Shown piece after piece: positions 1 to 64,000 of a stretch of DNA of 64,000 nt. This stretch comes from a virus. Lineage: Duplodnaviria > Caudoviricetes. The notes under the pieces were generated by a model. It did not search any database. It was not told the DNA's origin and saw only the letters and a program-made list of their open reading frames with translations. The stretch is from the IMG/VR virus record IMGVR_UViG_3300028886_000045; one strand, given 5' to 3'. Made by a program: the position numbers and the translations under genes. Within the stretch, counting starts at the first letter, position 1, and each line of letters begins with the position of its first letter.

Positions 1-418
1 ATAACACATCCTTGTTTACCAACTCACTTTCTTCAAGCCTATCCATTACTAAAGAATTAACCCTATCTACCATTTCCCTATATTTTTGATACCTTTCATA
101 AAGGAAAATCAAGTTTTCGGAATTGTGGGAAATAAGGCTTTGCCTACTTTGCGTTACGTTACAGATAGCACGCATAACGCTTTTGGAAATCTTACCACCT
201 GCCAATTTCTGAGGTGAATAGTACAAAAGTACAATCGTAAGGAAAACTTGCTTTCTTTCCGTAGGCTGTATGTAAGGGTACTCCTCATTGCATATATCCC
301 ATATATCTTGTATAAAGGACTCCTCAATCAATAACGGCTTGTAAAGATGCCTTACCACCTTGTTTATGTGTTTCCGTTGTTCATTGAGCGATGTTAGTTG
401 TTTTATATTCTTGAACAT
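1..418 (-). CDS. Phage hypothetical protein, 3' end runs to window edge
   Basis: Hand-translated open frame from ATG at 418 (MFKNIKQ...LLYYSPQKLAGGK...) with no stop before position 1. Confidence 0.7.
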   Translation of the reverse strand, partial: MFKNIKQLTSLNEQRKHINKVVRHLYKPLLIEESFIQDIWDICNEEYPYIQPTERKQVFLTIVLLYYSPQKLAGGKISKSVMRAICNVTQSRQSLISHNSENLIFLYERYQKYREMVDRVNSLVMDRLEESELVNKDVL

Positions 419-432
419 ACGCGCCTACTATC

Positions 433-1077
433 TTATGACTTATGCCCCGAACCGAATCCGTTCAATCCGCGTGAAGAATCGGCTTCAATATCATCAACCT
501 TATTGAGGTTTACCTCGTCAGCCTTGACAAACCACATTTGACCCACCTTTGTACCACGCTTGATAATATGACCCTCACCTTCTTTTGCGCTGTAATACAT
601 TACACCGACCGCCTTTCTGTAACCTTGGTCAACTATACCCAACCTTACATCCGCGTCATCCCACACCTCTTGTCCGTCTGCCAAACACTTCATTCCCTTT
701 ACCGTATTTCCCGACGTAGGGCAAAGAATAGCGTGAATACCCTTTTGTGGGCGCATTTTGATACCTGTTGGCAAAATCTGCCTACCACTTTTGACAACGT
801 AGTCTTCGCTTATCCTTACATCATAGCACAAATCCTCTGCGCCATGCGCTCTTTCCAATTCAAAGGCATTTTCGTCATAGGCAACATCGACATTGGGAAC
901 TTTGAAAAATCTGTCAAGTACCATGCTTTGCATTTTTACCCTTTGCGCCAAATCCCTATTTTCTGAATGCAAGGAAACGATTTCCCTATCCATCGCCTTA
1001 ATATCAGACTTTACAAGTATGGCTACCATAGTTACAAGTGCCAACAAACCAAAAAATACAATAAATGTCAAATCCAT
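433..1077 (-). CDS. dut: Divergent trimeric dUTPase with N-terminal transmembrane helix and coiled coil
   Basis: Motif III GIVDQGYR, motif IV KVGQ, motif V RGLNGFGS; hydrophobic N-terminus FIVFFGLLALVTMVAILV. Confidence 0.8.
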   Translation of the reverse strand: MDLTFIVFFGLLALVTMVAILVKSDIKAMDREIVSLHSENRDLAQRVKMQSMVLDRFFKVPNVDVAYDENAFELERAHGAEDLCYDVRISEDYVVKSGRQILPTGIKMRPQKGIHAILCPTSGNTVKGMKCLADGQEVWDDADVRLGIVDQGYRKAVGVMYYSAKEGEGHIIKRGTKVGQMWFVKADEVNLNKVDDIEADSSRGLNGFGSGHKS

Positions 1078-1106
1078 TTTGCTTTTTTCCTTTCTTATTT
1101 AGGTTA

Positions 1107-1376
1107 TTATTTCTCGTTTATGAAAAGTTGCTTTGACTGCTTGAACTTAATCAATGGTCTCGGCTTTGTTACCACCCTTTCCCCATTCTGCTTAACAAAC
1201 ACCCTTTCGGCTGTGTGTGATTTCTTGAACGTACCGAAACCGCGACAATAGAACGGCTCGCCTGCTACCAAGTTGGCGCACAACGTATCAAGCATCAACT
1301 CTGTTATTTCCCTTATTTCCTTTTTCGGAAAGACGCACCTTTCGGCTATCTCGTCCACTAAATCCCTTTTTGTCAT
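1107..1376 (-). CDS. HU/IHF-family histone-like DNA-binding protein
   Basis: MTKRDLVDEIA...RGFGTF...KFKQSKQL, 89 aa. Confidence 0.9.
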   Translation of the reverse strand: MTKRDLVDEIAERCVFPKKEIREITELMLDTLCANLVAGEPFYCRGFGTFKKSHTAERVFVKQNGERVVTKPRPLIKFKQSKQLFINEK

Positions 1377-1378
1377 AC

Positions 1379-1549
1379 TTATTCAATAGTTATTTTTCTT
1401 ACTTCTACCCTATTGTATGCCGTTTTGTATGTGGTTACAACTGCATCGCGCACGGCTTCACGCAAATTCGTTTCCAACGCGCTATTTGGTGCATTAAACA
1501 TTTCTTCGTCTTCTGCAACCGCGATTTCTAATGTAATATGCTTTATCAT
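1379..1549 (-). CDS. Small hypothetical protein (56 aa)
   Basis: Hand-translated MIKHITLEIAV...; ATGA overlap with upstream gene, fills the gap to HU. Confidence 0.6.
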   Translation of the reverse strand: MIKHITLEIAVAEDEEMFNAPNSALETNLREAVRDAVVTTYKTAYNRVEVRKITIE

Positions 1550-2259
1550 AATATAAACCGCTTTATAGAACTTGGATTAGTCATTACCATCTTTGCAATC
1601 AATTCACATTTTACGGCTTCGGATTTATCCTCCTCGTTTGGTATTACTTCGATATTCACACCGTGGTCATCATACCCAATACTCCTCCGTTTATCCCTAC
1701 ACGCATTTCTGTAAAACAATGTAATTGCATCATTCTTTGTTGCAACTAACATATTCCCAAATGCCTTTTGGTAGCGAAATCCCCCATCTTCTGTCTTTGC
1801 CTTTACACACAAAGTTGTATCATGTAGTGTTAAGCCAAAGTCACGACACCTTTCAACCGCATCTTCCCACATACCATAGTAATCCCCAAAATAGCGCATA
1901 AAATGATAGGCTTCCACCCAAACATCATCATAGCCAAACAAAGAATCTATATCGTGAATGGTATTTTTCTCTGCTTCCACCGACCGCATAGTTTCAAACA
2001 TTTCCTTTGTATAATGTTCACATACTGATACTATCGGCTGTGCCATAAGCCCCCTTACAACCATTTCCGCGTACTCTTTCTTACACGTTGATAGTTCCAA
2101 TTTCTGCATTTGATTTATTACAGAACTTGCGCACACCTTTTCCATTTCATTGGGATTTATCTCCCCTAACTGATACGGCATTCGCGACAAAGCCAAACAG
2201 CAATACGCACCCTCGTTTTTGGTGTTTATTATGTCTCTACAAACATCTATAAACTGCAT
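1546..2259 (-). CDS. Hypothetical protein
   Basis: 237-aa ORF tightly packed in operon. Confidence 0.75.
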   Translation of the reverse strand: MQFIDVCRDIINTKNEGAYCCLALSRMPYQLGEINPNEMEKVCASSVINQMQKLELSTCKKEYAEMVVRGLMAQPIVSVCEHYTKEMFETMRSVEAEKNTIHDIDSLFGYDDVWVEAYHFMRYFGDYYGMWEDAVERCRDFGLTLHDTTLCVKAKTEDGGFRYQKAFGNMLVATKNDAITLFYRNACRDKRRSIGYDDHGVNIEVIPNEEDKSEAVKCELIAKMVMTNPSSIKRFIL

Positions 2260-2265
2260 AAGATT

Positions 2266-2490
2266 CTACATTAAAGCGTAAGACAATTTGTTTACTATAT
2301 CTTCGTAAGAAGACGATATAAGCAAAATTTCACCATTACTTTTTTCAATAGCCCTACATTCGTTTGGGGTCTTTCTATCTTTCTTTTCAAAATAGAAATA
2401 TCTCTCATATATGGTTTCAATGGTTTCCACTTTCACCATTATATGCCCCCCATTCAAGTCTGTAAGTTCTATGAAATCACTTTGTAACAT
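2266..2490 (-). CDS. Hypothetical protein
   Basis: 74-aa ORF in operon. Confidence 0.7.
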   Translation of the reverse strand: MLQSDFIELTDLNGGHIMVKVETIETIYERYFYFEKKDRKTPNECRAIEKSNGEILLISSSYEDIVNKLSYALM

Positions 2491-2503
2491 ACGTTTATGA
2501 TGT

Positions 2504-2755
2504 TTATGCCATTTTGGAAAGTGCGTTTCTTACTTGCTCGTCTGTGTACTTATAATCGTTTTTCAGTATGAATGTGCCGTACTGAATCATCTTTATAATA
2601 TCTTCCGCACCGTTCTTGTTCCTATGCCTTGAAACATACTTTACCACGCTACCCTCGTCAAAGTTTAGGTTGTTTGCGTGAATGTAGTCTATCGGCTGTA
2701 TTCCGCACTTCTCGTAATGCGTACCGCCTACTTGCTTCTGACTTTCCCCATTCAT
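2504..2755 (-). CDS. DUF3310 family protein (T7 gp1.7-like nucleotide kinase family)
   Basis: QVGGTHY...IQPIDYI...F.EG.VVKYV.R...KNG.EDI.K signature. Confidence 0.85.
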   Translation of the reverse strand: MNGESQKQVGGTHYEKCGIQPIDYIHANNLNFDEGSVVKYVSRHRNKNGAEDIIKMIQYGTFILKNDYKYTDEQVRNALSKMA

Positions 2756-2760
2756 ATCTT

Positions 2761-3042
2761 CTATAATTTTAATAGTAAAATTTCGTATTTAGATAACTCC
2801 TCCTTGATTTGCTTGATATGTGCGCACATAACCCTTCGGTTTATCATTCTCTGCTTTTTCCCAATCTTCATTACCACCAAGTGACGGAACAAATGCAGTT
2901 TACACTCTTCATCCAAGCAAACATAGCACTCGCAATCGTAAGTTGAAACCAACCCCACAAACGCATAGGGGGTGTTATTAATCAAGACTTCTTTTCCAAG
3001 TGCCCTACTCGCCTTATCCTTGATTTGTTCTAACTTTGTCAC
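2761..3042 (-). CDS. Hypothetical protein
   Basis: 93-aa ORF in operon. Confidence 0.6.
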   Translation of the reverse strand: MTKLEQIKDKASRALGKEVLINNTPYAFVGLVSTYDCECYVCLDEECKLHLFRHLVVMKIGKKQRMINRRVMCAHIKQIKEELSKYEILLLKL

Positions 3043-3412
3043 CGATTACCACATTTGTTATATAGACAAAATAAAGCACATACAAGCCTTCACCCTCGCC
3101 AAAAGTGACGATTTCCCCACAGACTTCACTCGTATTTTCTTCTTTTAGTTTGTTGTATTCCAAATGCCCACCATCTTTTATTATAAAGCCGTTTTCGCGT
3201 AACGCTACAAATGTATTCGCATAAGGTATAAGCGAACTTATATCAATTTTTTCGCCCCCTCTTTCTTTTACGGTATTTGCCTTAATAGCCACCGCAATAC
3301 TTAGACACCCTTTTTGGCTTACGCGACTTAATGCCTCCTCAATCTTCATGTAGGCTTCACCCTTAGTAATTACTTTAAGGGCATTTTCGAGCATTCTTTT
3401 TGCTTCTATCAT
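3014..3412 (-). CDS. Hypothetical protein
   Basis: 132-aa ORF just downstream of a promoter box. Confidence 0.7.
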   Translation of the reverse strand: MIEAKRMLENALKVITKGEAYMKIEEALSRVSQKGCLSIAVAIKANTVKERGGEKIDISSLIPYANTFVALRENGFIIKDGGHLEYNKLKEENTSEVCGEIVTFGEGEGLYVLYFVYITNVVIGDKVRTNQG

Positions 3413-3431
3413 AACTTTTCTAATTTTGCTA

Positions 3432-3439
3432 CAAAGTTA
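3432..3439 (-). promoter_or_regulatory. Bacteroidota sigma-A -7 box (TAACTTTG)
   Basis: Matches TAnnTTTG, 20 nt upstream of ATG 3412. Confidence 0.65.
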
Positions 3440-3500
3440 CGAAAATATATGCAGTTATGCAACTTTTTTCACAACTTTTTACTAACTTTTTACCAAATTT

Positions 3501-3695
3501 CTAAATTTGGTCAATCTCGAACTCACTACACAACTTTTCCTTTTCGTCTGCAACAGAGGTGTTGTTTTCCGTTGCAAGTATTCTTGCAAGTTCTCTGATA
3601 CGCGCCATAGCAACCCTATAACATCTATTGTTAATTGCCAAACGTATCTCGCCCCTTTTGCGATATATCAGCCTAACACTAATCTCTTTATCCAT
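3501..3695 (-). CDS. Hypothetical protein
   Basis: 64-aa ORF in operon. Confidence 0.6.
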   Translation of the reverse strand: MDKEISVRLIYRKRGEIRLAINNRCYRVAMARIRELARILATENNTSVADEKEKLCSEFEIDQI

Positions 3696-4510
3696 TTTTC
3701 TTCAAGTTCGTTTGTTATCGGCTTTTGCCCTTTTATGTCTTTATACAATTCGCCAATGGCTTCACGGCAATCCTCTCGAAAATTTGCATTTTCAATGGTA
3801 GCCTTTAATAGCATATCGCCAATGGCTTTCTCGTCCACGATTTTCTTTTCTATGATATTGTATGCGTTCATACATTGTTTGTACGCGCCAAAGTCTATAT
3901 CTTTGTCCCCATAGGTAACAATGCGTACAACCATATCCCACAACGCAAAAAGACTATACAGATTTGCAAAAGCAACCATCTTTGAATAGTCGTAATTGTA
4001 TTTCTCCTTGAACTGATTGCAGACACTTACAAAGAAATCCTTTGCACCTTGCAATAGTACGAATGTACCAATTACCTTACTTTTAAGTTCTGCATCCGTT
4101 TCGATTCCGTTCTTAATCAAAACATTCTTGATTTGGAAATTAAGTTGGTTTACGTTCTTCTGAAAGTGTTCATCCGTAATATCCAAGAAATCCAAAATCA
4201 GACTGCGCCTTTTGCCATACACCCTACAAATCTCGGTTTCTCTTCTTTCCCAATTCTGCTTGCACTTAACGATGTATTCAGCAACACACGTTTTCTTGAC
4301 TTTCTTATCTGCCAACTCGCCCTCCTTTGGGGCATAAATCCTACCGCCCCTTTCAATAAAGGGAATGTTGTAATATATGGTTTTCCTTAACACTTCATCG
4401 CAATCATAGAGTGCCTTCGCCGCTATTGAATTAAACGGCATAAGGTACTCCATAATTACAGATAAGCACTCAGAATAACCCTTTTCCTTTTGTGCTTCTG
4501 TTATTTTCAT
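3668..4510 (-). CDS. Hypothetical protein
   Basis: 280-aa ORF. Confidence 0.8.
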   Translation of the reverse strand: MKITEAQKEKGYSECLSVIMEYLMPFNSIAAKALYDCDEVLRKTIYYNIPFIERGGRIYAPKEGELADKKVKKTCVAEYIVKCKQNWERRETEICRVYGKRRSLILDFLDITDEHFQKNVNQLNFQIKNVLIKNGIETDAELKSKVIGTFVLLQGAKDFFVSVCNQFKEKYNYDYSKMVAFANLYSLFALWDMVVRIVTYGDKDIDFGAYKQCMNAYNIIEKKIVDEKAIGDMLLKATIENANFREDCREAIGELYKDIKGQKPITNELEEKWIKRLVLG

Positions 4511-4529
4511 TTCAATTCCGTTTCAGTCC

Positions 4530-4943
4530 TTACAAGAAATAGACATCCAAAACATTTGTTTCGGAAACTGCCTTTACCTCCCAATCCAACATAGAACTAC
4601 GCATATATTCACCGAATACCTCACGCGCATTTTCCACGCTTTCCGCGTTCATAAGGTAAGAGCAATGTGTTCGCTTTTCCTTGCCGTTCTTATCATCTAT
4701 CGTGATGAAAGCGAACTTCACGGAATACCACTTATACTTCTCGCCCTTGACGATTTCGGAATAGCGCACGCGCTTGATAGCATCAACTTCTAACTCGTCT
4801 TGGGTTTCGGGGGACAAAATTTCAATGATACGCTTTTCCGCGTCACCGAATGTTTCGGTTTCAACCAAATAGGTTTCCGTTACTTTCTTGACAAGACCGT
4901 CCTCGGTCATTCTGCCAATCTTAATCTTTGTTTCAAAAAACAT
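4530..4943 (-). CDS. DUF4494 family protein
   Basis: FETKIK...DGLVKKVTETYLVE..TF.DAEKRIIE, typical of this Bacteroidota family. Confidence 0.8.
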   Translation of the reverse strand: MFFETKIKIGRMTEDGLVKKVTETYLVETETFGDAEKRIIEILSPETQDELEVDAIKRVRYSEIVKGEKYKWYSVKFAFITIDDKNGKEKRTHCSYLMNAESVENAREVFGEYMRSSMLDWEVKAVSETNVLDVYFL

Positions 4944-4961
4944 AACTTAAAAGATTTGATA

Positions 4962-5369
4962 TTAAAACTTTTTATCTAACTCTAATCCGTGAATTTGCGG
5001 ATTGTTTGCCAAATCAATGTATATTTGCAGTTTAGAGTTCAAACTGATATTGTAGCATTCATTTTCAGCATCCAAACTATTAGGACGGTTTCTAAATCCC
5101 ATTTCGTGCATACAACGCTTAAATTGGGTGTTGCTAACATATTTATACCATTCATTATGATAGAAAATATGCCCAATCGTCCTTTCTGCCATGTGCTTTA
5201 GGGAATATGACGAAATGCGATAATTGATATTGTGGGTTCGCGTTAGGAATATACTGATAAAGTCCTTAACCTCTTCATCCGTAGCATTACCCACCATTTC
5301 CGTTTTGCTATACTTGCTTATCGCATTAAGTACCTTTGCCGTGCCTTCTGCGTCACCTTTTATTCTCAT
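4962..5369 (-). CDS. Hypothetical protein
   Basis: 135-aa ORF with SYSLKH.AE...YVSN..F...M...GF motif. Confidence 0.7.
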   Translation of the reverse strand: MRIKGDAEGTAKVLNAISKYSKTEMVGNATDEEVKDFISIFLTRTHNINYRISSYSLKHMAERTIGHIFYHNEWYKYVSNTQFKRCMHEMGFRNRPNSLDAENECYNISLNSKLQIYIDLANNPQIHGLELDKKF

Positions 5370-5626
5370 GCCCTTCTTCTGTCTTTATGCGTTTTAACGT
5401 AGTTTCCGCGCAATGTTTCCAAACACTTCTCCACTTGGTTGATACCGATAACGAAATTTTCCGCATCGGCTTCGGTACTTACCTTGAATACGGGTGTACC
5501 GTCCACACACACATAGGGAACATTATCTATATCCGTCAATGTCACCGCCTCGCGTGCGTCCTCACAGATAGCCTTCATTCTGCTTTCTTCTGTGATACCA
5601 AGAATTTTCTGTAATTTCTCTATCAT
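5366..5626 (-). CDS. Hypothetical protein
   Basis: 86 aa, ATGA overlaps at both ends. Confidence 0.75.
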   Translation of the reverse strand: MIEKLQKILGITEESRMKAICEDAREAVTLTDIDNVPYVCVDGTPVFKVSTEADAENFVIGINQVEKCLETLRGNYVKTHKDRRRA

Positions 5627-5856
5627 ACCTTTGTTTCTATGAATTTTATAAAGTCACCCACGGTCGTGCCTTTGTCAGCCTTTGCCTTTTCCCAAACATC
5701 ATCGGACATTTCCGCACCCATAGATGATGCCCAAATTTGCAGTTCTATGCAGTCGAGGCTATCTAACCCCAACCCCTCAAATGTATCTGTGGGTTTGCAT
5801 TCTTCACCACAAATCTCGCTTACCTTACATAAGACCTTTTCCGTGATTTCGTTCAT
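5623..5856 (-). CDS. Acyl carrier protein-like
   Basis: 77 aa, acidic, LGLDSLD phosphopantetheine-attachment motif, C-terminal TVGDFIKFIE. Confidence 0.85.
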   Translation of the reverse strand: MNEITEKVLCKVSEICGEECKPTDTFEGLGLDSLDCIELQIWASSMGAEMSDDVWEKAKADKGTTVGDFIKFIETKV

Positions 5857-5891
5857 TCTGATTCATTTTGATTCATTTTCATTCACACCCC

Positions 5892-6125
5892 CTAACTATT
5901 ATTGTTAAGGGGTGTTTCCACATACTTCCAAGACTTGCAGACATTAACTCGGTGGTTGTTTCGAGTTTCAAATGTAAAACCACATTCGTTTTCAAACAAA
6001 ATGTGTTTCTTCATTTGTTTGTAGTAGCGATTGTAATAAACATTCGCTGCCTCCTCGGTCAAAAATGACTTCTTTTCAAACTTTCCCTCGATTGAGTCAT
6101 AAGTCTTAACAATGGTGTATGCCAT
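5892..6125 (-). CDS. Hypothetical early protein
   Basis: 77 aa, first gene after conserved leader copy 1. Confidence 0.75.
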   Translation of the reverse strand: MAYTIVKTYDSIEGKFEKKSFLTEEAANVYYNRYYKQMKKHILFENECGFTFETRNNHRVNVCKSWKYVETPLNNNS

Positions 6126-6204
6126 AACTGAAAGTGGCGATTTTATGCCGTTGCCTTCGGCTCTACCAAGAAACGACCTTGTTTCTTATTACAATGCAAA
6201 GGTA
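6126..6204 (-). promoter_or_regulatory. Conserved early leader copy 1: TACCTTTG promoter plus pseudoknot (6136-6161)
   Basis: GCCG-AA-GGC-AA-CGGC-AUAAAAUC-GCC, 10 nt before AUG. Confidence 0.75.
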
Positions 6205-6250
6205 CAACAAATATTTGACATATACAAATTTCTTAACACTATTTAATAAT

Positions 6251-7084
6251 TTAGTTGGTATTTTCTTTGTATCGTTTTAGATACACGTCGGGGGTTTCGC
6301 CAAACCTATCCTTAAAGACTTTCGACAAAGTGGCTTTCATCTTTTCGTTCTTTTCCGTCACAATGCCGTTAGCCATTTTAAGTTTCAGTTCTTCGGGTAT
6401 GATACGCGCCTTTTTATCTGCCAACTTTCCTAAGTCCTTCAATTTGTTTGTATCATCCTTTATTCCGTGCCGTTTGCAGTACTCCTCCCTACTGATTCCG
6501 TCACGCTTTGCCTCTGCGTCCTTTCGTGCTTCTTCTTCACTTCTGATAGCATCCAACATCTGCGCACGTTCTTCGCGGAACTTATGCAATGATTTCGTTA
6601 TTGCAAGGTAGTAGGTGGTATCACCATAGAATTGCTTATATCGCGCTTGCTTAAAACGGCTTACAAACACCTTGATTTCATCTACCGACAAATCTTTGTT
6701 TTCTTCGACTATCGAATTTGCCAAATCGTCAATCTGAAAATCTGCCATTTTCGAGCCATCGACACCAAGTAGCGTAAACATAGACTTTAGCACCACGAAT
6801 AGGAACATATTGGAAGAACCCTTTCCGTATGTCATATCCAAATAAAGCAACGTAGGGGACTGACCCATACAAGCCTCGCGCAAATCATACTTTTGCGACT
6901 GCGTAAGCACACCCAAAGCACCTACATAGTGTGTTACACCATAGGCATCCGTCTGCCTTGCATCAAAGGACTCCACCGCCCCATATTTTCGTATGATTTC
7001 TTGCTTACGCCTTTGTCGCTTGCCTTCGAGCACTAAGTCTGTCGAGGTAGTTTGCGGAACTTTGCAAATCTCGTTCTGTTTCAT
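6251..7084 (-). CDS. Replication-module protein (possible helicase-loader / lambda P-like position)
   Basis: Follows the initiator-like gene; start refined to MKQNEICK. Confidence 0.55.
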   Translation of the reverse strand: MKQNEICKVPQTTSTDLVLEGKRQRRKQEIIRKYGAVESFDARQTDAYGVTHYVGALGVLTQSQKYDLREACMGQSPTLLYLDMTYGKGSSNMFLFVVLKSMFTLLGVDGSKMADFQIDDLANSIVEENKDLSVDEIKVFVSRFKQARYKQFYGDTTYYLAITKSLHKFREERAQMLDAIRSEEEARKDAEAKRDGISREEYCKRHGIKDDTNKLKDLGKLADKKARIIPEELKLKMANGIVTEKNEKMKATLSKVFKDRFGETPDVYLKRYKENTN

Positions 7085-7688
7085 ATTGTTTTCTTTCCTT
7101 TTCAGTCTGCATTTTACGATTCTTGTAATTACCCTCCAACACCTTAATAAAGTTGTTTGGTCTAAACATCCAATCAAAGCCGTAGGCTGTACCCGAAACG
7201 TAACCATTCATAAAGTCGCTTTCCGATGCGTTGTCAATGACAATCTTCACCGATGCCACGCCATAATCCTTGATTCTGCCACGCACCAACCCCTTGCGCT
7301 TTTCCGACATATCCTTAATCTGTGGGATTCCGCGCCCTTTCATTCGGTTGTTAAAGTATTGCAAAAGTTCATCCCAATCTACATATTCAACACCTTGTTT
7401 CGTGGCGATTTCCTCACCCTTTGGCTTTACCCTCAGAACATTCTTTTTCTTTCCGTACATCAATTCATCGTACTTCTGTATCTGACAAATCTTTAGGGTA
7501 TCGTCTGCCATTACAACAAAGCCTTTATCCACAAGGGCGTGAATTGTCGGACTTGTTCTTTCATCGCTGAATATTGACATAGGAATATCGGTTACATTAC
7601 CGTCTGCGTCCGAATTGCAAAGGAGATAGCAAAACATACTGAACTCCTTAGACTTTCCGAACATTGAATATAATTCTTTAAGAAACAT
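7005..7688 (-). CDS. Phage replication initiator / replisome organiser-like protein
   Basis: C-terminal FDWMFRPNNFIKVLEGNY motif typical of phage initiators. Confidence 0.75.
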   Translation of the reverse strand: MFLKELYSMFGKSKEFSMFCYLLCNSDADGNVTDIPMSIFSDERTSPTIHALVDKGFVVMADDTLKICQIQKYDELMYGKKKNVLRVKPKGEEIATKQGVEYVDWDELLQYFNNRMKGRGIPQIKDMSEKRKGLVRGRIKDYGVASVKIVIDNASESDFMNGYVSGTAYGFDWMFRPNNFIKVLEGNYKNRKMQTEKERKQYETERDLQSSANYLDRLSARRQATKA

Positions 7689-7710
7689 ACTTAAAAGGTT
7701 TTTTAGAAAG

Positions 7711-8142
7711 TTAGAATATAAATTTTTGGTGCAAATGCTTTGCTATTGACGGATGGGCATCAACCGTCATGTTTTCGTGCTTATAGTGCTCCAATATGCT
7801 TTGGATTTCCGCAAAAGGCGTATCACCATCCATTGAATAGAAACGCACGCTGTTACGCCCACCGTGTCGCTTATCTACCATTACAATCCATGACTTATCC
7901 CTTACATGGTGGTCAATCGCCACAATTTCGTTTTCAGAAAGTAAGTCAATCAACCTTCCATGTATCTTTAGGGTCTTTTCTACCCCATGCAAGGTTAAAT
8001 TCGCGTTATCTAACTTACCTTTCGTGGCTTGCACTTCATTCACCAAATTCTGCAAGGACTTCATTTCGTCTGCCATGCACCAACTTAGGAACTTATACGC
8101 CTTCCGTTTAGCATAACGCCTTAGAATTTCTTTTCCATTCAT
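7711..8142 (-). CDS. Hypothetical protein
   Basis: 143-aa ORF in operon. Confidence 0.7.
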   Translation of the reverse strand: MNGKEILRRYAKRKAYKFLSWCMADEMKSLQNLVNEVQATKGKLDNANLTLHGVEKTLKIHGRLIDLLSENEIVAIDHHVRDKSWIVMVDKRHGGRNSVRFYSMDGDTPFAEIQSILEHYKHENMTVDAHPSIAKHLHQKFIF

Positions 8143-8148
8143 ACATAT

Positions 8149-8343
8149 TTACTTTATTGGATGGATAACGTAATTAGTAGCAAAGAAATCGTCTAAATCC
8201 TCTTTTGCATAAAAGATAGTACCGTGTACCTTGCTATAAGGTATTTCGCCATTCATTCGTAGATTCTTCAAGAAATCCGAACCTACACCCAATTCCTTTT
8301 GCGCCTTTGCGTTACTCCACCACGTTTTTACACTTCTTGCCAT
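8149..8343 (-). CDS. HTH_17 / excisionase-like DNA-binding protein
   Basis: A..ELGV...FL..LR..G.IPYSKV.G.IFY..EDL pattern. Confidence 0.8.
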   Translation of the reverse strand: MARSVKTWWSNAKAQKELGVGSDFLKNLRMNGEIPYSKVHGTIFYAKEDLDDFFATNYVIHPIK

Positions 8344-8543
8344 TCCACTTTAGGCTCTACAACAGAAACGCCATAAAACTCATTCAACGCCCTTTCGCGG
8401 ATTTCCTTTGCAGTCTTGGAATGCCTTTTGAAACGCAAAGCCTCAAAGATTGCAACCCTATCATATCCGCTTGCTATCATTGCATCTGTCATTGACTTAT
8501 GCAACACAATTCGCTCTTGCATTTTAACAATCGGTCTTAACAT
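8328..8543 (-). CDS. Small putative DNA-binding (Cro-like) protein
   Basis: IFEALRFKRHSKTAKEIRERAL; first gene after a promoter with flanking palindromes. Confidence 0.55.
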   Translation of the reverse strand: MLRPIVKMQERIVLHKSMTDAMIASGYDRVAIFEALRFKRHSKTAKEIRERALNEFYGVSVVEPKVEWQEV

Positions 8544-8570
8544 TGTCTTTTTCCTTTCTTTTTTCGTTTG

Positions 8571-8646
8571 CAAAGTTAATAAAAATATTGGTATTGATAC
8601 CAATTTTATTGTTAATATTGTTTAATATGTTGGTAATCAATACCAA
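8571..8646 (-). promoter_or_regulatory. Promoter (TAACTTTG 8571-8578) with two palindromic operator-like sites
   Basis: ATTGGTATTGATACCAAT (8587-8604) and TTGGTAATCAATACCAA (8630-8646). Confidence 0.65.
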
Positions 8647-8657
8647 TACACGCCTTT

Positions 8658-9533
8658 TTACTCGTTAATTGGTTTTCTTGAACACACAACAACTTTCTTT
8701 TCCCTATCAGCCCCCTTAAACCAAGGACAATCGAAACATTGCTTAGAACCAACATTTACGATTTTGTTTTTGTACCCTCTCGTTTCGCGTGGGCATGGGG
8801 TTTCATTCACGTTATAGTTAATCCTTACACAATCGTTAGGGACTTCTATGTTATCAGTCGTAACGCTTTCCTCTTTGGATGGGGTAGCGGTTATTTTGGT
8901 TGTTTTATTTTCCTTCAGATACTTTTGCATTTCGGGCATAGTTGGAAACTTGAAACCATTCAATTCCGCGTACTCAATCCTTTCGCGCAACCTTATGTTA
9001 GAAACCTTTAGCGAGGTCACTTCTTTCTTTGCGCTTTCCATTGCTTCTATGCACCTTTGCGCACCCTCACTCTTTTCTTTGTGTGCCTTTATAATTGCTT
9101 TGCTATCCAATAAGTCCTTTTGCAACTTTTCGATTTCCGCGCTTTGCAACTTGATTTTCTCAGCGTGGGACGCACATAAATTTTCCTTTTCCGTTAAGGA
9201 TTTTTCCAATGCTTCAATCTTATCCCTTTTCTTCGTTTCGGAAAGTTGCAAGTTACTTATTATCGCACGCGCCCTTTCTGAAAGTGCATCATTGTTTGCG
9301 TTCTTCTGTGCATTCTGTGACTTCAACACCGCAATTTGTTCACGCAACTCTTTAATTGTTAAGTCGCGTTCACGCACGCCACTTAGGTATCGGTTGATTT
9401 CCGTTTCGTGTTTTTGCGCATTTTCTTGCACCCTTACACTCAATCTTTCCGCTTGCTCTTTATACTGCCTGTACCTATTCCACAACTCAGTAAAGAACAT
9501 TTCCGCTTGCTCTTCGTTTACGTTTATCTTCAT
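8658..9533 (-). CDS. Coiled-coil protein with C-terminal Cys-rich (Zn) domain
   Basis: Long heptad region; CP...VGS..CFDCPWF...VVC; start refined to MKINVNEE. Confidence 0.75.
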   Translation of the reverse strand: MKINVNEEQAEMFFTELWNRYRQYKEQAERLSVRVQENAQKHETEINRYLSGVRERDLTIKELREQIAVLKSQNAQKNANNDALSERARAIISNLQLSETKKRDKIEALEKSLTEKENLCASHAEKIKLQSAEIEKLQKDLLDSKAIIKAHKEKSEGAQRCIEAMESAKKEVTSLKVSNIRLRERIEYAELNGFKFPTMPEMQKYLKENKTTKITATPSKEESVTTDNIEVPNDCVRINYNVNETPCPRETRGYKNKIVNVGSKQCFDCPWFKGADREKKVVVCSRKPINE

Positions 9534-9549
9534 TGATTTTCTGCTTTTA

Positions 9550-10242
9550 TTAGAACAAAGACAACTGCCTTGCATCTTCACGCAATCGCCTTTCTGCTAT
9601 CTTACATAATTTTTCTTTCTTTTCGCTACCTATATACACACGCCCACCGCCTAATTGCTGAACTGCTAACGCTGTTGTACCCCCACCCATGAAGGGGTCG
9701 TAAACAACCCCATTTTGAGGACACGTTGAAAGTATCATACTCCGTACCATTGCAAGGGGCAAAGACGAATAGCCGTTTTTGTCCATTCGCACATCCCATA
9801 TATTCGACTTGTACGCGCTATTTTCCTTTCGGAAATATGGATAGTCACCCTTGTATAGCCAATATATGTATTCTGTTATAGGCGTATAATTATCATCTGC
9901 CTTTTCCAACGTGTTAGCCTTATCCCATACAATTATTTGATGTAACGGAAAGTCATAAACCCACGTTGGATGTATAAGCCTTTGAAACTTCATGTTATCC
10001 TTGTGGTTGTAATACATAGAACCATTCGGTTTCAACACGCGCATACATTCTTTGATAAATCGCCTTTGCCACGCCTCGTATTCCGTTGGCGTTATGCTAT
10101 CCTTTGGCGATTCTGAATACATCACGAACCTATACCATCCCTTGTTTGTCGGTGGTGACGCAATAATAAGGTCTATGGATTCATTCGCCATTCTTGACAA
10201 AGTTTCCATACAATCCTCATTATAAATCTTGTTTATTTCCAT
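9550..10242 (-). CDS. Beta-class DNA amino-methyltransferase (N6A/N4C), atypical SPPT motif, C-terminal QLSLF
   Basis: IYNEDC...SPPT...DPFMGGGTTA. Confidence 0.85.
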   Translation of the reverse strand: MEINKIYNEDCMETLSRMANESIDLIIASPPTNKGWYRFVMYSESPKDSITPTEYEAWQRRFIKECMRVLKPNGSMYYNHKDNMKFQRLIHPTWVYDFPLHQIIVWDKANTLEKADDNYTPITEYIYWLYKGDYPYFRKENSAYKSNIWDVRMDKNGYSSLPLAMVRSMILSTCPQNGVVYDPFMGGGTTALAVQQLGGGRVYIGSEKKEKLCKIAERRLREDARQLSLF

Positions 10243-10243
10243 A

Positions 10244-10966
10244 TCAGAATATCGTTTGTAACGAATTTTCGTATTCTATTCTTTTCATTGCGATTTTGTG
10301 GTAATCCTCATTCAATTCAAAGCCTATGAAATGTCGTTTTTCCTTCATGCACGCAATAGCGGTCGTACCACTACCCATGAAAGGGTCTAAAATCAAGTCA
10401 CCCTCATTCGTGCTATTTCGGATAAACCTTTGCATCAGTTCCAAAGGCTTGATAGAAGGATGCCCCCAAAGTTTCTTATCCTTATGGTTGATATACCCCA
10501 CCTCGTAGGTCTTTGCATCTTCATAATCCTTTGGATGCGTCTTACTGCCCTTGTGGAAAAACAGACAATACTCCGTGTCGCTTAGGTACTTGTTATAATA
10601 GGTAGGCAAAGCATTCTTCTTATGCCAACAGATAATTTCATACTTGCATTTCATTTCGCTTACATATATTCTGAAATAGTCTGCTATCTGTGCTTTGTTA
10701 CACCATATATAAGCGTTTATCTTTCCACCTTGCAACCTTTTGACCTCTTGGGCAAAGGCTTCCATATTGTAGCCATCGCGCAAATTGGCTACATCTAACT
10801 GCTTTAGCGAATCATTCAGTTTCTTAACCTTGTTTACGCTACCACCCCCATGATGCTTTTCAATGACATACGGTGGGTCTGTCACTATGCAGTCAATACT
10901 TCCGCTTTCGATTTGCTTCATTCCCTCAAAGCAATCCGCGTTATATATCCTATCAATTTCCAACAT
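10244..10966 (-). CDS. Beta-class DNA amino-methyltransferase, C-terminal LQTIF
   Basis: TDPPY, HPSIKP, DPFMGSGTT, GFELN. Confidence 0.95.
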   Translation of the reverse strand: MLEIDRIYNADCFEGMKQIESGSIDCIVTDPPYVIEKHHGGGSVNKVKKLNDSLKQLDVANLRDGYNMEAFAQEVKRLQGGKINAYIWCNKAQIADYFRIYVSEMKCKYEIICWHKKNALPTYYNKYLSDTEYCLFFHKGSKTHPKDYEDAKTYEVGYINHKDKKLWGHPSIKPLELMQRFIRNSTNEGDLILDPFMGSGTTAIACMKEKRHFIGFELNEDYHKIAMKRIEYENSLQTIF

Positions 10967-10968
10967 AA

Positions 10969-11715
10969 TTAAAACAAACTTAGTTGTGACCTTTCGGCTT
11001 TAATTCTTTGATATGCTTTTTTGTAGAACTTCTCGTTTAGTTCAAATCCGACAAAATGCCTATTTTCCTTCATACACGCAATCGCAGTAGAACCGCTCCC
11101 CATAAAAGGGTCTAAAATCGTATCGCCTTTGTCTGTGTTAAGTAGAACGAACTCACGGATAATCTGCACGGGTTTTTCCGTTGGATGGATTTTGGCTTTT
11201 CCGTTAATAGGCGCAACCTTCTTGACCCTACTATAAAGTTCATTGTTTGATACGCGCCTTAGTGCCGTGCCATAGTCGTAAACCCTTACTATGTATTCCA
11301 AATTCTGACTAAAACGATTATGGTTAATGATACTTAGCGGTTTCTCCCATACAAGAATACTGAACATATAGCCGTTATTCTCTGCCCACATTGCATAGTA
11401 GGGAACTTGCGTCTCCGAACAAAACATATAGGCATTCATAATCTTCATTTTCGGCTCTATCGCCTTCATCAGCCTATCTATGTGCTCCCCATCAAAGTCG
11501 CTCATATCGCCTATCATATCCCCCTCGTAGTTATACAATTCGGAATTTGAAAACCTACTTTCCGTATTGCATTGCTTACGCTGTGAATATGGCTTGCCGG
11601 GGGACTTCTTATGCCAATACGGTGGGTCGGTAATCACGCAATCAATACTTTTATCCGCGATTTCCTTTAACCCCTCCATACAATCCATATTGTATATGTT
11701 ATCCAATTCTAACAT
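10969..11715 (-). CDS. Beta-class DNA amino-methyltransferase, C-terminal QLSLF
   Basis: TDPPY, HPTEKP, DPFMGSGST. Confidence 0.95.
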   Translation of the reverse strand: MLELDNIYNMDCMEGLKEIADKSIDCVITDPPYWHKKSPGKPYSQRKQCNTESRFSNSELYNYEGDMIGDMSDFDGEHIDRLMKAIEPKMKIMNAYMFCSETQVPYYAMWAENNGYMFSILVWEKPLSIINHNRFSQNLEYIVRVYDYGTALRRVSNNELYSRVKKVAPINGKAKIHPTEKPVQIIREFVLLNTDKGDTILDPFMGSGSTAIACMKENRHFVGFELNEKFYKKAYQRIKAERSQLSLF

Positions 11716-11718
11716 AGT

Positions 11719-12492
11719 CTAAAATAGTGTCGGTTGTGATTTCTCCATTTCAATCCTTTCATTAGCCTTTTCCCAATACTTTGTATTCAGTTCAAAGCCT
11801 AAGAAATGTCGCTTTTCCTTCATGCACGCTATTGCAGTAGTGCCACTCCCCATGCAATTATCCAAAACCAAGTCACCCTCGTTTGAATAGGTTCGTACCA
11901 AATACCTAATCAAGTCCAAAGGCTTTTGTGTAGGATGCCATGCACCCTTATCCCTTGCAAAGCGTAACACGCTCTTTGGGTATCTGTCACCATTGTTTTC
12001 CGTTGTAACGGATTTTTGATTGTTAGGGTCGTAGTTACTGCTTGCACTACCTTGTTTGCAAGTATAAGGCTTTCCCTCTGTTTTCTGTGGGTTGTAAACC
12101 ATAGCGTTCATGGGATTCTTTACAAAGCATGACGCGCTTTTGCTGAACACCAAAATATTTTCGTGGCTTTTCATTGGCGCAAAGTTGGCGTTCAAATGCC
12201 CCGTCCCTTGCTCTTTCTCCCATATCCACTCATATTTAAGCATTGGCAGATTTGACGCGCCCAAAACCTTATCGAAAGGCGTTTGTGCAAACAACACAAT
12301 AGCACCCCTTTTCTTGATTATGCGGTTATATTGCGCCCAAAGTTCATCCAAGGGAATAATACTATCCCATTGGTTTTTTGTCGTGCCAAATGGCAAATCA
12401 CAGATAATGCAGTCCACTACACCGTCCGCGATTTCATTCATACCCACCAAACAATCCTCATTGTATATCTTATTCAGTTCCAAATAATCCAT
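11719..12492 (-). CDS. Beta-class DNA amino-methyltransferase, C-terminal QPTLF
   Basis: CDLPF, HPTQKP, DNCMGSGTT. Confidence 0.95.
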   Translation of the reverse strand: MDYLELNKIYNEDCLVGMNEIADGVVDCIICDLPFGTTKNQWDSIIPLDELWAQYNRIIKKRGAIVLFAQTPFDKVLGASNLPMLKYEWIWEKEQGTGHLNANFAPMKSHENILVFSKSASCFVKNPMNAMVYNPQKTEGKPYTCKQGSASSNYDPNNQKSVTTENNGDRYPKSVLRFARDKGAWHPTQKPLDLIRYLVRTYSNEGDLVLDNCMGSGTTAIACMKEKRHFLGFELNTKYWEKANERIEMEKSQPTLF

Positions 12493-12495
12493 AGC

Positions 12496-12636
12496 CTAAA
12501 AATGATGAAAGTCCTTAAAAATATGTATCAGTCTTAAAAAGTAGAAACCGCAAACCATCAAAACAATCCCAATCAATCCGAATATGATGCCAACAGTCCA
12601 AAGTACCCACATGGGTACGAAAAAAGTAAATTCCAT
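12496..12636 (-). CDS. Small single-pass membrane protein (46 aa)
   Basis: Hand-translated MEFTFFVPMWVLWTVGIIFGLIGIVLMVCGFYFLRLIHIFKDFHHF; exactly fills the gap. Confidence 0.7.
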   Translation of the reverse strand: MEFTFFVPMWVLWTVGIIFGLIGIVLMVCGFYFLRLIHIFKDFHHF

Positions 12637-12650
12637 ATCTTTTATAGTTG

Positions 12651-13355
12651 TTAGAAAAGACTTTGTTCAATCCATTGTGCCTCTTTCGGCTTTATCGTTT
12701 TCGTGGCTTCAACAAATCTTTCGTTAGTTTCCTTGTTTATTATTTCCCTACCCTTTTGCTCACCTATAACATAATTCTTGTTATCACCTTTCGGATATGG
12801 CATTATAGGGTATTTCAGACACTTCATTAATCGCTTTCGTGTCCTTTTATCGCAACAGAAATAAACGTATCGGTATTTGGAAGAACGCACCACCCTTTTA
12901 TCCTTTTCCGTATCGTTATAGTGTCTTGAATGCTTACCTTCTTCCACATACTTATCCGTTCTTTCCTTTGTCTGCCCCGTGTATATGAAATTCGTTGCTT
13001 GATACACATAGCCGTGGTGATTCATGCCACTATCGGCATACGAAACAATCACTATGTTTTCAGCCTTCAGCATTCGCAATACTTCACCGACAAAATAGGA
13101 TGCCGTATTGCGTGGCATACCACCCTCAACATAAAGGCGGTTAAGTTCATAGACAATAGGGGAATATTCTTTACCCAAAAGCCCCTCGCAAAGTGAATTA
13201 GACGCTGGCTTGCCTATCGTCAGAACCCCCACCAACCTTTGCCCATCGAACAATCCAAAGGCAAATGTTATGCTTGGTATTCTGTGGGCATAGTGGTAAT
13301 ACTTAATATCGTAGTATGCCATTTTGGGGTTTATCCTACTTACTTTGTATTCCAT
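12651..13355 (-). CDS. mom: Mom-family DNA adenine-modification enzyme (GNAT fold), C-terminal EQSLF
   Basis: HY..R, LVGV, ELNRL...MPRN.AS, SYAD...H.GYVYQATNF, YRYVYF, PYPK, all matching Mu Mom motifs. Confidence 0.85.
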   Translation of the reverse strand: MEYKVSRINPKMAYYDIKYYHYAHRIPSITFAFGLFDGQRLVGVLTIGKPASNSLCEGLLGKEYSPIVYELNRLYVEGGMPRNTASYFVGEVLRMLKAENIVIVSYADSGMNHHGYVYQATNFIYTGQTKERTDKYVEEGKHSRHYNDTEKDKRVVRSSKYRYVYFCCDKRTRKRLMKCLKYPIMPYPKGDNKNYVIGEQKGREIINKETNERFVEATKTIKPKEAQWIEQSLF

Positions 13356-14143
13356 CAGAACAAACTCAACTGCTTATACTTCTTTTTCTGTATCACCACC
13401 TTTCGGCTATCGCCCTCCCTTTGCAGATAACCGCAACAAATCGGACAACTATACCAATCACCAAAGCGAGGGTCGTAGATTCTTTTCGTGCCACCGCAAC
13501 AATCCAAAGGAACTTGCGCCTTCTGTGTTGGGTGTGGCTGTTCTGCATACAACACCTTTAGGCTCTTGTCCAACAGATAGCAATACCTATGTTTTCTTGT
13601 CCTATTCACCCACACGCCACGCCTTACCTTTGTATCGCTCCTCGTCTTTCCGTTTTCCGCATCGTAGAAATCCGTCTTTGCATCCGTCAATCCATAATAC
13701 TTGAAATTGCAGACTTGGTAAATACTGCCTATGTGCCGTGACGCATCCGCTAACGTGATAACCGCCTTAATGCCGTGCTTTACCAACATTTTCATGCTGT
13801 TTCCCAAAAGGAAAGATGTTGCATTCGTACCATTAAGGCACGGTAACATACAAAGACGCGATAATTCAAGAACCGTTTGGTCTGAGTTTTCAAGTCCAAA
13901 CCACCCCTTTAGTGCTAACGCCCCATTTGGGTTACTATAAGTCGCTACACCTACACAGACATCACCCTCGTCCCCCTTGTAGTACAACCCATATCCGTAC
14001 ACACAGAAAAACCGCGCCTCGCCCAAATAGTGATACTGCCTAACGAAATTGTAGCAAGTAACCTTATCTATTTCCCTAATATGGAAAATCTTCTTTGCCT
14101 TGATTTTTCTATCCTTAAAATCTTGCAGTTCTTTAATTTCCAT
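13355..14143 (-). CDS. Second Mom-like enzyme with C-terminal Cys cluster and QLSLF
   Basis: YHYLG, ELSRLC, LAD..RHIGSIYQVCNF, KHRYCY; DCCGG...CPICC. Confidence 0.8.
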   Translation of the reverse strand: MEIKELQDFKDRKIKAKKIFHIREIDKVTCYNFVRQYHYLGEARFFCVYGYGLYYKGDEGDVCVGVATYSNPNGALALKGWFGLENSDQTVLELSRLCMLPCLNGTNATSFLLGNSMKMLVKHGIKAVITLADASRHIGSIYQVCNFKYYGLTDAKTDFYDAENGKTRSDTKVRRGVWVNRTRKHRYCYLLDKSLKVLYAEQPHPTQKAQVPLDCCGGTKRIYDPRFGDWYSCPICCGYLQREGDSRKVVIQKKKYKQLSLF

Positions 14144-14144
14144 A

Positions 14145-14330
14145 TTATTCTATCCTTATGTAAAACCCTTTGATTTCTAACCCTTGGTAGGAACTATCTG
14201 TATCATTCCATGCGTTTACAAATTCTTCCATTGTCATAGCCGAGTCTGCATTATCCTTTAGTTCGGATTTGTCTAACGCACCAATCATATCCCTATCCCA
14301 ATCACGAACATTGAAAAAATATACTAACAT
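14145..14330 (-). CDS. Small acidic hypothetical protein
   Basis: 61 aa, abuts the mom-like gene. Confidence 0.65.
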   Translation of the reverse strand: MLVYFFNVRDWDRDMIGALDKSELKDNADSAMTMEEFVNAWNDTDSSYQGLEIKGFYIRIE

Positions 14331-14351
14331 ATCCTATCTCCTTTCTTTAGC

Positions 14352-14401
14352 AAAAAACCGCCCACCAAGCCCTTTGAAAAAAAGGCAAAACGGTGGACGG
14401 G
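14352..14401 (-). terminator. Extended hairpin with U-tract
   Basis: CCGTCCACC...GGTGGGCGG followed by TTTTT on the minus strand. Confidence 0.5.
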
Positions 14402-14430
14402 AAAAAGATGAAATGAAAATAAAAACTTTG

Positions 14431-14474
14431 TGGGGAAAAGGGGATTTGAACCCCTAACAAAAAACCTTATCCCC
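14431..14474 (-). ncRNA. tRNA-like mini element (acceptor stem plus T arm, no D or anticodon arm)
   Basis: GGGGATA-12 nt-AGGGG TTCAAAT CCCCT-TTTCCCC-A. Confidence 0.5.
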
Positions 14475-14479
14475 ATAGT

Positions 14480-14510
14480 AAAAAAGGCGCACCGATTAAC
14501 GGCACGCCCC
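14480..14510 (-). terminator. Rho-independent terminator
   Basis: GGCGTGCCG-TTAAT-CGGTGCGCC-TTTTTT. Confidence 0.65.
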
Positions 14511-14541
14511 AAAAACATACATAAAAATGAAAAAGAAAAAC

Positions 14542-14976
14542 TCAAAAGTACATGAGGTTACTATAAAATTCTTCCACATTGATATTCTTCAACGGCATTT
14601 GGAAAAGCACATCTTTAACCCTTTCGTAAAGTTGTTCAAACTCTTCCTCTGACATTTTATCAAAGGCAATAGATTTCGGTGCTTGCAACCATTCTTGTTT
14701 AGCCACGTTATAGATAGGCTCGAACCACCCCGCGGCAATTTCCATTGTCTTTCTGAATGAATCAATGCTATTATTGAAAAACTTACATTGTTCTTCCGTC
14801 ATATACTCCCACGCCAAATTTATCAAGGCGAAATACTTTTTGTGAAATTCGTAGTTTCTGTAAAGTTTCACATCAACATTATAAACCTCACCGATTTTCA
14901 GCCTTTTTTTCTTGTCGTAGTTGTCATCACCATAAGGCACAAAGCCATTTACGGTGTTCATACATTGTATTCGCAT
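14542..14976 (-). CDS. DUF1367 / NinB-like protein
   Basis: RNYEFHKKYFALI..AW...PKSIAFDKMSEEEF..LY; start refined to MRIQCM. Confidence 0.75.
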   Translation of the reverse strand: MRIQCMNTVNGFVPYGDDNYDKKKRLKIGEVYNVDVKLYRNYEFHKKYFALINLAWEYMTEEQCKFFNNSIDSFRKTMEIAAGWFEPIYNVAKQEWLQAPKSIAFDKMSEEEFEQLYERVKDVLFQMPLKNINVEEFYSNLMYF

Positions 14977-14990
14977 AGTCTTACTTTCCG

Positions 14991-15031
14991 AAAAAAAGAA
15001 AAATCCCCACGCGGAAAAACCGCATAGGGAC
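14991..15031 (-). terminator. Rho-independent terminator after ssb
   Basis: TCCCTATGCGG-TTTTT-CCGCGTGGGGA followed by T-rich tract. Confidence 0.7.
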
Positions 15032-15063
15032 TTATTCTTCAACCAACTCAAAGCCGTGTGCCA

Positions 15064-15594
15064 TTAGAAAGGCAATCCACCATTGGGGTCGGGTTGTGGA
15101 AACCCCCCTTGTGGTGCACCTTGTGGGGCATAACCGCCTTGTGGGGCGTAACCGCCTTGTGGCGCACCTTGTGCATAACCGCCTTGTGGCGCACCCTGTG
15201 GGGCATAACCACCCTGCGGAGCATAACCGCCTTGTGGCGCACCTTGTGGGGCGTTCTGTGGCTTTGGTGGAGCAAGGAGTGCAACATCATTTGCAAACAT
15301 ACTGAGGTCTAAATATGCTTGACCGTTGTATAGTCTGCTTTCCGCAATCAAGCCACCGCTAACCAATACCTTTGCGCCCTTTACCAAATATGGCTTCAAG
15401 CCATCCGAATAACGATAAAGGACTGCTACCCACATAGTTTTTTGTACCTTTTCGGTCTGTCCACTTTGTGGATTCTGCTCGTTCTTCTGATAACCAACAC
15501 CAATATTAAACTTAAAGTAACTATTGTTGTTGATTGTTACCACCTCTGCATCTTTGCCGAGGTTTCCGTGTAATGTCGAATTTATTCCGTTCAT
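15064..15594 (-). CDS. ssb: Single-stranded DNA-binding protein
   Basis: GNLGKDA, YL.KG.KVLVSG, low-complexity tail ending LPF. Confidence 0.9.
15105..15255 (-). repeat. Coding tandem repeat (APQG / APQGGY units) in the SSB linker
   Basis: Repeated ccttgtgg(g)gc units. Confidence 0.85.
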
Positions 15595-15617
15595 TCTTTC
15601 TTTTTTTTGAATTGTTA

Positions 15618-16745
15618 TTACTTAGTCTTAAATCTTATGGATTCGCTTACGGTCGCGTCCTTTACATACTTATCGTACATTTCCGCTTGCTCCTCCTTGA
15701 AACGCTTCGAGTCAAATTTCTTTTGAACACCACCCAAAACGCGCGTTACCACCAATTTGTCGGTTTCCCACTTTTTGATGTTATTGTCTTGCATTACTTT
15801 TAGAAAACGGCTTTCAATTTCCTTTTTCAAGGTTTCCGCTTTCTTGATGCTTTCCAAGCATTCAACGATTTGGGTTTCCATCTGACCGAGAACCGCCAAA
15901 GCCTTACCGTCTGCCTTATCCGTAGCCGTAGCCGTAGGCAATGGCACATACTTACAAGCCTCTTGCGCCTTACGCAATTCTGCTATTTCCGCGAATGCAG
16001 ACGCAGAACCCTCCATATCGTTCATATCTTCGCAGAACTTTTGGATTTTGCGCTTTTCGTCAATCTGTGCTTGCAGTTCCAACCAACGCCTATCACACTC
16101 GATTAGTTTTTCAACCTCAGCGCGTGACTTTTCCGCAATATCCTTGATACGCGACTTTCCATAAGTAGGCTTTGGTAGCCAAATACACTTTAGACTTCTG
16201 ACTTTCAAGCCCTTGTTATTCAGTTCAAACAGATATTTGTAAATGGATAACTGCCATGACAAATAATCATCGTCAATCTTTGATGTACCCTTGACATCTA
16301 CAAGGTCTATCGCGCCATCTTCTGACATTACAATATCTATCGCGCTTGCGTGGTTTACATAATCGCTAACCAAATACTCGTTGGCTTCTGTCTGCAAGTT
16401 CGCCTCACGCTTCAAGTGCGTATAATCAGTTACCCTATCTATGATTTCCGTTGCATTCGGCATCATATCGTAAGTGCATCCGTTCTCTATGCGGAAATTC
16501 TCAATTTCCGTATCAAGTTCTGCCTCGTTTGGAATTACGCCCACAATGTCATACTTCTGTATGCCGTGGTGTATCAAATGACCGCGTAGGGCTGCAATTT
16601 CCAAAGTCATCTGACTGATACCATCATACTTGTGCGCGGAAATATGGCGATGCAACATACTTGTTATGCCCGAAAGCAAACGCCCCTCGTATGTGTATGT
16701 GTGCGTGGCATCATCATAGAATACCTTTGATTGTGCTAACTTCAT
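15618..16745 (-). CDS. PD-(D/E)XK exonuclease (recombination partner of Erf)
   Basis: RGHLIH, AIDIV...[14 protein letters not shown]. Confidence 0.8.
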
Positions 16746-17353
16746 TTCTTCGCGTTTTTGATTTTACTACTTTGCGCCTTGACCGCGTTCACAAACTCTT
16801 CAACATTACGCAACAATGCGTAACTGTTCCAAATCTGTACCAACTTATCCTCAGTTGTCGCTTTGCTGATTTCTGCCTTAATGTTTGGTAGGTCTGCCAA
16901 CATCTTTTGGTACGCATCCGCTTGACCTTGCGGTATCTGCTTTTGTGGCTGTTGCTGTCCGTTATTGGTAGAATCGGAATCATCCCCCGTACCATCAATC
17001 AAGAATATACCACACAACGCATACTTACGCGCATAAGACGATGCCGACCCCGTCACTTGACACTCATCCATACCCTTTTTAGTCAAAGGCTCACGCGCCA
17101 ATGCGGTGTTTCTGATTTCGTCTGCCCCATCAGTCAATACAGCCGTGGCGCACAGATAAAATCTTTCGCCAATCTGCTTTATATCGTCTGTGAGATACAA
17201 AACCAAACCCTCTTTTGCCAACAAAGGCTTCGCTTCTACAAGTATATCCTCCGCATTTCGGAAAAAATACTTTCCGAAATCGTTGTATCTACCTTTGCCT
17301 ACATTAAGTTCATTCTGAACCCTTGCGACTTTTTCAATAAACTCCTTGTTCAT
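16742..17353 (-). CDS. erf: Erf-family ssDNA annealing protein
   Basis: QVTGSASSYARKYALCGIFLID..DD.D. Confidence 0.9.
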   Translation of the reverse strand: MNKEFIEKVARVQNELNVGKGRYNDFGKYFFRNAEDILVEAKPLLAKEGLVLYLTDDIKQIGERFYLCATAVLTDGADEIRNTALAREPLTKKGMDECQVTGSASSYARKYALCGIFLIDGTGDDSDSTNNGQQQPQKQIPQGQADAYQKMLADLPNIKAEISKATTEDKLVQIWNSYALLRNVEEFVNAVKAQSSKIKNAKK

Positions 17354-17659
17354 TTCCTTACTTTTTTTTGTATAAAAGGTTTAGAGACGCAATCGCGTTT
17401 CTTTTTTGTTTCAAATTGAATACCCCCCACTTTTCGCATACCATATATATAAGGTCACTATATATATTTTTTTCATTATGGCAGTAAAAAGAATTGCAAC
17501 CCTATCGCGTGGTATCTCCAACTGAGAGGCTTAGTACACTTTATTATTATAATTCAGTCAATTCTTGGTAAACGTGGGTATCATCGAACCTAATCTAACC
17601 CACTTATTTTGTTAAATTGTATGTAAATTTGTGAAAGAACTCAAATTTTTACCTTGTTT

Positions 17660-17691
17660 TTTGGTAAAATGTTAGAATTTCAATACCTTTG
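17660..17691 (+). promoter_or_regulatory. Rightward promoter for the repressor
   Basis: TTTG-20 nt-TACCTTTG. Confidence 0.65.
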
Positions 17692-17737
17692 CCAATGAAA
17701 TTAGTAACATAATTGGTTTTAAGGTTTAATTCTTGTG

Positions 17738-17769
17738 CAAAGATACATAAAACATTTGACATTACCAAC
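17738..17769 (-). promoter_or_regulatory. Leftward promoter for the erf/exo/ssb operon
   Basis: GTTG-20 nt-TATCTTTG on the minus strand. Confidence 0.6.
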
Positions 17770-17849
17770 TTTTACCAATGTTTTTGTTAATCTTTTAACA
17801 TTTATTAGATTTGAAACCTTATTGTTTAACCTTGTTAACAAAACGAATT

Positions 17850-18260
17850 ATGACGGACAAAGAAAGAATTGATTTCGTTTTTACGCATCTAAGGGGAAAA
17901 GGCTTTATAAGGTCTTACAGAGATTTAGCGCAAAAACTTGGTATGGGTGCTCCTAATCTAAGCAAAGCGATGAACGGCAACCCATTGTATCTAACCCATT
18001 CGTTCCTTATGCGCATTGCTAATGTCGCTAAAGACTATATCAACCCCGATTGGGTCTGCACGGGGGAAGGCGAACCTTTGGTAAAGAAAGAACCCACCCC
18101 TATACTTTCCACGGAATACATGGAACTGATTAAGCAACAACTTACAGAAAAAGACAACATAATCGCGGAAAAGAACGCCACAATCCAAAGATTGATTGAC
18201 GAAAAAAACAGACTTATCACGATTATTGGCGAAAAGTTGTTAAGTGACAATACCAACTAA
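17850..18260 (+). CDS. CI-like XRE/HTH repressor with C-terminal coiled coil
   Basis: DLAQKLGM..PNLSKAMNG...INPDWV.TGEG; start MTDKER. Confidence 0.85.
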   Translation: MTDKERIDFVFTHLRGKGFIRSYRDLAQKLGMGAPNLSKAMNGNPLYLTHSFLMRIANVAKDYINPDWVCTGEGEPLVKKEPTPILSTEYMELIKQQLTEKDNIIAEKNATIQRLIDEKNRLITIIGEKLLSDNTN

Positions 18261-18462
18261 TTTGTATCACGCCTTTTTCTGACTTCAACCACACACCTTA
18301 CGCATACATGGATTTTAACTTAATAATATTATATTATATATATTTTTTATCTCACGCATATACGCACACACATGGGATATAATTATTTATATATAAATTT
18401 ATTAAATAAAATTTTTCCCTTTATGTTATGGGTGTACGTTTTTGGGAATATAGGGAGTTAGG

Positions 18463-19365
18463 TCAAAGTATTGGTTTGTTATCCAACGCGCGGAGGGACT
18501 TACGCATACGCCTTTCCACGCCCCTATTTGCCTTGGTAACAGACGATATTTTAACGCATCGGTGTACTTCTTCATTCAAGGTGAAAATATTGGCATACTG
18601 CTTGAATACATCACCTTTCTTTGAGGTAAAGAAAAACTCACCGCTTTCGGTACGATACATTCCGTTCACAGCACCGCACGGTAGGCTTTGGGGTTTGATA
18701 TTCGCCAATTCGATATGTTGATGTTGGCTTATCACCCCTTTCCGCTCCATCTGCTTGCAATACTTGATAGCGGTTGTACGGCATACACCGACTTCGTGCG
18801 CCAACCTTGACTTGCTTAATCCCCTTGGGTCTTTCTGTGGGCGTAGTTGCATATGTTCTAAGGCGCGTTTGGCTTGCTTATATTCCTTTACGCTACAAGT
18901 CTTCTGCCCCTTTGCCTTTATGTACTTATCAACAACGTCCGCTTTCTTACCCATAAGGTTTAGCATCAATAGTTTGCGCAATCGCTTTTCTATGTCTGTA
19001 AGCCTTATATCCTTTGTGATTCCCTTTGAGAACGTATAGGTTTCGCGCCCTAACCTTAGATAGTTTGTCACTTGGTCGTACACTTTCAAATCTACTGCGA
19101 TAAGGTGTCCGTCCCTTTTGACAACCAAGCCTTCATCCAACGCCTTACGCAATACGCGCATAGCCTTGGTAGTTCCACAATGAAAATGGTGCTTTATGCT
19201 TTCTATGGTAGGGTTGTGTAGTGAGGATGAACGAAACTTTAGTTTGAGACAGATAGAAAATGACAAAGCCTCCAAGAAAGGTTTGTCATTAATGCCACGC
19301 TTGATGTATTCTTCGGGAATATACAACGCGCCCCAATATCTTGCGTCTAAATTCAGTTTCCGCAT
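18463..19365 (-). CDS. Basic winged-HTH protein, possible replication initiator
   Basis: Two HTH-like segments (TIESIKHHFHCGTTKA; SKSRLAHEVGVCRTTA...MERKGVI). Confidence 0.6.
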   Translation of the reverse strand: MRKLNLDARYWGALYIPEEYIKRGINDKPFLEALSFSICLKLKFRSSSLHNPTIESIKHHFHCGTTKAMRVLRKALDEGLVVKRDGHLIAVDLKVYDQVTNYLRLGRETYTFSKGITKDIRLTDIEKRLRKLLMLNLMGKKADVVDKYIKAKGQKTCSVKEYKQAKRALEHMQLRPQKDPRGLSKSRLAHEVGVCRTTAIKYCKQMERKGVISQHQHIELANIKPQSLPCGAVNGMYRTESGEFFFTSKKGDVFKQYANIFTLNEEVHRCVKISSVTKANRGVERRMRKSLRALDNKPIL

Positions 19366-19561
19366 CCTTGCGAATGGTCACGAAAAAACCGTGCGATTTT
19401 CTGCGATGACAATTTACAAAATCATAACACAAAAATTTTGTTGCAGAAAACCTAACACGGCTAATTCGTGGTATATTATGTATATTAAAGTATTCCACCT
19501 TAATGTTTATTTTTTATGTTATGTCACTTTGTGAGTGATTAATTTTGATTAATTGTCGATG

Positions 19562-19569
19562 CAAAGGTA
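19562..19569 (-). promoter_or_regulatory. -7 box TACCTTTG driving the wHTH gene
   Basis: Same promoter core as the early leaders but no pseudoknot. Confidence 0.6.
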
Positions 19570-19709
19570 CAAACTTTTATTGGTATATGCAAATTTTTTG
19601 ACAACTTTTTTGGTAAAAAACAAGAAAAAATTAGTGCGAAATATGTAAAGCACATAAATCGCACTACTGAACTAACAGATAATCAATATGTTATACAGAA
19701 AAAGTGATA

Positions 19710-19752
19710 TTCCCAAGCCACAGGTCACGAGTTCGAGCCTCGCTTACCGCTC
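19710..19752 (+). other. attP core = 3' half of tRNA-Gly(CCC)
   Basis: TTCCCAA anticodon loop, GCCAC, AGGTC, ACGAG-TTCGAGC-CTCGC, TTACCGC-T; 5' half absent; about 120 nt upstream of integrase. Confidence 0.85.
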
Positions 19753-19869
19753 TCTGATAATCAGAAAGTTATACTATTTTTCGGCAGTTTTAGCACAAAC
19801 AAGCCACTACGTTTTTAGGTGTTTTAAGGTGTTATTAGGTAATGGTAATGTGCAAAATTTGTGCGAAAT

Positions 19870-21075
19870 ATGAAAATCAAAACTTATGTTGATACAAGGA
19901 AACCTACCAATCAAGGTTTGTTCCCTGTGCTTATCTCCGTCAATCGTGACGGATTCAGATTCTTTGTCAATACGGGGATTTACACCGCTACCAAGTTTGA
20001 AGGTAGGGAGTTTCCCAAATCTGACCCCAACCATAAAGTAAAGACAAATGCCTTGAATAGATTACTACTGCAAGTGGAAGAATACGCGATTAGCCACCTT
20101 TCAGAAAACAATAACGCTTTTAGGCATGGGATGCGTCTTTTTCTTGTAGGAAAAGCAACGGAAAGAAAAGGCAAAAGGCTTTACGGATATGTTGAGGATT
20201 ACGCGGAAACCATAACCAAGCAATCCACGAAAAGGATATACAAAGTAACTATCGCTAAGATAAAAGAATTTGATAAGGATGCCACATTGGATATTACCCC
20301 ACAATGGCTAACGGATTTCGAGGAGTACTTCACACAGAAAAAAGGTATGTCTGTAAACGGCATTGGCATACATCTAAGGAATATCCGCACCGTTATCAAC
20401 CAACACAGAGAGGAGTTGTCTGTGCCATATCCTTTCAAGTCCTATATTATTAAAGAGGTGCGCGTGCCTATCAGAAACCTTTCCATTGAACAACTGAAGG
20501 CATTACGCGATTACCCTTGTGAAGAATGGCAAACGGAATATAGGGATTTGTTCATGCTTTCGTTCTATCTGTGTGGGGTAAACGCAGGGGACTTGCTTTT
20601 GTGTAAATCCCTAACTAATGGTCGTTTCGTATTTACGAGAAGAAAGACTAACAAGAAAGGCAAAAGGGTACAGACATACATTGATATTCCCATTTGCCCC
20701 CAAGCGCAAGCCATAATCGACAAATACAAAGGCGAAAACTACTTGCTAAACCCATTGGATAGATACAAGTCTTACAATGACTATTTGCACCATTGGAATG
20801 ACGGATTACGGAAAATTGGTGAGGTTCACTACGAAAAAGATAAGGTAGGCAGAATGAGAAAAAAGGTTTACGAGCCTTTGTTCGGTGATTTCAGACTTAC
20901 TACTAATGTAGCGCGTGACACTTTCGCATCCATATCCGCGTCTTTGGGCATTCCAAGGGAACATACTGCTATGTGCCTCGGTCATTCTTGGTGCGATGTG
21001 ACGGATTATTACATACACTACGAAAGGGAGGTTATTGATTCAGTCGTTAGAAAGGTTGTGAATGCACTACAATAA
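19870..21075 (+). CDS. int: Tyrosine integrase (Bacteroidota type)
   Basis: Arm-binding N-terminus, LRNIRTVIN, FMLSFYLCGVN..DL, VARDTFAS, LGHS, VTDYY. Confidence 0.92.
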   Translation: MKIKTYVDTRKPTNQGLFPVLISVNRDGFRFFVNTGIYTATKFEGREFPKSDPNHKVKTNALNRLLLQVEEYAISHLSENNNAFRHGMRLFLVGKATERKGKRLYGYVEDYAETITKQSTKRIYKVTIAKIKEFDKDATLDITPQWLTDFEEYFTQKKGMSVNGIGIHLRNIRTVINQHREELSVPYPFKSYIIKEVRVPIRNLSIEQLKALRDYPCEEWQTEYRDLFMLSFYLCGVNAGDLLLCKSLTNGRFVFTRRKTNKKGKRVQTYIDIPICPQAQAIIDKYKGENYLLNPLDRYKSYNDYLHHWNDGLRKIGEVHYEKDKVGRMRKKVYEPLFGDFRLTTNVARDTFASISASLGIPREHTAMCLGHSWCDVTDYYIHYEREVIDSVVRKVVNALQ

Positions 21076-21078
21076 CAG

Positions 21079-21117
21079 AAAAAACCGCCCAAAGGGGAAA
21101 TACCCCTAAAGGCGGTC
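21079..21117. terminator. Hairpin between convergent genes
   Basis: aaaaaACCGCC...GGGGaaataCCCC...GGCGGT. Confidence 0.6.
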
Positions 21118-21139
21118 AAACCATGTAACAAAATGGATT

Positions 21140-22021
21140 TTATGTAGTTTTCCCTAATTCTGACGGAATCCGTATGTAAGGGGAATCCGTCAATATGAAA
21201 TACTCCCCCCAATATCGGCTTTTCTGACTCGGCATTTGCCAAGCCACAATATCAGTTTCCGCGCTCTTTTCTGTTATGGTAGGATGAAACACCTTTGCCC
21301 ATCGAAATCTACTCGCCATAGGTTGAACGCGATACGCACACCCCATTCGCCCCATTTTGTCGTAGATAACAAACTCGCCTAACTGCTTATCGTTTCCTTC
21401 TTCCATACACTTATCGCGTTCATAGCCAAAGGCTTTGTCTTCGCGTATCTTTTCTATCTGCATGAAATCTTCGGGCATTCTGCCCTTGATACACGGCAAT
21501 ATATCCCCCTTTAGAACGCTATCGGCATAGGCTTCCGTATCATCTAAGGCATTTGTCACACCGATATACAAATGTGTTATACCTTTTTCTTTCCACCAAA
21601 TATGTGCGCCCTTTTCACTCTTGATAGGTGTAAATTTCATCGTGTCCAAATTCAACCAATACGTTTCATATGGCTCTCTTTCCGACAATAAGGTTTCCAA
21701 TTTGCTAAAAGCATCCACGACATCCTTTGCCGTACCATTTTTCCCCATGATATGCCTCAAAACCTTATCCTTGATTTGCTCTAAGGTCATATCCGTGGGA
21801 ACTTGCAAAATATTGTACCCTTCCATGTTTAACACGCTTATGTCAAGGTCTGAAAGCGGTGTTATCCATCGCCACTCACAGAAAATTTCTTTTCCGTCCT
21901 TAATAGTCTGTACCAAAAAGCACACCCTACCCTCCTCTTCTATCGCGTAACGCTTTGCGTCTATGTAGTTCACAAAGCCATAGTGATACTTTTGGTTGTT
22001 TAATATGATTTCTTTAAGCAT
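21140..22021 (-). CDS. Hypothetical protein
   Basis: 293-aa ORF. Confidence 0.75.
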   Translation of the reverse strand: MLKEIILNNQKYHYGFVNYIDAKRYAIEEEGRVCFLVQTIKDGKEIFCEWRWITPLSDLDISVLNMEGYNILQVPTDMTLEQIKDKVLRHIMGKNGTAKDVVDAFSKLETLLSEREPYETYWLNLDTMKFTPIKSEKGAHIWWKEKGITHLYIGVTNALDDTEAYADSVLKGDILPCIKGRMPEDFMQIEKIREDKAFGYERDKCMEEGNDKQLGEFVIYDKMGRMGCAYRVQPMASRFRWAKVFHPTITEKSAETDIVAWQMPSQKSRYWGEYFILTDSPYIRIPSELGKTT

Positions 22022-22049
22022 AGTCGTAAAATTCTAAAAGGTGGCTCTC

Positions 22050-22280
22050 TTATCTGAGAGCCTCCTTGATTTCTTCCAAATGGTTCAACACTTTTAATAT
22101 TGATTCGGTCACGCTTGCATTTGTCGGTTCGTCTATCACACCACGGCTCAAATTCAAGTCGTTAATGTATGTTAGAACTGATACACCCTTTTCGATTGCG
22201 TCAATGTTTTCGGCTATATGGTGAAGAATATTGTCTTTCGTGTAGCCATCTGTGACGATACCTTTTCTAATATCATTCAT
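22050..22280 (-). CDS. Hypothetical protein
   Basis: 76 aa, overlapping start. Confidence 0.7.
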   Translation of the reverse strand: MNDIRKGIVTDGYTKDNILHHIAENIDAIEKGVSVLTYINDLNLSRGVIDEPTNASVTESILKVLNHLEEIKEALR

Positions 22281-22482
22281 CGTCTTCTACTGAATGGTTG
22301 CACTTATCAATATACTCTTGTGAAACGCGCAAAAGGTGGTTGTAATCGCCTTCTTGCGCTTTCGCCTTATACTCACCCACAAGGTGCGCTAAACACGCTT
22401 TGACCATACATTTTGAAACGTGTCCGATAACTGCGTTAGCGTTTCCATCTACACCCACTAAAGAAAATCTTTTGTTACTCAT
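22273..22482 (-). CDS. Conserved small phage protein
   Basis: LVGVDGNA.AVIG.V...GDYNHLL motif. Confidence 0.8.
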   Translation of the reverse strand: MSNKRFSLVGVDGNANAVIGHVSKCMVKACLAHLVGEYKAKAQEGDYNHLLRVSQEYIDKCNHSVEDDE

Positions 22483-22500
22483 TTTTCTTGTTGTTTTTGG

Positions 22501-22917
22501 TTATTTAACTACATATACTTTATAAACACACTTGCGTCCGCAATCCCATGCGTCCCTTATCTTTCCGTCCACGACCGCACAGATATGATGCGCCAAACGA
22601 AGGATATAAACCCCCTTTGGATGGCTTAAAGCAAAGTCCTTTGCAGTCATTCGCTTTTGTCCTTTTACGACCTTTACGCTTTGGGATTTATACCCCATTT
22701 GCGCAAACACTTTCTCATACACCTCTTGACTATTCGGCATAGAATAAGCCTCACGCGCCATTTTTGAAAGGTTGTCGAAAGACTCCAACCACGTTTTATT
22801 TGATGCAATAGCAAAGGCGCGTATGACACAATCGCCTTTCGTACACTTCTTTCCTTCTGTTGGATTCGGTTGGGTAAATTCGTAATAATCTACACCTTTA
22901 TTTATGGTTTTTGCCAT
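22501..22917 (-). CDS. Conserved phage protein (GDCVIRA ... HICAVVDG ... DAWD)
   Basis: Recurrent phage motif with a Cys/His/Asp pattern. Confidence 0.8.
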   Translation of the reverse strand: MAKTINKGVDYYEFTQPNPTEGKKCTKGDCVIRAFAIASNKTWLESFDNLSKMAREAYSMPNSQEVYEKVFAQMGYKSQSVKVVKGQKRMTAKDFALSHPKGVYILRLAHHICAVVDGKIRDAWDCGRKCVYKVYVVK

Positions 22918-22928
22918 AGTTCTATCTG

Positions 22929-23432
22929 TTAAAAGTTGATTTCTTTCTCGTCCGTGAAGACGTTGTTTATTGCCACCATAGCACTCCTCAAATCAAGTTG
23001 GCACATAGCGCGTATCAGTCCGTACCTTTCAGAATGTTTTTCCGACATCTTTTCTTTGGCACGGTATGAAGGCGATTCTCCAAACTTCTGCAAGGCTATC
23101 TCGATTTCCGCATATGCCTTTTTCACTTTGTCATAAAGCACATTTTCCTCATCGTCTATGCTTCTAAACATATTATCCGTGGGGTATAGCCAAAACATTT
23201 CCTTTTGGTATGCCAAACTGATTTCTTGCGATGTCAAACCCTTCATCCTATCAATCCATTCACCTTCATCTTTCGTGCAATGTATCATCATAAATGTACT
23301 GCATTTATAGAAAGGACTGAAAGAACGCTCCAAAAACAGATAGTAACTTTCCGTGAAATCGGATTTCCTTATCTTTTTTCTTATTCTATCGGATTTCCTT
23401 TTCTTTTTTCCTATATAAACATCGTATTCCAT
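22929..23432 (-). CDS. Hypothetical protein
   Basis: 167-aa ORF in operon. Confidence 0.7.
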   Translation of the reverse strand: MEYDVYIGKKKRKSDRIRKKIRKSDFTESYYLFLERSFSPFYKCSTFMMIHCTKDEGEWIDRMKGLTSQEISLAYQKEMFWLYPTDNMFRSIDDEENVLYDKVKKAYAEIEIALQKFGESPSYRAKEKMSEKHSERYGLIRAMCQLDLRSAMVAINNVFTDEKEINF

Positions 23433-23435
23433 ACA

Positions 23436-23831
23436 CTACACCTCCATTTTTGCGACTTCTGCGAAATCTTTTACTACAAGTGCATACAGTCTATCAAAAC
23501 GTGCTTCACGCTTTGGGTTCGGTATGCAGTCTTGACCCTTATAGGATGGCGAATTTGCGTACTTAATAAGCGCATTTACCATTATATCCTTCGCCTTTAC
23601 AAACTCTTCGTAAAGTGCTTGCTCTTCTTCGTTAATGGTGCGATAATCCGCGAACAACCTTTTATCTATGTTATCCGCGCTTACATACATCTGTGATGCT
23701 ATGTTTTCCGCGTCCTTTTCCGTGCAATAGATAGTAAGGCACTTTTCGCTTTCAGACTCTACCTTATACCTACCTTTTAGGTAGTGTATGAAAGTCTTTG
23801 AATATTCGTTTTTGTATATCTTGTAAGTCAT
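23436..23831 (-). CDS. Hypothetical protein
   Basis: 131-aa ORF in operon. Confidence 0.75.
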   Translation of the reverse strand: MTYKIYKNEYSKTFIHYLKGRYKVESESEKCLTIYCTEKDAENIASQMYVSADNIDKRLFADYRTINEEEQALYEEFVKAKDIMVNALIKYANSPSYKGQDCIPNPKREARFDRLYALVVKDFAEVAKMEV

Positions 23832-23884
23832 ATTATCATCTTTTTTAGGGTTATTGTAGGGGGCAGTTTAACCGCCCCTTTCTG

Positions 23885-24208
23885 TTACTGCAACATCAAC
23901 TCGGCTTTGTTGAAACTTCTCCAAGCCATCTTTTCGGTGTCCCAATAGGTCTGCAAGTGTGCGTAAGTACGACCTACACCCTTAACCTCACCGATAAGGT
24001 TCTGTTTAAGTGTACCGAATGCCCTACGGACTTCACCGTTGGCTTTCACAAAGTGAAACTCGACAACACCAACGAGCATCTTCTGACGCAGTTTGTAATT
24101 TGCCCAAGCCAAGCGCAAAGCCTCGCTTATTGACTTACCATTTACCTTGACCATTCTCCAAGCCTCTGACATTACAGACTTGATTGTGTTCTTGAAATTC
24201 TGTGCCAT
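23885..24208 (-). CDS. WYL_2 / Sm-like SH3 beta-barrel protein (DUF2693-like)
   Basis: VEFHFVKANGEVRRAFGTL...YWDTEK.AWRSF. Confidence 0.85.
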   Translation of the reverse strand: MAQNFKNTIKSVMSEAWRMVKVNGKSISEALRLAWANYKLRQKMLVGVVEFHFVKANGEVRRAFGTLKQNLIGEVKGVGRTYAHLQTYWDTEKMAWRSFNKAELMLQ

Positions 24209-24288
24209 AGTTATAAACGACTATTTTATACTCTTTGCTTGAGTTCAAAAGTTAATGTCTGTTGTTTCTTAATTACAATGCAAAGGTA
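24209..24288 (-). promoter_or_regulatory. Conserved early leader copy 2 (stem 2 degenerate)
   Basis: TACCTTTG...AAGAAACAA...ACUC-AAGCAAA-GAGU-AUAAAAUAGUC. Confidence 0.7.
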
Positions 24289-24509
24289 GTCATTTTTCTT
24301 GAACTATGCAAATTTTTTACCATGTTTTTTCTAACACTTAACACATTTTAACGAAATACCAAAGTAAAACCAATTTTATTTACATATTTTTTTATCGTAT
24401 TGACAATTTATTTTGGTAAAGCATTTTTTACAACCTTTCTTTGGGGGATTGAAATTATTTCTGTATCTTTGCACCAAAATTGTTATATATATAAGGTGTA
24501 AGTATTTTT

Positions 24510-24680
24510 ATGAAAAGAAAAACCAATATCAACAGATTGGCGGTGAAAAATCCTACAAATATAGGATGCCAAAACCGCGCGGATTTATACACGATGCGCG
24601 TTGCTTACGGATTGAACGAATTAAGGCGCATTATTACCGAAAACATGGCTTATGTTCCCTTAAAGAAAAGATTTGCGTAA
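24510..24680 (+). CDS. Small basic hypothetical protein (56 aa)
   Basis: Hand-translated MKRKTNINRL...LKKRFA after TATCTTTG box at ~24464; stops 1 nt before the next ATG. Confidence 0.55.
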   Translation: MKRKTNINRLAVKNPTNIGCQNRADLYTMRVAYGLNELRRIITENMAYVPLKKRFA

Positions 24681-24681
24681 T

Positions 24682-25008
24682 ATGAAAAGAACAACACCTG
24701 CAAGCGAATACTTATCTAAGGTTCGCAAACGTGACTATTTCGATGAGGATATAATGTCAGCCTTTAAGGAGGGAATGAAATACAACCTCATTAATACTGT
24801 GTGGCAACCAATCAGCACCCCTCCAACCATAAAGCCAAACGATGAAATAATTGTGCTTACAGATACAGAATTTGGGTACGAGTTAAAGTCGGTACTGTCT
24901 TCTGAATTTGCAGAATTTACAAAATACAACAACTGCATTATTTGGACGCGCCTTAACAACATCATTCCCAAGAAATACCAACGTGGCAATAGTGACGATA
25001 CCTTTTGA
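24682..25008 (+). CDS. Hypothetical protein (DUF551-like), paralog of 59275-59583
   Basis: AF.EG...VWQP...IIV...W pattern. Confidence 0.7.
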   Translation: MKRTTPASEYLSKVRKRDYFDEDIMSAFKEGMKYNLINTVWQPISTPPTIKPNDEIIVLTDTEFGYELKSVLSSEFAEFTKYNNCIIWTRLNNIIPKKYQRGNSDDTF

Positions 25009-25099
25009 TTTTCACTTTGGCACAAAATGAATAGGAATATTGGTGCTACCCTTTGCCATGTCGTGCGTTTTCCGTACCTTTGCGGAAAAATAGCAGACT

Positions 25100-25327
25100 A
25101 TGATAGATAGTAAGACAAAACACTATTTCATTGTCGCTTTCATTGCGACTTTTGGAATTTATGGGTTACTTTTGGCAGTCCTTTTTGCCATTGTTTATAA
25201 TTTGGCAGAACTAAAGAAAGGAACTTTCTGCAAAGGTAACATCACGTTTGATTTGATTGGGTTGTGGTCAGGCTTCATTATCCAATTAATTCTATTCGGT
25301 AAGGTTTGGGGGTTCAATCCATTTTGA
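25100..25327 (+). CDS. Small membrane protein
   Basis: Two hydrophobic segments; TACCTTTG box just upstream. Confidence 0.7.
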   Translation: MIDSKTKHYFIVAFIATFGIYGLLLAVLFAIVYNLAELKKGTFCKGNITFDLIGLWSGFIIQLILFGKVWGFNPF

Positions 25328-25450
25328 GGGGATTAAGCGATTAATGTTTCCATTTTTTCGTGGGGGTCGTTTACGGCTTCCACGTTTTTTATATACAGAA
25401 AACCCCACGCCCTTAAATAAGAACGTGGGATGTGCGTTATATTTAGTCTT

Positions 25451-25687
25451 TTATACTAAATCAAATCCGAAATACCCCAAATCATTTGAGCACATTACAA
25501 CCAACCCCAACAATCCAAGTTTGCTACAACCACGGTTTTCTTCTGTTGGCATAGATACCACGACTTCAAAAGGTTCATTACACCAATCGAAATTAAGGCA
25601 ATCAATAGCACCGATTAACTCCTCGTACTTTCCTATCAATCTTTCTGCAACATCCGCAGATTTGATGATGATTTTATAATCTTTCAT
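25451..25687 (-). CDS. Hypothetical protein
   Basis: 78-aa ORF followed by a hairpin. Confidence 0.65.
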   Translation of the reverse strand: MKDYKIIIKSADVAERLIGKYEELIGAIDCLNFDWCNEPFEVVVSMPTEENRGCSKLGLLGLVVMCSNDLGYFGFDLV

Positions 25688-25742
25688 ACCAACGCTTTTT
25701 TATTGTATTTAATTGGTAAACCACCCTTTGCGCTTTCTATGC

Positions 25743-26111
25743 TTAACAATCAGCATAGATGTGCGTGAGCGATGTTCTAAGACCCGTTTCACGCTCGAAC
25801 AATCCCCTCAGTTGGTCGCAATAGATACCCTTGTACTCCTTGACTACCTTATCAGCCATTTTCTCCTCAATCTGTTCGCGTGTGTACTTAACGTACAAAT
25901 TCACGCTGAACTTCTGCCCCTTCTTAATGAACTGCACCGTGTAGGTGTCATCTGCATCAAGGATAACGCGCAAACGTGTAGCCTTTGACTTGTTACGCAT
26001 GAAATCCAACTGCAAGCCGTAACCCTTTTCGATTTCAATCATATTCTTTGCGCCTACCATTACAACGAAATGATTACCACCAATCTGTGAAAGAATTGTC
26101 TTTGCTATCAT
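25743..26111 (-). CDS. Conserved phage early protein
   Basis: IAKTILSQIGG..F.VMVGAKN...DTYTVQF...GIYCDQL. Confidence 0.8.
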   Translation of the reverse strand: MIAKTILSQIGGNHFVVMVGAKNMIEIEKGYGLQLDFMRNKSKATRLRVILDADDTYTVQFIKKGQKFSVNLYVKYTREQIEEKMADKVVKEYKGIYCDQLRGLFERETGLRTSLTHIYADC

Positions 26112-26186
26112 AACTTTTGTGACCTTGTTATTCTCTCGGTCGTGAGTTCTAAATTAACTTTGTTTCTTAATTACAATGCAAAGGTA
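26112..26186 (-). promoter_or_regulatory. Conserved early leader copy 3 (pseudoknot 26121-26147)
   Basis: ACUC-AC-GACC-GA-GAG-AAUAACAA-GGUC, 9 nt before AUG. Confidence 0.8.
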
Positions 26187-26259
26187 CGATTTTTTTTTGA
26201 TACCACCAAATTTTTAGCAATTATTTAACATTGATTAACATTAAATGGTAATATAACAG

Positions 26260-26290
26260 AAAAGTCCTACCAACTCACGTTGATAGGACT
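26260..26290 (-). terminator. Terminator after holin (GUGA tetraloop)
   Basis: AGTCCTATCAAC-GTGA-GTTGGTAGGACT-TTT. Confidence 0.7.
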
Positions 26291-26318
26291 CCCAAAAACA
26301 ATAAAAAAACTTACACCC

Positions 26319-26555
26319 CTAAACTTCGCTTTCGTCTTCTCGTCTATTTCCCTTTATTGCCTTGGTTACGGGGTCTATGCCTAACAATGTCACGGCACAC
26401 CCCGCCAAAAACTCCGTTACATTCGGCATCTGTCGGTTATATATCACGCATACAACGAAACATACAAGTATGACAAAGATAATAGACAAACCGCCCAAAC
26501 GCTTGGAACTGTAACTGCCCTTTTTACCTAAAAAGAAACTCATTAGTTCGTTCAT
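26319..26555 (-). CDS. Putative holin
   Basis: 78 aa, SSKR plus two TM helices, charged C-tail, located at end of tail module. Confidence 0.65.
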   Translation of the reverse strand: MNELMSFFLGKKGSYSSKRLGGLSIIFVILVCFVVCVIYNRQMPNVTEFLAGCAVTLLGIDPVTKAIKGNRREDESEV

Positions 26556-26623
26556 ATCCCTTGACCCTTTCTTTTATATAATACGGTGTTGTCGAACCCC
26601 CTAAAACGACAACACCGCTTTTC

Positions 26624-26803
26624 TTAGACTTCCAACCAATCCAATGCGTCATCCACTTCTTGCTTCGAGTACGTTTCATTCTTAGAATACGAATTTATGC
26701 TATCTGAAGGAAACGTGAAACCCTCAAAGTTAATATCTGACGCATCTATTGCCTTTGCACCGCTTTTCTTGTGCTTTATCTTATCCGAAACAATAAATGC
26801 CAT
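26624..26803 (-). CDS. Small tail-associated protein (59 aa)
   Basis: Hand-translated MAFIVSDKIK...YSKNETYSKQEVD. Confidence 0.6.
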   Translation of the reverse strand: MAFIVSDKIKHKKSGAKAIDASDINFEGFTFPSDSINSYSKNETYSKQEVDDALDWLEV

Positions 26804-26818
26804 AATCTGCCCTCCTAA

Positions 26819-27796
26819 TTAATAAATAAACATTGCTTGTGTTCCCAAACCAGCAGTAGCAGACGCTCTCCATACTACAAACGTAGTTGTCTTGCCTTGT
26901 GCGTTGGTAAATTCGATTTCGTCCACCTTTTCAAATGAATACGTTCCCGCACCATCCGACCATGTAGGCGTACCAAACGACTTAGGACACGCATAATAGA
27001 TGTATTCACCATCATTCGCGGTTACAGACAACTTGCTTGAAGCACTACCCCATGCGTTTGATGTGGCGAAATGCTTTTGATTTGTATTGCCGTTGCTCTG
27101 TGTACCCAATGCGATAATATCCGCGCTTGTAAAGCCGATTTGCTTGCTTGATGTACCCAAATATGCGTAATGCTTGAAATGGATAGATATGGTACTCGCA
27201 TTTACTGAACCGCTTGGTAGTGGGTTGGTTAGGTTGTTTCCGTTGGCATCCTTGGTTGCTTCGTTCTTGTAACTCGTCAAAGCCGTATCACCCTCACCGA
27301 AACTAACCACAGCCTTGTATGTGTACGTTCCTACCTCGGATGGTGTGTCCTCTGTCGGTATAACAGAAGACTGACCGCTTACCGAATACGTTGCGCCCGT
27401 GGCTTCACCTGCCCTATACTTATCCGCTACGCCCGAAACCTTGATTGAACCCCTATTAAACGTATAGCCTAAGTTAGCCAACTTTGGCAAAGTCTTTCCG
27501 ACTTCATAGGTTGTGCCGTTAGTAAAGCCACTTGTAAACACGGTAATTGCGCTTGGTGCTACGATTGTAGGATTGACTTCGGGGAAAAGCAACTTACTTA
27601 TAAGTTCATCCATAGTCATTCCATTCAAAGACTCAGCCGAAACGCCTTGTGCAATACCTCCTACTGCGTGCGGTGTCACCATTTCACCCAAAGCAGTATC
27701 AAAGTGCAAAGCATCCCTAAGTTCCTCAGACGATGCACCGCCACCGCCACCACCACCGCTTGATGGTAGGATATTTCCGCTATGTATCATTGCCAT
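26819..27796 (-). CDS. Tail-fibre-associated / virion protein
   Basis: Gly/Ser/Thr-rich beta content; VGGI..G...L.KLLFP..NPT motif. Confidence 0.7.
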   Translation of the reverse strand: MAMIHSGNILPSSGGGGGGGASSEELRDALHFDTALGEMVTPHAVGGIAQGVSAESLNGMTMDELISKLLFPEVNPTIVAPSAITVFTSGFTNGTTYEVGKTLPKLANLGYTFNRGSIKVSGVADKYRAGEATGATYSVSGQSSVIPTEDTPSEVGTYTYKAVVSFGEGDTALTSYKNEATKDANGNNLTNPLPSGSVNASTISIHFKHYAYLGTSSKQIGFTSADIIALGTQSNGNTNQKHFATSNAWGSASSKLSVTANDGEYIYYACPKSFGTPTWSDGAGTYSFEKVDEIEFTNAQGKTTTFVVWRASATAGLGTQAMFIY

Positions 27797-27799
27797 ATC

Positions 27800-28051
27800 T
27801 TATGCCTCCACGAATTTTGCCCTAACCACCGCCTTCTCACATTGAAATGTCAAAGTAACATCGTTGGTGTAAGCAAGGTTAATAATTACGTTGTCTGAAA
27901 ACTCAGAAGCCACCACGCACGGTGTCATTCCGCTAAGATTGGCGTACAACACAACGCGACCGCCTTCAGCCATCTCAATTTGCATTGTACCCTTTTTCCC
28001 CAACATTGTATATTGGTACATTCCGTTTTCTTGTCGTGTAAACTCTATCAT
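27800..28051 (-). CDS. Small virion-associated protein
   Basis: Start MIEFTRQ after a TAAATTTG box at 28070-28077. Confidence 0.6.
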   Translation of the reverse strand: MIEFTRQENGMYQYTMLGKKGTMQIEMAEGGRVVLYANLSGMTPCVVASEFSDNVIINLAYTNDVTLTFQCEKAVVRAKFVEA

Positions 28052-28139
28052 AATATCTTTATTTTTCTGCAAATTTACAAAATTGTATCACTTATCACCT
28101 TATCCGTAAAGCCTTTAGACTTCATTGTAAACGTAATGA

Positions 28140-30443
28140 CTAATTATTAATCAAAACAGAAGAATTTTGTGAGCCATCGGGGTAATCCGCGTATTCACCC
28201 GAAGAACCAAACTGTGCAGTCCATTCCGTTCCACCGATTGCAAAGATAATATCCCTATATCTGTAAAAGAAAGAATCCGTCTTGTATGTTTCCAATGCAG
28301 ATTGTGGCACATATATCTTTGTAGGTATGAAGCCCAATGTGGTTTCATTACATTGTGGTGGGGTTGTACCCCTAAACACAACCGTCTTCGTCTGTGCGTT
28401 CCAAGTGTAATTTGAGAATATCGAAAGGTTTGCGCCAAAATCCAAAGTTCTGACATTTGCCGATATGTACATTCCTGCATACTGAATATTTGGAAAAATT
28501 GCTATCGTGTTACTTGCATAAAAACACCCAAGCGAAACCGACTCCAAAATACCGTTGTTCGCACCACCTACATAATTAGGGAAATAATAAACACCATCCC
28601 TACGCGAATTAAAGCGTTTAAGGTTAGAATTTGCCCAAACGACACGATAACCGATTTTTGTTACTTGTGGCGCAATAATTGAACTCACCTCCTTTATTGA
28701 ACGGAAAAGGCTGTTAGACAATTCTGTTACTTCGGATGGTACTGTGATTTCACTTGGTAGGCGCGTCCAATCCCCATTGCTATCCTTTAGCCAAAAACCC
28801 GCGTCTTCTGCATTGTCCGTAGAATCTAACAAATACAAAGGCGTTGATTGCGTGTTTTGATTGTACTTTGCGAAATATTGGCTTAAAGTTCCGTCAAACA
28901 TTGCTTTTGTGCATGATGCCGTGTTAGCACCATTTTCATCACCCATTGTTGAACTTGAACTTTTGGTATTGCCCATATCTATACCATCAAACAACAGATA
29001 GTAAAATTTATTACTCGTTCCGTTTACACCGAAATTTCCATTTCCAATAAAATCCACGCCCCTCCAATCAACATAACGCTCATTATTTGTGTTTGTCTTT
29101 ATCATTGCGCTTGCAAATGTGTTTCTGCTATCATAAAAGGCGTTAGCACCTACCCACTTCAAGGATGAAGGCAAAGAAAGCGTTGTTATGTTATTGTTAC
29201 GAAAAGCACTACCACCTATTTTTTCTAACCCATTAGGCAAAGACAAAGTAGCAAATGCGCACCCATTGAATGCATCATCCTTTATTTCCTTTAACCCTAC
29301 ATTAAATGTAAGCGTTGTAAGGTTGGTGCATTGCAGAAATGCACGCTCATAGATTTCTGTCAAAGTTGAAGGCGTTTCCAATGCTGTGATACCGCTATTT
29401 CTAAATGCCTCCCTACCTATTATTTTCAAACCATCATGCAACGTGACCGTGCGTAGGTTTGTGCAATCACGGAAAACACCCTCGGACAAAGTTTCTACCG
29501 ATGCCCTTATATCCATAGTAGTGATACCCAAACACCCCATAAATGCCAACCTATCTAATATGGTGACACTTGACGGAATAACGGAAATCGTAACCCCCGA
29601 TTCAGAAAATGCTTGCTCGCCTATTTCTGTCAAAGACGAGGGCAAAGTGGAAATCGTCACCCTTGCGCACTTGTTGAAGGAGGCTTGCTGTATAGATGTC
29701 GTGTTTGGATTAAGGCTTGTTAATGGCACTTTAGCACAACGATTAAAACAATATGGAAAAAACTCTGTTATATTCCCCAAATTGATTTTCTCCAAGTTCT
29801 CATCCAATTCAAAATAACTTCGTGGAATCGTAGTTACACGCGGAGGCAAAGTTATTTCTTTCAGATTTTGACAACCCGTGAAAGTCAAGCAACTTGCACG
29901 CTTGAATAGTGCGAACTCGTTAAAGTATTCTATTGTCGTGGCTTTCATAAGGTAATCAAGACTCCACTCCTTGTTAAGCAAAGCCAACGTAACCACGCCA
30001 TTATAGCCAATACCTCCTCGCCTTTCATACATTCTTTGCTTAACGATTTTTTCCACTTCGGGGTCTTTGAAGAATACAATACCTTCCTCATTATTCAGTA
30101 CAATATCCAAATTTGGATAGTTTCTTTTAATTGCAGTAGCCACACCTTGTTTTCCGTTATTCACGGCTAACTTACCTTGCAAGGTTACGGTTGGCGAATC
30201 AACCACAGACAAAGGACTTACTTTGCCCTCCAACTGATACCACTTGTTTACATAATCGCGGATATTCATTGTGTCGGAGGTGTAACCATCAACTCCGTTA
30301 TGCGCGGAATTGATAGTTACTACTGCATCATTGCCACTTAGAACCAAAGCACCCAATACATCCAACTTTTCTGCACTTAGGGTTTCTTGCGCACTTTGGC
30401 TCTGTACCACACTAATCTTGTTTATTCTGTTATATCGTTCCAT
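28140..30443 (-). CDS. BspA-type leucine-rich repeat (LRR_5) adhesin / tail protein
   Basis: Repeated LPxSLTEIGxxAFxxCxxL units. Confidence 0.88.
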   Translation of the reverse strand: MERYNRINKISVVQSQSAQETLSAEKLDVLGALVLSGNDAVVTINSAHNGVDGYTSDTMNIRDYVNKWYQLEGKVSPLSVVDSPTVTLQGKLAVNNGKQGVATAIKRNYPNLDIVLNNEEGIVFFKDPEVEKIVKQRMYERRGGIGYNGVVTLALLNKEWSLDYLMKATTIEYFNEFALFKRASCLTFTGCQNLKEITLPPRVTTIPRSYFELDENLEKINLGNITEFFPYCFNRCAKVPLTSLNPNTTSIQQASFNKCARVTISTLPSSLTEIGEQAFSESGVTISVIPSSVTILDRLAFMGCLGITTMDIRASVETLSEGVFRDCTNLRTVTLHDGLKIIGREAFRNSGITALETPSTLTEIYERAFLQCTNLTTLTFNVGLKEIKDDAFNGCAFATLSLPNGLEKIGGSAFRNNNITTLSLPSSLKWVGANAFYDSRNTFASAMIKTNTNNERYVDWRGVDFIGNGNFGVNGTSNKFYYLLFDGIDMGNTKSSSSTMGDENGANTASCTKAMFDGTLSQYFAKYNQNTQSTPLYLLDSTDNAEDAGFWLKDSNGDWTRLPSEITVPSEVTELSNSLFRSIKEVSSIIAPQVTKIGYRVVWANSNLKRFNSRRDGVYYFPNYVGGANNGILESVSLGCFYASNTIAIFPNIQYAGMYISANVRTLDFGANLSIFSNYTWNAQTKTVVFRGTTPPQCNETTLGFIPTKIYVPQSALETYKTDSFFYRYRDIIFAIGGTEWTAQFGSSGEYADYPDGSQNSSVLINN

Positions 30444-33400
30444 GCTTGTACGTTATTCAAGTTTATTGTTTTTGTTGCCCAAACATCATCTACATTGTTT
30501 TCCGTAATATCGTTTCCGATTAACGCGATTGTCATGCTTGGATTATCCAAAGACTGCCAACCATTGTAAACGCTAATCTTTTCGTTTTCGTTATCAATCG
30601 TAGATTTCAACTCTTCGTTAGACGAAATATCGTCAATAATGACAATTCGCGCCCTATGATAGACGATTTCCTCAGAAACTATCAAGTTGTAACTGCTATC
30701 AAGCGACTTTGTTGTTATCGTTTCCTTCAATTTGACCTTTAGCGTTGAGCCATCAGTATCAAAACCAACGATAACTTCAAACTCGTTTCCGCTACCCACA
30801 CCATCATCATCATAAGAATTTACGCCCGCTTTTGACTTCGCCACGACTGCCTTTCTTTCAATAATATCAACCAACCTATTAAAGCCGAAATTGACACCAC
30901 TAAAATCCACGCTTTCAATTCTCGAAACATCTTGTATCGTGAAACGTGCCGATGTTAGCGCGGTGCAACCATTAGCATACACTTTCTTTGGCGCACCCAA
31001 AGCCAAATCCGTTAATGTGCCACCCATGCCTTGTGCCGATACCGTAGTACCACGCAAATCCAAGGTTTTCAAATTAGCCATTCCGCTAAAGTCGTAGGTA
31101 TCATTAGCCGACTTTGTATCAAGGTTGTAGTACGCGCTGAAATCAATAGCCGTAAGATAATAGAACCAACTGATTTCCTCAAAGTGCCTTATGTTCCCCT
31201 TGCTGTTGCGCAAAGTACCCCACGGCATAGCCTTGTAAGGTGAAACGGCTGTGTCCCTAACTTGCCATGCTTCAATATCGGTCATGTAGCCGTAACCTTG
31301 CCTCGTCAATCCCGAAAGCACCATTATGTTATACACCTCGCTATTCAAGACAGCCGTAAGGACTTGGTTAGGTCTGTGTATGGAAACTATCAGATTTGCA
31401 GATTTTACGCTACCATCCCTAAACACTACCGTACAACTAACCGACAACGTACAAGTTTCATCGCTACTGATAGTCAGAAGGTCGTAACTGAAAGCGGTGT
31501 TATCAGTCCTAATATTGCTTATGTATTGGGTCTGTGTAGTATTAACCGAATGCGTCCACCTTACCTCTGATATATTGCCGTTGTATTCGCCATTGAATAC
31601 GATATTGATACTTTGATGCGCGTTACCATCCAATGTATCAATCGCGGTTTTTCCGCTTAACGAGATACTTGTAGGATATGTGCGCTTAATCACGGAAATG
31701 GTGAAATCCTTTGTTTCTTGCTTGTTTTCGCCATTTGTCGTAGTATAGGATGCCTTGACCTTTACTTTCAACAGATAGGAAACCGCGCCATTCTCAATAG
31801 TTATCAATTCACCCGTATCTTGATTAAGTGAAGCGTTTGCATAAGTCCAAATATGCGTATTGCTATCGTATGAGCCATCCGTTAATTGGTACTCAATAAC
31901 CTTGTTTGTACTGCTAAGTGGGAAAACCGTAGCCTCAATCCTTGTGCTGTTACCTGCCAATATTGAACTTTGGGCATTCACAGACACACCGCTACCGCTA
32001 TCTATCCTAAATGCAGAGGTCTTATCGAATACATTGATACCTTTCGTTTCGTCATTGAACAACTCACTCAACGTAGTCATTTGTTCCCTTGACAGCGTTT
32101 CCGTTAGGTTGATAACACCCGTATAGTTACGCATTGCCTTTGGTATCACCGCCAAACGTAGCACTTCTTCGTATGTGGCATCATCCCAATTAATATTGTA
32201 GAAATCCAACTTGCACGAACTGATAGAGCCGTTAGAATCGTGGTATCTAAGCCACTCCCTAATCATTGCGCGTATGGTGTTATCTTCACCCATATTATGC
32301 AATTCTATCGTGTCCGCATCGCGTGGAAATGTAAACTCCTCCAACGTAGAATAATCGTAGAACTTCAAACTATCGAAAACAATGTCATCCCAATAGATAG
32401 TGCTTAACTGACACGGAAATTCTGCCACCCTAAGATGCACAGAAGAAGGCATATTGAATTGTGAAAATGCTGAACCTTTCAAATACAATTCTTTTATGTT
32501 TGTTGCATTTGGTATTCCGTATGAAGAAATACCCGAAGCATCAACACCTTGCATTTTCAGAACCTCCAACATCACCAAGTCACCCAATCCGCTTATAGAA
32601 GCACCTATCTGCGTATTACGCACGCCATTTTCTAATTCCGCGTCCGATACACCGATATTCAACTCCTTTAGCATACTACCCACCGTACTATCGTAACAGC
32701 CTTGCAAACTTGCATCTTGCAGATTTTGGAACTGAGCACTCATATCCAAGTATTCAAGCGATTGCGGATTATAGATAAAGATTGCAGAAGAACCCGACAT
32801 ATCATGCAAAGGTATGTTTATCGTCTGTGAAGGTTGCACATCAATAGAATATTTGCCGTTGGATTGTATCTTCGGACTATCACCTATGGCATAACCAAAG
32901 TATGTTGGCTCACCATAACGCAAAACCATATTAAAGACAACATTAGCAGGCGTACCACCCCAACGCCAAGAGATAGAACCCTCAACGAAAGAACCACTTG
33001 CAAGCCTTGAATCCCAATACTTGTATTGTTTTGTTATCCACCATTCGCGGAACGTATCACCATTTCCAAGGTTATACAACAGATACTTAGCGTTACTTGC
33101 TTTGTTCTTTAGGTACATTTGCTTATACTTGTAGTCTTCGCTTTCGTTATACAAGGCTGCCGACCAAGTATTTGTGTACTCCTTTTGCAAAGCAAATATT
33201 GCAGACTTCGTAAATCCCGCAGAATACAAAGCGGTCATTACAGAACGGCACAATTCCAAGAATCCGTTAGTTTCTTCCAATGCTTGCCAAAGGTAACTTC
33301 TATCACCACGGAAAGCATAGTTTCCACTTTTTTGTGTCGTTCTGTCAATAGGTGGCTCGTCAAACAGCAACTGTCCCGAATTGATAGTACCGTACTGAAT

Positions 33401-36400
33401 ATCAATATCCCACCATAAAGGCAAATAGTGCACGCCATCAAACGTAGTAAGTTGTAGGTTACGCACCAACGAGTCAAATGCTCCGTTTTTCATTGCGAAA
33501 ACGTAGTAAGCCGCCCAATGGTTTAACAACATATGCAAAGGTGCTTCCGTCCAAAACTTTCCGTGATTGTGCGTAATAAGATAATCCTTGTAACAAGAAT
33601 TAACCCAATCAAAGAACTCCTTTATCTTTGTCGCTTGCGCCCTATATTCTTCATCGTTCAAATCGTCACGGTCGGGATAAATGATTTCTATGGAATTTTC
33701 AAACTCCCACTTTTTGTCCGTTGTAAGGGTCTGTTCACCACCCTCACCGCTTGATATAACCTCGTTTGGGTCTGCATCTTCGTCTGCGTGTTCCTTTGGC
33801 GTTGACCACCAATCTTCAATATTCGTAAACGCGCTTATCTCTGAGTCGTTAAGGGTAAATTCCCACCTTGCAACATCCTTGTTATCCCAAAGCACATCTT
33901 TTTTGTCTTTCTTCGTGTTGAACGTGTAAGGGTCTCCGATATAGTTGTATATACTTCTTTGCCCATACAGAAAATCGCTTTTCTTATCGTCCATAAGCAC
34001 AAAGATTCCGTCATAGTGCCACGGCTTACTTGCATCATCCCTACTAACGATAACGCAAGGTATGCTATCGGGGGTCATACGGATTTCATAAGGGAATTTG
34101 TATGCTGAATCTTGATATGCGTTACCATACTTTTCCCTCATCTTCGTAGGGTACACGTCCCTTGCAAATTCAATAGGCGGTGTTACTATGTTCGCACGTT
34201 TCATTGTATCGTCTATAAGTCGTAGCAAAGCAGGTGACTTACAATTTGACGAGTCAATGTAGTAACATTGCATAACGAACTTATTCATAGGCATAGCACC
34301 ATCCTTCATGCTCCAACGTGGCTTTGCGACCGCCTCTTCACTACCATTCGGATAGAACTTAGTGCCATACGTTCCCTTTGAATTATCGTCAATCCATATC
34401 TTCAATGACTTCAAAGGGTTACGCAAAGTCGTTTGACCATGTGAGCGAATACGCATATTCTCACATCGCCAATTTGAAGACGGATTTTTTGGGTTTTTCC
34501 AATCAACATCCGCTAATATCTGCACCTTGGTACGCATATCCACAGAATCCCAAATAGACTGCAATACGTTGTTACCACCCTTACCCGTAACATACATTAC
34601 TGCAATCCTATCCTTGATTAAATCAACATCAACCTCGCCATTCGTGTATATGTTGTTTTCTTCAATCAACTTGGTCATTTCCTCGACATTCGGTGTGTCT
34701 ATCGTCAAGTTCCTAAGTTCTTGCTGAGTACTTATGTTGTTGTCGTACACCCTTATGCTGTAAATCTTAATACTGCCATCCGTAGTGCCACCGATAACGA
34801 TTTGGCTATTATTGGCGAAATCTGACGAACCGTAGGACTGAACGCGAGAAGAAATACCATTATTGATAATTTCCATTAATCCCGTGCTCGAATCGTGCAC
34901 GATAAACGCAAACTTTACCCTTGTATTGGTTGTAAACCTATCCAATATTTGCGCACCGCCATTACTTCGCAGACTTGCAGATGTACCCGTAACCTTTACG
35001 ATTTCCCTATTATTCGCCACATTACCGATATAGAACAAAGGCGTGTTTTCGTTTCTAAGGTTAAAGGTTTCAAACTCCACCTCCACCGTTCTGCCCTTGT
35101 TCCTTAAATCCTCTGCCGTAGCACCCGCGAATGGACTTATATTGATAGTAGCCGTAGCACCGCCCGAAATCACCAAGGCATTATCCACCCAACCGCATCC
35201 ACTTGTAAACGGCACATTGTTAAACGTGGTACTGTAACCCTTGTATTTCCACTTATCTATCGTTTCCGAAGGCTCGCTGTTACTTCTGCCAATCGCAGAC
35301 AATTTCAGCATAAGCGCACTTGTGGTTTCAATCAATCCCCTACTATTCTCGCTAACGTGCGTTGTGTAAGCACCCAACACCTCGTTTTCAATCGTAGCCC
35401 TAAGTGTGAAATCGCCCTTTTCCGTAGGCATGAAATCCAACGTGTATAACTTACCATCTACCGATGTCGTACCCTCGTCAATGCGCGTTGAAAGCGTGGT
35501 AGAATCGCCACCGCTTAATGGTATCAACTGCCACATGATAGTCGGTTTCTTACCTAAGATATATGGCTTGTACGCCCATTCAATAGACTCCATGACATAC
35601 CTTTCACAATGAATTGTAATGTCCGCGTTACCTTGTAGGAAAGAGGTGGTGTCAAGTTTCCTTGAAATAACCACATAATCCCTATCTGCACCCGTAACCA
35701 CAAATTCATGGTATATCACACGGCTGTAATATGTCACTCCGTCTATTTCCGTCCTTACCCTAAGTTGTAGCGTGTGCTTTCCTACCGATGTAGGCAATAC
35801 AACCGAAATATAGCAAGTCTTATCGCCACTAAGGATTTCAGTAGAACAACCGCTCGGACTCGTCTGTTTGTCTATGTTCCACTCAACATATTTCGTAGCC
35901 TTACAATTTACTTCTACATTAAAGTTTACCTCTTCACCGCTACTATAAATTTTCTGTATTGGGAAATGTGAAACCAAGTCTATTTCCGTGACATTGAAAA
36001 CAATCGTTGCTGTTGAGGATTTGCCCGACTGCATACCCAATACCGTCAAGGTCATTTCGTTGCGACCATCAATGAGATAGTCATCCACGTTAAACTCCTT
36101 TTCTTCGTCAATACTGAATGTCTTTTGTATGGTCTGCTCACCATTACTATTTTTGATAAGCACATTAACGATACCTACCTCCTCGGTTCGCGACCCACCG
36201 CCTTGCGTAAGGTAGTACTCGAACAAAATGCTGTTACCCCTTGTTCCCAATACTACATTATGGCTATAACCATTTCGGATATTCAGTACCATGTACTGCT
36301 CCACGCCATTCTTCCACCTATATTTGTATAGGCGCATAGCCATATCGCGGTTCGTGTCGTAGAACTGCTCGAATGAAGCCAATGTTTCCGCTTTGTCGAA

Positions 36401-36526
36401 AACGTATGTATAATCATCCTTTTGACTAATAAAAGGCGTGAAATCCCTCATTTTCGCTTGAAGAAAAGCCATCATAGACTCAAATTCTTCTGTGCCATAT
36501 TCAAGGTCTAATATATTTTCTGCCAT
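30422..36526 (-). CDS. Large tail-fibre protein: LamG-like, CotH-kinase-like, LRR and Ig-like domains
   Basis: 2034 aa; IYSIRVYD, DSLVRNL...LWWDID..YG, LEYLDMS/LKELNIG repeats, IEATVFP. Confidence 0.75.
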   Translation of the reverse strand: MAENILDLEYGTEEFESMMAFLQAKMRDFTPFISQKDDYTYVFDKAETLASFEQFYDTNRDMAMRLYKYRWKNGVEQYMVLNIRNGYSHNVVLGTRGNSILFEYYLTQGGGSRTEEVGIVNVLIKNSNGEQTIQKTFSIDEEKEFNVDDYLIDGRNEMTLTVLGMQSGKSSTATIVFNVTEIDLVSHFPIQKIYSSGEEVNFNVEVNCKATKYVEWNIDKQTSPSGCSTEILSGDKTCYISVVLPTSVGKHTLQLRVRTEIDGVTYYSRVIYHEFVVTGADRDYVVISRKLDTTSFLQGNADITIHCERYVMESIEWAYKPYILGKKPTIMWQLIPLSGGDSTTLSTRIDEGTTSVDGKLYTLDFMPTEKGDFTLRATIENEVLGAYTTHVSENSRGLIETTSALMLKLSAIGRSNSEPSETIDKWKYKGYSTTFNNVPFTSGCGWVDNALVISGGATATINISPFAGATAEDLRNKGRTVEVEFETFNLRNENTPLFYIGNVANNREIVKVTGTSASLRSNGGAQILDRFTTNTRVKFAFIVHDSSTGLMEIINNGISSRVQSYGSSDFANNSQIVIGGTTDGSIKIYSIRVYDNNISTQQELRNLTIDTPNVEEMTKLIEENNIYTNGEVDVDLIKDRIAVMYVTGKGGNNVLQSIWDSVDMRTKVQILADVDWKNPKNPSSNWRCENMRIRSHGQTTLRNPLKSLKIWIDDNSKGTYGTKFYPNGSEEAVAKPRWSMKDGAMPMNKFVMQCYYIDSSNCKSPALLRLIDDTMKRANIVTPPIEFARDVYPTKMREKYGNAYQDSAYKFPYEIRMTPDSIPCVIVSRDDASKPWHYDGIFVLMDDKKSDFLYGQRSIYNYIGDPYTFNTKKDKKDVLWDNKDVARWEFTLNDSEISAFTNIEDWWSTPKEHADEDADPNEVISSGEGGEQTLTTDKKWEFENSIEIIYPDRDDLNDEEYRAQATKIKEFFDWVNSCYKDYLITHNHGKFWTEAPLHMLLNHWAAYYVFAMKNGAFDSLVRNLQLTTFDGVHYLPLWWDIDIQYGTINSGQLLFDEPPIDRTTQKSGNYAFRGDRSYLWQALEETNGFLELCRSVMTALYSAGFTKSAIFALQKEYTNTWSAALYNESEDYKYKQMYLKNKASNAKYLLYNLGNGDTFREWWITKQYKYWDSRLASGSFVEGSISWRWGGTPANVVFNMVLRYGEPTYFGYAIGDSPKIQSNGKYSIDVQPSQTINIPLHDMSGSSAIFIYNPQSLEYLDMSAQFQNLQDASLQGCYDSTVGSMLKELNIGVSDAELENGVRNTQIGASISGLGDLVMLEVLKMQGVDASGISSYGIPNATNIKELYLKGSAFSQFNMPSSVHLRVAEFPCQLSTIYWDDIVFDSLKFYDYSTLEEFTFPRDADTIELHNMGEDNTIRAMIREWLRYHDSNGSISSCKLDFYNINWDDATYEEVLRLAVIPKAMRNYTGVINLTETLSREQMTTLSELFNDETKGINVFDKTSAFRIDSGSGVSVNAQSSILAGNSTRIEATVFPLSSTNKVIEYQLTDGSYDSNTHIWTYANASLNQDTGELITIENGAVSYLLKVKVKASYTTTNGENKQETKDFTISVIKRTYPTSISLSGKTAIDTLDGNAHQSINIVFNGEYNGNISEVRWTHSVNTTQTQYISNIRTDNTAFSYDLLTISSDETCTLSVSCTVVFRDGSVKSANLIVSIHRPNQVLTAVLNSEVYNIMVLSGLTRQGYGYMTDIEAWQVRDTAVSPYKAMPWGTLRNSKGNIRHFEEISWFYYLTAIDFSAYYNLDTKSANDTYDFSGMANLKTLDLRGTTVSAQGMGGTLTDLALGAPKKVYANGCTALTSARFTIQDVSRIESVDFSGVNFGFNRLVDIIERKAVVAKSKAGVNSYDDDGVGSGNEFEVIVGFDTDGSTLKVKLKETITTKSLDSSYNLIVSEEIVYHRARIVIIDDISSNEELKSTIDNENEKISVYNGWQSLDNPSMTIALIGNDITENNVDDVWATKTINLNNVQAWNDITE

Positions 36527-36538
36527 ATATCTTTGTCT

Positions 36539-36763
36539 TTATCTTTGGTCTTTTAACCTTATCAGTTTTCCACTTACGGCTACAAACTTGCTCCTTTCCA
36601 ACCTTACCCATCCCATGTCAGTCGTAGAAGCCAACGACCAAATAAGGTGTGTGGAATTGCTTGCAATCAGATAGACAGCGTTCACTTGTCTTGCTACTTC
36701 TGAATTGATGTATTTCACATCTACCGTATTTCGGGGAACACTTACTATCTTAAAACGTGCCAT
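36539..36763 (-). CDS. Hypothetical protein
   Basis: 74 aa, fills the gap in the tail operon. Confidence 0.55.
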   Translation of the reverse strand: MARFKIVSVPRNTVDVKYINSEVARQVNAVYLIASNSTHLIWSLASTTDMGWVRLERSKFVAVSGKLIRLKDQR

Positions 36764-36766
36764 ACG

Positions 36767-38515
36767 CTAACTCAGTGGATAAACAACTGCTTCATTATAC
36801 TTAACTATATCAATAGGCTCGTATGTCTTTCCGCTATCCCCCTTTGTGATACCGAAAGAGATTGTCTTGTAGAAAACGCGCTTTGAATTGTCGAGATACG
36901 TTGTGCCATTTGACCTAATGTTATCCGCAACAAGTACACCCTTTATCTGTGCGTCCAAACAATGTATGTCACCCTTTACAAACTTGCTGTTATATATCGC
37001 GCAAATATCGGCTATGTTTGAACCCTCTGCGACCACCGCGCCATTAAGGAACAATTCAGCACCCGCGCCACCATCGCCTTGTGCGCCACCCAAATACTTT
37101 ATGTAGTCTGCATTGCAACCGATATATATGTCTTTGCCATAGATGCCGTACTTTCCGCAATTCTTGACCAATAGCACGCCCTTTGAATCGTTCAAAGTAA
37201 CCTCATCGCCTACCACGCCACTACCCTTTGATGTAATACACAGATACGCGCCATTCTTGAACTCAATGCTAATGTTACTTGCTGAATTTATCGCGTCTGC
37301 CTCCGTGTCTGACACAATGTAGTTATCCGTGTCCTTTTCGGCTGTTACTTGCAGTTTCTTCTTTGTAGGTGTGTATTGGATTGAACCTTTGATGTAAGCA
37401 CCATTCAAAGAAATATCCGTGCTTTGTATCGTAGCCTTGATAACACCCTCTACATATCCCACGACCTTTGCAAACTTCGTAGTCAAAGTGTATATGCCGT
37501 TTGTTGGCGTAATGTTCGCCTCGCCCGTTTCCATTCCTTCATCATCATAGCACAACACCGCCCCACTTGGTTGTGTCGAATACCCTCCGTTGGAATTGTC
37601 TTGAACCGCGCCACCGAACTTAACCTTTGGGTCTATCCTTACCATGTTAGCGGAAACATTCGTTGCATCCGTGCGTACTGAATAATTATCGCCAAAGAAA
37701 TAACCCTCGGTCTTTGAATCAAACACGTTTTGGTGTATGTTGTGCGCCTCGAACTGCCCACCGAACACCTTGATTTTACCGCTCGTTCCCGTACCTACCG
37801 CGTCATTCGCCTTTGCAAAGTAGAAACTACCGCCATCAATGTATGCCGTATTGCCACCGTGTATGCCATCGTGGGAGGTTTCTGAATATATGTGTGGTCT
37901 GCCACTTATGCGTATGTCCGCGCCCCTTAATCCGTGACCGCCATTATTCTTGACTACCAAGTAACCACAGCCTTGCACTACCATGTTTTGCGCTGAACGT
38001 ATGCACGCGCCTTGATTGTCGGCTATGGCTTGTGTATAGGTACAAACCACGGTGTTTACTTTGTTCTTTGCCAAAGTAACGTACATTGTCTGACTTTCTG
38101 ACGCATAGAAAATGCCATTTGCCAAAGCACCGCTTTCTACAATAGTAACACCATCAAGTATAACGTGCGTGTCATCCGTGATAACTACCTTTCCAACCTT
38201 TTCCTCAGTTGTCATTTTGTTATACACTTTTTGCGAAACCTCGTTTTCGTTACCAATTACGACCTTTCCGTTTAACACGCCACTAAATACATACGTTGCT
38301 TGTGAATTAAGCGAAATTACGCCATTTACAGGGACTGCCTTCGTGCCGTTTACATAGAAATCGCCACTTGTAGCAATATTTCCGTTTGCGCTTGAAACAA
38401 GTGCGTTTATCTTCGCTTGTATCGTTGAAAACAAACCATTCCATTCCGTAGCCGTAAGGGTGCTCCCATTGGCTTTCCCCAACCAAGCCGATAAATCAAT
38501 ATTTGAAATTGCCAT
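36767..38515 (-). CDS. Cthe_2159 / DUF4353-like carbohydrate-binding beta-helix protein
   Basis: HVILDGVTI...GHGL...DGIHG...IDGG repeats, two lobes. Confidence 0.75.
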   Translation of the reverse strand: MAISNIDLSAWLGKANGSTLTATEWNGLFSTIQAKINALVSSANGNIATSGDFYVNGTKAVPVNGVISLNSQATYVFSGVLNGKVVIGNENEVSQKVYNKMTTEEKVGKVVITDDTHVILDGVTIVESGALANGIFYASESQTMYVTLAKNKVNTVVCTYTQAIADNQGACIRSAQNMVVQGCGYLVVKNNGGHGLRGADIRISGRPHIYSETSHDGIHGGNTAYIDGGSFYFAKANDAVGTGTSGKIKVFGGQFEAHNIHQNVFDSKTEGYFFGDNYSVRTDATNVSANMVRIDPKVKFGGAVQDNSNGGYSTQPSGAVLCYDDEGMETGEANITPTNGIYTLTTKFAKVVGYVEGVIKATIQSTDISLNGAYIKGSIQYTPTKKKLQVTAEKDTDNYIVSDTEADAINSASNISIEFKNGAYLCITSKGSGVVGDEVTLNDSKGVLLVKNCGKYGIYGKDIYIGCNADYIKYLGGAQGDGGAGAELFLNGAVVAEGSNIADICAIYNSKFVKGDIHCLDAQIKGVLVADNIRSNGTTYLDNSKRVFYKTISFGITKGDSGKTYEPIDIVKYNEAVVYPLS

Positions 38516-38533
38516 ATTTCCTAATTCTAATAT

Positions 38534-38803
38534 TTACGAAAAAACAATAGGAAAAACACCACCGAAAGCAAACGCTTCATTGTCATTGGCGTAATTTTCC
38601 GTTACATTCAGTATATACCCTTCATGCGTTCTGCAAAATTCCAAGTATGCGGATGCGTCTGCCAATAGCGCATCCCATTCCCTTTGTTGCATTGTTATGA
38701 CATTACCACCCTCCATAAGCCGATTAACGGCTTCATTCGTGGAGTTCCACATACTCGCCAATATAGGGTCTCCGTTTCTGTAATCTGTCTTTAACTTCTC
38801 CAT
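38534..38803 (-). CDS. Small tail-associated protein
   Basis: GD.ILASMWN...FGGVFPIVFS; TATCTTTG box at 38838-38845. Confidence 0.7.
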   Translation of the reverse strand: MEKLKTDYRNGDPILASMWNSTNEAVNRLMEGGNVITMQQREWDALLADASAYLEFCRTHEGYILNVTENYANDNEAFAFGGVFPIVFS

Positions 38804-38913
38804 TTGCCCCTAATTTTCATTAACTGCGAAACACTTGCAAAGATACTAAAATATACTTTAACTAATCGTTATGAACACATTAATATCTTCACTTGCACAC
38901 ATAATGAATATAA

Positions 38914-39099
38914 TCAATCCCTCGATTTTACAAACCCTTCTAATTGGCTTTGTATGCTATCCAATTCCGTTTTGATTATATCAATTCGTTTACGCATTTC
39001 TTCGTACTCTTTCAAGCCGTGTAGTTCTTCTTCTAAGTTATGCAATCCGTCCCCCTTTCGAGGGATGGACTGCCTTGTAGGTACTATCTTTTTCATCAT
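38914..39099 (-). CDS. Small hypothetical protein
   Basis: ATGA overlap with upstream tail gene. Confidence 0.45.
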   Translation of the reverse strand: MMKKIVPTRQSIPRKGDGLHNLEEELHGLKEYEEMRKRIDIIKTELDSIQSQLEGFVKSRD

Positions 39100-42000
39100 G
39101 TCAAACTATATTTGTAAGATTCTGAAACTGGCATCCAAAATGGTAGGTAATTTCCGTCTGCAAGTTCAATACAAATTTTAATAGAATCCGTTACCAAATT
39201 TCCATTTTCACTATCCATATACACCTTTGCGCTCATTCCCTTGTATGACAATAAGACTTCTTGCCATGTCTCATTTCCCGAGATAGGTGACATTCCTGCA
39301 CTTGAATCATAAAACCTATAAGAATACTCATTTCCCATACTGACTTTTGCCTTATTAGTCATTATTATATCAATAGGCACGAAATCACTCGCATTTTCTA
39401 CGTTCCATACGAGGCATTCTTCTTTATAAGTCGTATTTTTAATCTTTACCTTTTGAATAGAAGACGTAAGAGAAAGTGACTGCCCCGGCGGTAAAAGGAT
39501 AAATCTTGTTAGAATACCCCTACATGAGAAACGCCCATGACAATTATTCCCTTCTGTCAAAGCAGCCCCTCCGCCCCAAGGATGGCTTGGGTCTTTGATG
39601 CCGTTTCGCGACTCACCCAAAACAAGTGTATAAGGGTCTGCGCAAACAAGGGTAGAATGTTTGAAAAGCGTCCCTACTTGTGCTTGTACGCTATTCCAAT
39701 TTTCAAGGTTAAGCGATGCCCAATTAAGAACTTCCATGCAAGGTTCTGTCTGTATCTTAAACGTAGTACCCGAAATTGGATAACCGAAAACCTTGAAATT
39801 AGAATTTTCGTCTCTGAAATCTTCCAACATCGGCAATACCACCATTCTTGATATACCATCTTGCATATCCGCAAGGACGATTGACTTCAAGTTTTTGGCA
39901 TTAACAATCACCGTCTTGTTTTCTTGTGTCCCTTCTATATATTCAGAATCAGATGTTATCGTTCCCCTTATCGTAACATTTACCAAATCCGCGTCTTCAA
40001 TCTTACCACGCTCCGCGAAAAGTACCTTTGTAGCCACAAAGTCGCTAACTTGTGACTTCTGCCAATACGTTCCTTCGGGTGCAACAGCCGAATTTGTCTG
40101 ATAAGCGGTATTGTCGGGGTCTCTGTTACTATTCGAGCGTCTGCACAGATAAAAAGTCGTTACACCATTAACCGTGCGCATAACCATATCTTGATACAAC
40201 TCATTATCAGCACCGCCCATGTAGGTTGTATCTTTATTCCACAAAGATGGGCCGCGCAAAATCGCCCCACGAATACCCCTTTGTCCCAAACCTTTCCTAT
40301 CTGCCTCGCTTAACTGCCAATCCGTAGCCTTTTCGCCAATTTCAAGTTTCGGCATAGCGATATAGTAGTATTCGCCATCTTTTTGGCAAATAAACCTTAC
40401 CCTTGCTTTTATAGTGCTATTTGAAGGCGCATAGAAAGTTAAAGTATAGCGTTTCCACTTGGAACTAAAGTTAAACTTTCCATAAGGCGTTTGTCCATTT
40501 TCTTTCACTAACGCCCCACTTTCAGTTACACAAACAGATACGACATTTTGCAAGCGTTGAACGTAGGTAGATTCTACACCTTGGATTTCGGCTTTGAAAC
40601 AGTCTTTACCGCCACTACCCTTTGCCCAAAAAGATAGTGTGTACCAATTACCGCCATTAAGCGTAACCTCATGGCTCGCCATTGTAATAGAAGCGTTTTC
40701 TATATCGTGATATAAGTACAAAGCCGTATGCCCTTGGAAATACTCCTCCTCTGTGGTTGAATCCGCGTGCTTTGTCCACGAATTGCCGAAAAGTCCACAT
40801 TCTGACAAAAGATTTTGACCTTGTGGTATCTTATCCTCTGCCAATCCGCTAAATGCTGTGCTTATTCCTGCTATATCCTCGGCATATTCAACCTTGAACC
40901 TACTGAACGTAACCAACCCTTGCAAAGCACCGCTCGTTGGCGTGATTCGTATGCCTATGGTGTTGTTTACAATCAATCCCTTTACTGCTACTTCTGTTTC
41001 GGTACTTGCAACTACCCTTACATTGTTTGGGGTAGAGTTGTTGATATTCACCGTCACATCGCTTGTCTTGGGAACTTTCACCATAAAGGAAACCGCATAC
41101 ATCTTACCTTGCATAAGATTTGGCACAACAATATTCATCGAGCACACATTCATACCCGAAGCCGCGTTTGTGTTGTTTGCATAGGCACAAAATCCGTCAC
41201 TCGTATGCACCAACGTACCGAATCCCATACCATTTACAAGTTCGGATTCATAGCCGAAAAGATTTGGTTGCACGCCATCCGCGCCATTGCTACCCTTTAC
41301 TGCTGAAATATGGTAATGCACATCCTTATCGAAATCCCTACCATTCGCGGTTTTGGTTGTATATACCGTGGTTGTTCTATTCCATTGATAAGGATTTCCC
41401 TCGTTAGGCGTTGCGTCTGCTTGCTCGTCCGTCCAATCCGTTTCCACAATATCAGACGGATAATCCCTACCCTCGCCTGCCTCACTATTGGCACTTATCG
41501 CGTATTCTTCTATGATATACTGAATACCCTTTGCATTGTTACCTATACACAAAGGCGAGGTCACATACCTATTACCCGAAGAATCCAACGAAATCTCAAA
41601 ATTCCACAGATAAGGTTTCTTGCTATATTCTTCTGCCGTTGGCTTGATACCCTCTTTCCAAATCGTTTTGTCTATGGTCATCTGTGCGCCATTAGGGTAC
41701 TTAGCAACACCCTTTTCAAACGTGACAGAATTAGGGAAACCGCTTGGTGGTGTCGTAGCATTGTCACCTACTGCATAGTACTCCTCCATGCCCGCGTAAT
41801 ACGAACCCTTTCCGTTCTGTGTGCGTGTATAAGAGCGCACAGGATTTTTGCCCGCGTCATATACTATTGACGTGCGCACATAAAGCCAATAATCCTCTAT
41901 CAACGTAGGGCAATCTTCCAACCACGTTTTTTGTTCCAACTGCTCCGTTGTAAGCGTACCGCTTGCGTCTTGATAGTAATCTACTTGCACATTGTAGATA

Positions 42001-45000
42001 CCATCGCCATCAATACCCACACGGCTTACTGAATACAAATCCGAAGGCTCGCCCGAACTATATTCTATATGCGTCCAAGTCCACATATATTTTCCGTCCA
42101 CGACTTGAGGCATTTCCGATTGAAACGCGCTGTTGTTTGGTCTTTCCCCCGTATCAGTCAAAGCGTACTTAATCGTTGTCTTACCCAAACTTTTACCTAC
42201 ACGGCTAACCGTGTAAACATCCGTTGGCTCACCTGCGCTATATTCCGTGTGCGTCCAACTCCAAAGAAACTGCCCATCATTCACTATCGGCATATTCTTC
42301 GTGAATTGGTTTGCGTTAGGTCTGTGTGCTTCATCTCCGTATTCACTTACGGCATACTTCACAGAACTTGAAACCGTTAGCACGTTACCCTCTTTGATAA
42401 TGCTAACCGAAACCTTACCCGTCAAGAACGCAAACATTGATTCACCAAACTCAATGTTCCCCAACATAGAATCGGGGTTATACAGATAGAACTCTATCGT
42501 TTCGTCATCTTCATTAATCGTCACACTTCGACTTGGTGTCGGTATAGGAAATTCTTGGTTACGACCTATGTAAACCTGTCTTTCCTCTTCGGTAACGTAT
42601 TCGGGCGCACTTTCACCCACTTGCTTAATGACATCACACGTTATTACCCTTACGTTTGGATTTCCCTCTGCGTCACGGATAACTTGTGATACACTTGGAA
42701 TAATCGTATAGTTTACGACTGAACCAACCTCGAAAACCTTGCTCCATTCGCTGTTTCCGCTTGCGTCAGGTGCTTTGGTGCTTGCAACAGAAGCCAAACA
42801 TTGCCATTTTGCATCCTTATAGAAAACCGTGTCATAGGTGGTATCTGTAACCACATAAGGGTCACTACTGCCCGCAACTTCTGCTGACCAATTACCCCTA
42901 TTCCTTTCCAACTTAATAACTTGACCCTTGTAATCTATGTAATGCACATCTTGTAAGAACGCGCCACGGCAATACAAATAAGGCTGTGTCTCGTCCATTG
43001 AATAACCCTTGAAAGACGAAAGGTTAAAAGGCAAACCAAAGAAGGCGGCGTAGTTGTCCTCATCCAATATAGGCTTATCCACACCATCCAACATAGTTAT
43101 ACGCTTTTCGTAAGAGGAAATGTACCAAGAGGATTGTCTTGTGTTTATCCACCTGTTCCCCTTTGCCACGATAAAGGACTTGTAATCGTTGTTGTTGTGG
43201 CTTTCTTCTGACGGATAGACATTGTTTCCCCACCTATTCAGCATAAGCAACTCCGTAGGCGCATAGTTCTTACCCGATGGAACGCCTAAGTTGTTCTTCA
43301 CCTTTTCGCCATCCAACAGATAATAATCCTCTTCGTTCACCACCGTACCCTCGAAATCTTCTTTCAGCACATAAGGCGGTGCGATAAAATATGACACTTG
43401 CGGTATATCGTTTCCGTTTATATCCTTTTCATAGACGATATTTCCGCTTTCGTCTTTCATATACACGGGTCTGTCTGAACCATAAGCCATTACATCTATA
43501 TAGTTCTCGCCATTTTCACCCATTTCTGCCTTTACATCCGTAACATAGTAGAAACAAGTGAAATACTGACCGCCTCCCAATTCTGCAAGGTTGTTTACCA
43601 CACCCCTTAACACATCACCCTTTCGGAAAGCGTTATAGTCGGTTTCTGAACGCTTTTTAAGATAGCACCTATACGCGCCCGTATTCGGCAAACTTACGAC
43701 CTTATCCACCGTGCCACTTTCTGTATATACGGTGTCACCCTCTTGTGCGCTAAGTCTGTTATATACCAATTCCAACACCTTTAGGGATGAGCGGATTTCC
43801 GCGCTTTCAATCTGCAAGTTACCATTTTCATCCAACTGCCAACCGCGCCCAAAATCCATTGAATTGATAAACACCTTTGAACGGAGAGCCTTTGCAAATT
43901 CCACATAGTTCCCAAAGCGTGCCTTTCCTTGTGCGTTCAATTCACCCTTTACGTTGGTGTCGTTTACTTCTGTCATACCGATTGCCTTTAATCCCTCGGC
44001 AAACGTAATGATACCCTCAGCAACATCATCATCCAAAGCGTTCAAGAATTGCCTTTGACTTCGCAAAGCGGAATATACGTTGCTATCGCTTGGTGCTGTC
44101 GAGTCGTGGTCTTTGATAACGTAGAAATTACCACCGCCATTGCTTACGGTAACGCTTGCACCATTCATTTTAAGGCTTTCAATCTGTTCGGAAAGTGCCT
44201 TTAGCGTTGAATATGCTGAACTTTCGCCTAACGTGTACCTTGGTGCGTCAAACGGAAAGTCCAACTTGCACTCCATACCAATGACACGCGAATATCTATA
44301 TCCCTCCTTGAAGAAAGCACTATCATTCAGCCTTACCCTATGTCCCAACTGAAACAAAGGCAAAGTTTCCGCGTCCGAATATCCTTGCATCTGCCTTTGC
44401 AATACTTCCATAGGATTCTCGCACACCATAGCATTGACATCAAAAGTCCTATCATCAACCTTTGATTTTGCCATGTACTTCTTCATTTCAATAGCCAACT
44501 CTTCCTCTGCCATTGTCAAAAGTTGGTCTCCTACCAAATCCGTATCAAAATTGAAGAATACAAGTTTGTCACCTTTTTGTGGGTACAACACATCATCGGG
44601 GATTGGTCTGCCATAATCCTCGTTCCTTACAATCTCGAAAATCTGTGAATCTTCTGACTTTTCAGTTCGCGCGTTAGGGTTAAACAGCACCTCGAAAGTC
44701 ATGCCGTTCAACTTACCTGACAAGAACTTGCACGACAAAGTTTTGCCATTCAGTATATAGTCTTTGTAGAAATGGAAAGTACCGTTTGGAAACTTCGTTT
44801 GGTCAACGGCTACCCTAAGTTGGTACGCATTCCAAGGGGTCTTGACCTTTTCGCCATTGGATAGTTTCTCCTCGTCATACTTTACCTTTGTCGCAATTTC
44901 ATCTACCAAAAGTTCCTGTCGTGGGAAAATATCGTCATTTGCAACAACGGCTTCAATGATTTCACTTTCGGGTAGATTCTCCTCCGCGTCTATGTTATTG

Positions 45001-46700
45001 TATGGGTATTCAGCCGTTTCGGGCAACATAAGGCGTGTGGCAACAACACCATTTTGCACCACATCATTCCCATAGTTCTTTGAATAGTAAGATGATTTAA
45101 TCTTACCCTTGTTAATATTTGTCATTGTGTAGATGTCACCGCTTTGCAATCCTACACAATCAAATACCAACTTGTCCATATTGTCACCCTTTGGGGTAGC
45201 CGTTGCTGAAATCGTCTGCCCTTTCAACGTACCCGACAATACGTTAATATCCGTATTCACCGTTACATCGCTAAACACGGCATTCAATCCGTTTGTCGTA
45301 ATCGTCAAGTCGTGCTCCGTATCATCCAAGTTGTCTATGTCAAGCACCAAGTACAATCCCGTGCCTACGTTCCCATCGAATGATACCAACCCATCAAACG
45401 TAATACCTAAGATTGCGGTCTTTTCGTTTGTAAGCGTTACAGAATCAAACACCAACCTTTGCCCCTCGTTGTTATTTTCAATGTCCTCTTGTGTTCTGAA
45501 AAACAACGTAGCGGAAACAAAAAGATTTACGTTTTGCGTGCAACTGACCATGACCCTACCGTTGTCAATAGTCATTGCATACACGCCTTTTTGCGCCCTT
45601 GCGTTTCCGTTCTTTGGGAAATAGTAATCTGTCGAAGCAACGCCCTCACCATTCTTTGAAACGCGCATTTTGCCATTATACAAAACGCCATCCACCTTAC
45701 CCTTGCTGTATTCGCTTGTTTCGCCTTTCGTTCCATTCAGAATGTCAGTCCAACGCTCCTTTAGCGAATATGAAAGGTTTACGATTTCAGACGGAAAGTT
45801 AAGGGTTTCCGTATTCAAATCATCAAGCGTTAGTGTTGAGTACTTGAAGAAAGAAGGTGTTAGTGGTCTTGTGTGGTCTATCGCCTTATCATCTACCCCC
45901 GTACTAAATTCCAATTTCTTTCTATACCACGAAGGTATGTTCTTTTCAGAACCGAAACAATAGATACGGGTAGCATAGGTATTCTTAGAACCCGAAGACG
46001 AAATGCCCGACAAGTTCCTACCCTCTTCCAAAACAACACAATCCTCATCCCTTGTTTCCAATTCACACCTTCCGAAATGGATAACGCTATCATCCACCCA
46101 CCACTCGCATTTCCACGCTTGCGCAATAGTCGTTAAGGCACTATAAAGGCTTACGCTATCAAACGAAATAGCCTTTGCCTCCTCATAGTCAATTTCTTGT
46201 GTTGCAAACGTAGAAATTTGGTATGTATAATCTGTAAAGGTGTCCTCACCATTGACAACAGAATGAAAGCGATAACCATACTTTTTAAGGTTATCCACGA
46301 ACAACTGCACGAAAATTTCCAAACGTGCGCTCAAAGTCCATGATGCTTCACGCGAACCATAAACGGGGGAATATTTGTAAAGCCTATTCTTCCATTCAAC
46401 ATAGTACCTATCCATGCGCAACTCGTATTTATACACGTTACCCTCGCGCCTTGGATTCTGTTGTTCTGTTACGATATATTTGCCTGCTACATAGGACGGT
46501 TGCAGTATCTTATCGCCTATAAAGCAATAAGAACCAATAGGAAAATATATCGCCTCCGTCAAGTTGAAAACCAACTGAATATAATCATCCCCCATCAGTT
46601 TTGCAACCCTTACGGAATTTGGCGTAATAGGTACAACCACATCGGAGAAACCGCGCCCCCTATGTATTGTAATTTCAGAAGAATAACCTTGCAAATCCAT
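39096..46700 (-). CDS. Large minor tail / host-specificity (Tal-like) protein
   Basis: 2534 aa after the Dit-like genes; LMGDDYIQL.F, ATRIYCFGSEKNIP, CBM-like C-terminal domains. Confidence 0.85.
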   Translation of the reverse strand: MDLQGYSSEITIHRGRGFSDVVVPITPNSVRVAKLMGDDYIQLVFNLTEAIYFPIGSYCFIGDKILQPSYVAGKYIVTEQQNPRREGNVYKYELRMDRYYVEWKNRLYKYSPVYGSREASWTLSARLEIFVQLFVDNLKKYGYRFHSVVNGEDTFTDYTYQISTFATQEIDYEEAKAISFDSVSLYSALTTIAQAWKCEWWVDDSVIHFGRCELETRDEDCVVLEEGRNLSGISSSGSKNTYATRIYCFGSEKNIPSWYRKKLEFSTGVDDKAIDHTRPLTPSFFKYSTLTLDDLNTETLNFPSEIVNLSYSLKERWTDILNGTKGETSEYSKGKVDGVLYNGKMRVSKNGEGVASTDYYFPKNGNARAQKGVYAMTIDNGRVMVSCTQNVNLFVSATLFFRTQEDIENNNEGQRLVFDSVTLTNEKTAILGITFDGLVSFDGNVGTGLYLVLDIDNLDDTEHDLTITTNGLNAVFSDVTVNTDINVLSGTLKGQTISATATPKGDNMDKLVFDCVGLQSGDIYTMTNINKGKIKSSYYSKNYGNDVVQNGVVATRLMLPETAEYPYNNIDAEENLPESEIIEAVVANDDIFPRQELLVDEIATKVKYDEEKLSNGEKVKTPWNAYQLRVAVDQTKFPNGTFHFYKDYILNGKTLSCKFLSGKLNGMTFEVLFNPNARTEKSEDSQIFEIVRNEDYGRPIPDDVLYPQKGDKLVFFNFDTDLVGDQLLTMAEEELAIEMKKYMAKSKVDDRTFDVNAMVCENPMEVLQRQMQGYSDAETLPLFQLGHRVRLNDSAFFKEGYRYSRVIGMECKLDFPFDAPRYTLGESSAYSTLKALSEQIESLKMNGASVTVSNGGGNFYVIKDHDSTAPSDSNVYSALRSQRQFLNALDDDVAEGIITFAEGLKAIGMTEVNDTNVKGELNAQGKARFGNYVEFAKALRSKVFINSMDFGRGWQLDENGNLQIESAEIRSSLKVLELVYNRLSAQEGDTVYTESGTVDKVVSLPNTGAYRCYLKKRSETDYNAFRKGDVLRGVVNNLAELGGGQYFTCFYYVTDVKAEMGENGENYIDVMAYGSDRPVYMKDESGNIVYEKDINGNDIPQVSYFIAPPYVLKEDFEGTVVNEEDYYLLDGEKVKNNLGVPSGKNYAPTELLMLNRWGNNVYPSEESHNNNDYKSFIVAKGNRWINTRQSSWYISSYEKRITMLDGVDKPILDEDNYAAFFGLPFNLSSFKGYSMDETQPYLYCRGAFLQDVHYIDYKGQVIKLERNRGNWSAEVAGSSDPYVVTDTTYDTVFYKDAKWQCLASVASTKAPDASGNSEWSKVFEVGSVVNYTIIPSVSQVIRDAEGNPNVRVITCDVIKQVGESAPEYVTEEERQVYIGRNQEFPIPTPSRSVTINEDDETIEFYLYNPDSMLGNIEFGESMFAFLTGKVSVSIIKEGNVLTVSSSVKYAVSEYGDEAHRPNANQFTKNMPIVNDGQFLWSWTHTEYSAGEPTDVYTVSRVGKSLGKTTIKYALTDTGERPNNSAFQSEMPQVVDGKYMWTWTHIEYSSGEPSDLYSVSRVGIDGDGIYNVQVDYYQDASGTLTTEQLEQKTWLEDCPTLIEDYWLYVRTSIVYDAGKNPVRSYTRTQNGKGSYYAGMEEYYAVGDNATTPPSGFPNSVTFEKGVAKYPNGAQMTIDKTIWKEGIKPTAEEYSKKPYLWNFEISLDSSGNRYVTSPLCIGNNAKGIQYIIEEYAISANSEAGEGRDYPSDIVETDWTDEQADATPNEGNPYQWNRTTTVYTTKTANGRDFDKDVHYHISAVKGSNGADGVQPNLFGYESELVNGMGFGTLVHTSDGFCAYANNTNAASGMNVCSMNIVVPNLMQGKMYAVSFMVKVPKTSDVTVNINNSTPNNVRVVASTETEVAVKGLIVNNTIGIRITPTSGALQGLVTFSRFKVEYAEDIAGISTAFSGLAEDKIPQGQNLLSECGLFGNSWTKHADSTTEEEYFQGHTALYLYHDIENASITMASHEVTLNGGNWYTLSFWAKGSGGKDCFKAEIQGVESTYVQRLQNVVSVCVTESGALVKENGQTPYGKFNFSSKWKRYTLTFYAPSNSTIKARVRFICQKDGEYYYIAMPKLEIGEKATDWQLSEADRKGLGQRGIRGAILRGPSLWNKDTTYMGGADNELYQDMVMRTVNGVTTFYLCRRSNSNRDPDNTAYQTNSAVAPEGTYWQKSQVSDFVATKVLFAERGKIEDADLVNVTIRGTITSDSEYIEGTQENKTVIVNAKNLKSIVLADMQDGISRMVVLPMLEDFRDENSNFKVFGYPISGTTFKIQTEPCMEVLNWASLNLENWNSVQAQVGTLFKHSTLVCADPYTLVLGESRNGIKDPSHPWGGGAALTEGNNCHGRFSCRGILTRFILLPPGQSLSLTSSIQKVKIKNTTYKEECLVWNVENASDFVPIDIIMTNKAKVSMGNEYSYRFYDSSAGMSPISGNETWQEVLLSYKGMSAKVYMDSENGNLVTDSIKICIELADGNYLPFWMPVSESYKYSLT
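41300..42370 (-). repeat. Internal ~55-aa repeats (YA...P...P...YLW.W...Y) in the tail protein
   Basis: e.g. GQFLWSWTHTEYSAGEPTDVYTVSRVG vs GKYMWTWTHIEYSSGEPSDLYSVSRVG. Confidence 0.7.
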
Positions 46701-46764
46701 AATATCTAATCTGTATTTATTTATCGTTTTTAATCAACTTTGTGAAAGTTTGCAACTTACGTTG

Positions 46765-46772
46765 CAAAGGTA
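46765..46772 (-). promoter_or_regulatory. -7 box re-starting tail transcription after the island
   Basis: TACCTTTG 65 nt upstream of ATG 46700. Confidence 0.6.
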
Positions 46773-46840
46773 CGAAAAAGGCACAAAAAAAATGGATGCA
46801 ATATGCACCCATTCTTTCACGTTGTAACGTAGTGAATAAA

Positions 46841-47257
46841 TCACTCCTTTTTATCGGTTTCCGCTTTCTTTATTTCGGCTAATTTCTTGTACTTCTTCTC
46901 GTCATAGAACTTATCAAACAAATCCGTCCAATCTATTTGTTCGTTCACAGAACGGCACGTTTGCTCAATCCTATCAAGTGACGCAATAATATCGCGAACC
47001 TTATCCGTCACAATTTCGTCAAACAACTCACGCGCTTTTGTCTTTATATTGTAATCTAACAAATCATCAAGCCGTGTCACAAACTTTTCAATGTTCAACT
47101 CACGCCCATTACAAGTTAGATGTATATCCAACTCGTCAGAACCGTTCTTTTGCAGTTCTTCGCTAATCGCCAAAGCATCGCCTTCTTCCATACTATGCAA
47201 TAGCATAAAAGCAACATCATTCTTTCGCGAATCAAAGTTTTCAACCTTAAACTTCAT
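46841..47257 (-). CDS. Hypothetical protein
   Basis: 138-aa ORF. Confidence 0.75.
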   Translation of the reverse strand: MKFKVENFDSRKNDVAFMLLHSMEEGDALAISEELQKNGSDELDIHLTCNGRELNIEKFVTRLDDLLDYNIKTKARELFDEIVTDKVRDIIASLDRIEQTCRSVNEQIDWTDLFDKFYDEKKYKKLAEIKKAETDKKE

Positions 47258-47277
47258 ATTGCTATATTTACAGATTA

Positions 47278-47565
47278 TTACTTTTTGTAAATCGGATATT
47301 CAACGATTGCCACACGCTTTCCACACCTTACGAGCCTTGGTAAATAGATGTCAAGTGCTGGTCGTGGGAAACAAAGGTATTTCATGCCATTCTTACGCTT
47401 TTTTTGCGTACACAACTTAATGACTTCTTTCACCTCCTTTATATCGTCTTCATAGACATCATAGAAATCATTATCCCTAAAAAGCATTATTACATTAGGG
47501 TTATCTTTCTTGAAATCTTCGTAATATTTCTTGATTGCGTTCTCGTTATTCTCCAAATTCTTCAT
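47278..47565 (-). CDS. Stand-alone MutS domain I-like protein
   Basis: Y..FK...P.VIMLFR.NDFYDVY.DD...FP..ALD.YL.RLV..GKRVAIVE. Confidence 0.85.
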   Translation of the reverse strand: MKNLENNENAIKKYYEDFKKDNPNVIMLFRDNDFYDVYEDDIKEVKEVIKLCTQKKRKNGMKYLCFPRPALDIYLPRLVRCGKRVAIVEYPIYKK

Positions 47566-47641
47566 ATTGCTTTTGGCTTTGTTATCCTCTCAGCCGTGAG
47601 TTCAAAGTTGTTATTTGTTTCTTATTTACATTGCAAAGGTA
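47566..47641 (-). promoter_or_regulatory. Conserved early leader copy 4 (pseudoknot 47575-47601)
   Basis: ACUC-AC-GGCU-GA-GAG-GAUAACAA-AGCC, 9 nt before AUG. Confidence 0.8.
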
Positions 47642-47728
47642 CTAATATTTTTTGACATATACAAATTTTTTGCCAATTTTTTTTCATAGGAATATAAAAA
47701 AATCCGTTTACTGCCATCCCCACAAAAC

Positions 47729-47760
47729 AAAAGGGGTGCTCGTCTTTCAACAAACACCCC
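47729..47760 (-). terminator. Rho-independent terminator
   Basis: GGGGTGTTTG...GAGCACCCC-TTTT. Confidence 0.65.
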
Positions 47761-47793
47761 ACACAACTAAACTTTTTTATATGTTATTTACTT

Positions 47794-48171
47794 TCAATTC
47801 TTTTCTTTTGCCCACTCTTCAAAGGCATCACTATACGCATAGCGAATAAATAGCATATCACCGCTACCGTCACACCACCAATCATTACAGTGCGAAATAT
47901 AACGCCCTACTTTGTTGTGTTCACCCTTGCATAACTTCTTGTATATAGAACGAAACATGGTTGAAACCACGCGCCCCTTAAAGTGACCGCCTAACTTTGC
48001 GTCATTGGTGCAGTACCCCATCATCCCATCGGTTTCAATATTGCCGTTATCGTCAAGAAACTCCATATCACCGTCACCCCAACTACCGTAGTTGATAGTG
48101 TCTTTTAATAGTTGTTTCTCATCGTCTGTCAGAACTGAAACAATCTGCTTTACTATTTCCATTGCGTTCAT
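47794..48171 (-). CDS. Hypothetical early protein
   Basis: Start MNAMEIVK with ATGA overlap. Confidence 0.75.
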   Translation of the reverse strand: MNAMEIVKQIVSVLTDDEKQLLKDTINYGSWGDGDMEFLDDNGNIETDGMMGYCTNDAKLGGHFKGRVVSTMFRSIYKKLCKGEHNKVGRYISHCNDWWCDGSGDMLFIRYAYSDAFEEWAKEKN

Positions 48172-48548
48172 GCCTTTTCCTCCTTGTAATAACATTCTAC
48201 TTTCAGCCCATTACGCACCATGTATTTAAGCAATACCTTGCTTTCCTTGTAGAACAAATTAAGCCTAACCTTCTCAATCTTTTTGGCACTAAATATGTTC
48301 TCGAATGGTTTTTCACCATTACATTTAATGCTATACTTTAGGCTTCTTTCGTCATTAAAGTATGTCACCAACTGATGAACCCAAGGCAATTTTGGATTTT
48401 GGGGGTGTTCTTCTTTGTAAACATAGACGAACACCGCAAGGCAGTTTCCTTGTCTTATGTCAATCTTAAACTTACGAGGCTTTACCTCGTCACCCCTTTG
48501 CTGAACTATTGTAATAGTACCAAGTTTTGATGAATAATAATGTAGCAT
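48168..48548 (-). CDS. Hypothetical early protein
   Basis: 126-aa ORF. Confidence 0.75.
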   Translation of the reverse strand: MLHYYSSKLGTITIVQQRGDEVKPRKFKIDIRQGNCLAVFVYVYKEEHPQNPKLPWVHQLVTYFNDERSLKYSIKCNGEKPFENIFSAKKIEKVRLNLFYKESKVLLKYMVRNGLKVECYYKEEKA

Positions 48549-48626
48549 AGTCTTATCTCCTATTCTTTTGATTATGATTTATTTCTAACATTTGGCAGAA
48601 AAAGCGGTCATTACAACCGCCTTTTG

Positions 48627-49238
48627 CTATTCGCGCCAATCGTCATAAATCTCGATATAGCCTTCATTTACCACGACCTTACCATATTTCTTAATGAAAT
48701 TCATAAGGTCTTCAAGGCTGTTAATTCTAACATACCAATCGTACTCTTCGCCTTCTTTGCGATAAGCCTCCTCGCATGGTTTAGTATCTGACCATGCACT
48801 TGTTCTTGATACTTTGTACTCTATACCCATATTGCTATTATCTTTGTCTTGTGACTTGTTATCGCTTGGTAACTCGTCATAATACCAACCATCACGATGA
48901 TACACGTTGAACACTTGCTCATCAACAGAAACGTAACAATATCCATCTTCGTCACGTTGTGATTCTAAGTCTTTCAGACTGAAAACGCCCTCAGTCTTTA
49001 CACCCTTTGGGTCTATTCTGTCACCGAACAAACGCCAATCCCCATTGTCCAACTCTTCACCCTCATAGATGAACCACACATAAGAATCCAACGCAGTTCT
49101 AAGTTTGAGCAAAACGCGCTTTTCTTTCTGCCACTTCGTGCTTCCAATAGGTGAAAGGTGGAGTGCCATCTGTGAACGCATTGGGATTTCAAGGCTCTTC
49201 TTCATACCTCTGTGCTTGATTTCTTTCATACTCTTCAT
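48627..49238 (-). CDS. DUF2958-like domain fused to a second small phage domain
   Basis: WFIYEGE...GDWRLFG...EGVFSLKDLES; start refined to MKSMKE by the leader. Confidence 0.7.
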   Translation of the reverse strand: MKSMKEIKHRGMKKSLEIPMRSQMALHLSPIGSTKWQKEKRVLLKLRTALDSYVWFIYEGEELDNGDWRLFGDRIDPKGVKTEGVFSLKDLESQRDEDGYCYVSVDEQVFNVYHRDGWYYDELPSDNKSQDKDNSNMGIEYKVSRTSAWSDTKPCEEAYRKEGEEYDWYVRINSLEDLMNFIKKYGKVVVNEGYIEIYDDWRE

Positions 49239-49319
49239 ATGCTTGGTGGTCTTGTTATGCTCTTGACCGTGAGTAAAAAGGTGAAACAACTTGTAATTCT
49301 TAATTACAATGCAAAGGTA
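49239..49319 (-). promoter_or_regulatory. Conserved early leader copy 5 (pseudoknot 49248-49274)
   Basis: ACUC-AC-GGUC-AA-GAG-CAUAACAA-GACC, 9 nt before AUG. Confidence 0.8.
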
Positions 49320-49461
49320 CACATTTTTCTTGAAACTTCCAAATTTTTTACCAACTTTTTTCAAAAAAAATAAAAGAAATTGGTATTTTTGCCGTTTTTG
49401 TAATCCCTACATGGCAATTTTATACCAATTTCCTAAAATTTGTATTCAAAAAATCCGTTTT

Positions 49462-49869
49462 CTAAATTCTGTTGCGTGGGTTCGGTTCGTCAAACCCTAA
49501 TGTAATAGTAGCCGTATAATTCAAATCTTCGCTTATAGACGCGCTTTTTCCTGTATATATAAGGTGGAAAACTACGTTTGGCATACCATCCACCTCCAAG
49601 TTAAAACTATCGCCATACGCTAAATTTAGTAGGTTTTCTTTTCGCGTTTCATATTCAGCCTTTGTCTCACCAAACACGACAAACGGCAATGTAAGGGAAC
49701 GCGCCTTGCATCTTCTGAACAAAGGCAATGCCCTATTGCCATTTTCTAAACGCGATGTATTGGTTACATAGTCTTTCATTTCCAAAGGCTGTTTTAAGGT
49801 ATTCAGAAAACCCTCGCCCATCATCACGCCTACCAAGTAATTACCATTTACTTTTATCTGTTTCAACAT
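49462..49869 (-). CDS. Distal tail (Dit-like) protein, copy 2
   Basis: GVMMGEGFLN...N.SRLENG...RSLTL.F...EPNPRNR. Confidence 0.75.
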   Translation of the reverse strand: MLKQIKVNGNYLVGVMMGEGFLNTLKQPLEMKDYVTNTSRLENGNRALPLFRRCKARSLTLPFVVFGETKAEYETRKENLLNLAYGDSFNLEVDGMPNVVFHLIYTGKSASISEDLNYTATITLGFDEPNPRNRI

Positions 49870-49870
49870 A

Positions 49871-50275
49871 TTACCCCCTTTTTCTATATGGTTTCGGTTC
49901 GTTAAATCCCAATGTTAGCAAACACGACAATCCGTTATCTGCATAACTTACGTTTTTGCCCGTATATATCAGTTCATGCACCTCGCTTTCATCGTGGGAC
50001 GTACTTAATTCTATCTTATCGCTATCCACCAAGTCCAATAAATGCGCCTTATTGGTTTCAAAATCCGCTTTCGTATCGCCAAAGACTACAAATGTAAGGA
50101 CGAGGGAACGTGCCTTAAAGCGGTTCGGCATATCCACCAAGGTTTTCCCATTTTTTAGCCTTGATTCGTTGTATATACACTCTTTACGTTCAAGGGGTTG
50201 GTGGAGGGCGTTCAAGAAACCGTCCCCCATCATTACCCCATTAACGTATGCACCATTTATCTTTATCTGTGCCAT
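49871..50275 (-). CDS. Distal tail (Dit-like) protein, copy 1
   Basis: Directly after tape measure; paralog of 49462-49869. Confidence 0.75.
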   Translation of the reverse strand: MAQIKINGAYVNGVMMGDGFLNALHQPLERKECIYNESRLKNGKTLVDMPNRFKARSLVLTFVVFGDTKADFETNKAHLLDLVDSDKIELSTSHDESEVHELIYTGKNVSYADNGLSCLLTLGFNEPKPYRKRG

Positions 50276-50278
50276 ATC

Positions 50279-53200
50279 TTACAACTTCTCCATTTGCCTA
50301 CGCATTCTGTCCATTTCGTCAGCCATTCGCTTAATTGGCTCTACGACATCCCCCGTGTTCGTTTCAATGTTTTGCAGAACCAAGTAGGATTGTGCCAACA
50401 AGTTCCTTGTGTCCTCGGCAATAGACCTCTGCGTAACGATTTCAGATACCAAGCCTTGCAATGACGTGTTAAGTGATACGCTTTCAGAAAGTGACGCGCT
50501 ACTTTCAAAGCGGTTTCTTTCGCTTTCGGCTATCTTTGCAACCTCTTCCGCGTATCTGTCAAAGAACTCCGTCACCGTTTCGGTTTCGTTGTCCCTTTTA
50601 CGCGCTTCTGTGACTTCCGCGCTATGCTTTCCGACACTTACTTCTTCGTCTTTCTTTTCGGACTTCGTTGTGTTCGGTGTTGCATTCTGCCTTTCTGCGA
50701 TTTCTTGATTGTACGCTTTCAATACCACAGATAAGTCATTTACGCTTTCATACATCTTTTTGATGTAGTCGCTTATGGCATCAAGGGTGGGAACGACATT
50801 TGCGTTTTCTGTGTTATCCGTATCGTTATCCACTTCAACCTCAAATGTTGCACCCTTAGAAAGTGCCGTGTTAGCCTTTTCTGCCATCATTGACATAATT
50901 GTATCAACGCGCTCGGCTAATAGGGTAGAATTGCGTGCAATGACTTCGTTACTCGTCTGCAAAGCCGTAAACCTTCCATTCAGTTCATCGGCTGTGTCTT
51001 GTGACATACCCTCAAAACCCTTGGTCGTACCCTCTTGCTCAGAAACTTGCTTATATCCCGTCAAGTCTGCTATTTGGTCGCGCTTCTGCATAGCCTCTTG
51101 CACCATATCCTCATAGCGTTTTCTGAACTTTTCGACTTCTGCTTGTGACATTTTACCACCGCTATCCGTCAATTTCTTGGAATAGTCATCGTACCATTGT
51201 TGCAACTTATCCTTATACAAAGCACCTATTTCGTTAGATAGCAATGCCTTGGTAAACTTCTCCGTCAAATCGTCTGTGAAATCCGAAGCCGAAGCCTCCA
51301 TATCCATTAACGTATCAACGAAATTCCCATACATATCATCGAAAGACATTTGCGCTACTTGTTCACGCATAGCCTTATCGTTTTCCTTGATAGCCTCGTC
51401 ACATTCAATAATCTTTTCGAGGTATTCTTGGAAATCGCCATCCAACTTTGCCCAAAATAGGCTTTGGTCTTCTTTGATTTTCTGCAACTGCTCACCCGAC
51501 ATCATCGTCAAATCCCTAATATCGGAAATACCGATTTTGTTATAGTACTCCTTTAGGTCGCGATTCATACGATAACCATACGAGTGTGAGCCTATGCTTG
51601 CGCCCGCGCCCAACCTTTCTTGTGCCAAAGTTCTTGTAGCCTCAATCTCGTTGTTATAGATTCTTTCGATTTCCTTTCCAACTTCTTTGATTTCACTACC
51701 CCACGATTCACTTAGATACTCCTTTTTCTTGCTTATCAGTTCATCCCATATACTGATAAGTTCCTCATATTCGCCCTTTGCGTTTTCGTACCCCGAATCG
51801 TCTTTGCCCAAACCTATAAGGTCGGCTGCCGCCGTAGCCAACTGAATTGCTGCGCTTATGATTGCAAGAATGGCAGATGCCTTTTCAATCGTAGATATTG
51901 AGGTGTCTGTCACCGTAGATACGGCTGTCATGGCAGCACCAACAGAAGACACCATATTACCAATATCCTTAATATAACGCCCTGCGTCACCGCCAAATTC
52001 ATTCACTTGCTCACCCAAATCATTCATCGCAGAACCAAGGGAACTTAGGCTCTTTCCTACTTCTGCTCTTGATTTCTTGACCTTTGCATTCGCGGTTTTC
52101 TCCTTATTCAACGCATTCTTGTATCTGTTTTCTGACTTTGTTAGTTTGTCTTGTGCGTCAATAAGTTTATTGGTCGGTATGCCTTGCTTTGCGCGGTTCA
52201 AGTCCTCTTGCGCTTCTGTAACTGCAATTATCGCCTCCCTTTCGCGTGCCAAAGCGTCCTCAACCCTTTGTTGCGCTTCTGCTTGCTCCTCTGCCGTGCC
52301 ACTTTCCATAGCATTGGCATAGTCTTGCTCCGCTTGTTCCCTTACATTGGTGGCAATATCCTTTTCTTGCTCCCTACCTTTCAGTTCGCTTTCATAATAC
52401 GCCTTACTTTCCTCACCGCTAAGTCCGCTTAACCAATTTACTTGTTTCTGTGCGTCTGCAAATTCTTTGGCTGTGTCCTTTACTTCCACCTTTGCCTCTG
52501 CCATTTCCTTTACGCCCTCTTTCCAAGTCTTGAAAGGGTTACGGCTTGTAACCTCTTCGCTTATCTTATTCATAAGGTCTGCAATGGCTTGCAGTTGGTC
52601 GGGTGGTAGGTCTGTCAAAGCAGCCTTCGCGTTCTTTAGTTTAGAGTACAAGGTATCTAACCCTTCAGTAGTAACATACTGTGGGTCTTCCATAGCCGAC
52701 AAATAATTTGGGTCTTTCTTGATTTCTTCCAAACTATTGTTTGCTACAACTTCATCCTTTTCCTTTCTGTATCGCTTTTCTTCGCTGACCTTTTCCCACT
52801 CATTCGCGCCCTTGATACGCAAATCATTAACGCGCTTTATGTGTTCCAACTCAGTTGCTTGTAGTTGCTGTTGCTTATCGCCATATTGTTTCAGATATTC
52901 GATTTTCTTTGGTTCGAGATTATCTGACTTGTTATCAAGCGTTAAAGCAATCTTATCCTGTGCCTTTTCGGAAAGTTCATCACTTTTCTCAATGATACCT
53001 TTCTGCAAATTAGCATCCTTCAGTTGCACATCCAATTCAATCTTTTCGCTTGCAATCTGTTGCAACTCAGCCTTTAGGGTTTGCAATTCCTTGCTTAACC
53101 TTTCCTTTTCGCCTTTCTTGAAATCTGCCCCTTGCAGTTGGATTTCCACCTCTTGAATGCGCTTTTTCTTTTCCTTTTCCTTTTCATCGACTGCCTTTGA

Positions 53201-56200
53201 CCTATCCGTAATATCGGCAATCATCTCCTCATTCTTTTGGCGGTTGTTCCTATTCTGCTCCGCGATTTCGTCCAAAGCCTTTAGGTCTGCTTTCAGTTTC
53301 GCGATTTCTTGCGCACGCTTATCTTCGTCATCCTTGTAGGTTTCATAAACCTCCTTGAATGACTTAGCCTCTTCTGCAATCAGTTGTGCATTAAGTTGTG
53401 CGTTAAGCGCAATCTTCTTTTTCTTGTAGTTGAGGTAATCTTCGTAGTATTTGCCACCCTTTGCAAACTCGCCCGTTCCGCTTTCCAAAGCGTTCTTATC
53501 AAATTCTACTGCGCCCCTACCTTGAACCCCTGCGGACTTCACCTTGCCGTTTTTGTCCTTTTTCTCGTCCTTTGCCTTACGCTCCTTATGGTCGGGGTCT
53601 ATATTCCACAACTTCTCGATTTCGTCTTGCAATGCCTTGACTGCATCCTCATTCTTTGCCTTTAGGTCTGCAATCCTATCATTCACATTCTTGTTACGTT
53701 GCAAGCCGATTTTCTTCTCTGCCTCTTCGACTTCGTTCTCGGCTTTTAACATCGCGTCAATCTGACATTGTGCAATATCCTTTTCGATTTCCCTTAGTTT
53801 CTTCTTCCACCTTTCGGCTTGCGCTTCACGTTCCTTACGCATATCCCTTAACGCCTTTTCACGCGCCAACTTATCGTTTTCAGCCGTAGCCTTTGCGTCC
53901 TTTTCGGCATTCTTCTTTTCCTCTGTCGCGGTCTTTGCCTTTTCCTCTGCTTCTGACTTTCGCTTATCAACTTCTTGCTGTGCGTAATCAGCCGCCAACC
54001 CATATTGTTGTGCCTTTTGCAAGTGGTCTTTCCTTTGCGCGTCTGTCAAATTGCCGTTGTTCGCGCGTTCTGCATGGAATGAAGCATTTTTTCGTAGGGC
54101 ATTCACCGTACCTTGTGTTTCCTTTCCATTACCCACGTTAAACTTGGTTTTCATCCATTGTGGCAAATCTTCAACCTTGGTTGTAAGTTCAAGTTCAATC
54201 TTGTACTTCTTAGCGATATGTGCGAGTTCATCGTTAAGGTCTTTGACTGACATTTTGGAAAGACGCGCCCTTTCCGCAAATTGCTTTTGCGTTGAGGAAA
54301 GCCTTTCGGCTTCATAGTTAGCCTTTCTTTGCGCTTCTGCCGCACGCCAATTCGCCTCGCTAACGTCTTCCGTTACATCCTTAATCGTTGAAATAGTTCT
54401 AAAGTAATCCCTATATGCGGTTTGCATCGTTCTGATTTCGGATGCTGTGTACCCCATAGCCTTACCCAATCTTTCAACATCAGCATTAGCCTCGACTAAT
54501 TGGTGTGCTTGTTTCTTTAGTTGGGAAATTTCGTTTCCATTCTTAGCCTTGATGTCCTTTCTTTCACTTAGCGATTTGCCCGACAAATCGGGGTGTCTTA
54601 GTACCTCAATCCTATCCATGATTTTCTTGTAGTCTGCCAAAGACTTCTCATCAACCATGCCCGCGAGACTTGCACTAATAGCACCACCGCCTTGCAATTT
54701 TTCAAGGCTTTCCGCTAATTGGTTTTTCGCTTCTTCTACACTTTTATCCTCAACTTCGCCAATCTTTGTCTTGACATCAATTTCGCGCCTTATTTCCTTT
54801 TCTTGCTCCATTTTGGCAATAAGTTCATCACGCTTATTGTTAAGGGAGTCCAAAGTTTCCTTTTCGTTTTCCGCGCTTATGCCATACTCCTTCATCAATC
54901 GGTTAAGGTTATCGTATGCGTCCTTATACACCTTGGTATCGGGGGGCGCAGCATTCAAGGCGAAATAATCAGCCTTTACGGTTTGCTTTTCCTTGCTTGC
55001 ATTCTTTTCAAAATCGCTATTCACCTTTGCGATTTCCTTATTGTATTCCTTTGCAAGTTTCGTTGCCTCGTCCTCATAGGTGATAATCTTATAAAGTCCA
55101 TAGCCAACGGCGGCGATGGCTGCGGCAGCGAGCACATAAGGGTTAGCCAACATATCCAAACCTGTCATTGCCATAACAGCCTTGAATTTGCTCGCCTTTC
55201 CTATGTTCTTTCCCATTTCCACGCCAACTATACGCTCCGTTGTCAATCGTTGCTTTCCGTGCGCTTCTAACAATGCGTCCTCTGTCACTTGCTTTTCTTT
55301 CAAAAGGACTTGCTTTTGATTTTCAGCCGTGACAATCTTTTCTTGTATCAATATGGCTTTCGCCTCTGCCTTATCCAACCTTGCAATATTACGCTTTGAA
55401 GCATTCAAAGCAACTTGCTTTTCACATTCGGCTACTATTTGCGCTTGTGTGACTGCTTGTTTGCGTAATGTCAAAAGTTCTTCGTCTGCCTTTGCTATCT
55501 TCGCATCGCGCACCGCCAACTCTGCCATTTGGGACGCATCTGCCTTAGTAGCGTGCTTTCTGATTTCCAATACGGCTTGTTCCCTTTCGGCTTCTAACTG
55601 CGCCCTAATCAACATAAGTTGCTCCGCCGCCATCGTCTGTGCAGTAGCCTTCTGTGTATTCATTTCCACTTGAATACCTGCTTGTTTCTGCATTTCCAAT
55701 GTCATCCTTTCTGCAAGTGCCACCTCTTGCGCTTGCATACTATTATTGAATGCCACAGATACGCTATTATAGGCACTTTCACCCAAACGCAAAGCCTTAT
55801 ATGTGGCAATAACACCGATAAGTGCCTCCGCTCCGTGTATCACGCTTTCGATTTCTTCCCTTGACCAATCGCCCGCGCCCGCGACAAACTCCCTTAGTTT
55901 ACCAATGCCCTCGGTAACATTATCAATGAAATCCTTTGCAATTCCATCGCTTTCTTGGAACGTAAGTATAAAGCCTTCCCATGCAGATTGCAACATCTTT
56001 ATAGAACCCGCGAGGTTATTTGTCATATTTGCAGACATACCCCCCGTGGTGTCTTGGTTCATCTGTGCGCTTATCTTATCACGCAATTCAAGGATTTTTT
56101 GGCTTTCTTGTATAAGGGTAATGAACTGAGTACCACCGCGCGGCCCAATAAGTTTCATACCCTTACCCGTGTCCAAATTCTTCAACTTTTCCAAACCTGC

Positions 56201-57280
56201 CACAAATTCATCCAATGAATGCACGTTTTCCATGCCTTCAATCTTTCCTTGTGCCACCTTGGTAAAAATGTTCCTAAGTGATGTCATAGCCGTGGAAGCC
56301 TCCACACCCGAATCTTTCAACTTACCAAACAAAGCCAAGACATCCTCAATATTCAAGCCTATGGAATGAGCCATCGGTCCGAAAGTTGCGAGGTTATCGC
56401 GTATCATTCGGAAATCAAGTGCCGAAGACATAGTAGCCGAAGCCATAGCATTTGTGTACTTGATAGCCATTTCTTCATAGTCTTTTTCAGCCACGCCAAA
56501 CATTCTAAGCGCAGCACCCGTGGTTGATGCCGCCTCGTCCAACGATGCGCCCGTGGCTTGTGCAAAGTGCAACACAGGCTCTTCCATTGCGTGAATATCA
56601 GAAGCCGAAAAACCTAACTTTGACAAAGCAATCTGCAATTCGGTTACTTGTGAAGCCGTGAACACCGTTTTTCTACCTAACTCCTCGGCTGTGTCCTTAA
56701 ACCCTTGCATTTGTTCGTCTGTTGCGCCCAATATGGCTTTAAGTTGGGAATTTGCCGTTTGGAAAGACATAATTGTATTCTTTGCCTCGCCAATCAGTCC
56801 AACGGCTGAGTAAAGTCCACGCAAAGCAAGGTTGGCAGCGGTGTAGTTCGCTATGAAATTCTTCATACCGATAACAAAACGCCCCGTCGAATCAGCAGCA
56901 CCATCCATAGCCTTTGCAAACATATCCGCTTGACCGCGTGCGTTACGCATCCCTTGCGCCATCGTTATTCCCAAACTTGTTGCCCTTTGCACCGCATTCG
57001 AGTAACCATTCAAACCGCCCGTTGCTTGACGGAAATTTATGTTTAGTGTAGGTGCTTGTATCGCATTGCCTATACTTGCACCTGCTTGTGCTGCCGCTTG
57101 CACCAACGTATTCAGTTCCCCCTTTGCCTTTGCAAGTTGGTTTTGCCACATAGTGACATCAACTTGTGGGGTCAGAACCAAATTCACGTTTTTTAGTTTC
57201 TGCTCCAAACTATTGATTTCCTTGATAAGTGCCGTTAGTTTGGTGTAGTCCGTTTCTACTGTGAAATATAGATTTGCCAC
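50279..57280 (-). CDS. Tape measure protein (TP901-type core)
   Basis: 2333 aa, helical; LGRKTVFTASQV..LQ..LSKLGF, L.SAWEG; GTG start. Confidence 0.92.
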   Translation of the reverse strand: MANLYFTVETDYTKLTALIKEINSLEQKLKNVNLVLTPQVDVTMWQNQLAKAKGELNTLVQAAAQAGASIGNAIQAPTLNINFRQATGGLNGYSNAVQRATSLGITMAQGMRNARGQADMFAKAMDGAADSTGRFVIGMKNFIANYTAANLALRGLYSAVGLIGEAKNTIMSFQTANSQLKAILGATDEQMQGFKDTAEELGRKTVFTASQVTELQIALSKLGFSASDIHAMEEPVLHFAQATGASLDEAASTTGAALRMFGVAEKDYEEMAIKYTNAMASATMSSALDFRMIRDNLATFGPMAHSIGLNIEDVLALFGKLKDSGVEASTAMTSLRNIFTKVAQGKIEGMENVHSLDEFVAGLEKLKNLDTGKGMKLIGPRGGTQFITLIQESQKILELRDKISAQMNQDTTGGMSANMTNNLAGSIKMLQSAWEGFILTFQESDGIAKDFIDNVTEGIGKLREFVAGAGDWSREEIESVIHGAEALIGVIATYKALRLGESAYNSVSVAFNNSMQAQEVALAERMTLEMQKQAGIQVEMNTQKATAQTMAAEQLMLIRAQLEAEREQAVLEIRKHATKADASQMAELAVRDAKIAKADEELLTLRKQAVTQAQIVAECEKQVALNASKRNIARLDKAEAKAILIQEKIVTAENQKQVLLKEKQVTEDALLEAHGKQRLTTERIVGVEMGKNIGKASKFKAVMAMTGLDMLANPYVLAAAAIAAVGYGLYKIITYEDEATKLAKEYNKEIAKVNSDFEKNASKEKQTVKADYFALNAAPPDTKVYKDAYDNLNRLMKEYGISAENEKETLDSLNNKRDELIAKMEQEKEIRREIDVKTKIGEVEDKSVEEAKNQLAESLEKLQGGGAISASLAGMVDEKSLADYKKIMDRIEVLRHPDLSGKSLSERKDIKAKNGNEISQLKKQAHQLVEANADVERLGKAMGYTASEIRTMQTAYRDYFRTISTIKDVTEDVSEANWRAAEAQRKANYEAERLSSTQKQFAERARLSKMSVKDLNDELAHIAKKYKIELELTTKVEDLPQWMKTKFNVGNGKETQGTVNALRKNASFHAERANNGNLTDAQRKDHLQKAQQYGLAADYAQQEVDKRKSEAEEKAKTATEEKKNAEKDAKATAENDKLAREKALRDMRKEREAQAERWKKKLREIEKDIAQCQIDAMLKAENEVEEAEKKIGLQRNKNVNDRIADLKAKNEDAVKALQDEIEKLWNIDPDHKERKAKDEKKDKNGKVKSAGVQGRGAVEFDKNALESGTGEFAKGGKYYEDYLNYKKKKIALNAQLNAQLIAEEAKSFKEVYETYKDDEDKRAQEIAKLKADLKALDEIAEQNRNNRQKNEEMIADITDRSKAVDEKEKEKKKRIQEVEIQLQGADFKKGEKERLSKELQTLKAELQQIASEKIELDVQLKDANLQKGIIEKSDELSEKAQDKIALTLDNKSDNLEPKKIEYLKQYGDKQQQLQATELEHIKRVNDLRIKGANEWEKVSEEKRYRKEKDEVVANNSLEEIKKDPNYLSAMEDPQYVTTEGLDTLYSKLKNAKAALTDLPPDQLQAIADLMNKISEEVTSRNPFKTWKEGVKEMAEAKVEVKDTAKEFADAQKQVNWLSGLSGEESKAYYESELKGREQEKDIATNVREQAEQDYANAMESGTAEEQAEAQQRVEDALAREREAIIAVTEAQEDLNRAKQGIPTNKLIDAQDKLTKSENRYKNALNKEKTANAKVKKSRAEVGKSLSSLGSAMNDLGEQVNEFGGDAGRYIKDIGNMVSSVGAAMTAVSTVTDTSISTIEKASAILAIISAAIQLATAAADLIGLGKDDSGYENAKGEYEELISIWDELISKKKEYLSESWGSEIKEVGKEIERIYNNEIEATRTLAQERLGAGASIGSHSYGYRMNRDLKEYYNKIGISDIRDLTMMSGEQLQKIKEDQSLFWAKLDGDFQEYLEKIIECDEAIKENDKAMREQVAQMSFDDMYGNFVDTLMDMEASASDFTDDLTEKFTKALLSNEIGALYKDKLQQWYDDYSKKLTDSGGKMSQAEVEKFRKRYEDMVQEAMQKRDQIADLTGYKQVSEQEGTTKGFEGMSQDTADELNGRFTALQTSNEVIARNSTLLAERVDTIMSMMAEKANTALSKGATFEVEVDNDTDNTENANVVPTLDAISDYIKKMYESVNDLSVVLKAYNQEIAERQNATPNTTKSEKKDEEVSVGKHSAEVTEARKRDNETETVTEFFDRYAEEVAKIAESERNRFESSASLSESVSLNTSLQGLVSEIVTQRSIAEDTRNLLAQSYLVLQNIETNTGDVVEPIKRMADEMDRMRRQMEKL

Positions 57281-57530
57281 GTTTCTTGAATTTTAATGAA
57301 ATACAAATTTTGACACAAAGATAATCTTTATATTTGGTACAACACACACTTGCAATTTGTTATTCTTCACTTATTCGCTAATGAAAACTAACACGCTTTG
57401 TTTGTTCGCTATATTCCTAAAATGTGACACTTTCAGAAAAATAATACCAACTTTTACACACGTTTTAATAACTTTCGTATCATTTTCGTTTGTATAAATT
57501 CAAAAAATAACCTAATTTCTACCTTTTGGC

Positions 57531-57561
57531 TTTGTTGTTTGTGTTTTTTTCCGTAACTTTG
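57531..57561 (+). promoter_or_regulatory. Plus-strand promoter with no downstream ORF
   Basis: TTTG-19 nt-TAACTTTG. Confidence 0.55.
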
Positions 57562-57566
57562 CAGAA

Positions 57567-57655
57567 TCTTAATTACTCCTCCACTACCCTTTGGTGTGGG
57601 GGAACTTAAAAGGTTTGGAGACGCACCGTCCGTGAGGGATAGTGCGTTTCTTTTG
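57567..57655 (+). ncRNA. Candidate ~90-nt small RNA
   Basis: Promoter, GC-rich hairpin, GUGA-loop terminator with U-tract, no AUG. Confidence 0.45.
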
Positions 57656-57721
57656 TCTATACACAGAAAATGCGCCACCCCCTAAAGGATGACGCACCAA
57701 CTATATAAAACAACCAATTAA

Positions 57722-57916
57722 CTAAAGTTCGCCATAACAAGAAAACTCTTCTTTGTGGTACATACTACGGCTATAACTATGAAAGGTTTCACGAGCCTTT
57801 TCCGACTTCGCCTCGTTCTCCCATTGTGCCACAATATCCCATTGGCGATTATCCATTTTTGGCACAATATTCAAACGCTCTTCGTCTGTCTTGTACTTAC
57901 TTGCATCTATCATCAT
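57722..57916 (-). CDS. Hypothetical protein
   Basis: 64-aa ORF in early island. Confidence 0.65.
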   Translation of the reverse strand: MMIDASKYKTDEERLNIVPKMDNRQWDIVAQWENEAKSEKARETFHSYSRSMYHKEEFSCYGEL

Positions 57917-57936
57917 ATTGCTTTGGTCTTAAAAGG

Positions 57937-58437
57937 TTAATCAATAAAGAAACCGATTACGGTGGTGATACCATCCTTATCTGTTGATTTTGACGAATAA
58001 AGTTCGTCATAATCACAGAAAGCACCATCAGCCTCCGAAATGACAAAATGGCAATCGTCTTCCAACTTTTCGATTTCTTCAAGTGTTTCTTGCAAATCCT
58101 TGATTTTGCTTATGGTTTCTTCCATTTCGCAACTATTGGTAACTGCCTTCAAGTTGTCACACATAGGCATTAGGCATTCTTTCAAGAATTTGCCGTTATC
58201 ACCTTTGTACCAACCCCTACGACCCTCAGCCATATTCTCGTCCTTACGAAAATACTTATCCACATCACAAAGGTATGTACCCACGTTGTCATCTACCAAC
58301 AGAAAGCAACACGGCTTAAAACCGCTATTCTTCAAGTCTTCAAGACTATCACATAAAGCCTCCAAACCTATAATGGCTTTGCGGTTATCAACCTTGATTT
58401 GTGGGTAGCCTCTGAAATCATCAATGTCGTACTTCAT
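57937..58437 (-). CDS. Acidic hypothetical protein
   Basis: 166-aa ORF. Confidence 0.75.
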   Translation of the reverse strand: MKYDIDDFRGYPQIKVDNRKAIIGLEALCDSLEDLKNSGFKPCCFLLVDDNVGTYLCDVDKYFRKDENMAEGRRGWYKGDNGKFLKECLMPMCDNLKAVTNSCEMEETISKIKDLQETLEEIEKLEDDCHFVISEADGAFCDYDELYSSKSTDKDGITTVIGFFID

Positions 58438-58474
58438 ACTTCTAATACTTAAAAGGTTTAACTTATTATACTTG

Positions 58475-58618
58475 TTACTTCTTATTATCGAAATTCGTTG
58501 TTACAACCACATTCGGCAATAGTCTTTGCATATCATCCGCATACATTCTTGCCTCACGCTTTGTACGAAATCCCCTATGGAGGTTTCCGTTAAAGAATAC
58601 TACATATCCTTTTTTCAT
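58475..58618 (-). CDS. Small hypothetical protein (47 aa)
   Basis: Hand-translated MKKGYVVFFNG...GFRTKREARMYA. Confidence 0.6.
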   Translation of the reverse strand: MKKGYVVFFNGNLHRGFRTKREARMYADDMQRLLPNVVVTTNFDNKK

Positions 58619-58631
58619 ATTTGCGCCCTCC

Positions 58632-58841
58632 TTACTTATTTGCCCTAACGCAATTATTATACATTATCTGCAAGGCTTGTTTGCGTGTGTAACCGCAACT
58701 TGACCCCTTCAACGTGTCCCATAGTTGGCTATCATGCTCGGTATATGATATATATCTGTTACGATATTCTACGACCACATGGTAACTACCATAACCCTTC
58801 CAACTTACTGAAACCTTGTTTTCTAATTGTGCTAAAGTCAT
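58632..58841 (-). CDS. Hypothetical early protein
   Basis: First gene after leader copy 6. Confidence 0.75.
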   Translation of the reverse strand: MTLAQLENKVSVSWKGYGSYHVVVEYRNRYISYTEHDSQLWDTLKGSSCGYTRKQALQIMYNNCVRANK

Positions 58842-58919
58842 ATCCTTTGTGGCTTTGTTATTCTCTTAGCCGTGAGTTCTAATTGATTAACTTTGTTTCT
58901 TAATTACGATGCAAAGGTA
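58842..58919 (-). promoter_or_regulatory. Conserved early leader copy 6 (pseudoknot 58851-58877)
   Basis: ACUC-AC-GGCU-AA-GAG-AAUAACAA-AGCC, 9 nt before AUG. Confidence 0.8.
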
Positions 58920-58974
58920 CAAAAAATATTTGTAATATGCAAATTTTTTGCCAACTTTTTTTCAAACTTTTTTC

Positions 58975-59012
58975 AAAAAAAATTGGTACGCTATCCTCAC
59001 GGACAACGTACC
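58975..59012 (-). terminator. Terminator (GUGA tetraloop)
   Basis: GGTACGTTGTCC-GTGA-GGATAGCGTACC followed by T-tract. Confidence 0.65.
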
Positions 59013-59135
59013 CAAACTCATAAGATGAATAATATCACACTATATCAGTAATTTCTTATATTCCTTACCTTTTTGGTAAAAAGGACGCATCCATGTTTCA
59101 GAATGCGCCCCTAACAAGTATAATGAAGAGAACAC

Positions 59136-59291
59136 CTATAACGAAACCTTAACGAAAACATCATTTCCGATATTTTCAATAGCATCAATCCTTGCTATTC
59201 GCTTGGATTCGCCAACTGTTACATATAGCCGACCGCCTTTTATCGGTTTAAGAAACTCCTTCAGTTCGCTAACCTTATAGTACGGATTCAT
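59136..59291 (-). CDS. Small hypothetical protein (51 aa)
   Basis: Hand-translated MNPYYKVSELKEFLK... Confidence 0.55.
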   Translation of the reverse strand: MNPYYKVSELKEFLKPIKGGRLYVTVGESKRIARIDAIENIGNDVFVKVSL

Positions 59292-59583
59292 TGCTTTTCT
59301 GCTTTTTGTTGTTGAACAACGCTTTTGGGTAAGTCCAACCGATTATCTCGTTTTGCTTTGCATAAGCCTCGTATGCGCTTGTTGGTATGGTCTTTATGCG
59401 TGGCTCATACTTTGTCTTTATCGCAATTACGATTGTCTTTGTCTTTGCGGTTTGTGGCTCGGTCTTCTGCCATACGCAACTTCTCGCTGTCTTTGTGGCA
59501 TAGACAAAAGCATCTTCCATTTCTTCGATTGTGTAACTTTCCTTTTTCTTATCCTTGATATATTCGTAAAATCTTTTGTTCAT
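59275..59583 (-). CDS. Hypothetical protein (DUF551-like), paralog of 24682-25008
   Basis: EY...K..Y..E....AF...VWQ...IIGWT. Confidence 0.7.
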   Translation of the reverse strand: MNKRFYEYIKDKKKESYTIEEMEDAFVYATKTARSCVWQKTEPQTAKTKTIVIAIKTKYEPRIKTIPTSAYEAYAKQNEIIGWTYPKALFNNKKQKSNESVL

Positions 59584-59714
59584 TTTCCTTTTCCTTTCTT
59601 AATTTCTTTATGAATGTTATTCAACTTATCCGCAATTTCTTCAAGCGCATTGCGTATTTCCTTTAGAACAAATACCATACTTATAATGGCACTACACAAA
59701 ATTACCTCAAACAT
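59580..59714 (-). CDS. Small membrane-anchored protein
   Basis: MFEVILCSAIISMVFVLKEIRN...; internal ATG of ORF 59580-59792. Confidence 0.55.
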   Translation of the reverse strand: MFEVILCSAIISMVFVLKEIRNALEEIADKLNNIHKEIKKGKGK

Positions 59715-59960
59715 TGCGGTGTCTTTTTTTCTATTTTCTTTGGTGTGGTGGGCAGTTTGGATGCCTACTACCGTACCGCCCACCGTGACCAAATACCTAA
59801 AAGTGATAATATGAAATTTCCTACTTGAAAATTGCCAAAGAAAACCACATTATGCCTATCATTACAATAGAATAGCAAACTGCGATAACGTCTTCTTTAT
59901 CGGCATTCTTTATGTCGTTTATTATATCCTTCATAACTTTACGCTTTTATCGGTTAGTAA

Positions 59961-60173
59961 TTACTGAAATGCTACCATTTCGTTAGCCAATCCAATCCAT
60001 TTCTCCGCTTTCTTTCCGAAAACTGACAACTGATTAGCGATGTCCTTTAAGTCGTTCTTCTGAACCTTGCTTAATGGCTTGCTAACCATATTGCTTAGAT
60101 GAAAGTAATAGTCGATTGCATCAACTAAACCATTAAAGCGTGACTCTGCGATTTGCTTTAAGTTCTGTTTCAT
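59961..60173 (-). CDS. Hypothetical early protein
   Basis: First gene after leader copy 7. Confidence 0.7.
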   Translation of the reverse strand: MKQNLKQIAESRFNGLVDAIDYYFHLSNMVSKPLSKVQKNDLKDIANQLSVFGKKAEKWIGLANEMVAFQ

Positions 60174-60248
60174 TCTTGTTAATGGTCTTTTTATTCTCTT
60201 AACCTTGAGTTCTAAATTGTTTTGTTTCTTAATTACAATGCAAAGGTA
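60174..60248 (-). promoter_or_regulatory. Conserved early leader copy 7 (pseudoknot 60184-60210)
   Basis: ACUC-AA-GGUU-AA-GAG-AAUAAAAA-GACC, 10 nt before AUG. Confidence 0.78.
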
Positions 60249-60431
60249 ATAATATTTTTTGAACTATGCAAATATTTTACTAACTTTTTTCGTAAAAATA
60301 CCAACTTTTTAACATTTTGCCATGTGGACTTTACAAAATTGCATGGTATAATAAATATTATACATTATTATATATAAATATTTGCCTATTCAGATTATTT
60401 ATTGTAACTTTGCACATAAAAAGAAAACGCT

Positions 60432-60839
60432 ATGTATTGGAATGACATTTTAAGGAAATACAACCTTACGAAAAAGGAGGTTGCTGAAAGATTGGGGCAA
60501 AAACGTAGTAATATCTGTGCGCTTACATCCCCAAAGCATAACATTAAGTTGCAATCCGCTATGAATTTCTGCCGTGCCATTGGGTGCTCAATCAAGGAGG
60601 TGTTGTTTGGTGAGGATTATCTTACGTTCCATATCTTCGTCAATAACGACTACTACTTTGCGACATCCTACAATGACTTGGTAGAACTATTAGACTATTT
60701 GCCTATTTCCAATTTCACACGCTTGCACCTATGCTATGAGGAAAAGCATTACTATGACACGAAACTTGCAATATTGGAAATCGCAAAGAACTTGGATGAG
60801 GCTAACAAATCCTTTGATTTCGACATCAAAGACGATTAA
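60432..60839 (+). CDS. XRE-family HTH regulator
   Basis: LTKKEVAERLG...NIKLQSA..FCRAIGCSI.EV; TAACTTTG box at 60405-60412. Confidence 0.85.
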   Translation: MYWNDILRKYNLTKKEVAERLGQKRSNICALTSPKHNIKLQSAMNFCRAIGCSIKEVLFGEDYLTFHIFVNNDYYFATSYNDLVELLDYLPISNFTRLHLCYEEKHYYDTKLAILEIAKNLDEANKSFDFDIKDD

Positions 60840-60951
60840 AAGCGGAAAGCATTTCACAATGCCCTCCGCTTCCGTAAACATCAAATAACAAAATAACTAA
60901 TAACTAAAACCTAAAACCTAATTCTATGATACATTTATTCCACTTACTTTC

Positions 60952-61251
60952 CTATTCGTCTTTCCGCTTACGACCCTCCATGCGCCTTGCCATCATTTCC
61001 TTACCCGAAATCTTCTTTACCACGCTACCATAGCAAGTGTGTAACTTATCCTTTGCCATGATAACTAAATTTCTGTATGGTATTTCTTCAAACACTTCTT
61101 TGTACGACAGATGCAGAGATTCACAGAACGTAGCAATCTGCCCCATTAAGCACTCGTTACCGACTACTTTTGCTTTGCTATCACGCTCCGCACGTTCCTC
61201 GCTAAAAGGGATAGCCTTAAAAAATTTTCGGTACTTATTAACTTGATACAC
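60952..61251 (-). CDS. Tail assembly chaperone, downstream (-1) frame (gpT-like)
   Basis: Overlaps the gpG-like gene in the -1 frame; GQIATF.E.LHLSY.EV..EIPYRNL. Confidence 0.7.
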   Translation of the reverse strand: MYQVNKYRKFFKAIPFSEERAERDSKAKVVGNECLMGQIATFCESLHLSYKEVFEEIPYRNLVIMAKDKLHTCYGSVVKKISGKEMMARRMEGRKRKDE

Positions 61252-61544
61252 GTTTCCAAACCATCAACCACTTCGTTTACAGTACCATTCGATAGTTCGT
61301 CTGCCAAATCTTCGTTTCCTTGGATGAACCATGAAAGTGCCTTGCAAGCATCCATACTTTGCGACATCATTTTAAGCATATCGCCTATGGTCTTTTCACC
61401 CCCATACTTAGTAATGTAGTACCCCGCGCCTGCTATCTTCTTAATCGTAGGCGGTAAGACGAAATACGCCCTACCATTAACGACAACCGTTTCACCATCC
61501 AACCCTATCAAGGCAGATGATATAAGTCTTGCGCCATTTTCCAT
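61164..61544 (-). CDS. Tail assembly chaperone (gpG-like)
   Basis: Directly after the major tail gene; contains GAA AAT TTT TTA slippery run. Confidence 0.75.
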   Translation of the reverse strand: MENGARLISSALIGLDGETVVVNGRAYFVLPPTIKKIAGAGYYITKYGGEKTIGDMLKMMSQSMDACKALSWFIQGNEDLADELSNGTVNEVVDGLETCIKLISTENFLRLSLLARNVRSVIAKQK

Positions 61545-61571
61545 TTAGTCGTTTGTTGCTTTGATGTTAAG

Positions 61572-61603
61572 AAAAGGGGGAAAAGGATAAATCCCAATCC
61601 CCC
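61572..61603 (-). terminator. Terminator after major tail protein
   Basis: GGGGGATTGGGAT-TT-ATCCTTTTCCCCC-TTTT. Confidence 0.6.
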
Positions 61604-61631
61604 ACTTGGTTATTTACGTTTGTGTTGTTCC

Positions 61632-62195
61632 TTAACCGATATACTCATGCTCGACCCAAATCTCAGGTGACCATGACTCGCGGTTAGTGTTGCCACTATT
61701 AGAAGGCTCAAGTGCCGTTGCGACAACTGCCAAACCAATAGCACCATCAGTATTAGCCTCACGAACATTCACATTTGCCTTTGGAAGAACACAATAAATG
61801 TCATCCGTGGTAAGTGCAATCATGCACATATAAATGTTGTTTGGAATACCCCTTTGGCGTTTCCATGAGTGGTCTGTTGCAGTACCACCCAAAAGGTCTG
61901 CTTTGGTCTTGAAATCGTACTGACCGATAGTAAATGCAAAGGTGACATCACCCATGACTTTCTTACCCATACGATAAACCGAACCCGAAAGTTGATTCTT
62001 GTAAGAATCCTGTGAAGACTCAGCCTCCTCAATCGCCCATGTGTCTTGGTGGATATTCTTCACCTCAACACATCCCTCTTGTGCGATAAGTGCTTGAATC
62101 TTAGCATTATCAACTGGCTCGACTGTTACGCTTGCAGCAGGAATGTACCAAAGTTGCTTGATGTCTATTGCAGAAAATTGCGTTTGCTGTGCCAT
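61632..62195 (-). CDS. Major tail tube protein
   Basis: 187 aa, synteny; VKNIHQDTW.IEE, FTIGQYD, LLGG. Confidence 0.75.
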   Translation of the reverse strand: MAQQTQFSAIDIKQLWYIPAASVTVEPVDNAKIQALIAQEGCVEVKNIHQDTWAIEEAESSQDSYKNQLSGSVYRMGKKVMGDVTFAFTIGQYDFKTKADLLGGTATDHSWKRQRGIPNNIYMCMIALTTDDIYCVLPKANVNVREANTDGAIGLAVVATALEPSNSGNTNRESWSPEIWVEHEYIG

Positions 62196-62201
62196 AATAT
62201 T

Positions 62202-62591
62202 TTATACGTTTAATATTTCAAATAATACTTTTAGATTCACGAAATAATAGCGCAAATCCCTTTCTTCTTCTTCGCCAACCGACATTTTCTTAAATCGGTA
62301 TCTTTCGCCTTCAGCCGTTCCACACCCACTATACAAAGGCTTTAACATTGTTTGCGCCACCTTTAGCCTTATGCCGTCCTTTTCATCGGCACGGTTCGGT
62401 ACGCAATAGTTAATCTCACACATTGAACGATTCCAATACTTACCGCTCTCGATTCTTCGTGTGATAACAACCACCCTTTCGGTATCAATCTCACCTTCGG
62501 GTTCATTGCCCTTTAGATAGATAGGAACATCAGTAAAGACTTCCGCGCACTTGTCAAATAGTATTTCACCAATAGTTTCTTGTGTAATCAT
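62202..62591 (-). CDS. Tail terminator-like protein
   Basis: Synteny directly before the tail tube gene. Confidence 0.6.
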   Translation of the reverse strand: MITQETIGEILFDKCAEVFTDVPIYLKGNEPEGEIDTERVVVITRRIESGKYWNRSMCEINYCVPNRADEKDGIRLKVAQTMLKPLYSGCGTAEGERYRFKKMSVGEEEERDLRYYFVNLKVLFEILNV

Positions 62592-62872
62592 TTCAGTAAG
62601 TTCATAAGTTGCAGAAACGCGCCCGAAAGTACATCGTACCCCTTTGCTTCCACGTTAGACGCATATTCCGCATCGTTATACAAAACCAACCGCCTCGGTG
62701 TTGCGTGATACTTGTTACTACTTCTTAGGTTTCCCGTTCTATTTTGGTAGTCTCCGTATTGTTTCGCATAGTCTGTGGCTAATTCACCCGCCGCCTTGTA
62801 CATTTCCATGACATCAATAGGCGCACGCGCTAACTGCTTTTTGACATCCGATAAATCACACCTTATAGCCAT
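62588..62872 (-). CDS. HK97 gp10-like neck / tail-completion protein
   Basis: YQNRTGNLRSS...AEYASNVEAKGYDVL. Confidence 0.75.
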   Translation of the reverse strand: MAIRCDLSDVKKQLARAPIDVMEMYKAAGELATDYAKQYGDYQNRTGNLRSSNKYHATPRRLVLYNDAEYASNVEAKGYDVLSGAFLQLMNLLK

Positions 62873-63174
62873 ATTGTAGAATAATCCAAATAATTCAAGT
62901 GCGTTACGTTGAATACACGACCCTCTGCCCTATTAGGCTCAACTTTCACGAAATCACCAACCTTGACATTGACATCCCTATTCGCCACTATCTTATAATG
63001 CGGACGGTAAACCTTTCCGTTCTCATCGTGAAATTCTTGTATAGAATTATCGTCACAACGGCATTTTCCGATTTCAACCCACTCCTCTACCGATTCCGTG
63101 GGTCTGCCGTACTTATCCTTTCCAAGCGTTTCCGACTTCTTATATAATGTATGCGGTGTATAGTACATTACCAA
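62863..63174 (-). CDS. Head-tail adaptor / stopper
   Basis: DKYGRP...W..IG.CRCDDN; synteny. Confidence 0.65.
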   Translation of the reverse strand: MVMYYTPHTLYKKSETLGKDKYGRPTESVEEWVEIGKCRCDDNSIQEFHDENGKVYRPHYKIVANRDVNVKVGDFVKVEPNRAEGRVFNVTHLNYLDYSTIWL

Positions 63175-63503
63175 ATGTCAGTTTTGTCAATTATCGTAGA
63201 AATATTAAGCATAGCAAGGATTTCCTCGTTTGGCTCAACTCCGTATTTACGACAAAGCCACAAATACCACTTTGCCAATCCGTCCATATCCCACGATACA
63301 GAAAACCCCGATTCATTCACAGATTTAATTTTTGGCGAGAAAATCAAACCCTCGATAATAGGGATTATAGCCTTGTTTACTTCATCAACCTTAGACTTAA
63401 TATCCTCAGTCAAATCCAAACCCAAAGCCTCTATATCAGCGAAATCCGCGTCTGTGATATTGAACGCTTGCAACTTGGAACTTATGTATGCCTTAATCGT
63501 CAT
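63168..63503 (-). CDS. Head-tail connector
   Basis: SVNESGFSVSWD motif; synteny after capsid. Confidence 0.65.
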   Translation of the reverse strand: MTIKAYISSKLQAFNITDADFADIEALGLDLTEDIKSKVDEVNKAIIPIIEGLIFSPKIKSVNESGFSVSWDMDGLAKWYLWLCRKYGVEPNEEILAMLNISTIIDKTDIW

Positions 63504-63925
63504 TATGCGGTCTTTGTTGTTGCTTTTCTTCCACGCTTAGGTGTTTCAGCCTTTTCAGCCTTTTCTGTTGCATCCTCTGCCTTTTCAGCCTCGTTTGCAT
63601 TTTCGGCTACATTCTCAGCCTTTTCTGCTTCATTCGCATTATCGGCTTCGTCTGCGTCCTTTTCAGCCTCCTTGGTTTCATTCTCATTCGCGCTGTCTGT
63701 GGGAACTTCATTACCATTGTCTTGTGGATTTGGTACTACACCTTGCGATGTAGTACCTTCATCCTCTGACTTTGCTTTCTGTTCCACACTTTCCACCGCC
63801 TCCGCCAACTTACGCGCTACCAAAGAATTAGCACGCGCTTCGTCAAAATCAGCGATTTCACCCACCGCGAAAATGTGTGCGTAATTATCCTTATCGTGGA
63901 ATTGTGTTAGAACTTTTACTTTCAT
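63503..63925 (-). CDS. Small head-associated protein with acidic low-complexity tail
   Basis: F.DK......VGE...F...RA..L; AEKAE repeats; KRGRK end. Confidence 0.65.
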   Translation of the reverse strand: MKVKVLTQFHDKDNYAHIFAVGEIADFDEARANSLVARKLAEAVESVEQKAKSEDEGTTSQGVVPNPQDNGNEVPTDSANENETKEAEKDADEADNANEAEKAENVAENANEAEKAEDATEKAEKAETPKRGRKATTKTA

Positions 63926-63937
63926 ACCTTTCGATGT

Positions 63938-64000
63938 TTAGGCTTGTACTTGTGTTGAATCAAGTGTGTAGATACGATCTACGTTGTTGATAACTGGCAG
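63938..64000 (-). CDS. Major capsid protein, C-terminal 20 aa (partial)
   Basis: LPVINNVDRIYTLDSTQVQA*, gpE-like capsid end; synteny. Confidence 0.65.
   Translation of the reverse strand: MPVINNVDRIYTLDSTQVQA

Follow-up and report, generated by a model that had tools for sequence, protein, structure and literature searches.

Some 28 small genes of a 179-kb Bacteroidota phage are led by a compact RNA pseudoknot set at a nearly constant distance ahead of the AUG, and we regard this element as a promising candidate for a means of translational control not described before. The window in which it was found, a stretch of 64,000 nt, is part of a phage genome of 178,667 bp. A first-pass annotation had described seven dispersed leaders in this window sharing a small H-type pseudoknot; all seven sites are present where it placed them, on the minus strand, and at each a -7 box is followed, as described, by conserved bases at the start of the transcript, a spacer that varies and then the knot, with 9-10 nt separating it from the ATG. 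In its canonical form the knot comprises a 3-bp stem 1 (S1), a 2-nt loop (L1), a 4-bp stem 2 (S2), a 2-nt L2, the returning strand S1', an A-rich L3 of 8 nt and S2'. The presence of the element was thus borne out, but its copy number was not: the seven sites resolve into five canonical copies, one divergent copy of the same geometry and one lacking stem 2, and a covariance model (R1) run over the whole genome recovers 28 copies at E<1e-3, 28/28 on the coding strand.

The five canonical window copies all carry S1 CUC/GAG and score 44.6-57.9 bits with R1. The best of them, copy 3 (26121..26146; 57.9 bits), pairs GACC/GGUC in S2 and stands 9 nt from the AUG of a 122-aa ORF (25743..26111), with its -7 promoter box at 26177..26186. 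Copies 4 and 6 have the same S2, GGCU/AGCC, and the same 9-nt distance; the former (47575..47600; 50.4 bits) has its -7 box at 47632..47641 and leads a 95-aa ORF (47278..47565), the latter (58851..58876; 57.0 bits) has its box at 58910..58919 and leads a 69-aa ORF (58632..58841). Copy 5 (49248..49273; 44.6 bits), with S2 GGUC/GACC and again 9 nt to the AUG, lies between a -7 box at 49310..49319 and a 203-aa ORF (48627..49238), and copy 7 (60184..60209, genome 118130-118163; 45.2 bits), whose S2 GGUU/GACC includes one G-U pair and whose AUG is 10 nt away, lies between a box of the Bacteroidota TAnnTTTG type at 60239..60248 and a 70-aa ORF (59961..60173). As the first-pass annotation had noted, copy 2 is degenerate in stem 2: this site (24218..24243; -7 box 24279..24288; 107-aa ORF 23885..24208) retains S1 CUC/GAG, has no complementary stem 2 and reaches only 11.9 bits (E 2.6). 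Copy 1 (6136..6161; -7 box 6195..6204; 77-aa ORF 5892..6125) is undetected by R1, and pairs GCCG/CGGC over 4 bp in S1 and GGC/GCC over 3 bp in S2, 10 nt from the AUG; since it shares the 26-nt geometry (4-2-3-2-4-8-3) despite stems that differ from those of the other copies, it is probably a diverged member of the family.

A pattern for the knot core has five occurrences in the window, where shuffled sequences lead one to expect 0.10, and 19 genome-wide on the coding strand, with none on the opposite strand or for the reversed control. Ten further copies of the 26-nt knot were found in a related phage, relative A, of which about 40 kb was covered. Among the phages compared, the knot sequence is restricted to this phage and relative A, while relative B and other Bacteroidota phages bear leader structures of other kinds; searches of IMG/VR, JGI metagenomes and GTDB genomes gave no convincing copy. 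The suspicion that the knot belongs to no named Rfam family held as well, the Rfam covariance models matching neither the window at gathering score nor ten leaders even at E<=10.

The stem covariation listed in the first-pass annotation was correct, and it became much stronger when every copy was taken into account. Across 38 copies every stem cell is paired (266/266, 100%, vs 86.2% in shuffled alignments), partners slid out of register pair in only 17-47% of cells, and cells with double changes number 53 where 16.5 are expected, the compensatory changes falling at 4/7 pairs. An alignment of 26 copies gave the same outcome for pairing and covariation, and RNAalifold on its own predicts S2. The same is seen between orthologues: in 6/6 orthologous gene pairs with relative A the knot is kept, at protein identities of 38-65%, and in 5/6 the two knots differ in S1, S2 or both in a compensatory manner. 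Comparison of the sequences thus shows that compensatory change maintains both helices, and with both crossing helices covarying and every copy on the coding strand, the claim of a cis-acting RNA element is upheld; we consider the knot a genuine RNA structure with high confidence. The loops are, by comparison, nearly fixed, with 9/12 positions invariant in a 24-copy alignment and 8/12 in that of 38 copies, the rest nearly so, a pattern equally consistent with tertiary folding and with recognition by a specific partner. Because each stem is weak by itself (on average about -2.4 and -4.1 kcal/mol), folding in vivo without a partner is not assured.

The position of the knot is equally constrained. 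Counted from the AUG, the knot occupies positions of about -35 to -10, and its 3' edge lies 9 nt from the AUG in 31 of the 38 copies, 8 nt in 4 and 10 nt in 3; the spacer is thus tight in length, variable in sequence, and agrees with the proposal that the knot occupies the place that a Shine-Dalgarno (SD) sequence would take. The distance from promoter box to ATG, on the other hand, ranges from 58 to 71 nt, a variation of 13 nt, with about 30-40 nt of leader upstream of the knot. While 24/28 knots have no upstream ORF, four are intercistronic, lying a few nucleotides past a stop codon without a promoter, and because such promoter-less copies exist the knot is shown to be tied to the start codon rather than to the promoter. 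Two leaders of relative A have an out-of-frame AUG 4 nt after the knot, from which a frame of no more than 6-8 codons runs; the true start of the gene lies at the canonical distance. A mean unpaired probability of 0.6-0.8 is predicted over -9 to 0, such that the AUG and the 9-nt spacer would remain single-stranded, which argues against a switch that occludes the start.

The genes so led are small orphan accessory genes, structural genes not being among them; domain matches among 30 downstream proteins are limited to MutS_I (2), WYL_2, DUF2958 and weak DUF hits. The leader of the structural operon (genome 111995) has the promoter and no knot, and tRNA and sRNA-like units with the same promoter type likewise lack it. 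That the knot-led genes are early, as the first-pass annotation called them, is something we infer rather than observe.

Taken together, these features suggest, at a probability of roughly 0.7, that the job of the knot concerns initiation at the adjacent AUG. Two reports describe Bacteroidia ribosomes as skipping SD pairing, the 16S tail being sequestered (PMC7797042, PMC9976891). The knot would form in the mRNA just ahead of the AUG of small accessory genes and affect initiation there in cis. Since the exit channel of the 30S subunit presumably cannot admit a folded knot, it would park on the platform, at the site of the SD/anti-SD helix, a site that would stand vacant in Bacteroidota because bS21, bS18 and bS6 sequester the anti-SD tail. 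So parked, it could recruit the 30S and/or set its register, such that the AUG, 9 nt further on, would fall into the P site. Such docking, or a ruler by which the knot positions the 30S, is the mechanism we favour, a tentative proposal to which we assign somewhat less than even odds. Bolder, and rather doubtful, is its extension to a triplex-stabilised knot serving as a structural SD substitute in Bacteroidota phages, a ruler that would set the AUG, 9 nt further on, in the P site and give a selected class of phage mRNAs privileged initiation independent of SD, much like a bacterial IRES-like selector of start sites, with each phage lineage having arrived at its own knot for this task. Flavobacterium johnsoniae mRNAs normally lack structure between -20 and +20, and their initiation is helped by A at -3, -6, -12 and -13 (PMC6847099). 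With the knot, the leader is structured from -35 to -10 and has paired G/C from -13 to -10; because this opposes the preference of host mRNAs (PMC6847099), the knot could equally damp translation. Highly expressed structural genes do without the knot, an observation that weighs against docking.

The close rival to a docking element is an operator for a trans-acting factor, a possibility that we hold to be real but on the unlikely side: an RNA-binding protein, encoded by the phage or induced in the host, would switch this accessory or early class of mRNAs off or on together, perhaps on the model of T4 RegA, which acts on many early mRNAs, or of S15, which traps the 30S on the rpsO pseudoknot. 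The distribution of the knot is class-specific in just this way, taking in about 28 small orphan genes and omitting structural, tRNA and sRNA-like units with the same promoter type; its loops are nearly invariant while its stems vary, and it is only marginally stable alone. Its sequence is moreover specific to one lineage, and the different leaders of relative B and other phages are better explained by a lineage-specific partner than by the conserved ribosome. However, an operator does not need a spacing as tight as 8-10 nt, and a minimal knot stabilised by a triplex would also demand conserved loops. The genome encodes no recognisable RegA, CsrA or S1-domain protein, nor bS21, and no ribosomal protein gene lies downstream of the knots, although for RegA (PF01818) the control genomes were as silent as this one.

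Less probable still is an mRNA stabiliser or processing mark, whereby the knot would shield the start region from ribonucleases, or mark the 5' ends of processed cistrons, and so lengthen the half-life of short accessory mRNAs. Knots do occur both near transcript 5' ends and between cistrons, and their compact architecture with an A-rich loop is shared in kind with luteovirid frameshift knots, whose mechanical stability is known; yet a nuclease block has no need to keep 9 +/- 1 nt from the AUG when its separation from the 5' end shifts over 13 nt, and the leader upstream would be left unprotected. A riboswitch-like sensor, a minimal aptamer of the preQ1-I kind by which many genes would be tuned together to a global small-molecule signal, is improbable because the approximately 28 genes downstream are orphans unrelated to one another and without a common metabolic theme; the size and topology of the smallest known aptamers (H-type, with an A-rich 3' loop by the start site) and the invariant loops speak for it, but Rfam offers no match, S1 has just 3 bp and the AUG is predicted to be occluded in neither fold. 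Finally, a functionless DNA cassette spread by recombination, or a protein site at the DNA level with structure as a by-product, would account for a promoter-leader module of about 120 bp repeated some 24 times and for only about five S2 haplotypes, which are consistent with some cassette exchange, but this very unlikely reading is largely refuted by the covariation (complete pairing, 53 double changes and orthologues that differ by compensatory changes), by promoter-less copies and the absolute coding-strand bias, a DNA-binding protein selecting for sequence and not for complementarity.

How Bacteroidota ribosomes find start codons without SD pairing is only partly understood, and the knot offers a handle on this problem, as well as on the competition of phages for those ribosomes. 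It is a tractable one: the element is 26 nt long, occurs naturally in compensatory variants, keeps a 9-nt spacing to the start codon, and is carried by some genes but lacking from others with the same type of promoter. Should the knot turn out to recruit or position ribosomes, it would add a new signal for initiation and a useful expression part for engineering Bacteroides and Prevotella; should it prove to be an operator, some 28 accessory genes would form one regulon, pointing to an RNA-binding regulator not yet described.

Among known systems, the SAS of Cluster K mycobacteriophages is a linear repeat of 13 bp that lies at start sites and carries an SD core, and the associated ESAS inverted repeats lack compensatory changes of the RNA type (PMC3203893); the phage element has no SD core and is defined by covarying base pairs, and so belongs to neither. 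The preQ1-I riboswitch (RF00522) resembles it in being the smallest of the H-type knots, in having an A-rich 3' loop and in lying just upstream of the start site, and this topology and loop are present here; however, the phage S1 has 3 bp instead of about 5, its 3' strand overlaps no SD that could be occluded, a 9-nt spacer parts S2' from the AUG, and copies number dozens per genome. Membership in RF00522 was rejected, there being no covariance-model match (window at gathering score, ten leaders at E<=10) and no gene for queuosine or preQ1 synthesis or transport among the 30 downstream proteins. The luteovirid (BWYV-type) knots are nearly identical in geometry, being about 26-28 nt long with short stems, an L1 of 2 nt and an A/C-rich loop of 7-8 nt, which in BWYV forms a minor-groove triplex; those knots lie downstream of a slippery site in coding regions of RNA viruses and stall elongating ribosomes, whereas the phage knot lies upstream of the AUG, and a stimulator of -1 frameshifting or readthrough was rejected, as 24/28 copies have no upstream ORF and the four intercistronic ones no slippery site. 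The PeSL cassettes of T4-type phages are also repeated regulatory units, flanking small novel early ORFs in plastic regions, but their stem-loops are terminators beside promoters, thought to drive recombination, while here a knot forms the structured part, held at a set distance from the start codon, and it occurs without promoters too. In T4 itself, translation is controlled through leader elements: many early mRNAs have start-region sites, unstructured and overlapping the AUG, at which RegA represses them, and the 5' leader pseudoknot of gene 32 serves one gene from far upstream of a long unstructured tract; the small orphan genes, the 8-10 nt spacer and the lack of a long A/U tract set the phage knot apart from a gene 32-type operator. 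The best mechanistic analogue, for docking and operator readings alike, is the S15 operator of E. coli rpsO, a pseudoknot in the translation initiation region which, as reportedly found by Marzi et al. in 2007, governs start-codon accommodation on the 30S platform. That knot regulates a single autoregulated gene, includes the SD and start codon and works with SD pairing; the phage element has about 28 copies, no SD and an AUG outside the knot, in a host phylum without SD pairing, and with no ribosomal protein gene behind it was not assigned to the rpsO/S15 type. With crossing helices maintained by compensatory change, 8-10 nt from a start codon and on the coding strand only, this knot deserves an Rfam-style family of its own.

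The window corresponds to positions 114343-178342, read on the reverse strand, of a 178,667-bp IMG/VR virus record (estimated 96% complete). Genes for a terminase, a portal, a major head protein and a tape-measure protein of 2333 aa identify it as a large tailed phage, and Bacteroidota-style promoters serve all of its genes. The first-pass annotation had described seven minus-strand leaders carrying a small RNA pseudoknot, and all seven are present as it stated. Each begins with a promoter that has an A-rich upstream element, TTTG at -33 and a TAnnTTTG-type box at -7. The first 15 or so transcribed nucleotides are conserved; after them come a spacer that varies, the segment of 26 nt, a further 9-10 nt and ATG. 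The core pattern of the pseudoknot occurs five times in the window, against 0.10 occurrences expected by chance.

This set of seven is part of a larger one. R1, a covariance model built from 24 copies (alignment A2), finds 28 copies in the genome at E<1e-3, every one on the coding strand; counting the pattern itself gives 19 forward occurrences, none in reverse and none in a reversed control. A promoter accompanies each of the seven original copies, as first described; elsewhere in the genome, four copies (genome 3658, 63996, 73286 and 73661) have no promoter and start a few nucleotides past the stop codon of the preceding ORF. Some 53 promoters of the same type are present in the genome, 24 with a canonical pseudoknot and two more with divergent forms (copies 1 and 2); the remainder serve tRNAs, sRNA-like units and ordinary short A-rich leaders, including that of the structural operon.

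The element is laid out as a 3-bp stem S1, a 2-nt loop L1, a 4-bp stem S2, a 2-nt loop L2, S1', an A-rich 8-nt loop L3 and S2'. Among 26 copies from this genome (alignment A1), 97.3% of stem positions are paired, compared with 84.3% after shuffling and 18-44% when the strands are slid, and double changes affect five of the seven base pairs. The covariation first noted in the seven leaders persists in a larger alignment (A4) of 38 copies from this genome and a related phage: all 266 stem cells are paired (86.2% shuffled, 17-47% slid), with double changes in 53 cells where 16.5 are expected. The middle pair of S1 is U-A in 24 copies, C-G in 11 and A-U in three, and three S2 pairs switch between A-U and G-C or between C-G and U-A. 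S2 was predicted by RNAalifold unguided, and the crossing of S1 and S2 makes this an H-type pseudoknot. Generic enumeration of pseudoknots gave too much noise to be useful in DNA as AT-rich as this. While the stems vary, the loop nucleotides are nearly invariant across copies, as had been proposed for L3. The single-helix energies are weak (means of -2.4 and -4.1 kcal/mol), and stability probably rests on loop-helix contacts or on a partner, by analogy with other minimal pseudoknots.

The distance to the start codon is also constrained, as originally claimed: from the 3' edge of the pseudoknot to AUG there are 9 nt in 31 of the 38 copies, 8 nt in four and 10 nt in three, although the 9-nt spacer varies in sequence. 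The promoter-to-ATG distance is looser, at 58-71 nt; given this contrast and the copies that lack a promoter, it is the start codon to which the element is tied. Nested-fold partition functions predict positions -9 to 0 to be 60-80% unpaired, so that the AUG would not be hidden by the pseudoknot. The 30 downstream ORFs encode 58-203 aa and are nearly all orphans, the exceptions being two MutS domain-I proteins, one WYL_2 protein and one DUF2958 protein, and the genes look like an accessory or host-takeover class. The two small MutS-related proteins match domain I alone; our guess is that the ORF at window 47278-47565 encodes one of them.

Two more minus-strand promoters of the same type, at window 19560-19569 and 17736-17745, are not followed by any ORF start for about 150 nt. 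The leader of the former has a small hairpin and then an A-rich tract, with no stem 2; the two may represent non-coding transcripts or decayed copies. At genome 58.9-59.8 kb (L071:18900-19800, outside the window), just upstream of the pseudoknot-rich region, lie three promoter units, each with a hairpin and T-run and no ORF, which look like sRNA genes. Five phage tRNAs (Met-CAT, Val-AAC, Arg-CCT, Leu-CAA and Gln-TTG) are encoded at genome 9007-9080, 19525-19599, 77527-77599, 90631-90712 and 91008-91079, at least Met-CAT and Val-AAC directly under such a promoter. A protein with an HTH_17 and an RNA polymerase alpha C-terminal-like domain (genome 101311-102303; L074:1311-2300) may have as its target the A-rich element that precedes the phage promoters; relative A, a related phage, has two paralogues (L346:7777-8694 and 10001-10951), one of them led by a pseudoknot.

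It was through this 330-aa protein that relative A was identified, by a 45%-identical homologue on ENA/Logan contigs as long as 188 kb. R1 detects ten distinct copies in the roughly 40 kb of relative A that was scanned, each immediately ahead of a called gene, and six of the ten genes are orthologues of pseudoknot-led genes here (38-65% protein identity). The element is kept at the same distance in all six orthologous pairs, with compensatory stem differences in five; one pair has CUC/GAG and GGCU/AGCC here and CCC/GGG and GGUC/GACC in relative A, and another has CAC/GUG versus CCC/GGG. Relative B, more distant (39%), has another kind of leader, a covarying hairpin with a conserved start-proximal stretch. 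In twelve such leaders (L350) the covarying hairpin stem measures 6-7 bp and is capped by a 4-nt loop, and their near-invariant 12-nt stretch ending in ATG is found at intercistronic starts too. The leader at genome 98792, first read as a hairpin with a U-run, contains a separate, larger pseudoknot and was kept outside the R1 family. This structure (genome 98820-98895, L068; about 6+6 bp) and its relative A counterpart (L345:6400-6495; 4+4 bp) precede an orthologous 294-aa gene by 29 nt and are maintained with compensatory differences.

Wider searches yielded no further members. No INPHARED phage matched a 16-kb query in Megablast, and pattern scans of IMG/VR gave single matches per contig with no convincing copy; these were taken as chance matches, because stem complementarity is incomplete or no ATG lies at the right distance. 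Two weak look-alikes (the L012 group and L017) were rejected, having no start codon nearby. Among JGI metagenome contigs and GTDB genomes, pattern scans gave 0, then 4 matches, none with both stems, and searching with the upstream promoter element brought up one repeated element, which is unrelated. Portal relatives at 50% identity are (pro)viruses of 60-73 kb from which the pseudoknot is absent, and R1 matched none of 63 helicase relatives, nor any of the first 100 (L087-L186) of at least 120 gut loci sharing the leader 5' end. The transcribed strand was searched throughout for an antisense partner of the conserved loop and none was found, and a 9-nt identity of L3 plus S2' to a universal 16S segment near helix 44/45 was dropped, as S2' covaries and only a 6-mer remains.

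Two groups of leaders met in these searches are leads rather than evidence. The gut loci (L087-L206; IMG/VR, mostly contigs of 60-130 kb from dataset 3300045988) share the phage's -7 box and first 15 transcribed nucleotides. Most of their leaders go on to a 4-bp hairpin that does not vary, an A-rich tract of 8 nt, a 3-nt stretch with the potential to pair with the loop of the hairpin, and 8-9 nt before ATG or GTG; the layout matches that of the pseudoknot, but the candidate pairing shows no variation. The helicase relatives (L282-L344; for example L282:9712-9820) have a different, larger candidate leader pseudoknot 17-19 nt before ATG, a 6-7 bp hairpin whose loop could pair with a conserved downstream stretch. 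Should these candidates hold, the phenomenon would be general and the present family one instance of it.

Bacteroidia ribosomes ignore Shine-Dalgarno sequences because bS21, bS18 and bS6 hold the 16S 3' tail (PMC7797042, PMC9976891). In F. johnsoniae, good start regions lack structure between -20 and +20 and have A at -3, -6, -12 and -13 (PMC6847099). The pseudoknot breaks this rule, with paired G/C at -13 to -10 and structure up to -35, leaving free just the AUG and the 9 nt ahead of it, and it does occupy the place where a Shine-Dalgarno helix would lie, as had been suggested. So constant a spacing suggests that the element is related geometrically to the initiating 30S subunit, and favours a docking or ruler role, in which the folded RNA would dock on the 30S platform and gauge the adjacent AUG; we hold this reading tentatively, at a probability of about 0.4. 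A close rival, somewhat less probable, holds that these genes share an operator to which a phage-specific RNA-binding factor would bind; it is favoured by the class-specific gene distribution, the invariant loops and the way leader types turn over from one related phage to another. Searches of the phage genome for RegA, CsrA, S1-domain and bS21 genes found none, which is weak evidence. The data fit a nuclease block less well than docking or an operator, making it improbable, a riboswitch more improbable still, and a functionless repeat the least credible. The original interpretation is supported in part, as regards a covarying cis-acting RNA pseudoknot at the Shine-Dalgarno position that has no Rfam match and precedes putatively early genes.

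The annotation had recognized no named Rfam family, and Rfam indeed gives no match at the gathering score or even at E<=10; full-text searches turned up no account of an element of this sort in phages of Bacteroidota. A bulk catalogue by Fremin et al. (2023) lists more than 10,000 candidate viral RNAs (PMC10690425), and its unnamed models may include this motif. By comparison with Rfam and with the known systems below, the pseudoknot is a new cis-RNA family of a known general kind. Closest to it in architecture are the preQ1-I aptamers and the luteovirid frameshift pseudoknots; in position and likely logic, the rpsO/S15 operator and T4 translational control; and in genomic pattern, the SAS/ESAS repeats of Cluster K mycobacteriophages. 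It departs from each of these systems in the features that define them, and is therefore a member of none.

Follow-up and report, generated by a model that had tools for sequence, protein, structure and literature searches.

The pentapeptide QL[S/D]LF connects Pol II, Pol IV, UmuC, MutS, Hda, and other clients to the beta sliding clamp of bacteria, DnaN (Dalrymple et al. 2001, cited in PMC9690074). In Pol II, Pol IV, and MutS, the pentapeptide is located at the terminus or behind a flexible linker, and the same pattern is found in the phage proteins described here. However, the carriers in the phage are DNA methyltransferases and Mom-type enzymes, which are putative clamp clients predicted from sequence. 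Methyltransferases and Mom are not among the bacterial clamp clients in a 2022 review of the clamp (PMC9690074), and a literature search of incomplete coverage found no report in which these enzymes, from bacteria or from phages, are associated with the beta clamp.

In eukaryotes, a PIP box mediates the interaction of DNMT1 with PCNA (Iida et al. 2002, as summarised in PMC9690074). According to this summary, a clamp-docking peptide on a DNA methyltransferase couples the methylation of new DNA to replication, which is also the logic proposed here. In contrast to the phage, the clamp is PCNA instead of DnaN, the peptide is a PIP box instead of QLxLF, and the enzymes come from unrelated families; furthermore, the phage is a virus that would use the clamp of its host for as many as ten enzymes simultaneously. 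Phage T4 proteins gp43, gp33, and gp55 have C-terminal tails that bind the gp45 clamp (PMC9690074), and these hydrophobic tails plug several proteins onto one clamp, similar to the arrangement proposed here. T4 encodes its own clamp and clamp loader, whereas none are detectable in the phage described here, the motif of which is of the bacterial DnaN type.

MuC of phage Mu is a clamp-dependent late transcription factor that exploits host DnaN (bioRxiv 10.1101/2025.01.04.631326). It controls the mom promoter, which provides an indirect link between Mom and the clamp, and in both phages a phage protein carries a clamp-type motif. However, in Mu the activator binds the clamp and Mom does not, whereas here the Mom-family enzymes themselves bear the motif. 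According to hidden Markov model comparisons, the enzymes described here belong to the same catalytic families as Mu Mom (PF25680) and the orphan beta- and gamma-class methyltransferases of phages. Unlike the enzymes of this phage, the closest homologues of Mom and the methyltransferases of solved structure are tail-less. In addition, the first Mom protein of this phage has a Cys-rich extension at its C-terminal side, and its gamma-class protein contains the sequence NETMYPF.

Organization of the modification gene array

The record of the Bacteroidales phage IMGVR_UViG_3300028886_000045 has a length of 178,667 bp and is 96% complete. The window analyzed here is a stretch of 64,000 nucleotides of this phage. 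The first-pass annotation of the window described six adjacent genes of DNA-modification enzymes with related C-terminal peptides, and the coordinates and C-termini of all six, which lie on the minus strand, are borne out in the sequence. The array and the genes preceding it are organized as follows:

14542..17353, minus strand: recombination/replication module, on the same strand directly upstream of the array, no member tailed
16742-17353, minus strand: Erf, part of the module
15618-16745, minus strand: RecE-like exonuclease, part of the module
15064-15594, minus strand: SSB, part of the module, C-terminus GGLPF
14542-15051, minus strand: NinB, part of the module
13355..14143, minus strand: Mom-family gene 1, 262 aa, C-terminus KQLSLF, PF25680 (E 2e-26), phrog_1384
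13358..13372, minus strand: QLSLF pentapeptide closing Mom 1, CAG TTG AGT TTG TTC
12651..13355, minus strand: Mom-family gene 2, 234 aa, C-terminus IEQSLF, PF25680 (E 9e-36), phrog_1384 (E 2e-68)
12654..12707, minus strand: C-terminal appendage of Mom 2, 18 aa, ATKTIKPKEAQWIEQSLF, delimited by alignment and tail census
11719..12492, minus strand: beta-class N6/N4 DNA methyltransferase, 257 aa, C-terminus SQPTLF, motif IV DLPF
10969..11715, minus strand: beta-class DNA methyltransferase, 248 aa, C-terminus SQLSLF, motif IV DPPY
10244..10966, minus strand: beta-class DNA methyltransferase, 240 aa, C-terminus SLQTIF, motif IV DPPY
9550..10242, minus strand: beta-class DNA methyltransferase, 230 aa, C-terminus RQLSLF, motif IV SPPT

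The array lies between recombination genes and unannotated open reading frames (ORFs), and no restriction endonuclease partner is annotated beside it. The members of the array are orphan phage enzymes and not restriction-modification pairs. A megablast search of the region against cultured phages produced no match.

The two Mom genes encode predicted members of the Mom family, as indicated by full-length matches to PF25680 with scores of 93.4 and 123.8 bits (cut-off 27.1) that cover profile positions 2-201/202. The four methyltransferases of the window match N6_N4_Mtase PF01555 with E-values from 1e-29 to 2e-34 (Pfam, PHROGs), and the scores of all seven beta-class enzymes of the phage against this profile are 91-120 bits. 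Motif IV precedes the AdoMet motif I (FxGxG) in the beta-class sequences and reads DPPY in two of the seven enzymes, DLPY or DLPF in four, and SPPT in one. The gamma-class protein matches PF02384 with 42.5 bits (cut-off 20.4) and partial coverage of the profile. Motif I of its family, CGSG, is conserved, and the NPPY/F position reads NETMYPF family-wide. It is possible that the gamma-class protein is an atypical or non-catalytic member of PF02384.

Distribution of the C-terminal motif

The six tailed enzymes reported in the first-pass annotation are all present, but the set is not limited to the window. The genome encodes ten modification enzymes, of which seven are beta-class methyltransferases, one is a gamma-class methyltransferase-like protein, and two are predicted adenine-hypermodifying enzymes of the Mom type, and their tails span the three families PF25680, PF01555, and PF02384. 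The four further tailed methyltransferase genes beyond the window end in QLSLF, QPTLF, QPTLDLF, and QLSLF. The exact QLSLF sequence closes five of the ten tails, three within the window and two beyond it, whereas three others (EQSLF, LQTIF, and QPTLDLF) do not fit the consensus. Position 2 is occupied by proline in three tails of the QPTLF type. The tail SLQTIF is degenerate, with leucine in place of the first glutamine of the QQTIW/QQTLF type found in its homologues.

The strict terminus Q..[LIM]F is present in seven of the ten modification enzymes and in one of the 329 other ORFs (Fisher p 1e-11). The eight occurrences among 339 ORFs compare with 0.086 expected from amino-acid composition. 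A broader form of the motif is found in all ten modification enzymes and in two of the 329 other ORFs (p 1e-17). Among the approximately 76 ORFs of the window, no terminus of the tail type was found beyond the six enzymes, save that of an unannotated 143-aa ORF at positions 7711-8142 ending in HQKFIF. This ORF was rejected as a member of the set, as it matches no family and the orthologue in the sister phage ends in HKANYF. Three PAPS-reductase-like/ParB-like gene pairs of the phage have no tail; their products may also act on DNA, and their lack of a tail may count against a docking function.

No relatives of the single Mom 2 protein were found in viral contigs; the single sequence was an insufficient query, and related viral loci were retrieved with an alignment. 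The 50 loci contain 1036 unique ORFs, of which 11 terminate in Q..[LIM]F, and these are nine methyltransferases and two Mom proteins. The motif is tied exclusively to modification enzymes, and it is absent from all 992 other ORFs of these loci. The tail is present in 84 of 120 beta-class homologues and in none of 29 chromosomal enzymes, which are the top-scoring PF01555 methyltransferases of 81 Bacteroidales genomes. The sister phage retains the tails with changes at position 3 only (S/T), and its fifth methyltransferase ends in EELGMFL, without the motif. In other phages, four to six methyltransferases in tandem have a different tail in common, LTGPFxLFGNIG.

Inherited and appended tails

The synonymous codons of the three QLSLF copies in the window are exactly as first noted (CAG TTG AGT TTG TTC; CAA CTA AGT TTG TTT; CAG TTG TCT TTG TTC). 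The argument built on them, that the peptide was selected and not spread by duplication of DNA, holds for the Mom proteins and across different methyltransferase families, but fails for the beta-class paralogues. Approximately 70% of the homologues of the SQLSLF enzyme (84/120) end in Q..[LIM][FW], indicating that the tail is ancestral and family-wide and that the paralogues inherited it. The paralogues have diverged to 28-53% sequence identity with the tail retained. The data demonstrate independent acquisition of the tail for the Mom proteins and between the different methyltransferase families only.

The 18-residue appendage of Mom 2 is missing in 119 of its 120 nearest homologues and is present only in P0001, the orthologue from the sister phage. 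The family of Mom 1 includes one strict and eight loose tails among 150 representatives, and tailed Mom genes occur independently in two unrelated phages, where they end in VQLMLF and IQANLF. By comparison with these homologues, the Mom tail is demonstrably an add-on to a predicted GNAT-like, non-Rossmann fold.

The profile of the tail was determined from homologues selected for Q at position -5, [LIM] at -2, and [FW] at -1, with position -4 left free. Leucine occupies this unselected position in 55 of the 84 beta-class and in all 79 gamma-class tailed homologues, and position -3 is variable (T/S/K/E). The profile Q-L-x-L-F/W, as read from the homologues, fits the published QL[S/D]LF pattern. 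Tryptophan is frequent as the terminal residue of the homologues, and it is not known to be part of the classical clamp-motif consensus at this position. Many homologues contain one to four residues beyond the terminal F (FD, FDEV, FGDDY).

In gamma-class homologues, the motif follows a K/E/P-rich linker of highly variable length, 10-70 residues, and AF2 predicts the last 20 residues as a coil with a lower pLDDT of about 70. The beta-class motif is positioned almost directly behind the last helix, at which the solved beta-class methyltransferases terminate without a tail. In the AF2 model of the 248-aa beta-class enzyme, the last helix runs on into the motif, where the pLDDT is reduced. Each enzyme appears to consist of a compact catalytic domain to which the peptide is joined by a linker that is short or disordered, and exposure of the peptide is predicted for Mom 2 and the gamma-class family only. 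The tail is conserved in many phages with a single methyltransferase and is a portable peptide module.

The host clamp and the proposed docking mechanism

The first-pass annotation found no phage polymerase or clamp in the window, and this is borne out for the whole record, in which no DnaN, gp45-type clamp, PolA, PolB, or PolC/DnaE is detectable. Because the phage encodes neither a clamp nor a polymerase of family A, B, or C, the Pol III replisome of the host presumably copies the phage DNA. The hosts are Bacteroidales, and an ordinary DnaN is encoded in those Bacteroidales genomes in which related prophage methyltransferases occur. Bacteroidales MutS contains QLSFF or QLNFF behind a low-complexity linker, approximately 45 residues from the C-terminus, where the clamp motif of MutS is known to lie. 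Y-family polymerase homologues from Bacteroidales, examined as a second positive control, end in QIGGHKA and have no terminal motif. The predicted complex of Bacteroidaceae DnaN with residues 185-234 of Mom 2, which carries the most deviant tail, has a score of 0.07; this is below the mark and speaks neither for nor against binding.

The tails are putative beta-sliding-clamp-binding motifs, through which the modification enzymes are probably tethered to host DnaN on phage DNA that is being replicated. DnaN rings would be left on the new phage duplex by the host Pol III replisome, and the hydrophobic cleft of the DNA-loaded DnaN would accommodate the docking peptide. The enzymes would become concentrated on fresh, unmodified phage DNA, perhaps sliding with the clamp, and the DNA would be modified ahead of the action of host restriction. 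Of this mechanism, we infer the binding to DnaN, the recruitment to the fork, and the protective benefit. All computational tests that gave an outcome favour the clamp-docking interpretation, which is partly supported.

The tail is a shared, selected, and portable peptide, and it may dock on a common partner other than the clamp, such as a phage-encoded hub or scaffold, the capsid, into which the enzymes would be packaged, or a host protease or chaperone that reads the hydrophobic C-terminus as a degron limiting enzyme lifetime. The tail LTGPFxLFGNIG demonstrates that methyltransferase tails can be unlike clamp motifs, and some of the ten tails depart from the clamp consensus. However, Q-L-x-L-F/W fits the clamp motif even at the unselected position 2, and the same motif is used by host MutS. 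The presence of the tail in phages of hosts from different phyla (Bacteroidales, Faecalibacterium, and Lactococcus) fits a universally conserved receptor better, and the residues following the terminal F in many homologues are unusual for a free-carboxylate signal. Docking on a non-clamp partner is unlikely.

It is also possible that the tail is an inherited structural element, the end of the last helix or a dimer contact, and that the Mom and gamma-class matches originated by coincidence or small recombination events. The ancestral state of the tail in the beta-class (84/120 homologues), its position directly behind the last helix, and the extension of the helix into it in the AF2 model agree with such a role. 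Nevertheless, three families carry the tail, including the non-Rossmann GNAT-like Mom in which it is an add-on, gamma-class linkers of 10-70 residues separate it from the core, the fold is complete in solved beta-class structures and in homologues that have no tail, and the eight matches in this genome greatly exceed the 0.086 expected by composition. A purely structural role is quite improbable. If the tails do bind DnaN, they could serve chiefly to occupy or poison the host clamp and displace repair and replication clients such as MutS, with recruitment being secondary. Ten clamp-motif proteins encoded in one genome could have such an effect if abundantly expressed, and there are precedents in SocB, which acts through the clamp cleft (PMC9690074), and in MuC, the overexpression of which is toxic through the clamp (bioRxiv 10.1101/2025.01.04.631326). 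However, the motif is confined to DNA-modifying enzymes, the cofactor and catalytic motifs of which are mostly intact, and small dedicated proteins never have it. Ten different catalytic domains would be superfluous in a simple inhibitor, and single-methyltransferase phages keep the tail. Clamp poisoning as the main function is very improbable.

Implications of the proposed clamp-coupled modification

The chances are about even that the recruitment of modification enzymes to DnaN is a general, unrecognised strategy of phages and mobile elements from several phyla. A five-residue tag would have been gained repeatedly by beta- and gamma-class methyltransferases, Mom, and DUF4942 proteins, and DnaN would provide a landing pad, and possibly a processivity factor, for an anti-restriction arsenal. 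With its ten tagged enzymes, the phage described here would represent the extreme case, and it would be the first example of tagged Mom-type hypermodification. If the tails bind DnaN, phages have converged on the DNMT1-PCNA solution of placing an epigenetic writer on newly made DNA. This would explain how self-protection outpaces restriction in phages that depend on the replisome of the host, and DNA methyltransferases and Mom enzymes would join the clamp interactome. The tail would then be a simple sequence marker distinguishing orphan methyltransferases of mobile elements from cellular restriction-modification enzymes, and inhibitors of the clamp cleft or clamp variants could alter the susceptibility of phages to restriction.

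The motif provides a clean experimental handle, as the removal of five residues suffices, and it is available in tractable cultured phages. Protein gp23 of FP_Taranis, a cultured Firmicutes phage of Faecalibacterium, ends in QLTFF behind a long linker, and Lactococcus phage D4351 has the tail SQISLFDEV in the same architecture.

Modification enzymes with a common C-terminal peptide

The IMG/VR phage record is 178,667 bp long and was judged 96% complete; the window covers its positions 114343-178342 on the reverse strand. Six contiguous open reading frames (ORFs) occupy positions 9550-14143 of the minus strand, as described in the first-pass annotation, which is also right on the C-termini of their products (KQLSLF, IEQSLF, SQPTLF, SQLSLF, SLQTIF, and RQLSLF) and on the codons of the three QLSLF copies. 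Two of the genes encode Mom-family proteins (PF25680, phrog_1384) and four encode beta-class N6/N4 DNA methyltransferases (PF01555, phrog_67). Genes for Erf, a RecE-like exonuclease, SSB, and NinB are located directly upstream on the same strand, and the array is thus part of a recombination/replication block. The SSB (window 15064-15594) has a long repeat linker and a GGLPF end of the usual SSB-tail type, which is kept in a sister phage with orthologous Mom and methyltransferase genes. A tyrosine integrase gene at window 19861-21075 (plus strand; phrog_1, Phage_int_SAM_5 in the sister phage) suggests a temperate lifestyle of the 178-kb phage.

All six tailed enzymes proposed previously are present in the window, but the set was too small: listing every ORF of the whole genome identified four more proteins with a C-terminal peptide of the QLxLF type (tail).

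Tailed proteins encoded outside the window (genome coordinates)
405-1175: PF01555 methyltransferase, SQLSLF end, adjoins the 1176-1976 gene
1176-1976: PF01555 methyltransferase, RQPTLF end
26439-27158: PF01555 methyltransferase, RQPTLDLF end
86635-87531 (L003:1136-2032, locus of this genome): PF02384 (gamma-class) methyltransferase-like protein, TQLSLF end

Each of the seven PF01555 genes and of the two Mom genes in the genome encodes the tail. Of 339 ORFs, eight end Q..[LIM]F, versus 0.086 expected from amino-acid composition, and seven of the eight are among the ten modification enzymes (Fisher p 1e-11). With a broader definition of the tail, the counts are 10/10 modification enzymes and 2/329 other ORFs (p 1e-17). 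Three of the ten tails are degenerate, and three have proline at position 2. The sole strict match outside the modification enzymes, an unannotated 143-aa ORF ending HQKFIF, was discarded, as its sister-phage orthologue does not have the motif.

Motif IV reads DPPY in two of the seven beta-class enzymes (window 9550-12492; genome 405-1976 and 26439-27158), while four have DLPY/DLPF and one has SPPT. Five of the seven thus have unusual variants, and the diversity of the motif suggests several target specificities or chemistries. In the gamma-class protein and its whole family (alignment A5), NETMYPF occupies the position expected for motif IV NPPY/F, and the protein may therefore be atypical or non-catalytic. 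The called start of its gene is probably about 35 codons too far upstream.

Distribution and origin of the tail

Among 1036 unique ORFs from 50 related viral loci, the Q..[LIM]F terminus was found in 11, nine methyltransferases and two Mom proteins, and in none of 992 other ORFs; the equal frequency in non-DNA-acting proteins that the annotation had named as counter-evidence was not observed. The sister phage has tails on two Mom proteins and four methyltransferases, differing only by S/T at position 3, while its fifth methyltransferase is without the motif. Of the PF01555 methyltransferases in 81 sampled Bacteroidales genomes, the 29 with the best scores all lack the tail; these enzymes are longer and belong to other subfamilies than the phage enzymes. 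It is also absent from the three PAPS-reductase-like genes of the phage and their ParB-like neighbours. The PAPS-reductase-like genes (genome 14176-17439 and 21703-23278, outside the window) are each followed by a gene for a protein of about 280-310 aa; three small paralogues and a 227-aa protein encoded nearby have a common C-terminal tag, RRA(S/M)G(S/G)KG.

The tail of the 248-aa beta-class enzyme (window 10969-11715, minus strand) has a counterpart in most of its 120 nearest database homologues: Q..[LIM][FW] forms the terminus in 84 and lies at most four residues from the end in 90. This indicates that the tail is a family trait, inherited and kept by the paralogues, which have pairwise identities of only 27-53%. 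The differing codons, previously interpreted as a sign of selection rather than duplication, reflect divergence under purifying selection in the beta-class tails and not an independent origin. In the AF2 model of a beta-class enzyme, the last helix runs on into the motif, where confidence is reduced, and solved beta-class methyltransferases align no further than the last helix.

In the gamma-class family, QL[T/S/E]L[F/W] ends 79 of 120 homologues. A K/E/P-rich linker of about 10 to 70 residues separates the motif from the well-conserved core, and members without a tail stop directly after the core. This layout is characteristic of short linear motifs that dock from a flexible tether. In the AF2 model of the gamma-class protein, the last 20 residues are coil of lower confidence.

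The tail of the Mom proteins is an add-on. Mom 1 (window 13355-14143) and Mom 2 (window 12651-13355) are 31% identical. The extension is found in just one of the 120 nearest homologues of Mom 2, the sister-phage orthologue (88% identical); the other 119 stop about 18 residues earlier. In the Mom 1 family, one of 150 representatives has a strict tail and eight have a loose one. Mom genes ending VQLMLF and IQANLF adjoin tailed methyltransferases in two unrelated viral contigs. Mom 1 also contains a Cys-rich, zinc-ribbon-like CC...CPICC segment between the Mom domain and the tail, and CPxC near the end is common to several of its homologues.

The sliding clamp as candidate partner

Three positions were used to choose the homologue tails, with F/W required at -1, an aliphatic residue at -2, and Q at -5. 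Position -4 played no part in the choice; 55 of 84 beta-class homologues and 79 of 79 in the gamma class have Leu there, and residues at -3 vary. This profile reproduces QL[S/D]LF, the bacterial clamp-binding consensus (Dalrymple et al. 2001, as cited in PMC9690074).

In agreement with the first-pass annotation, no clamp and no polymerase of families A, B, or C was recognised in the phage; for the clamp, DnaN domains 1 and 3, a Bacteroidales-derived DnaN profile, and the T4 gp45 family were all without a match, although very divergent proteins could escape such searches. We infer that the phage is copied by the host replisome. Related methyltransferases are found in prophages of Paludibacteraceae, Bacteroidaceae, and other Bacteroidales MAGs, and these genomes encode an ordinary DnaN. 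MutS of the same Bacteroidales carries QLSFF or QLNFF about 45 residues before the C-terminus, behind a low-complexity linker, the position of the MutS clamp motif in Bacillus subtilis. The same architecture is present in gp23 of the cultured Faecalibacterium phage FP_Taranis, with a long linker followed by QLTFF, and in Lactococcus phage D4351 (SQISLFDEV). Together with the host MutS motif, the recurrence of this architecture in phages of the three host groups is best fitted by a receptor conserved across phyla.

The tails probably tether the modification enzymes to DnaN on replicating phage DNA. The enzymes would be held on DnaN rings left behind there, and modification would be coupled to synthesis. 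Docking on another common partner, or a role as a degron or packaging signal, would also involve a shared terminal peptide and is unlikely. An inherited tail with a purely structural role is more doubtful. Least probable is that the tails chiefly poison the host clamp, which would engage the same receptor.

The clamp motif and the enzyme families are already known; what appears to be new is that they are combined, that the combination extends to ten enzymes of three families, and that Mom is tagged. In a full-text literature search, no report of a clamp motif on Mom or on a methyltransferase from bacteria or phages was retrieved. The one clamp-methyltransferase link named in a 2022 clamp review is eukaryotic DNMT1-PCNA (PMC9690074). 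A 2025 preprint shows clamp binding for MuC, the phage Mu activator of the mom promoter, and not for Mom itself (bioRxiv 10.1101/2025.01.04.631326), whereas here the Mom-family enzymes themselves carry the candidate clamp motif.

Other C-terminal tails

Six beta-class methyltransferases of other viral contigs share a different tail, (K/N/D/Q)(L/F)TGPF(H/R/Y)(L/I)(F/Y)GNIG, possibly another type of docking peptide for methyltransferases encoded in tandem.

Methyltransferases with the TGPF-type tail
L053:10001-10747, 10751-11518, 17246-18010, and 18014-18700: four in one 215-kb contig
L050:5819-6583: one
L051:4500-5246: one

A clamp-like motif on yet another protein family is located a few residues before the terminus of DUF4942 proteins from two Bacteroidales prophages, which end EEQPTLFGEMEVCV (L009:8995-10539) and PDGQLVMFGEMATV (L010:9075-10646). 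The former prophage also encodes a stand-alone MutS-domain-I protein (L009:7674-8294).
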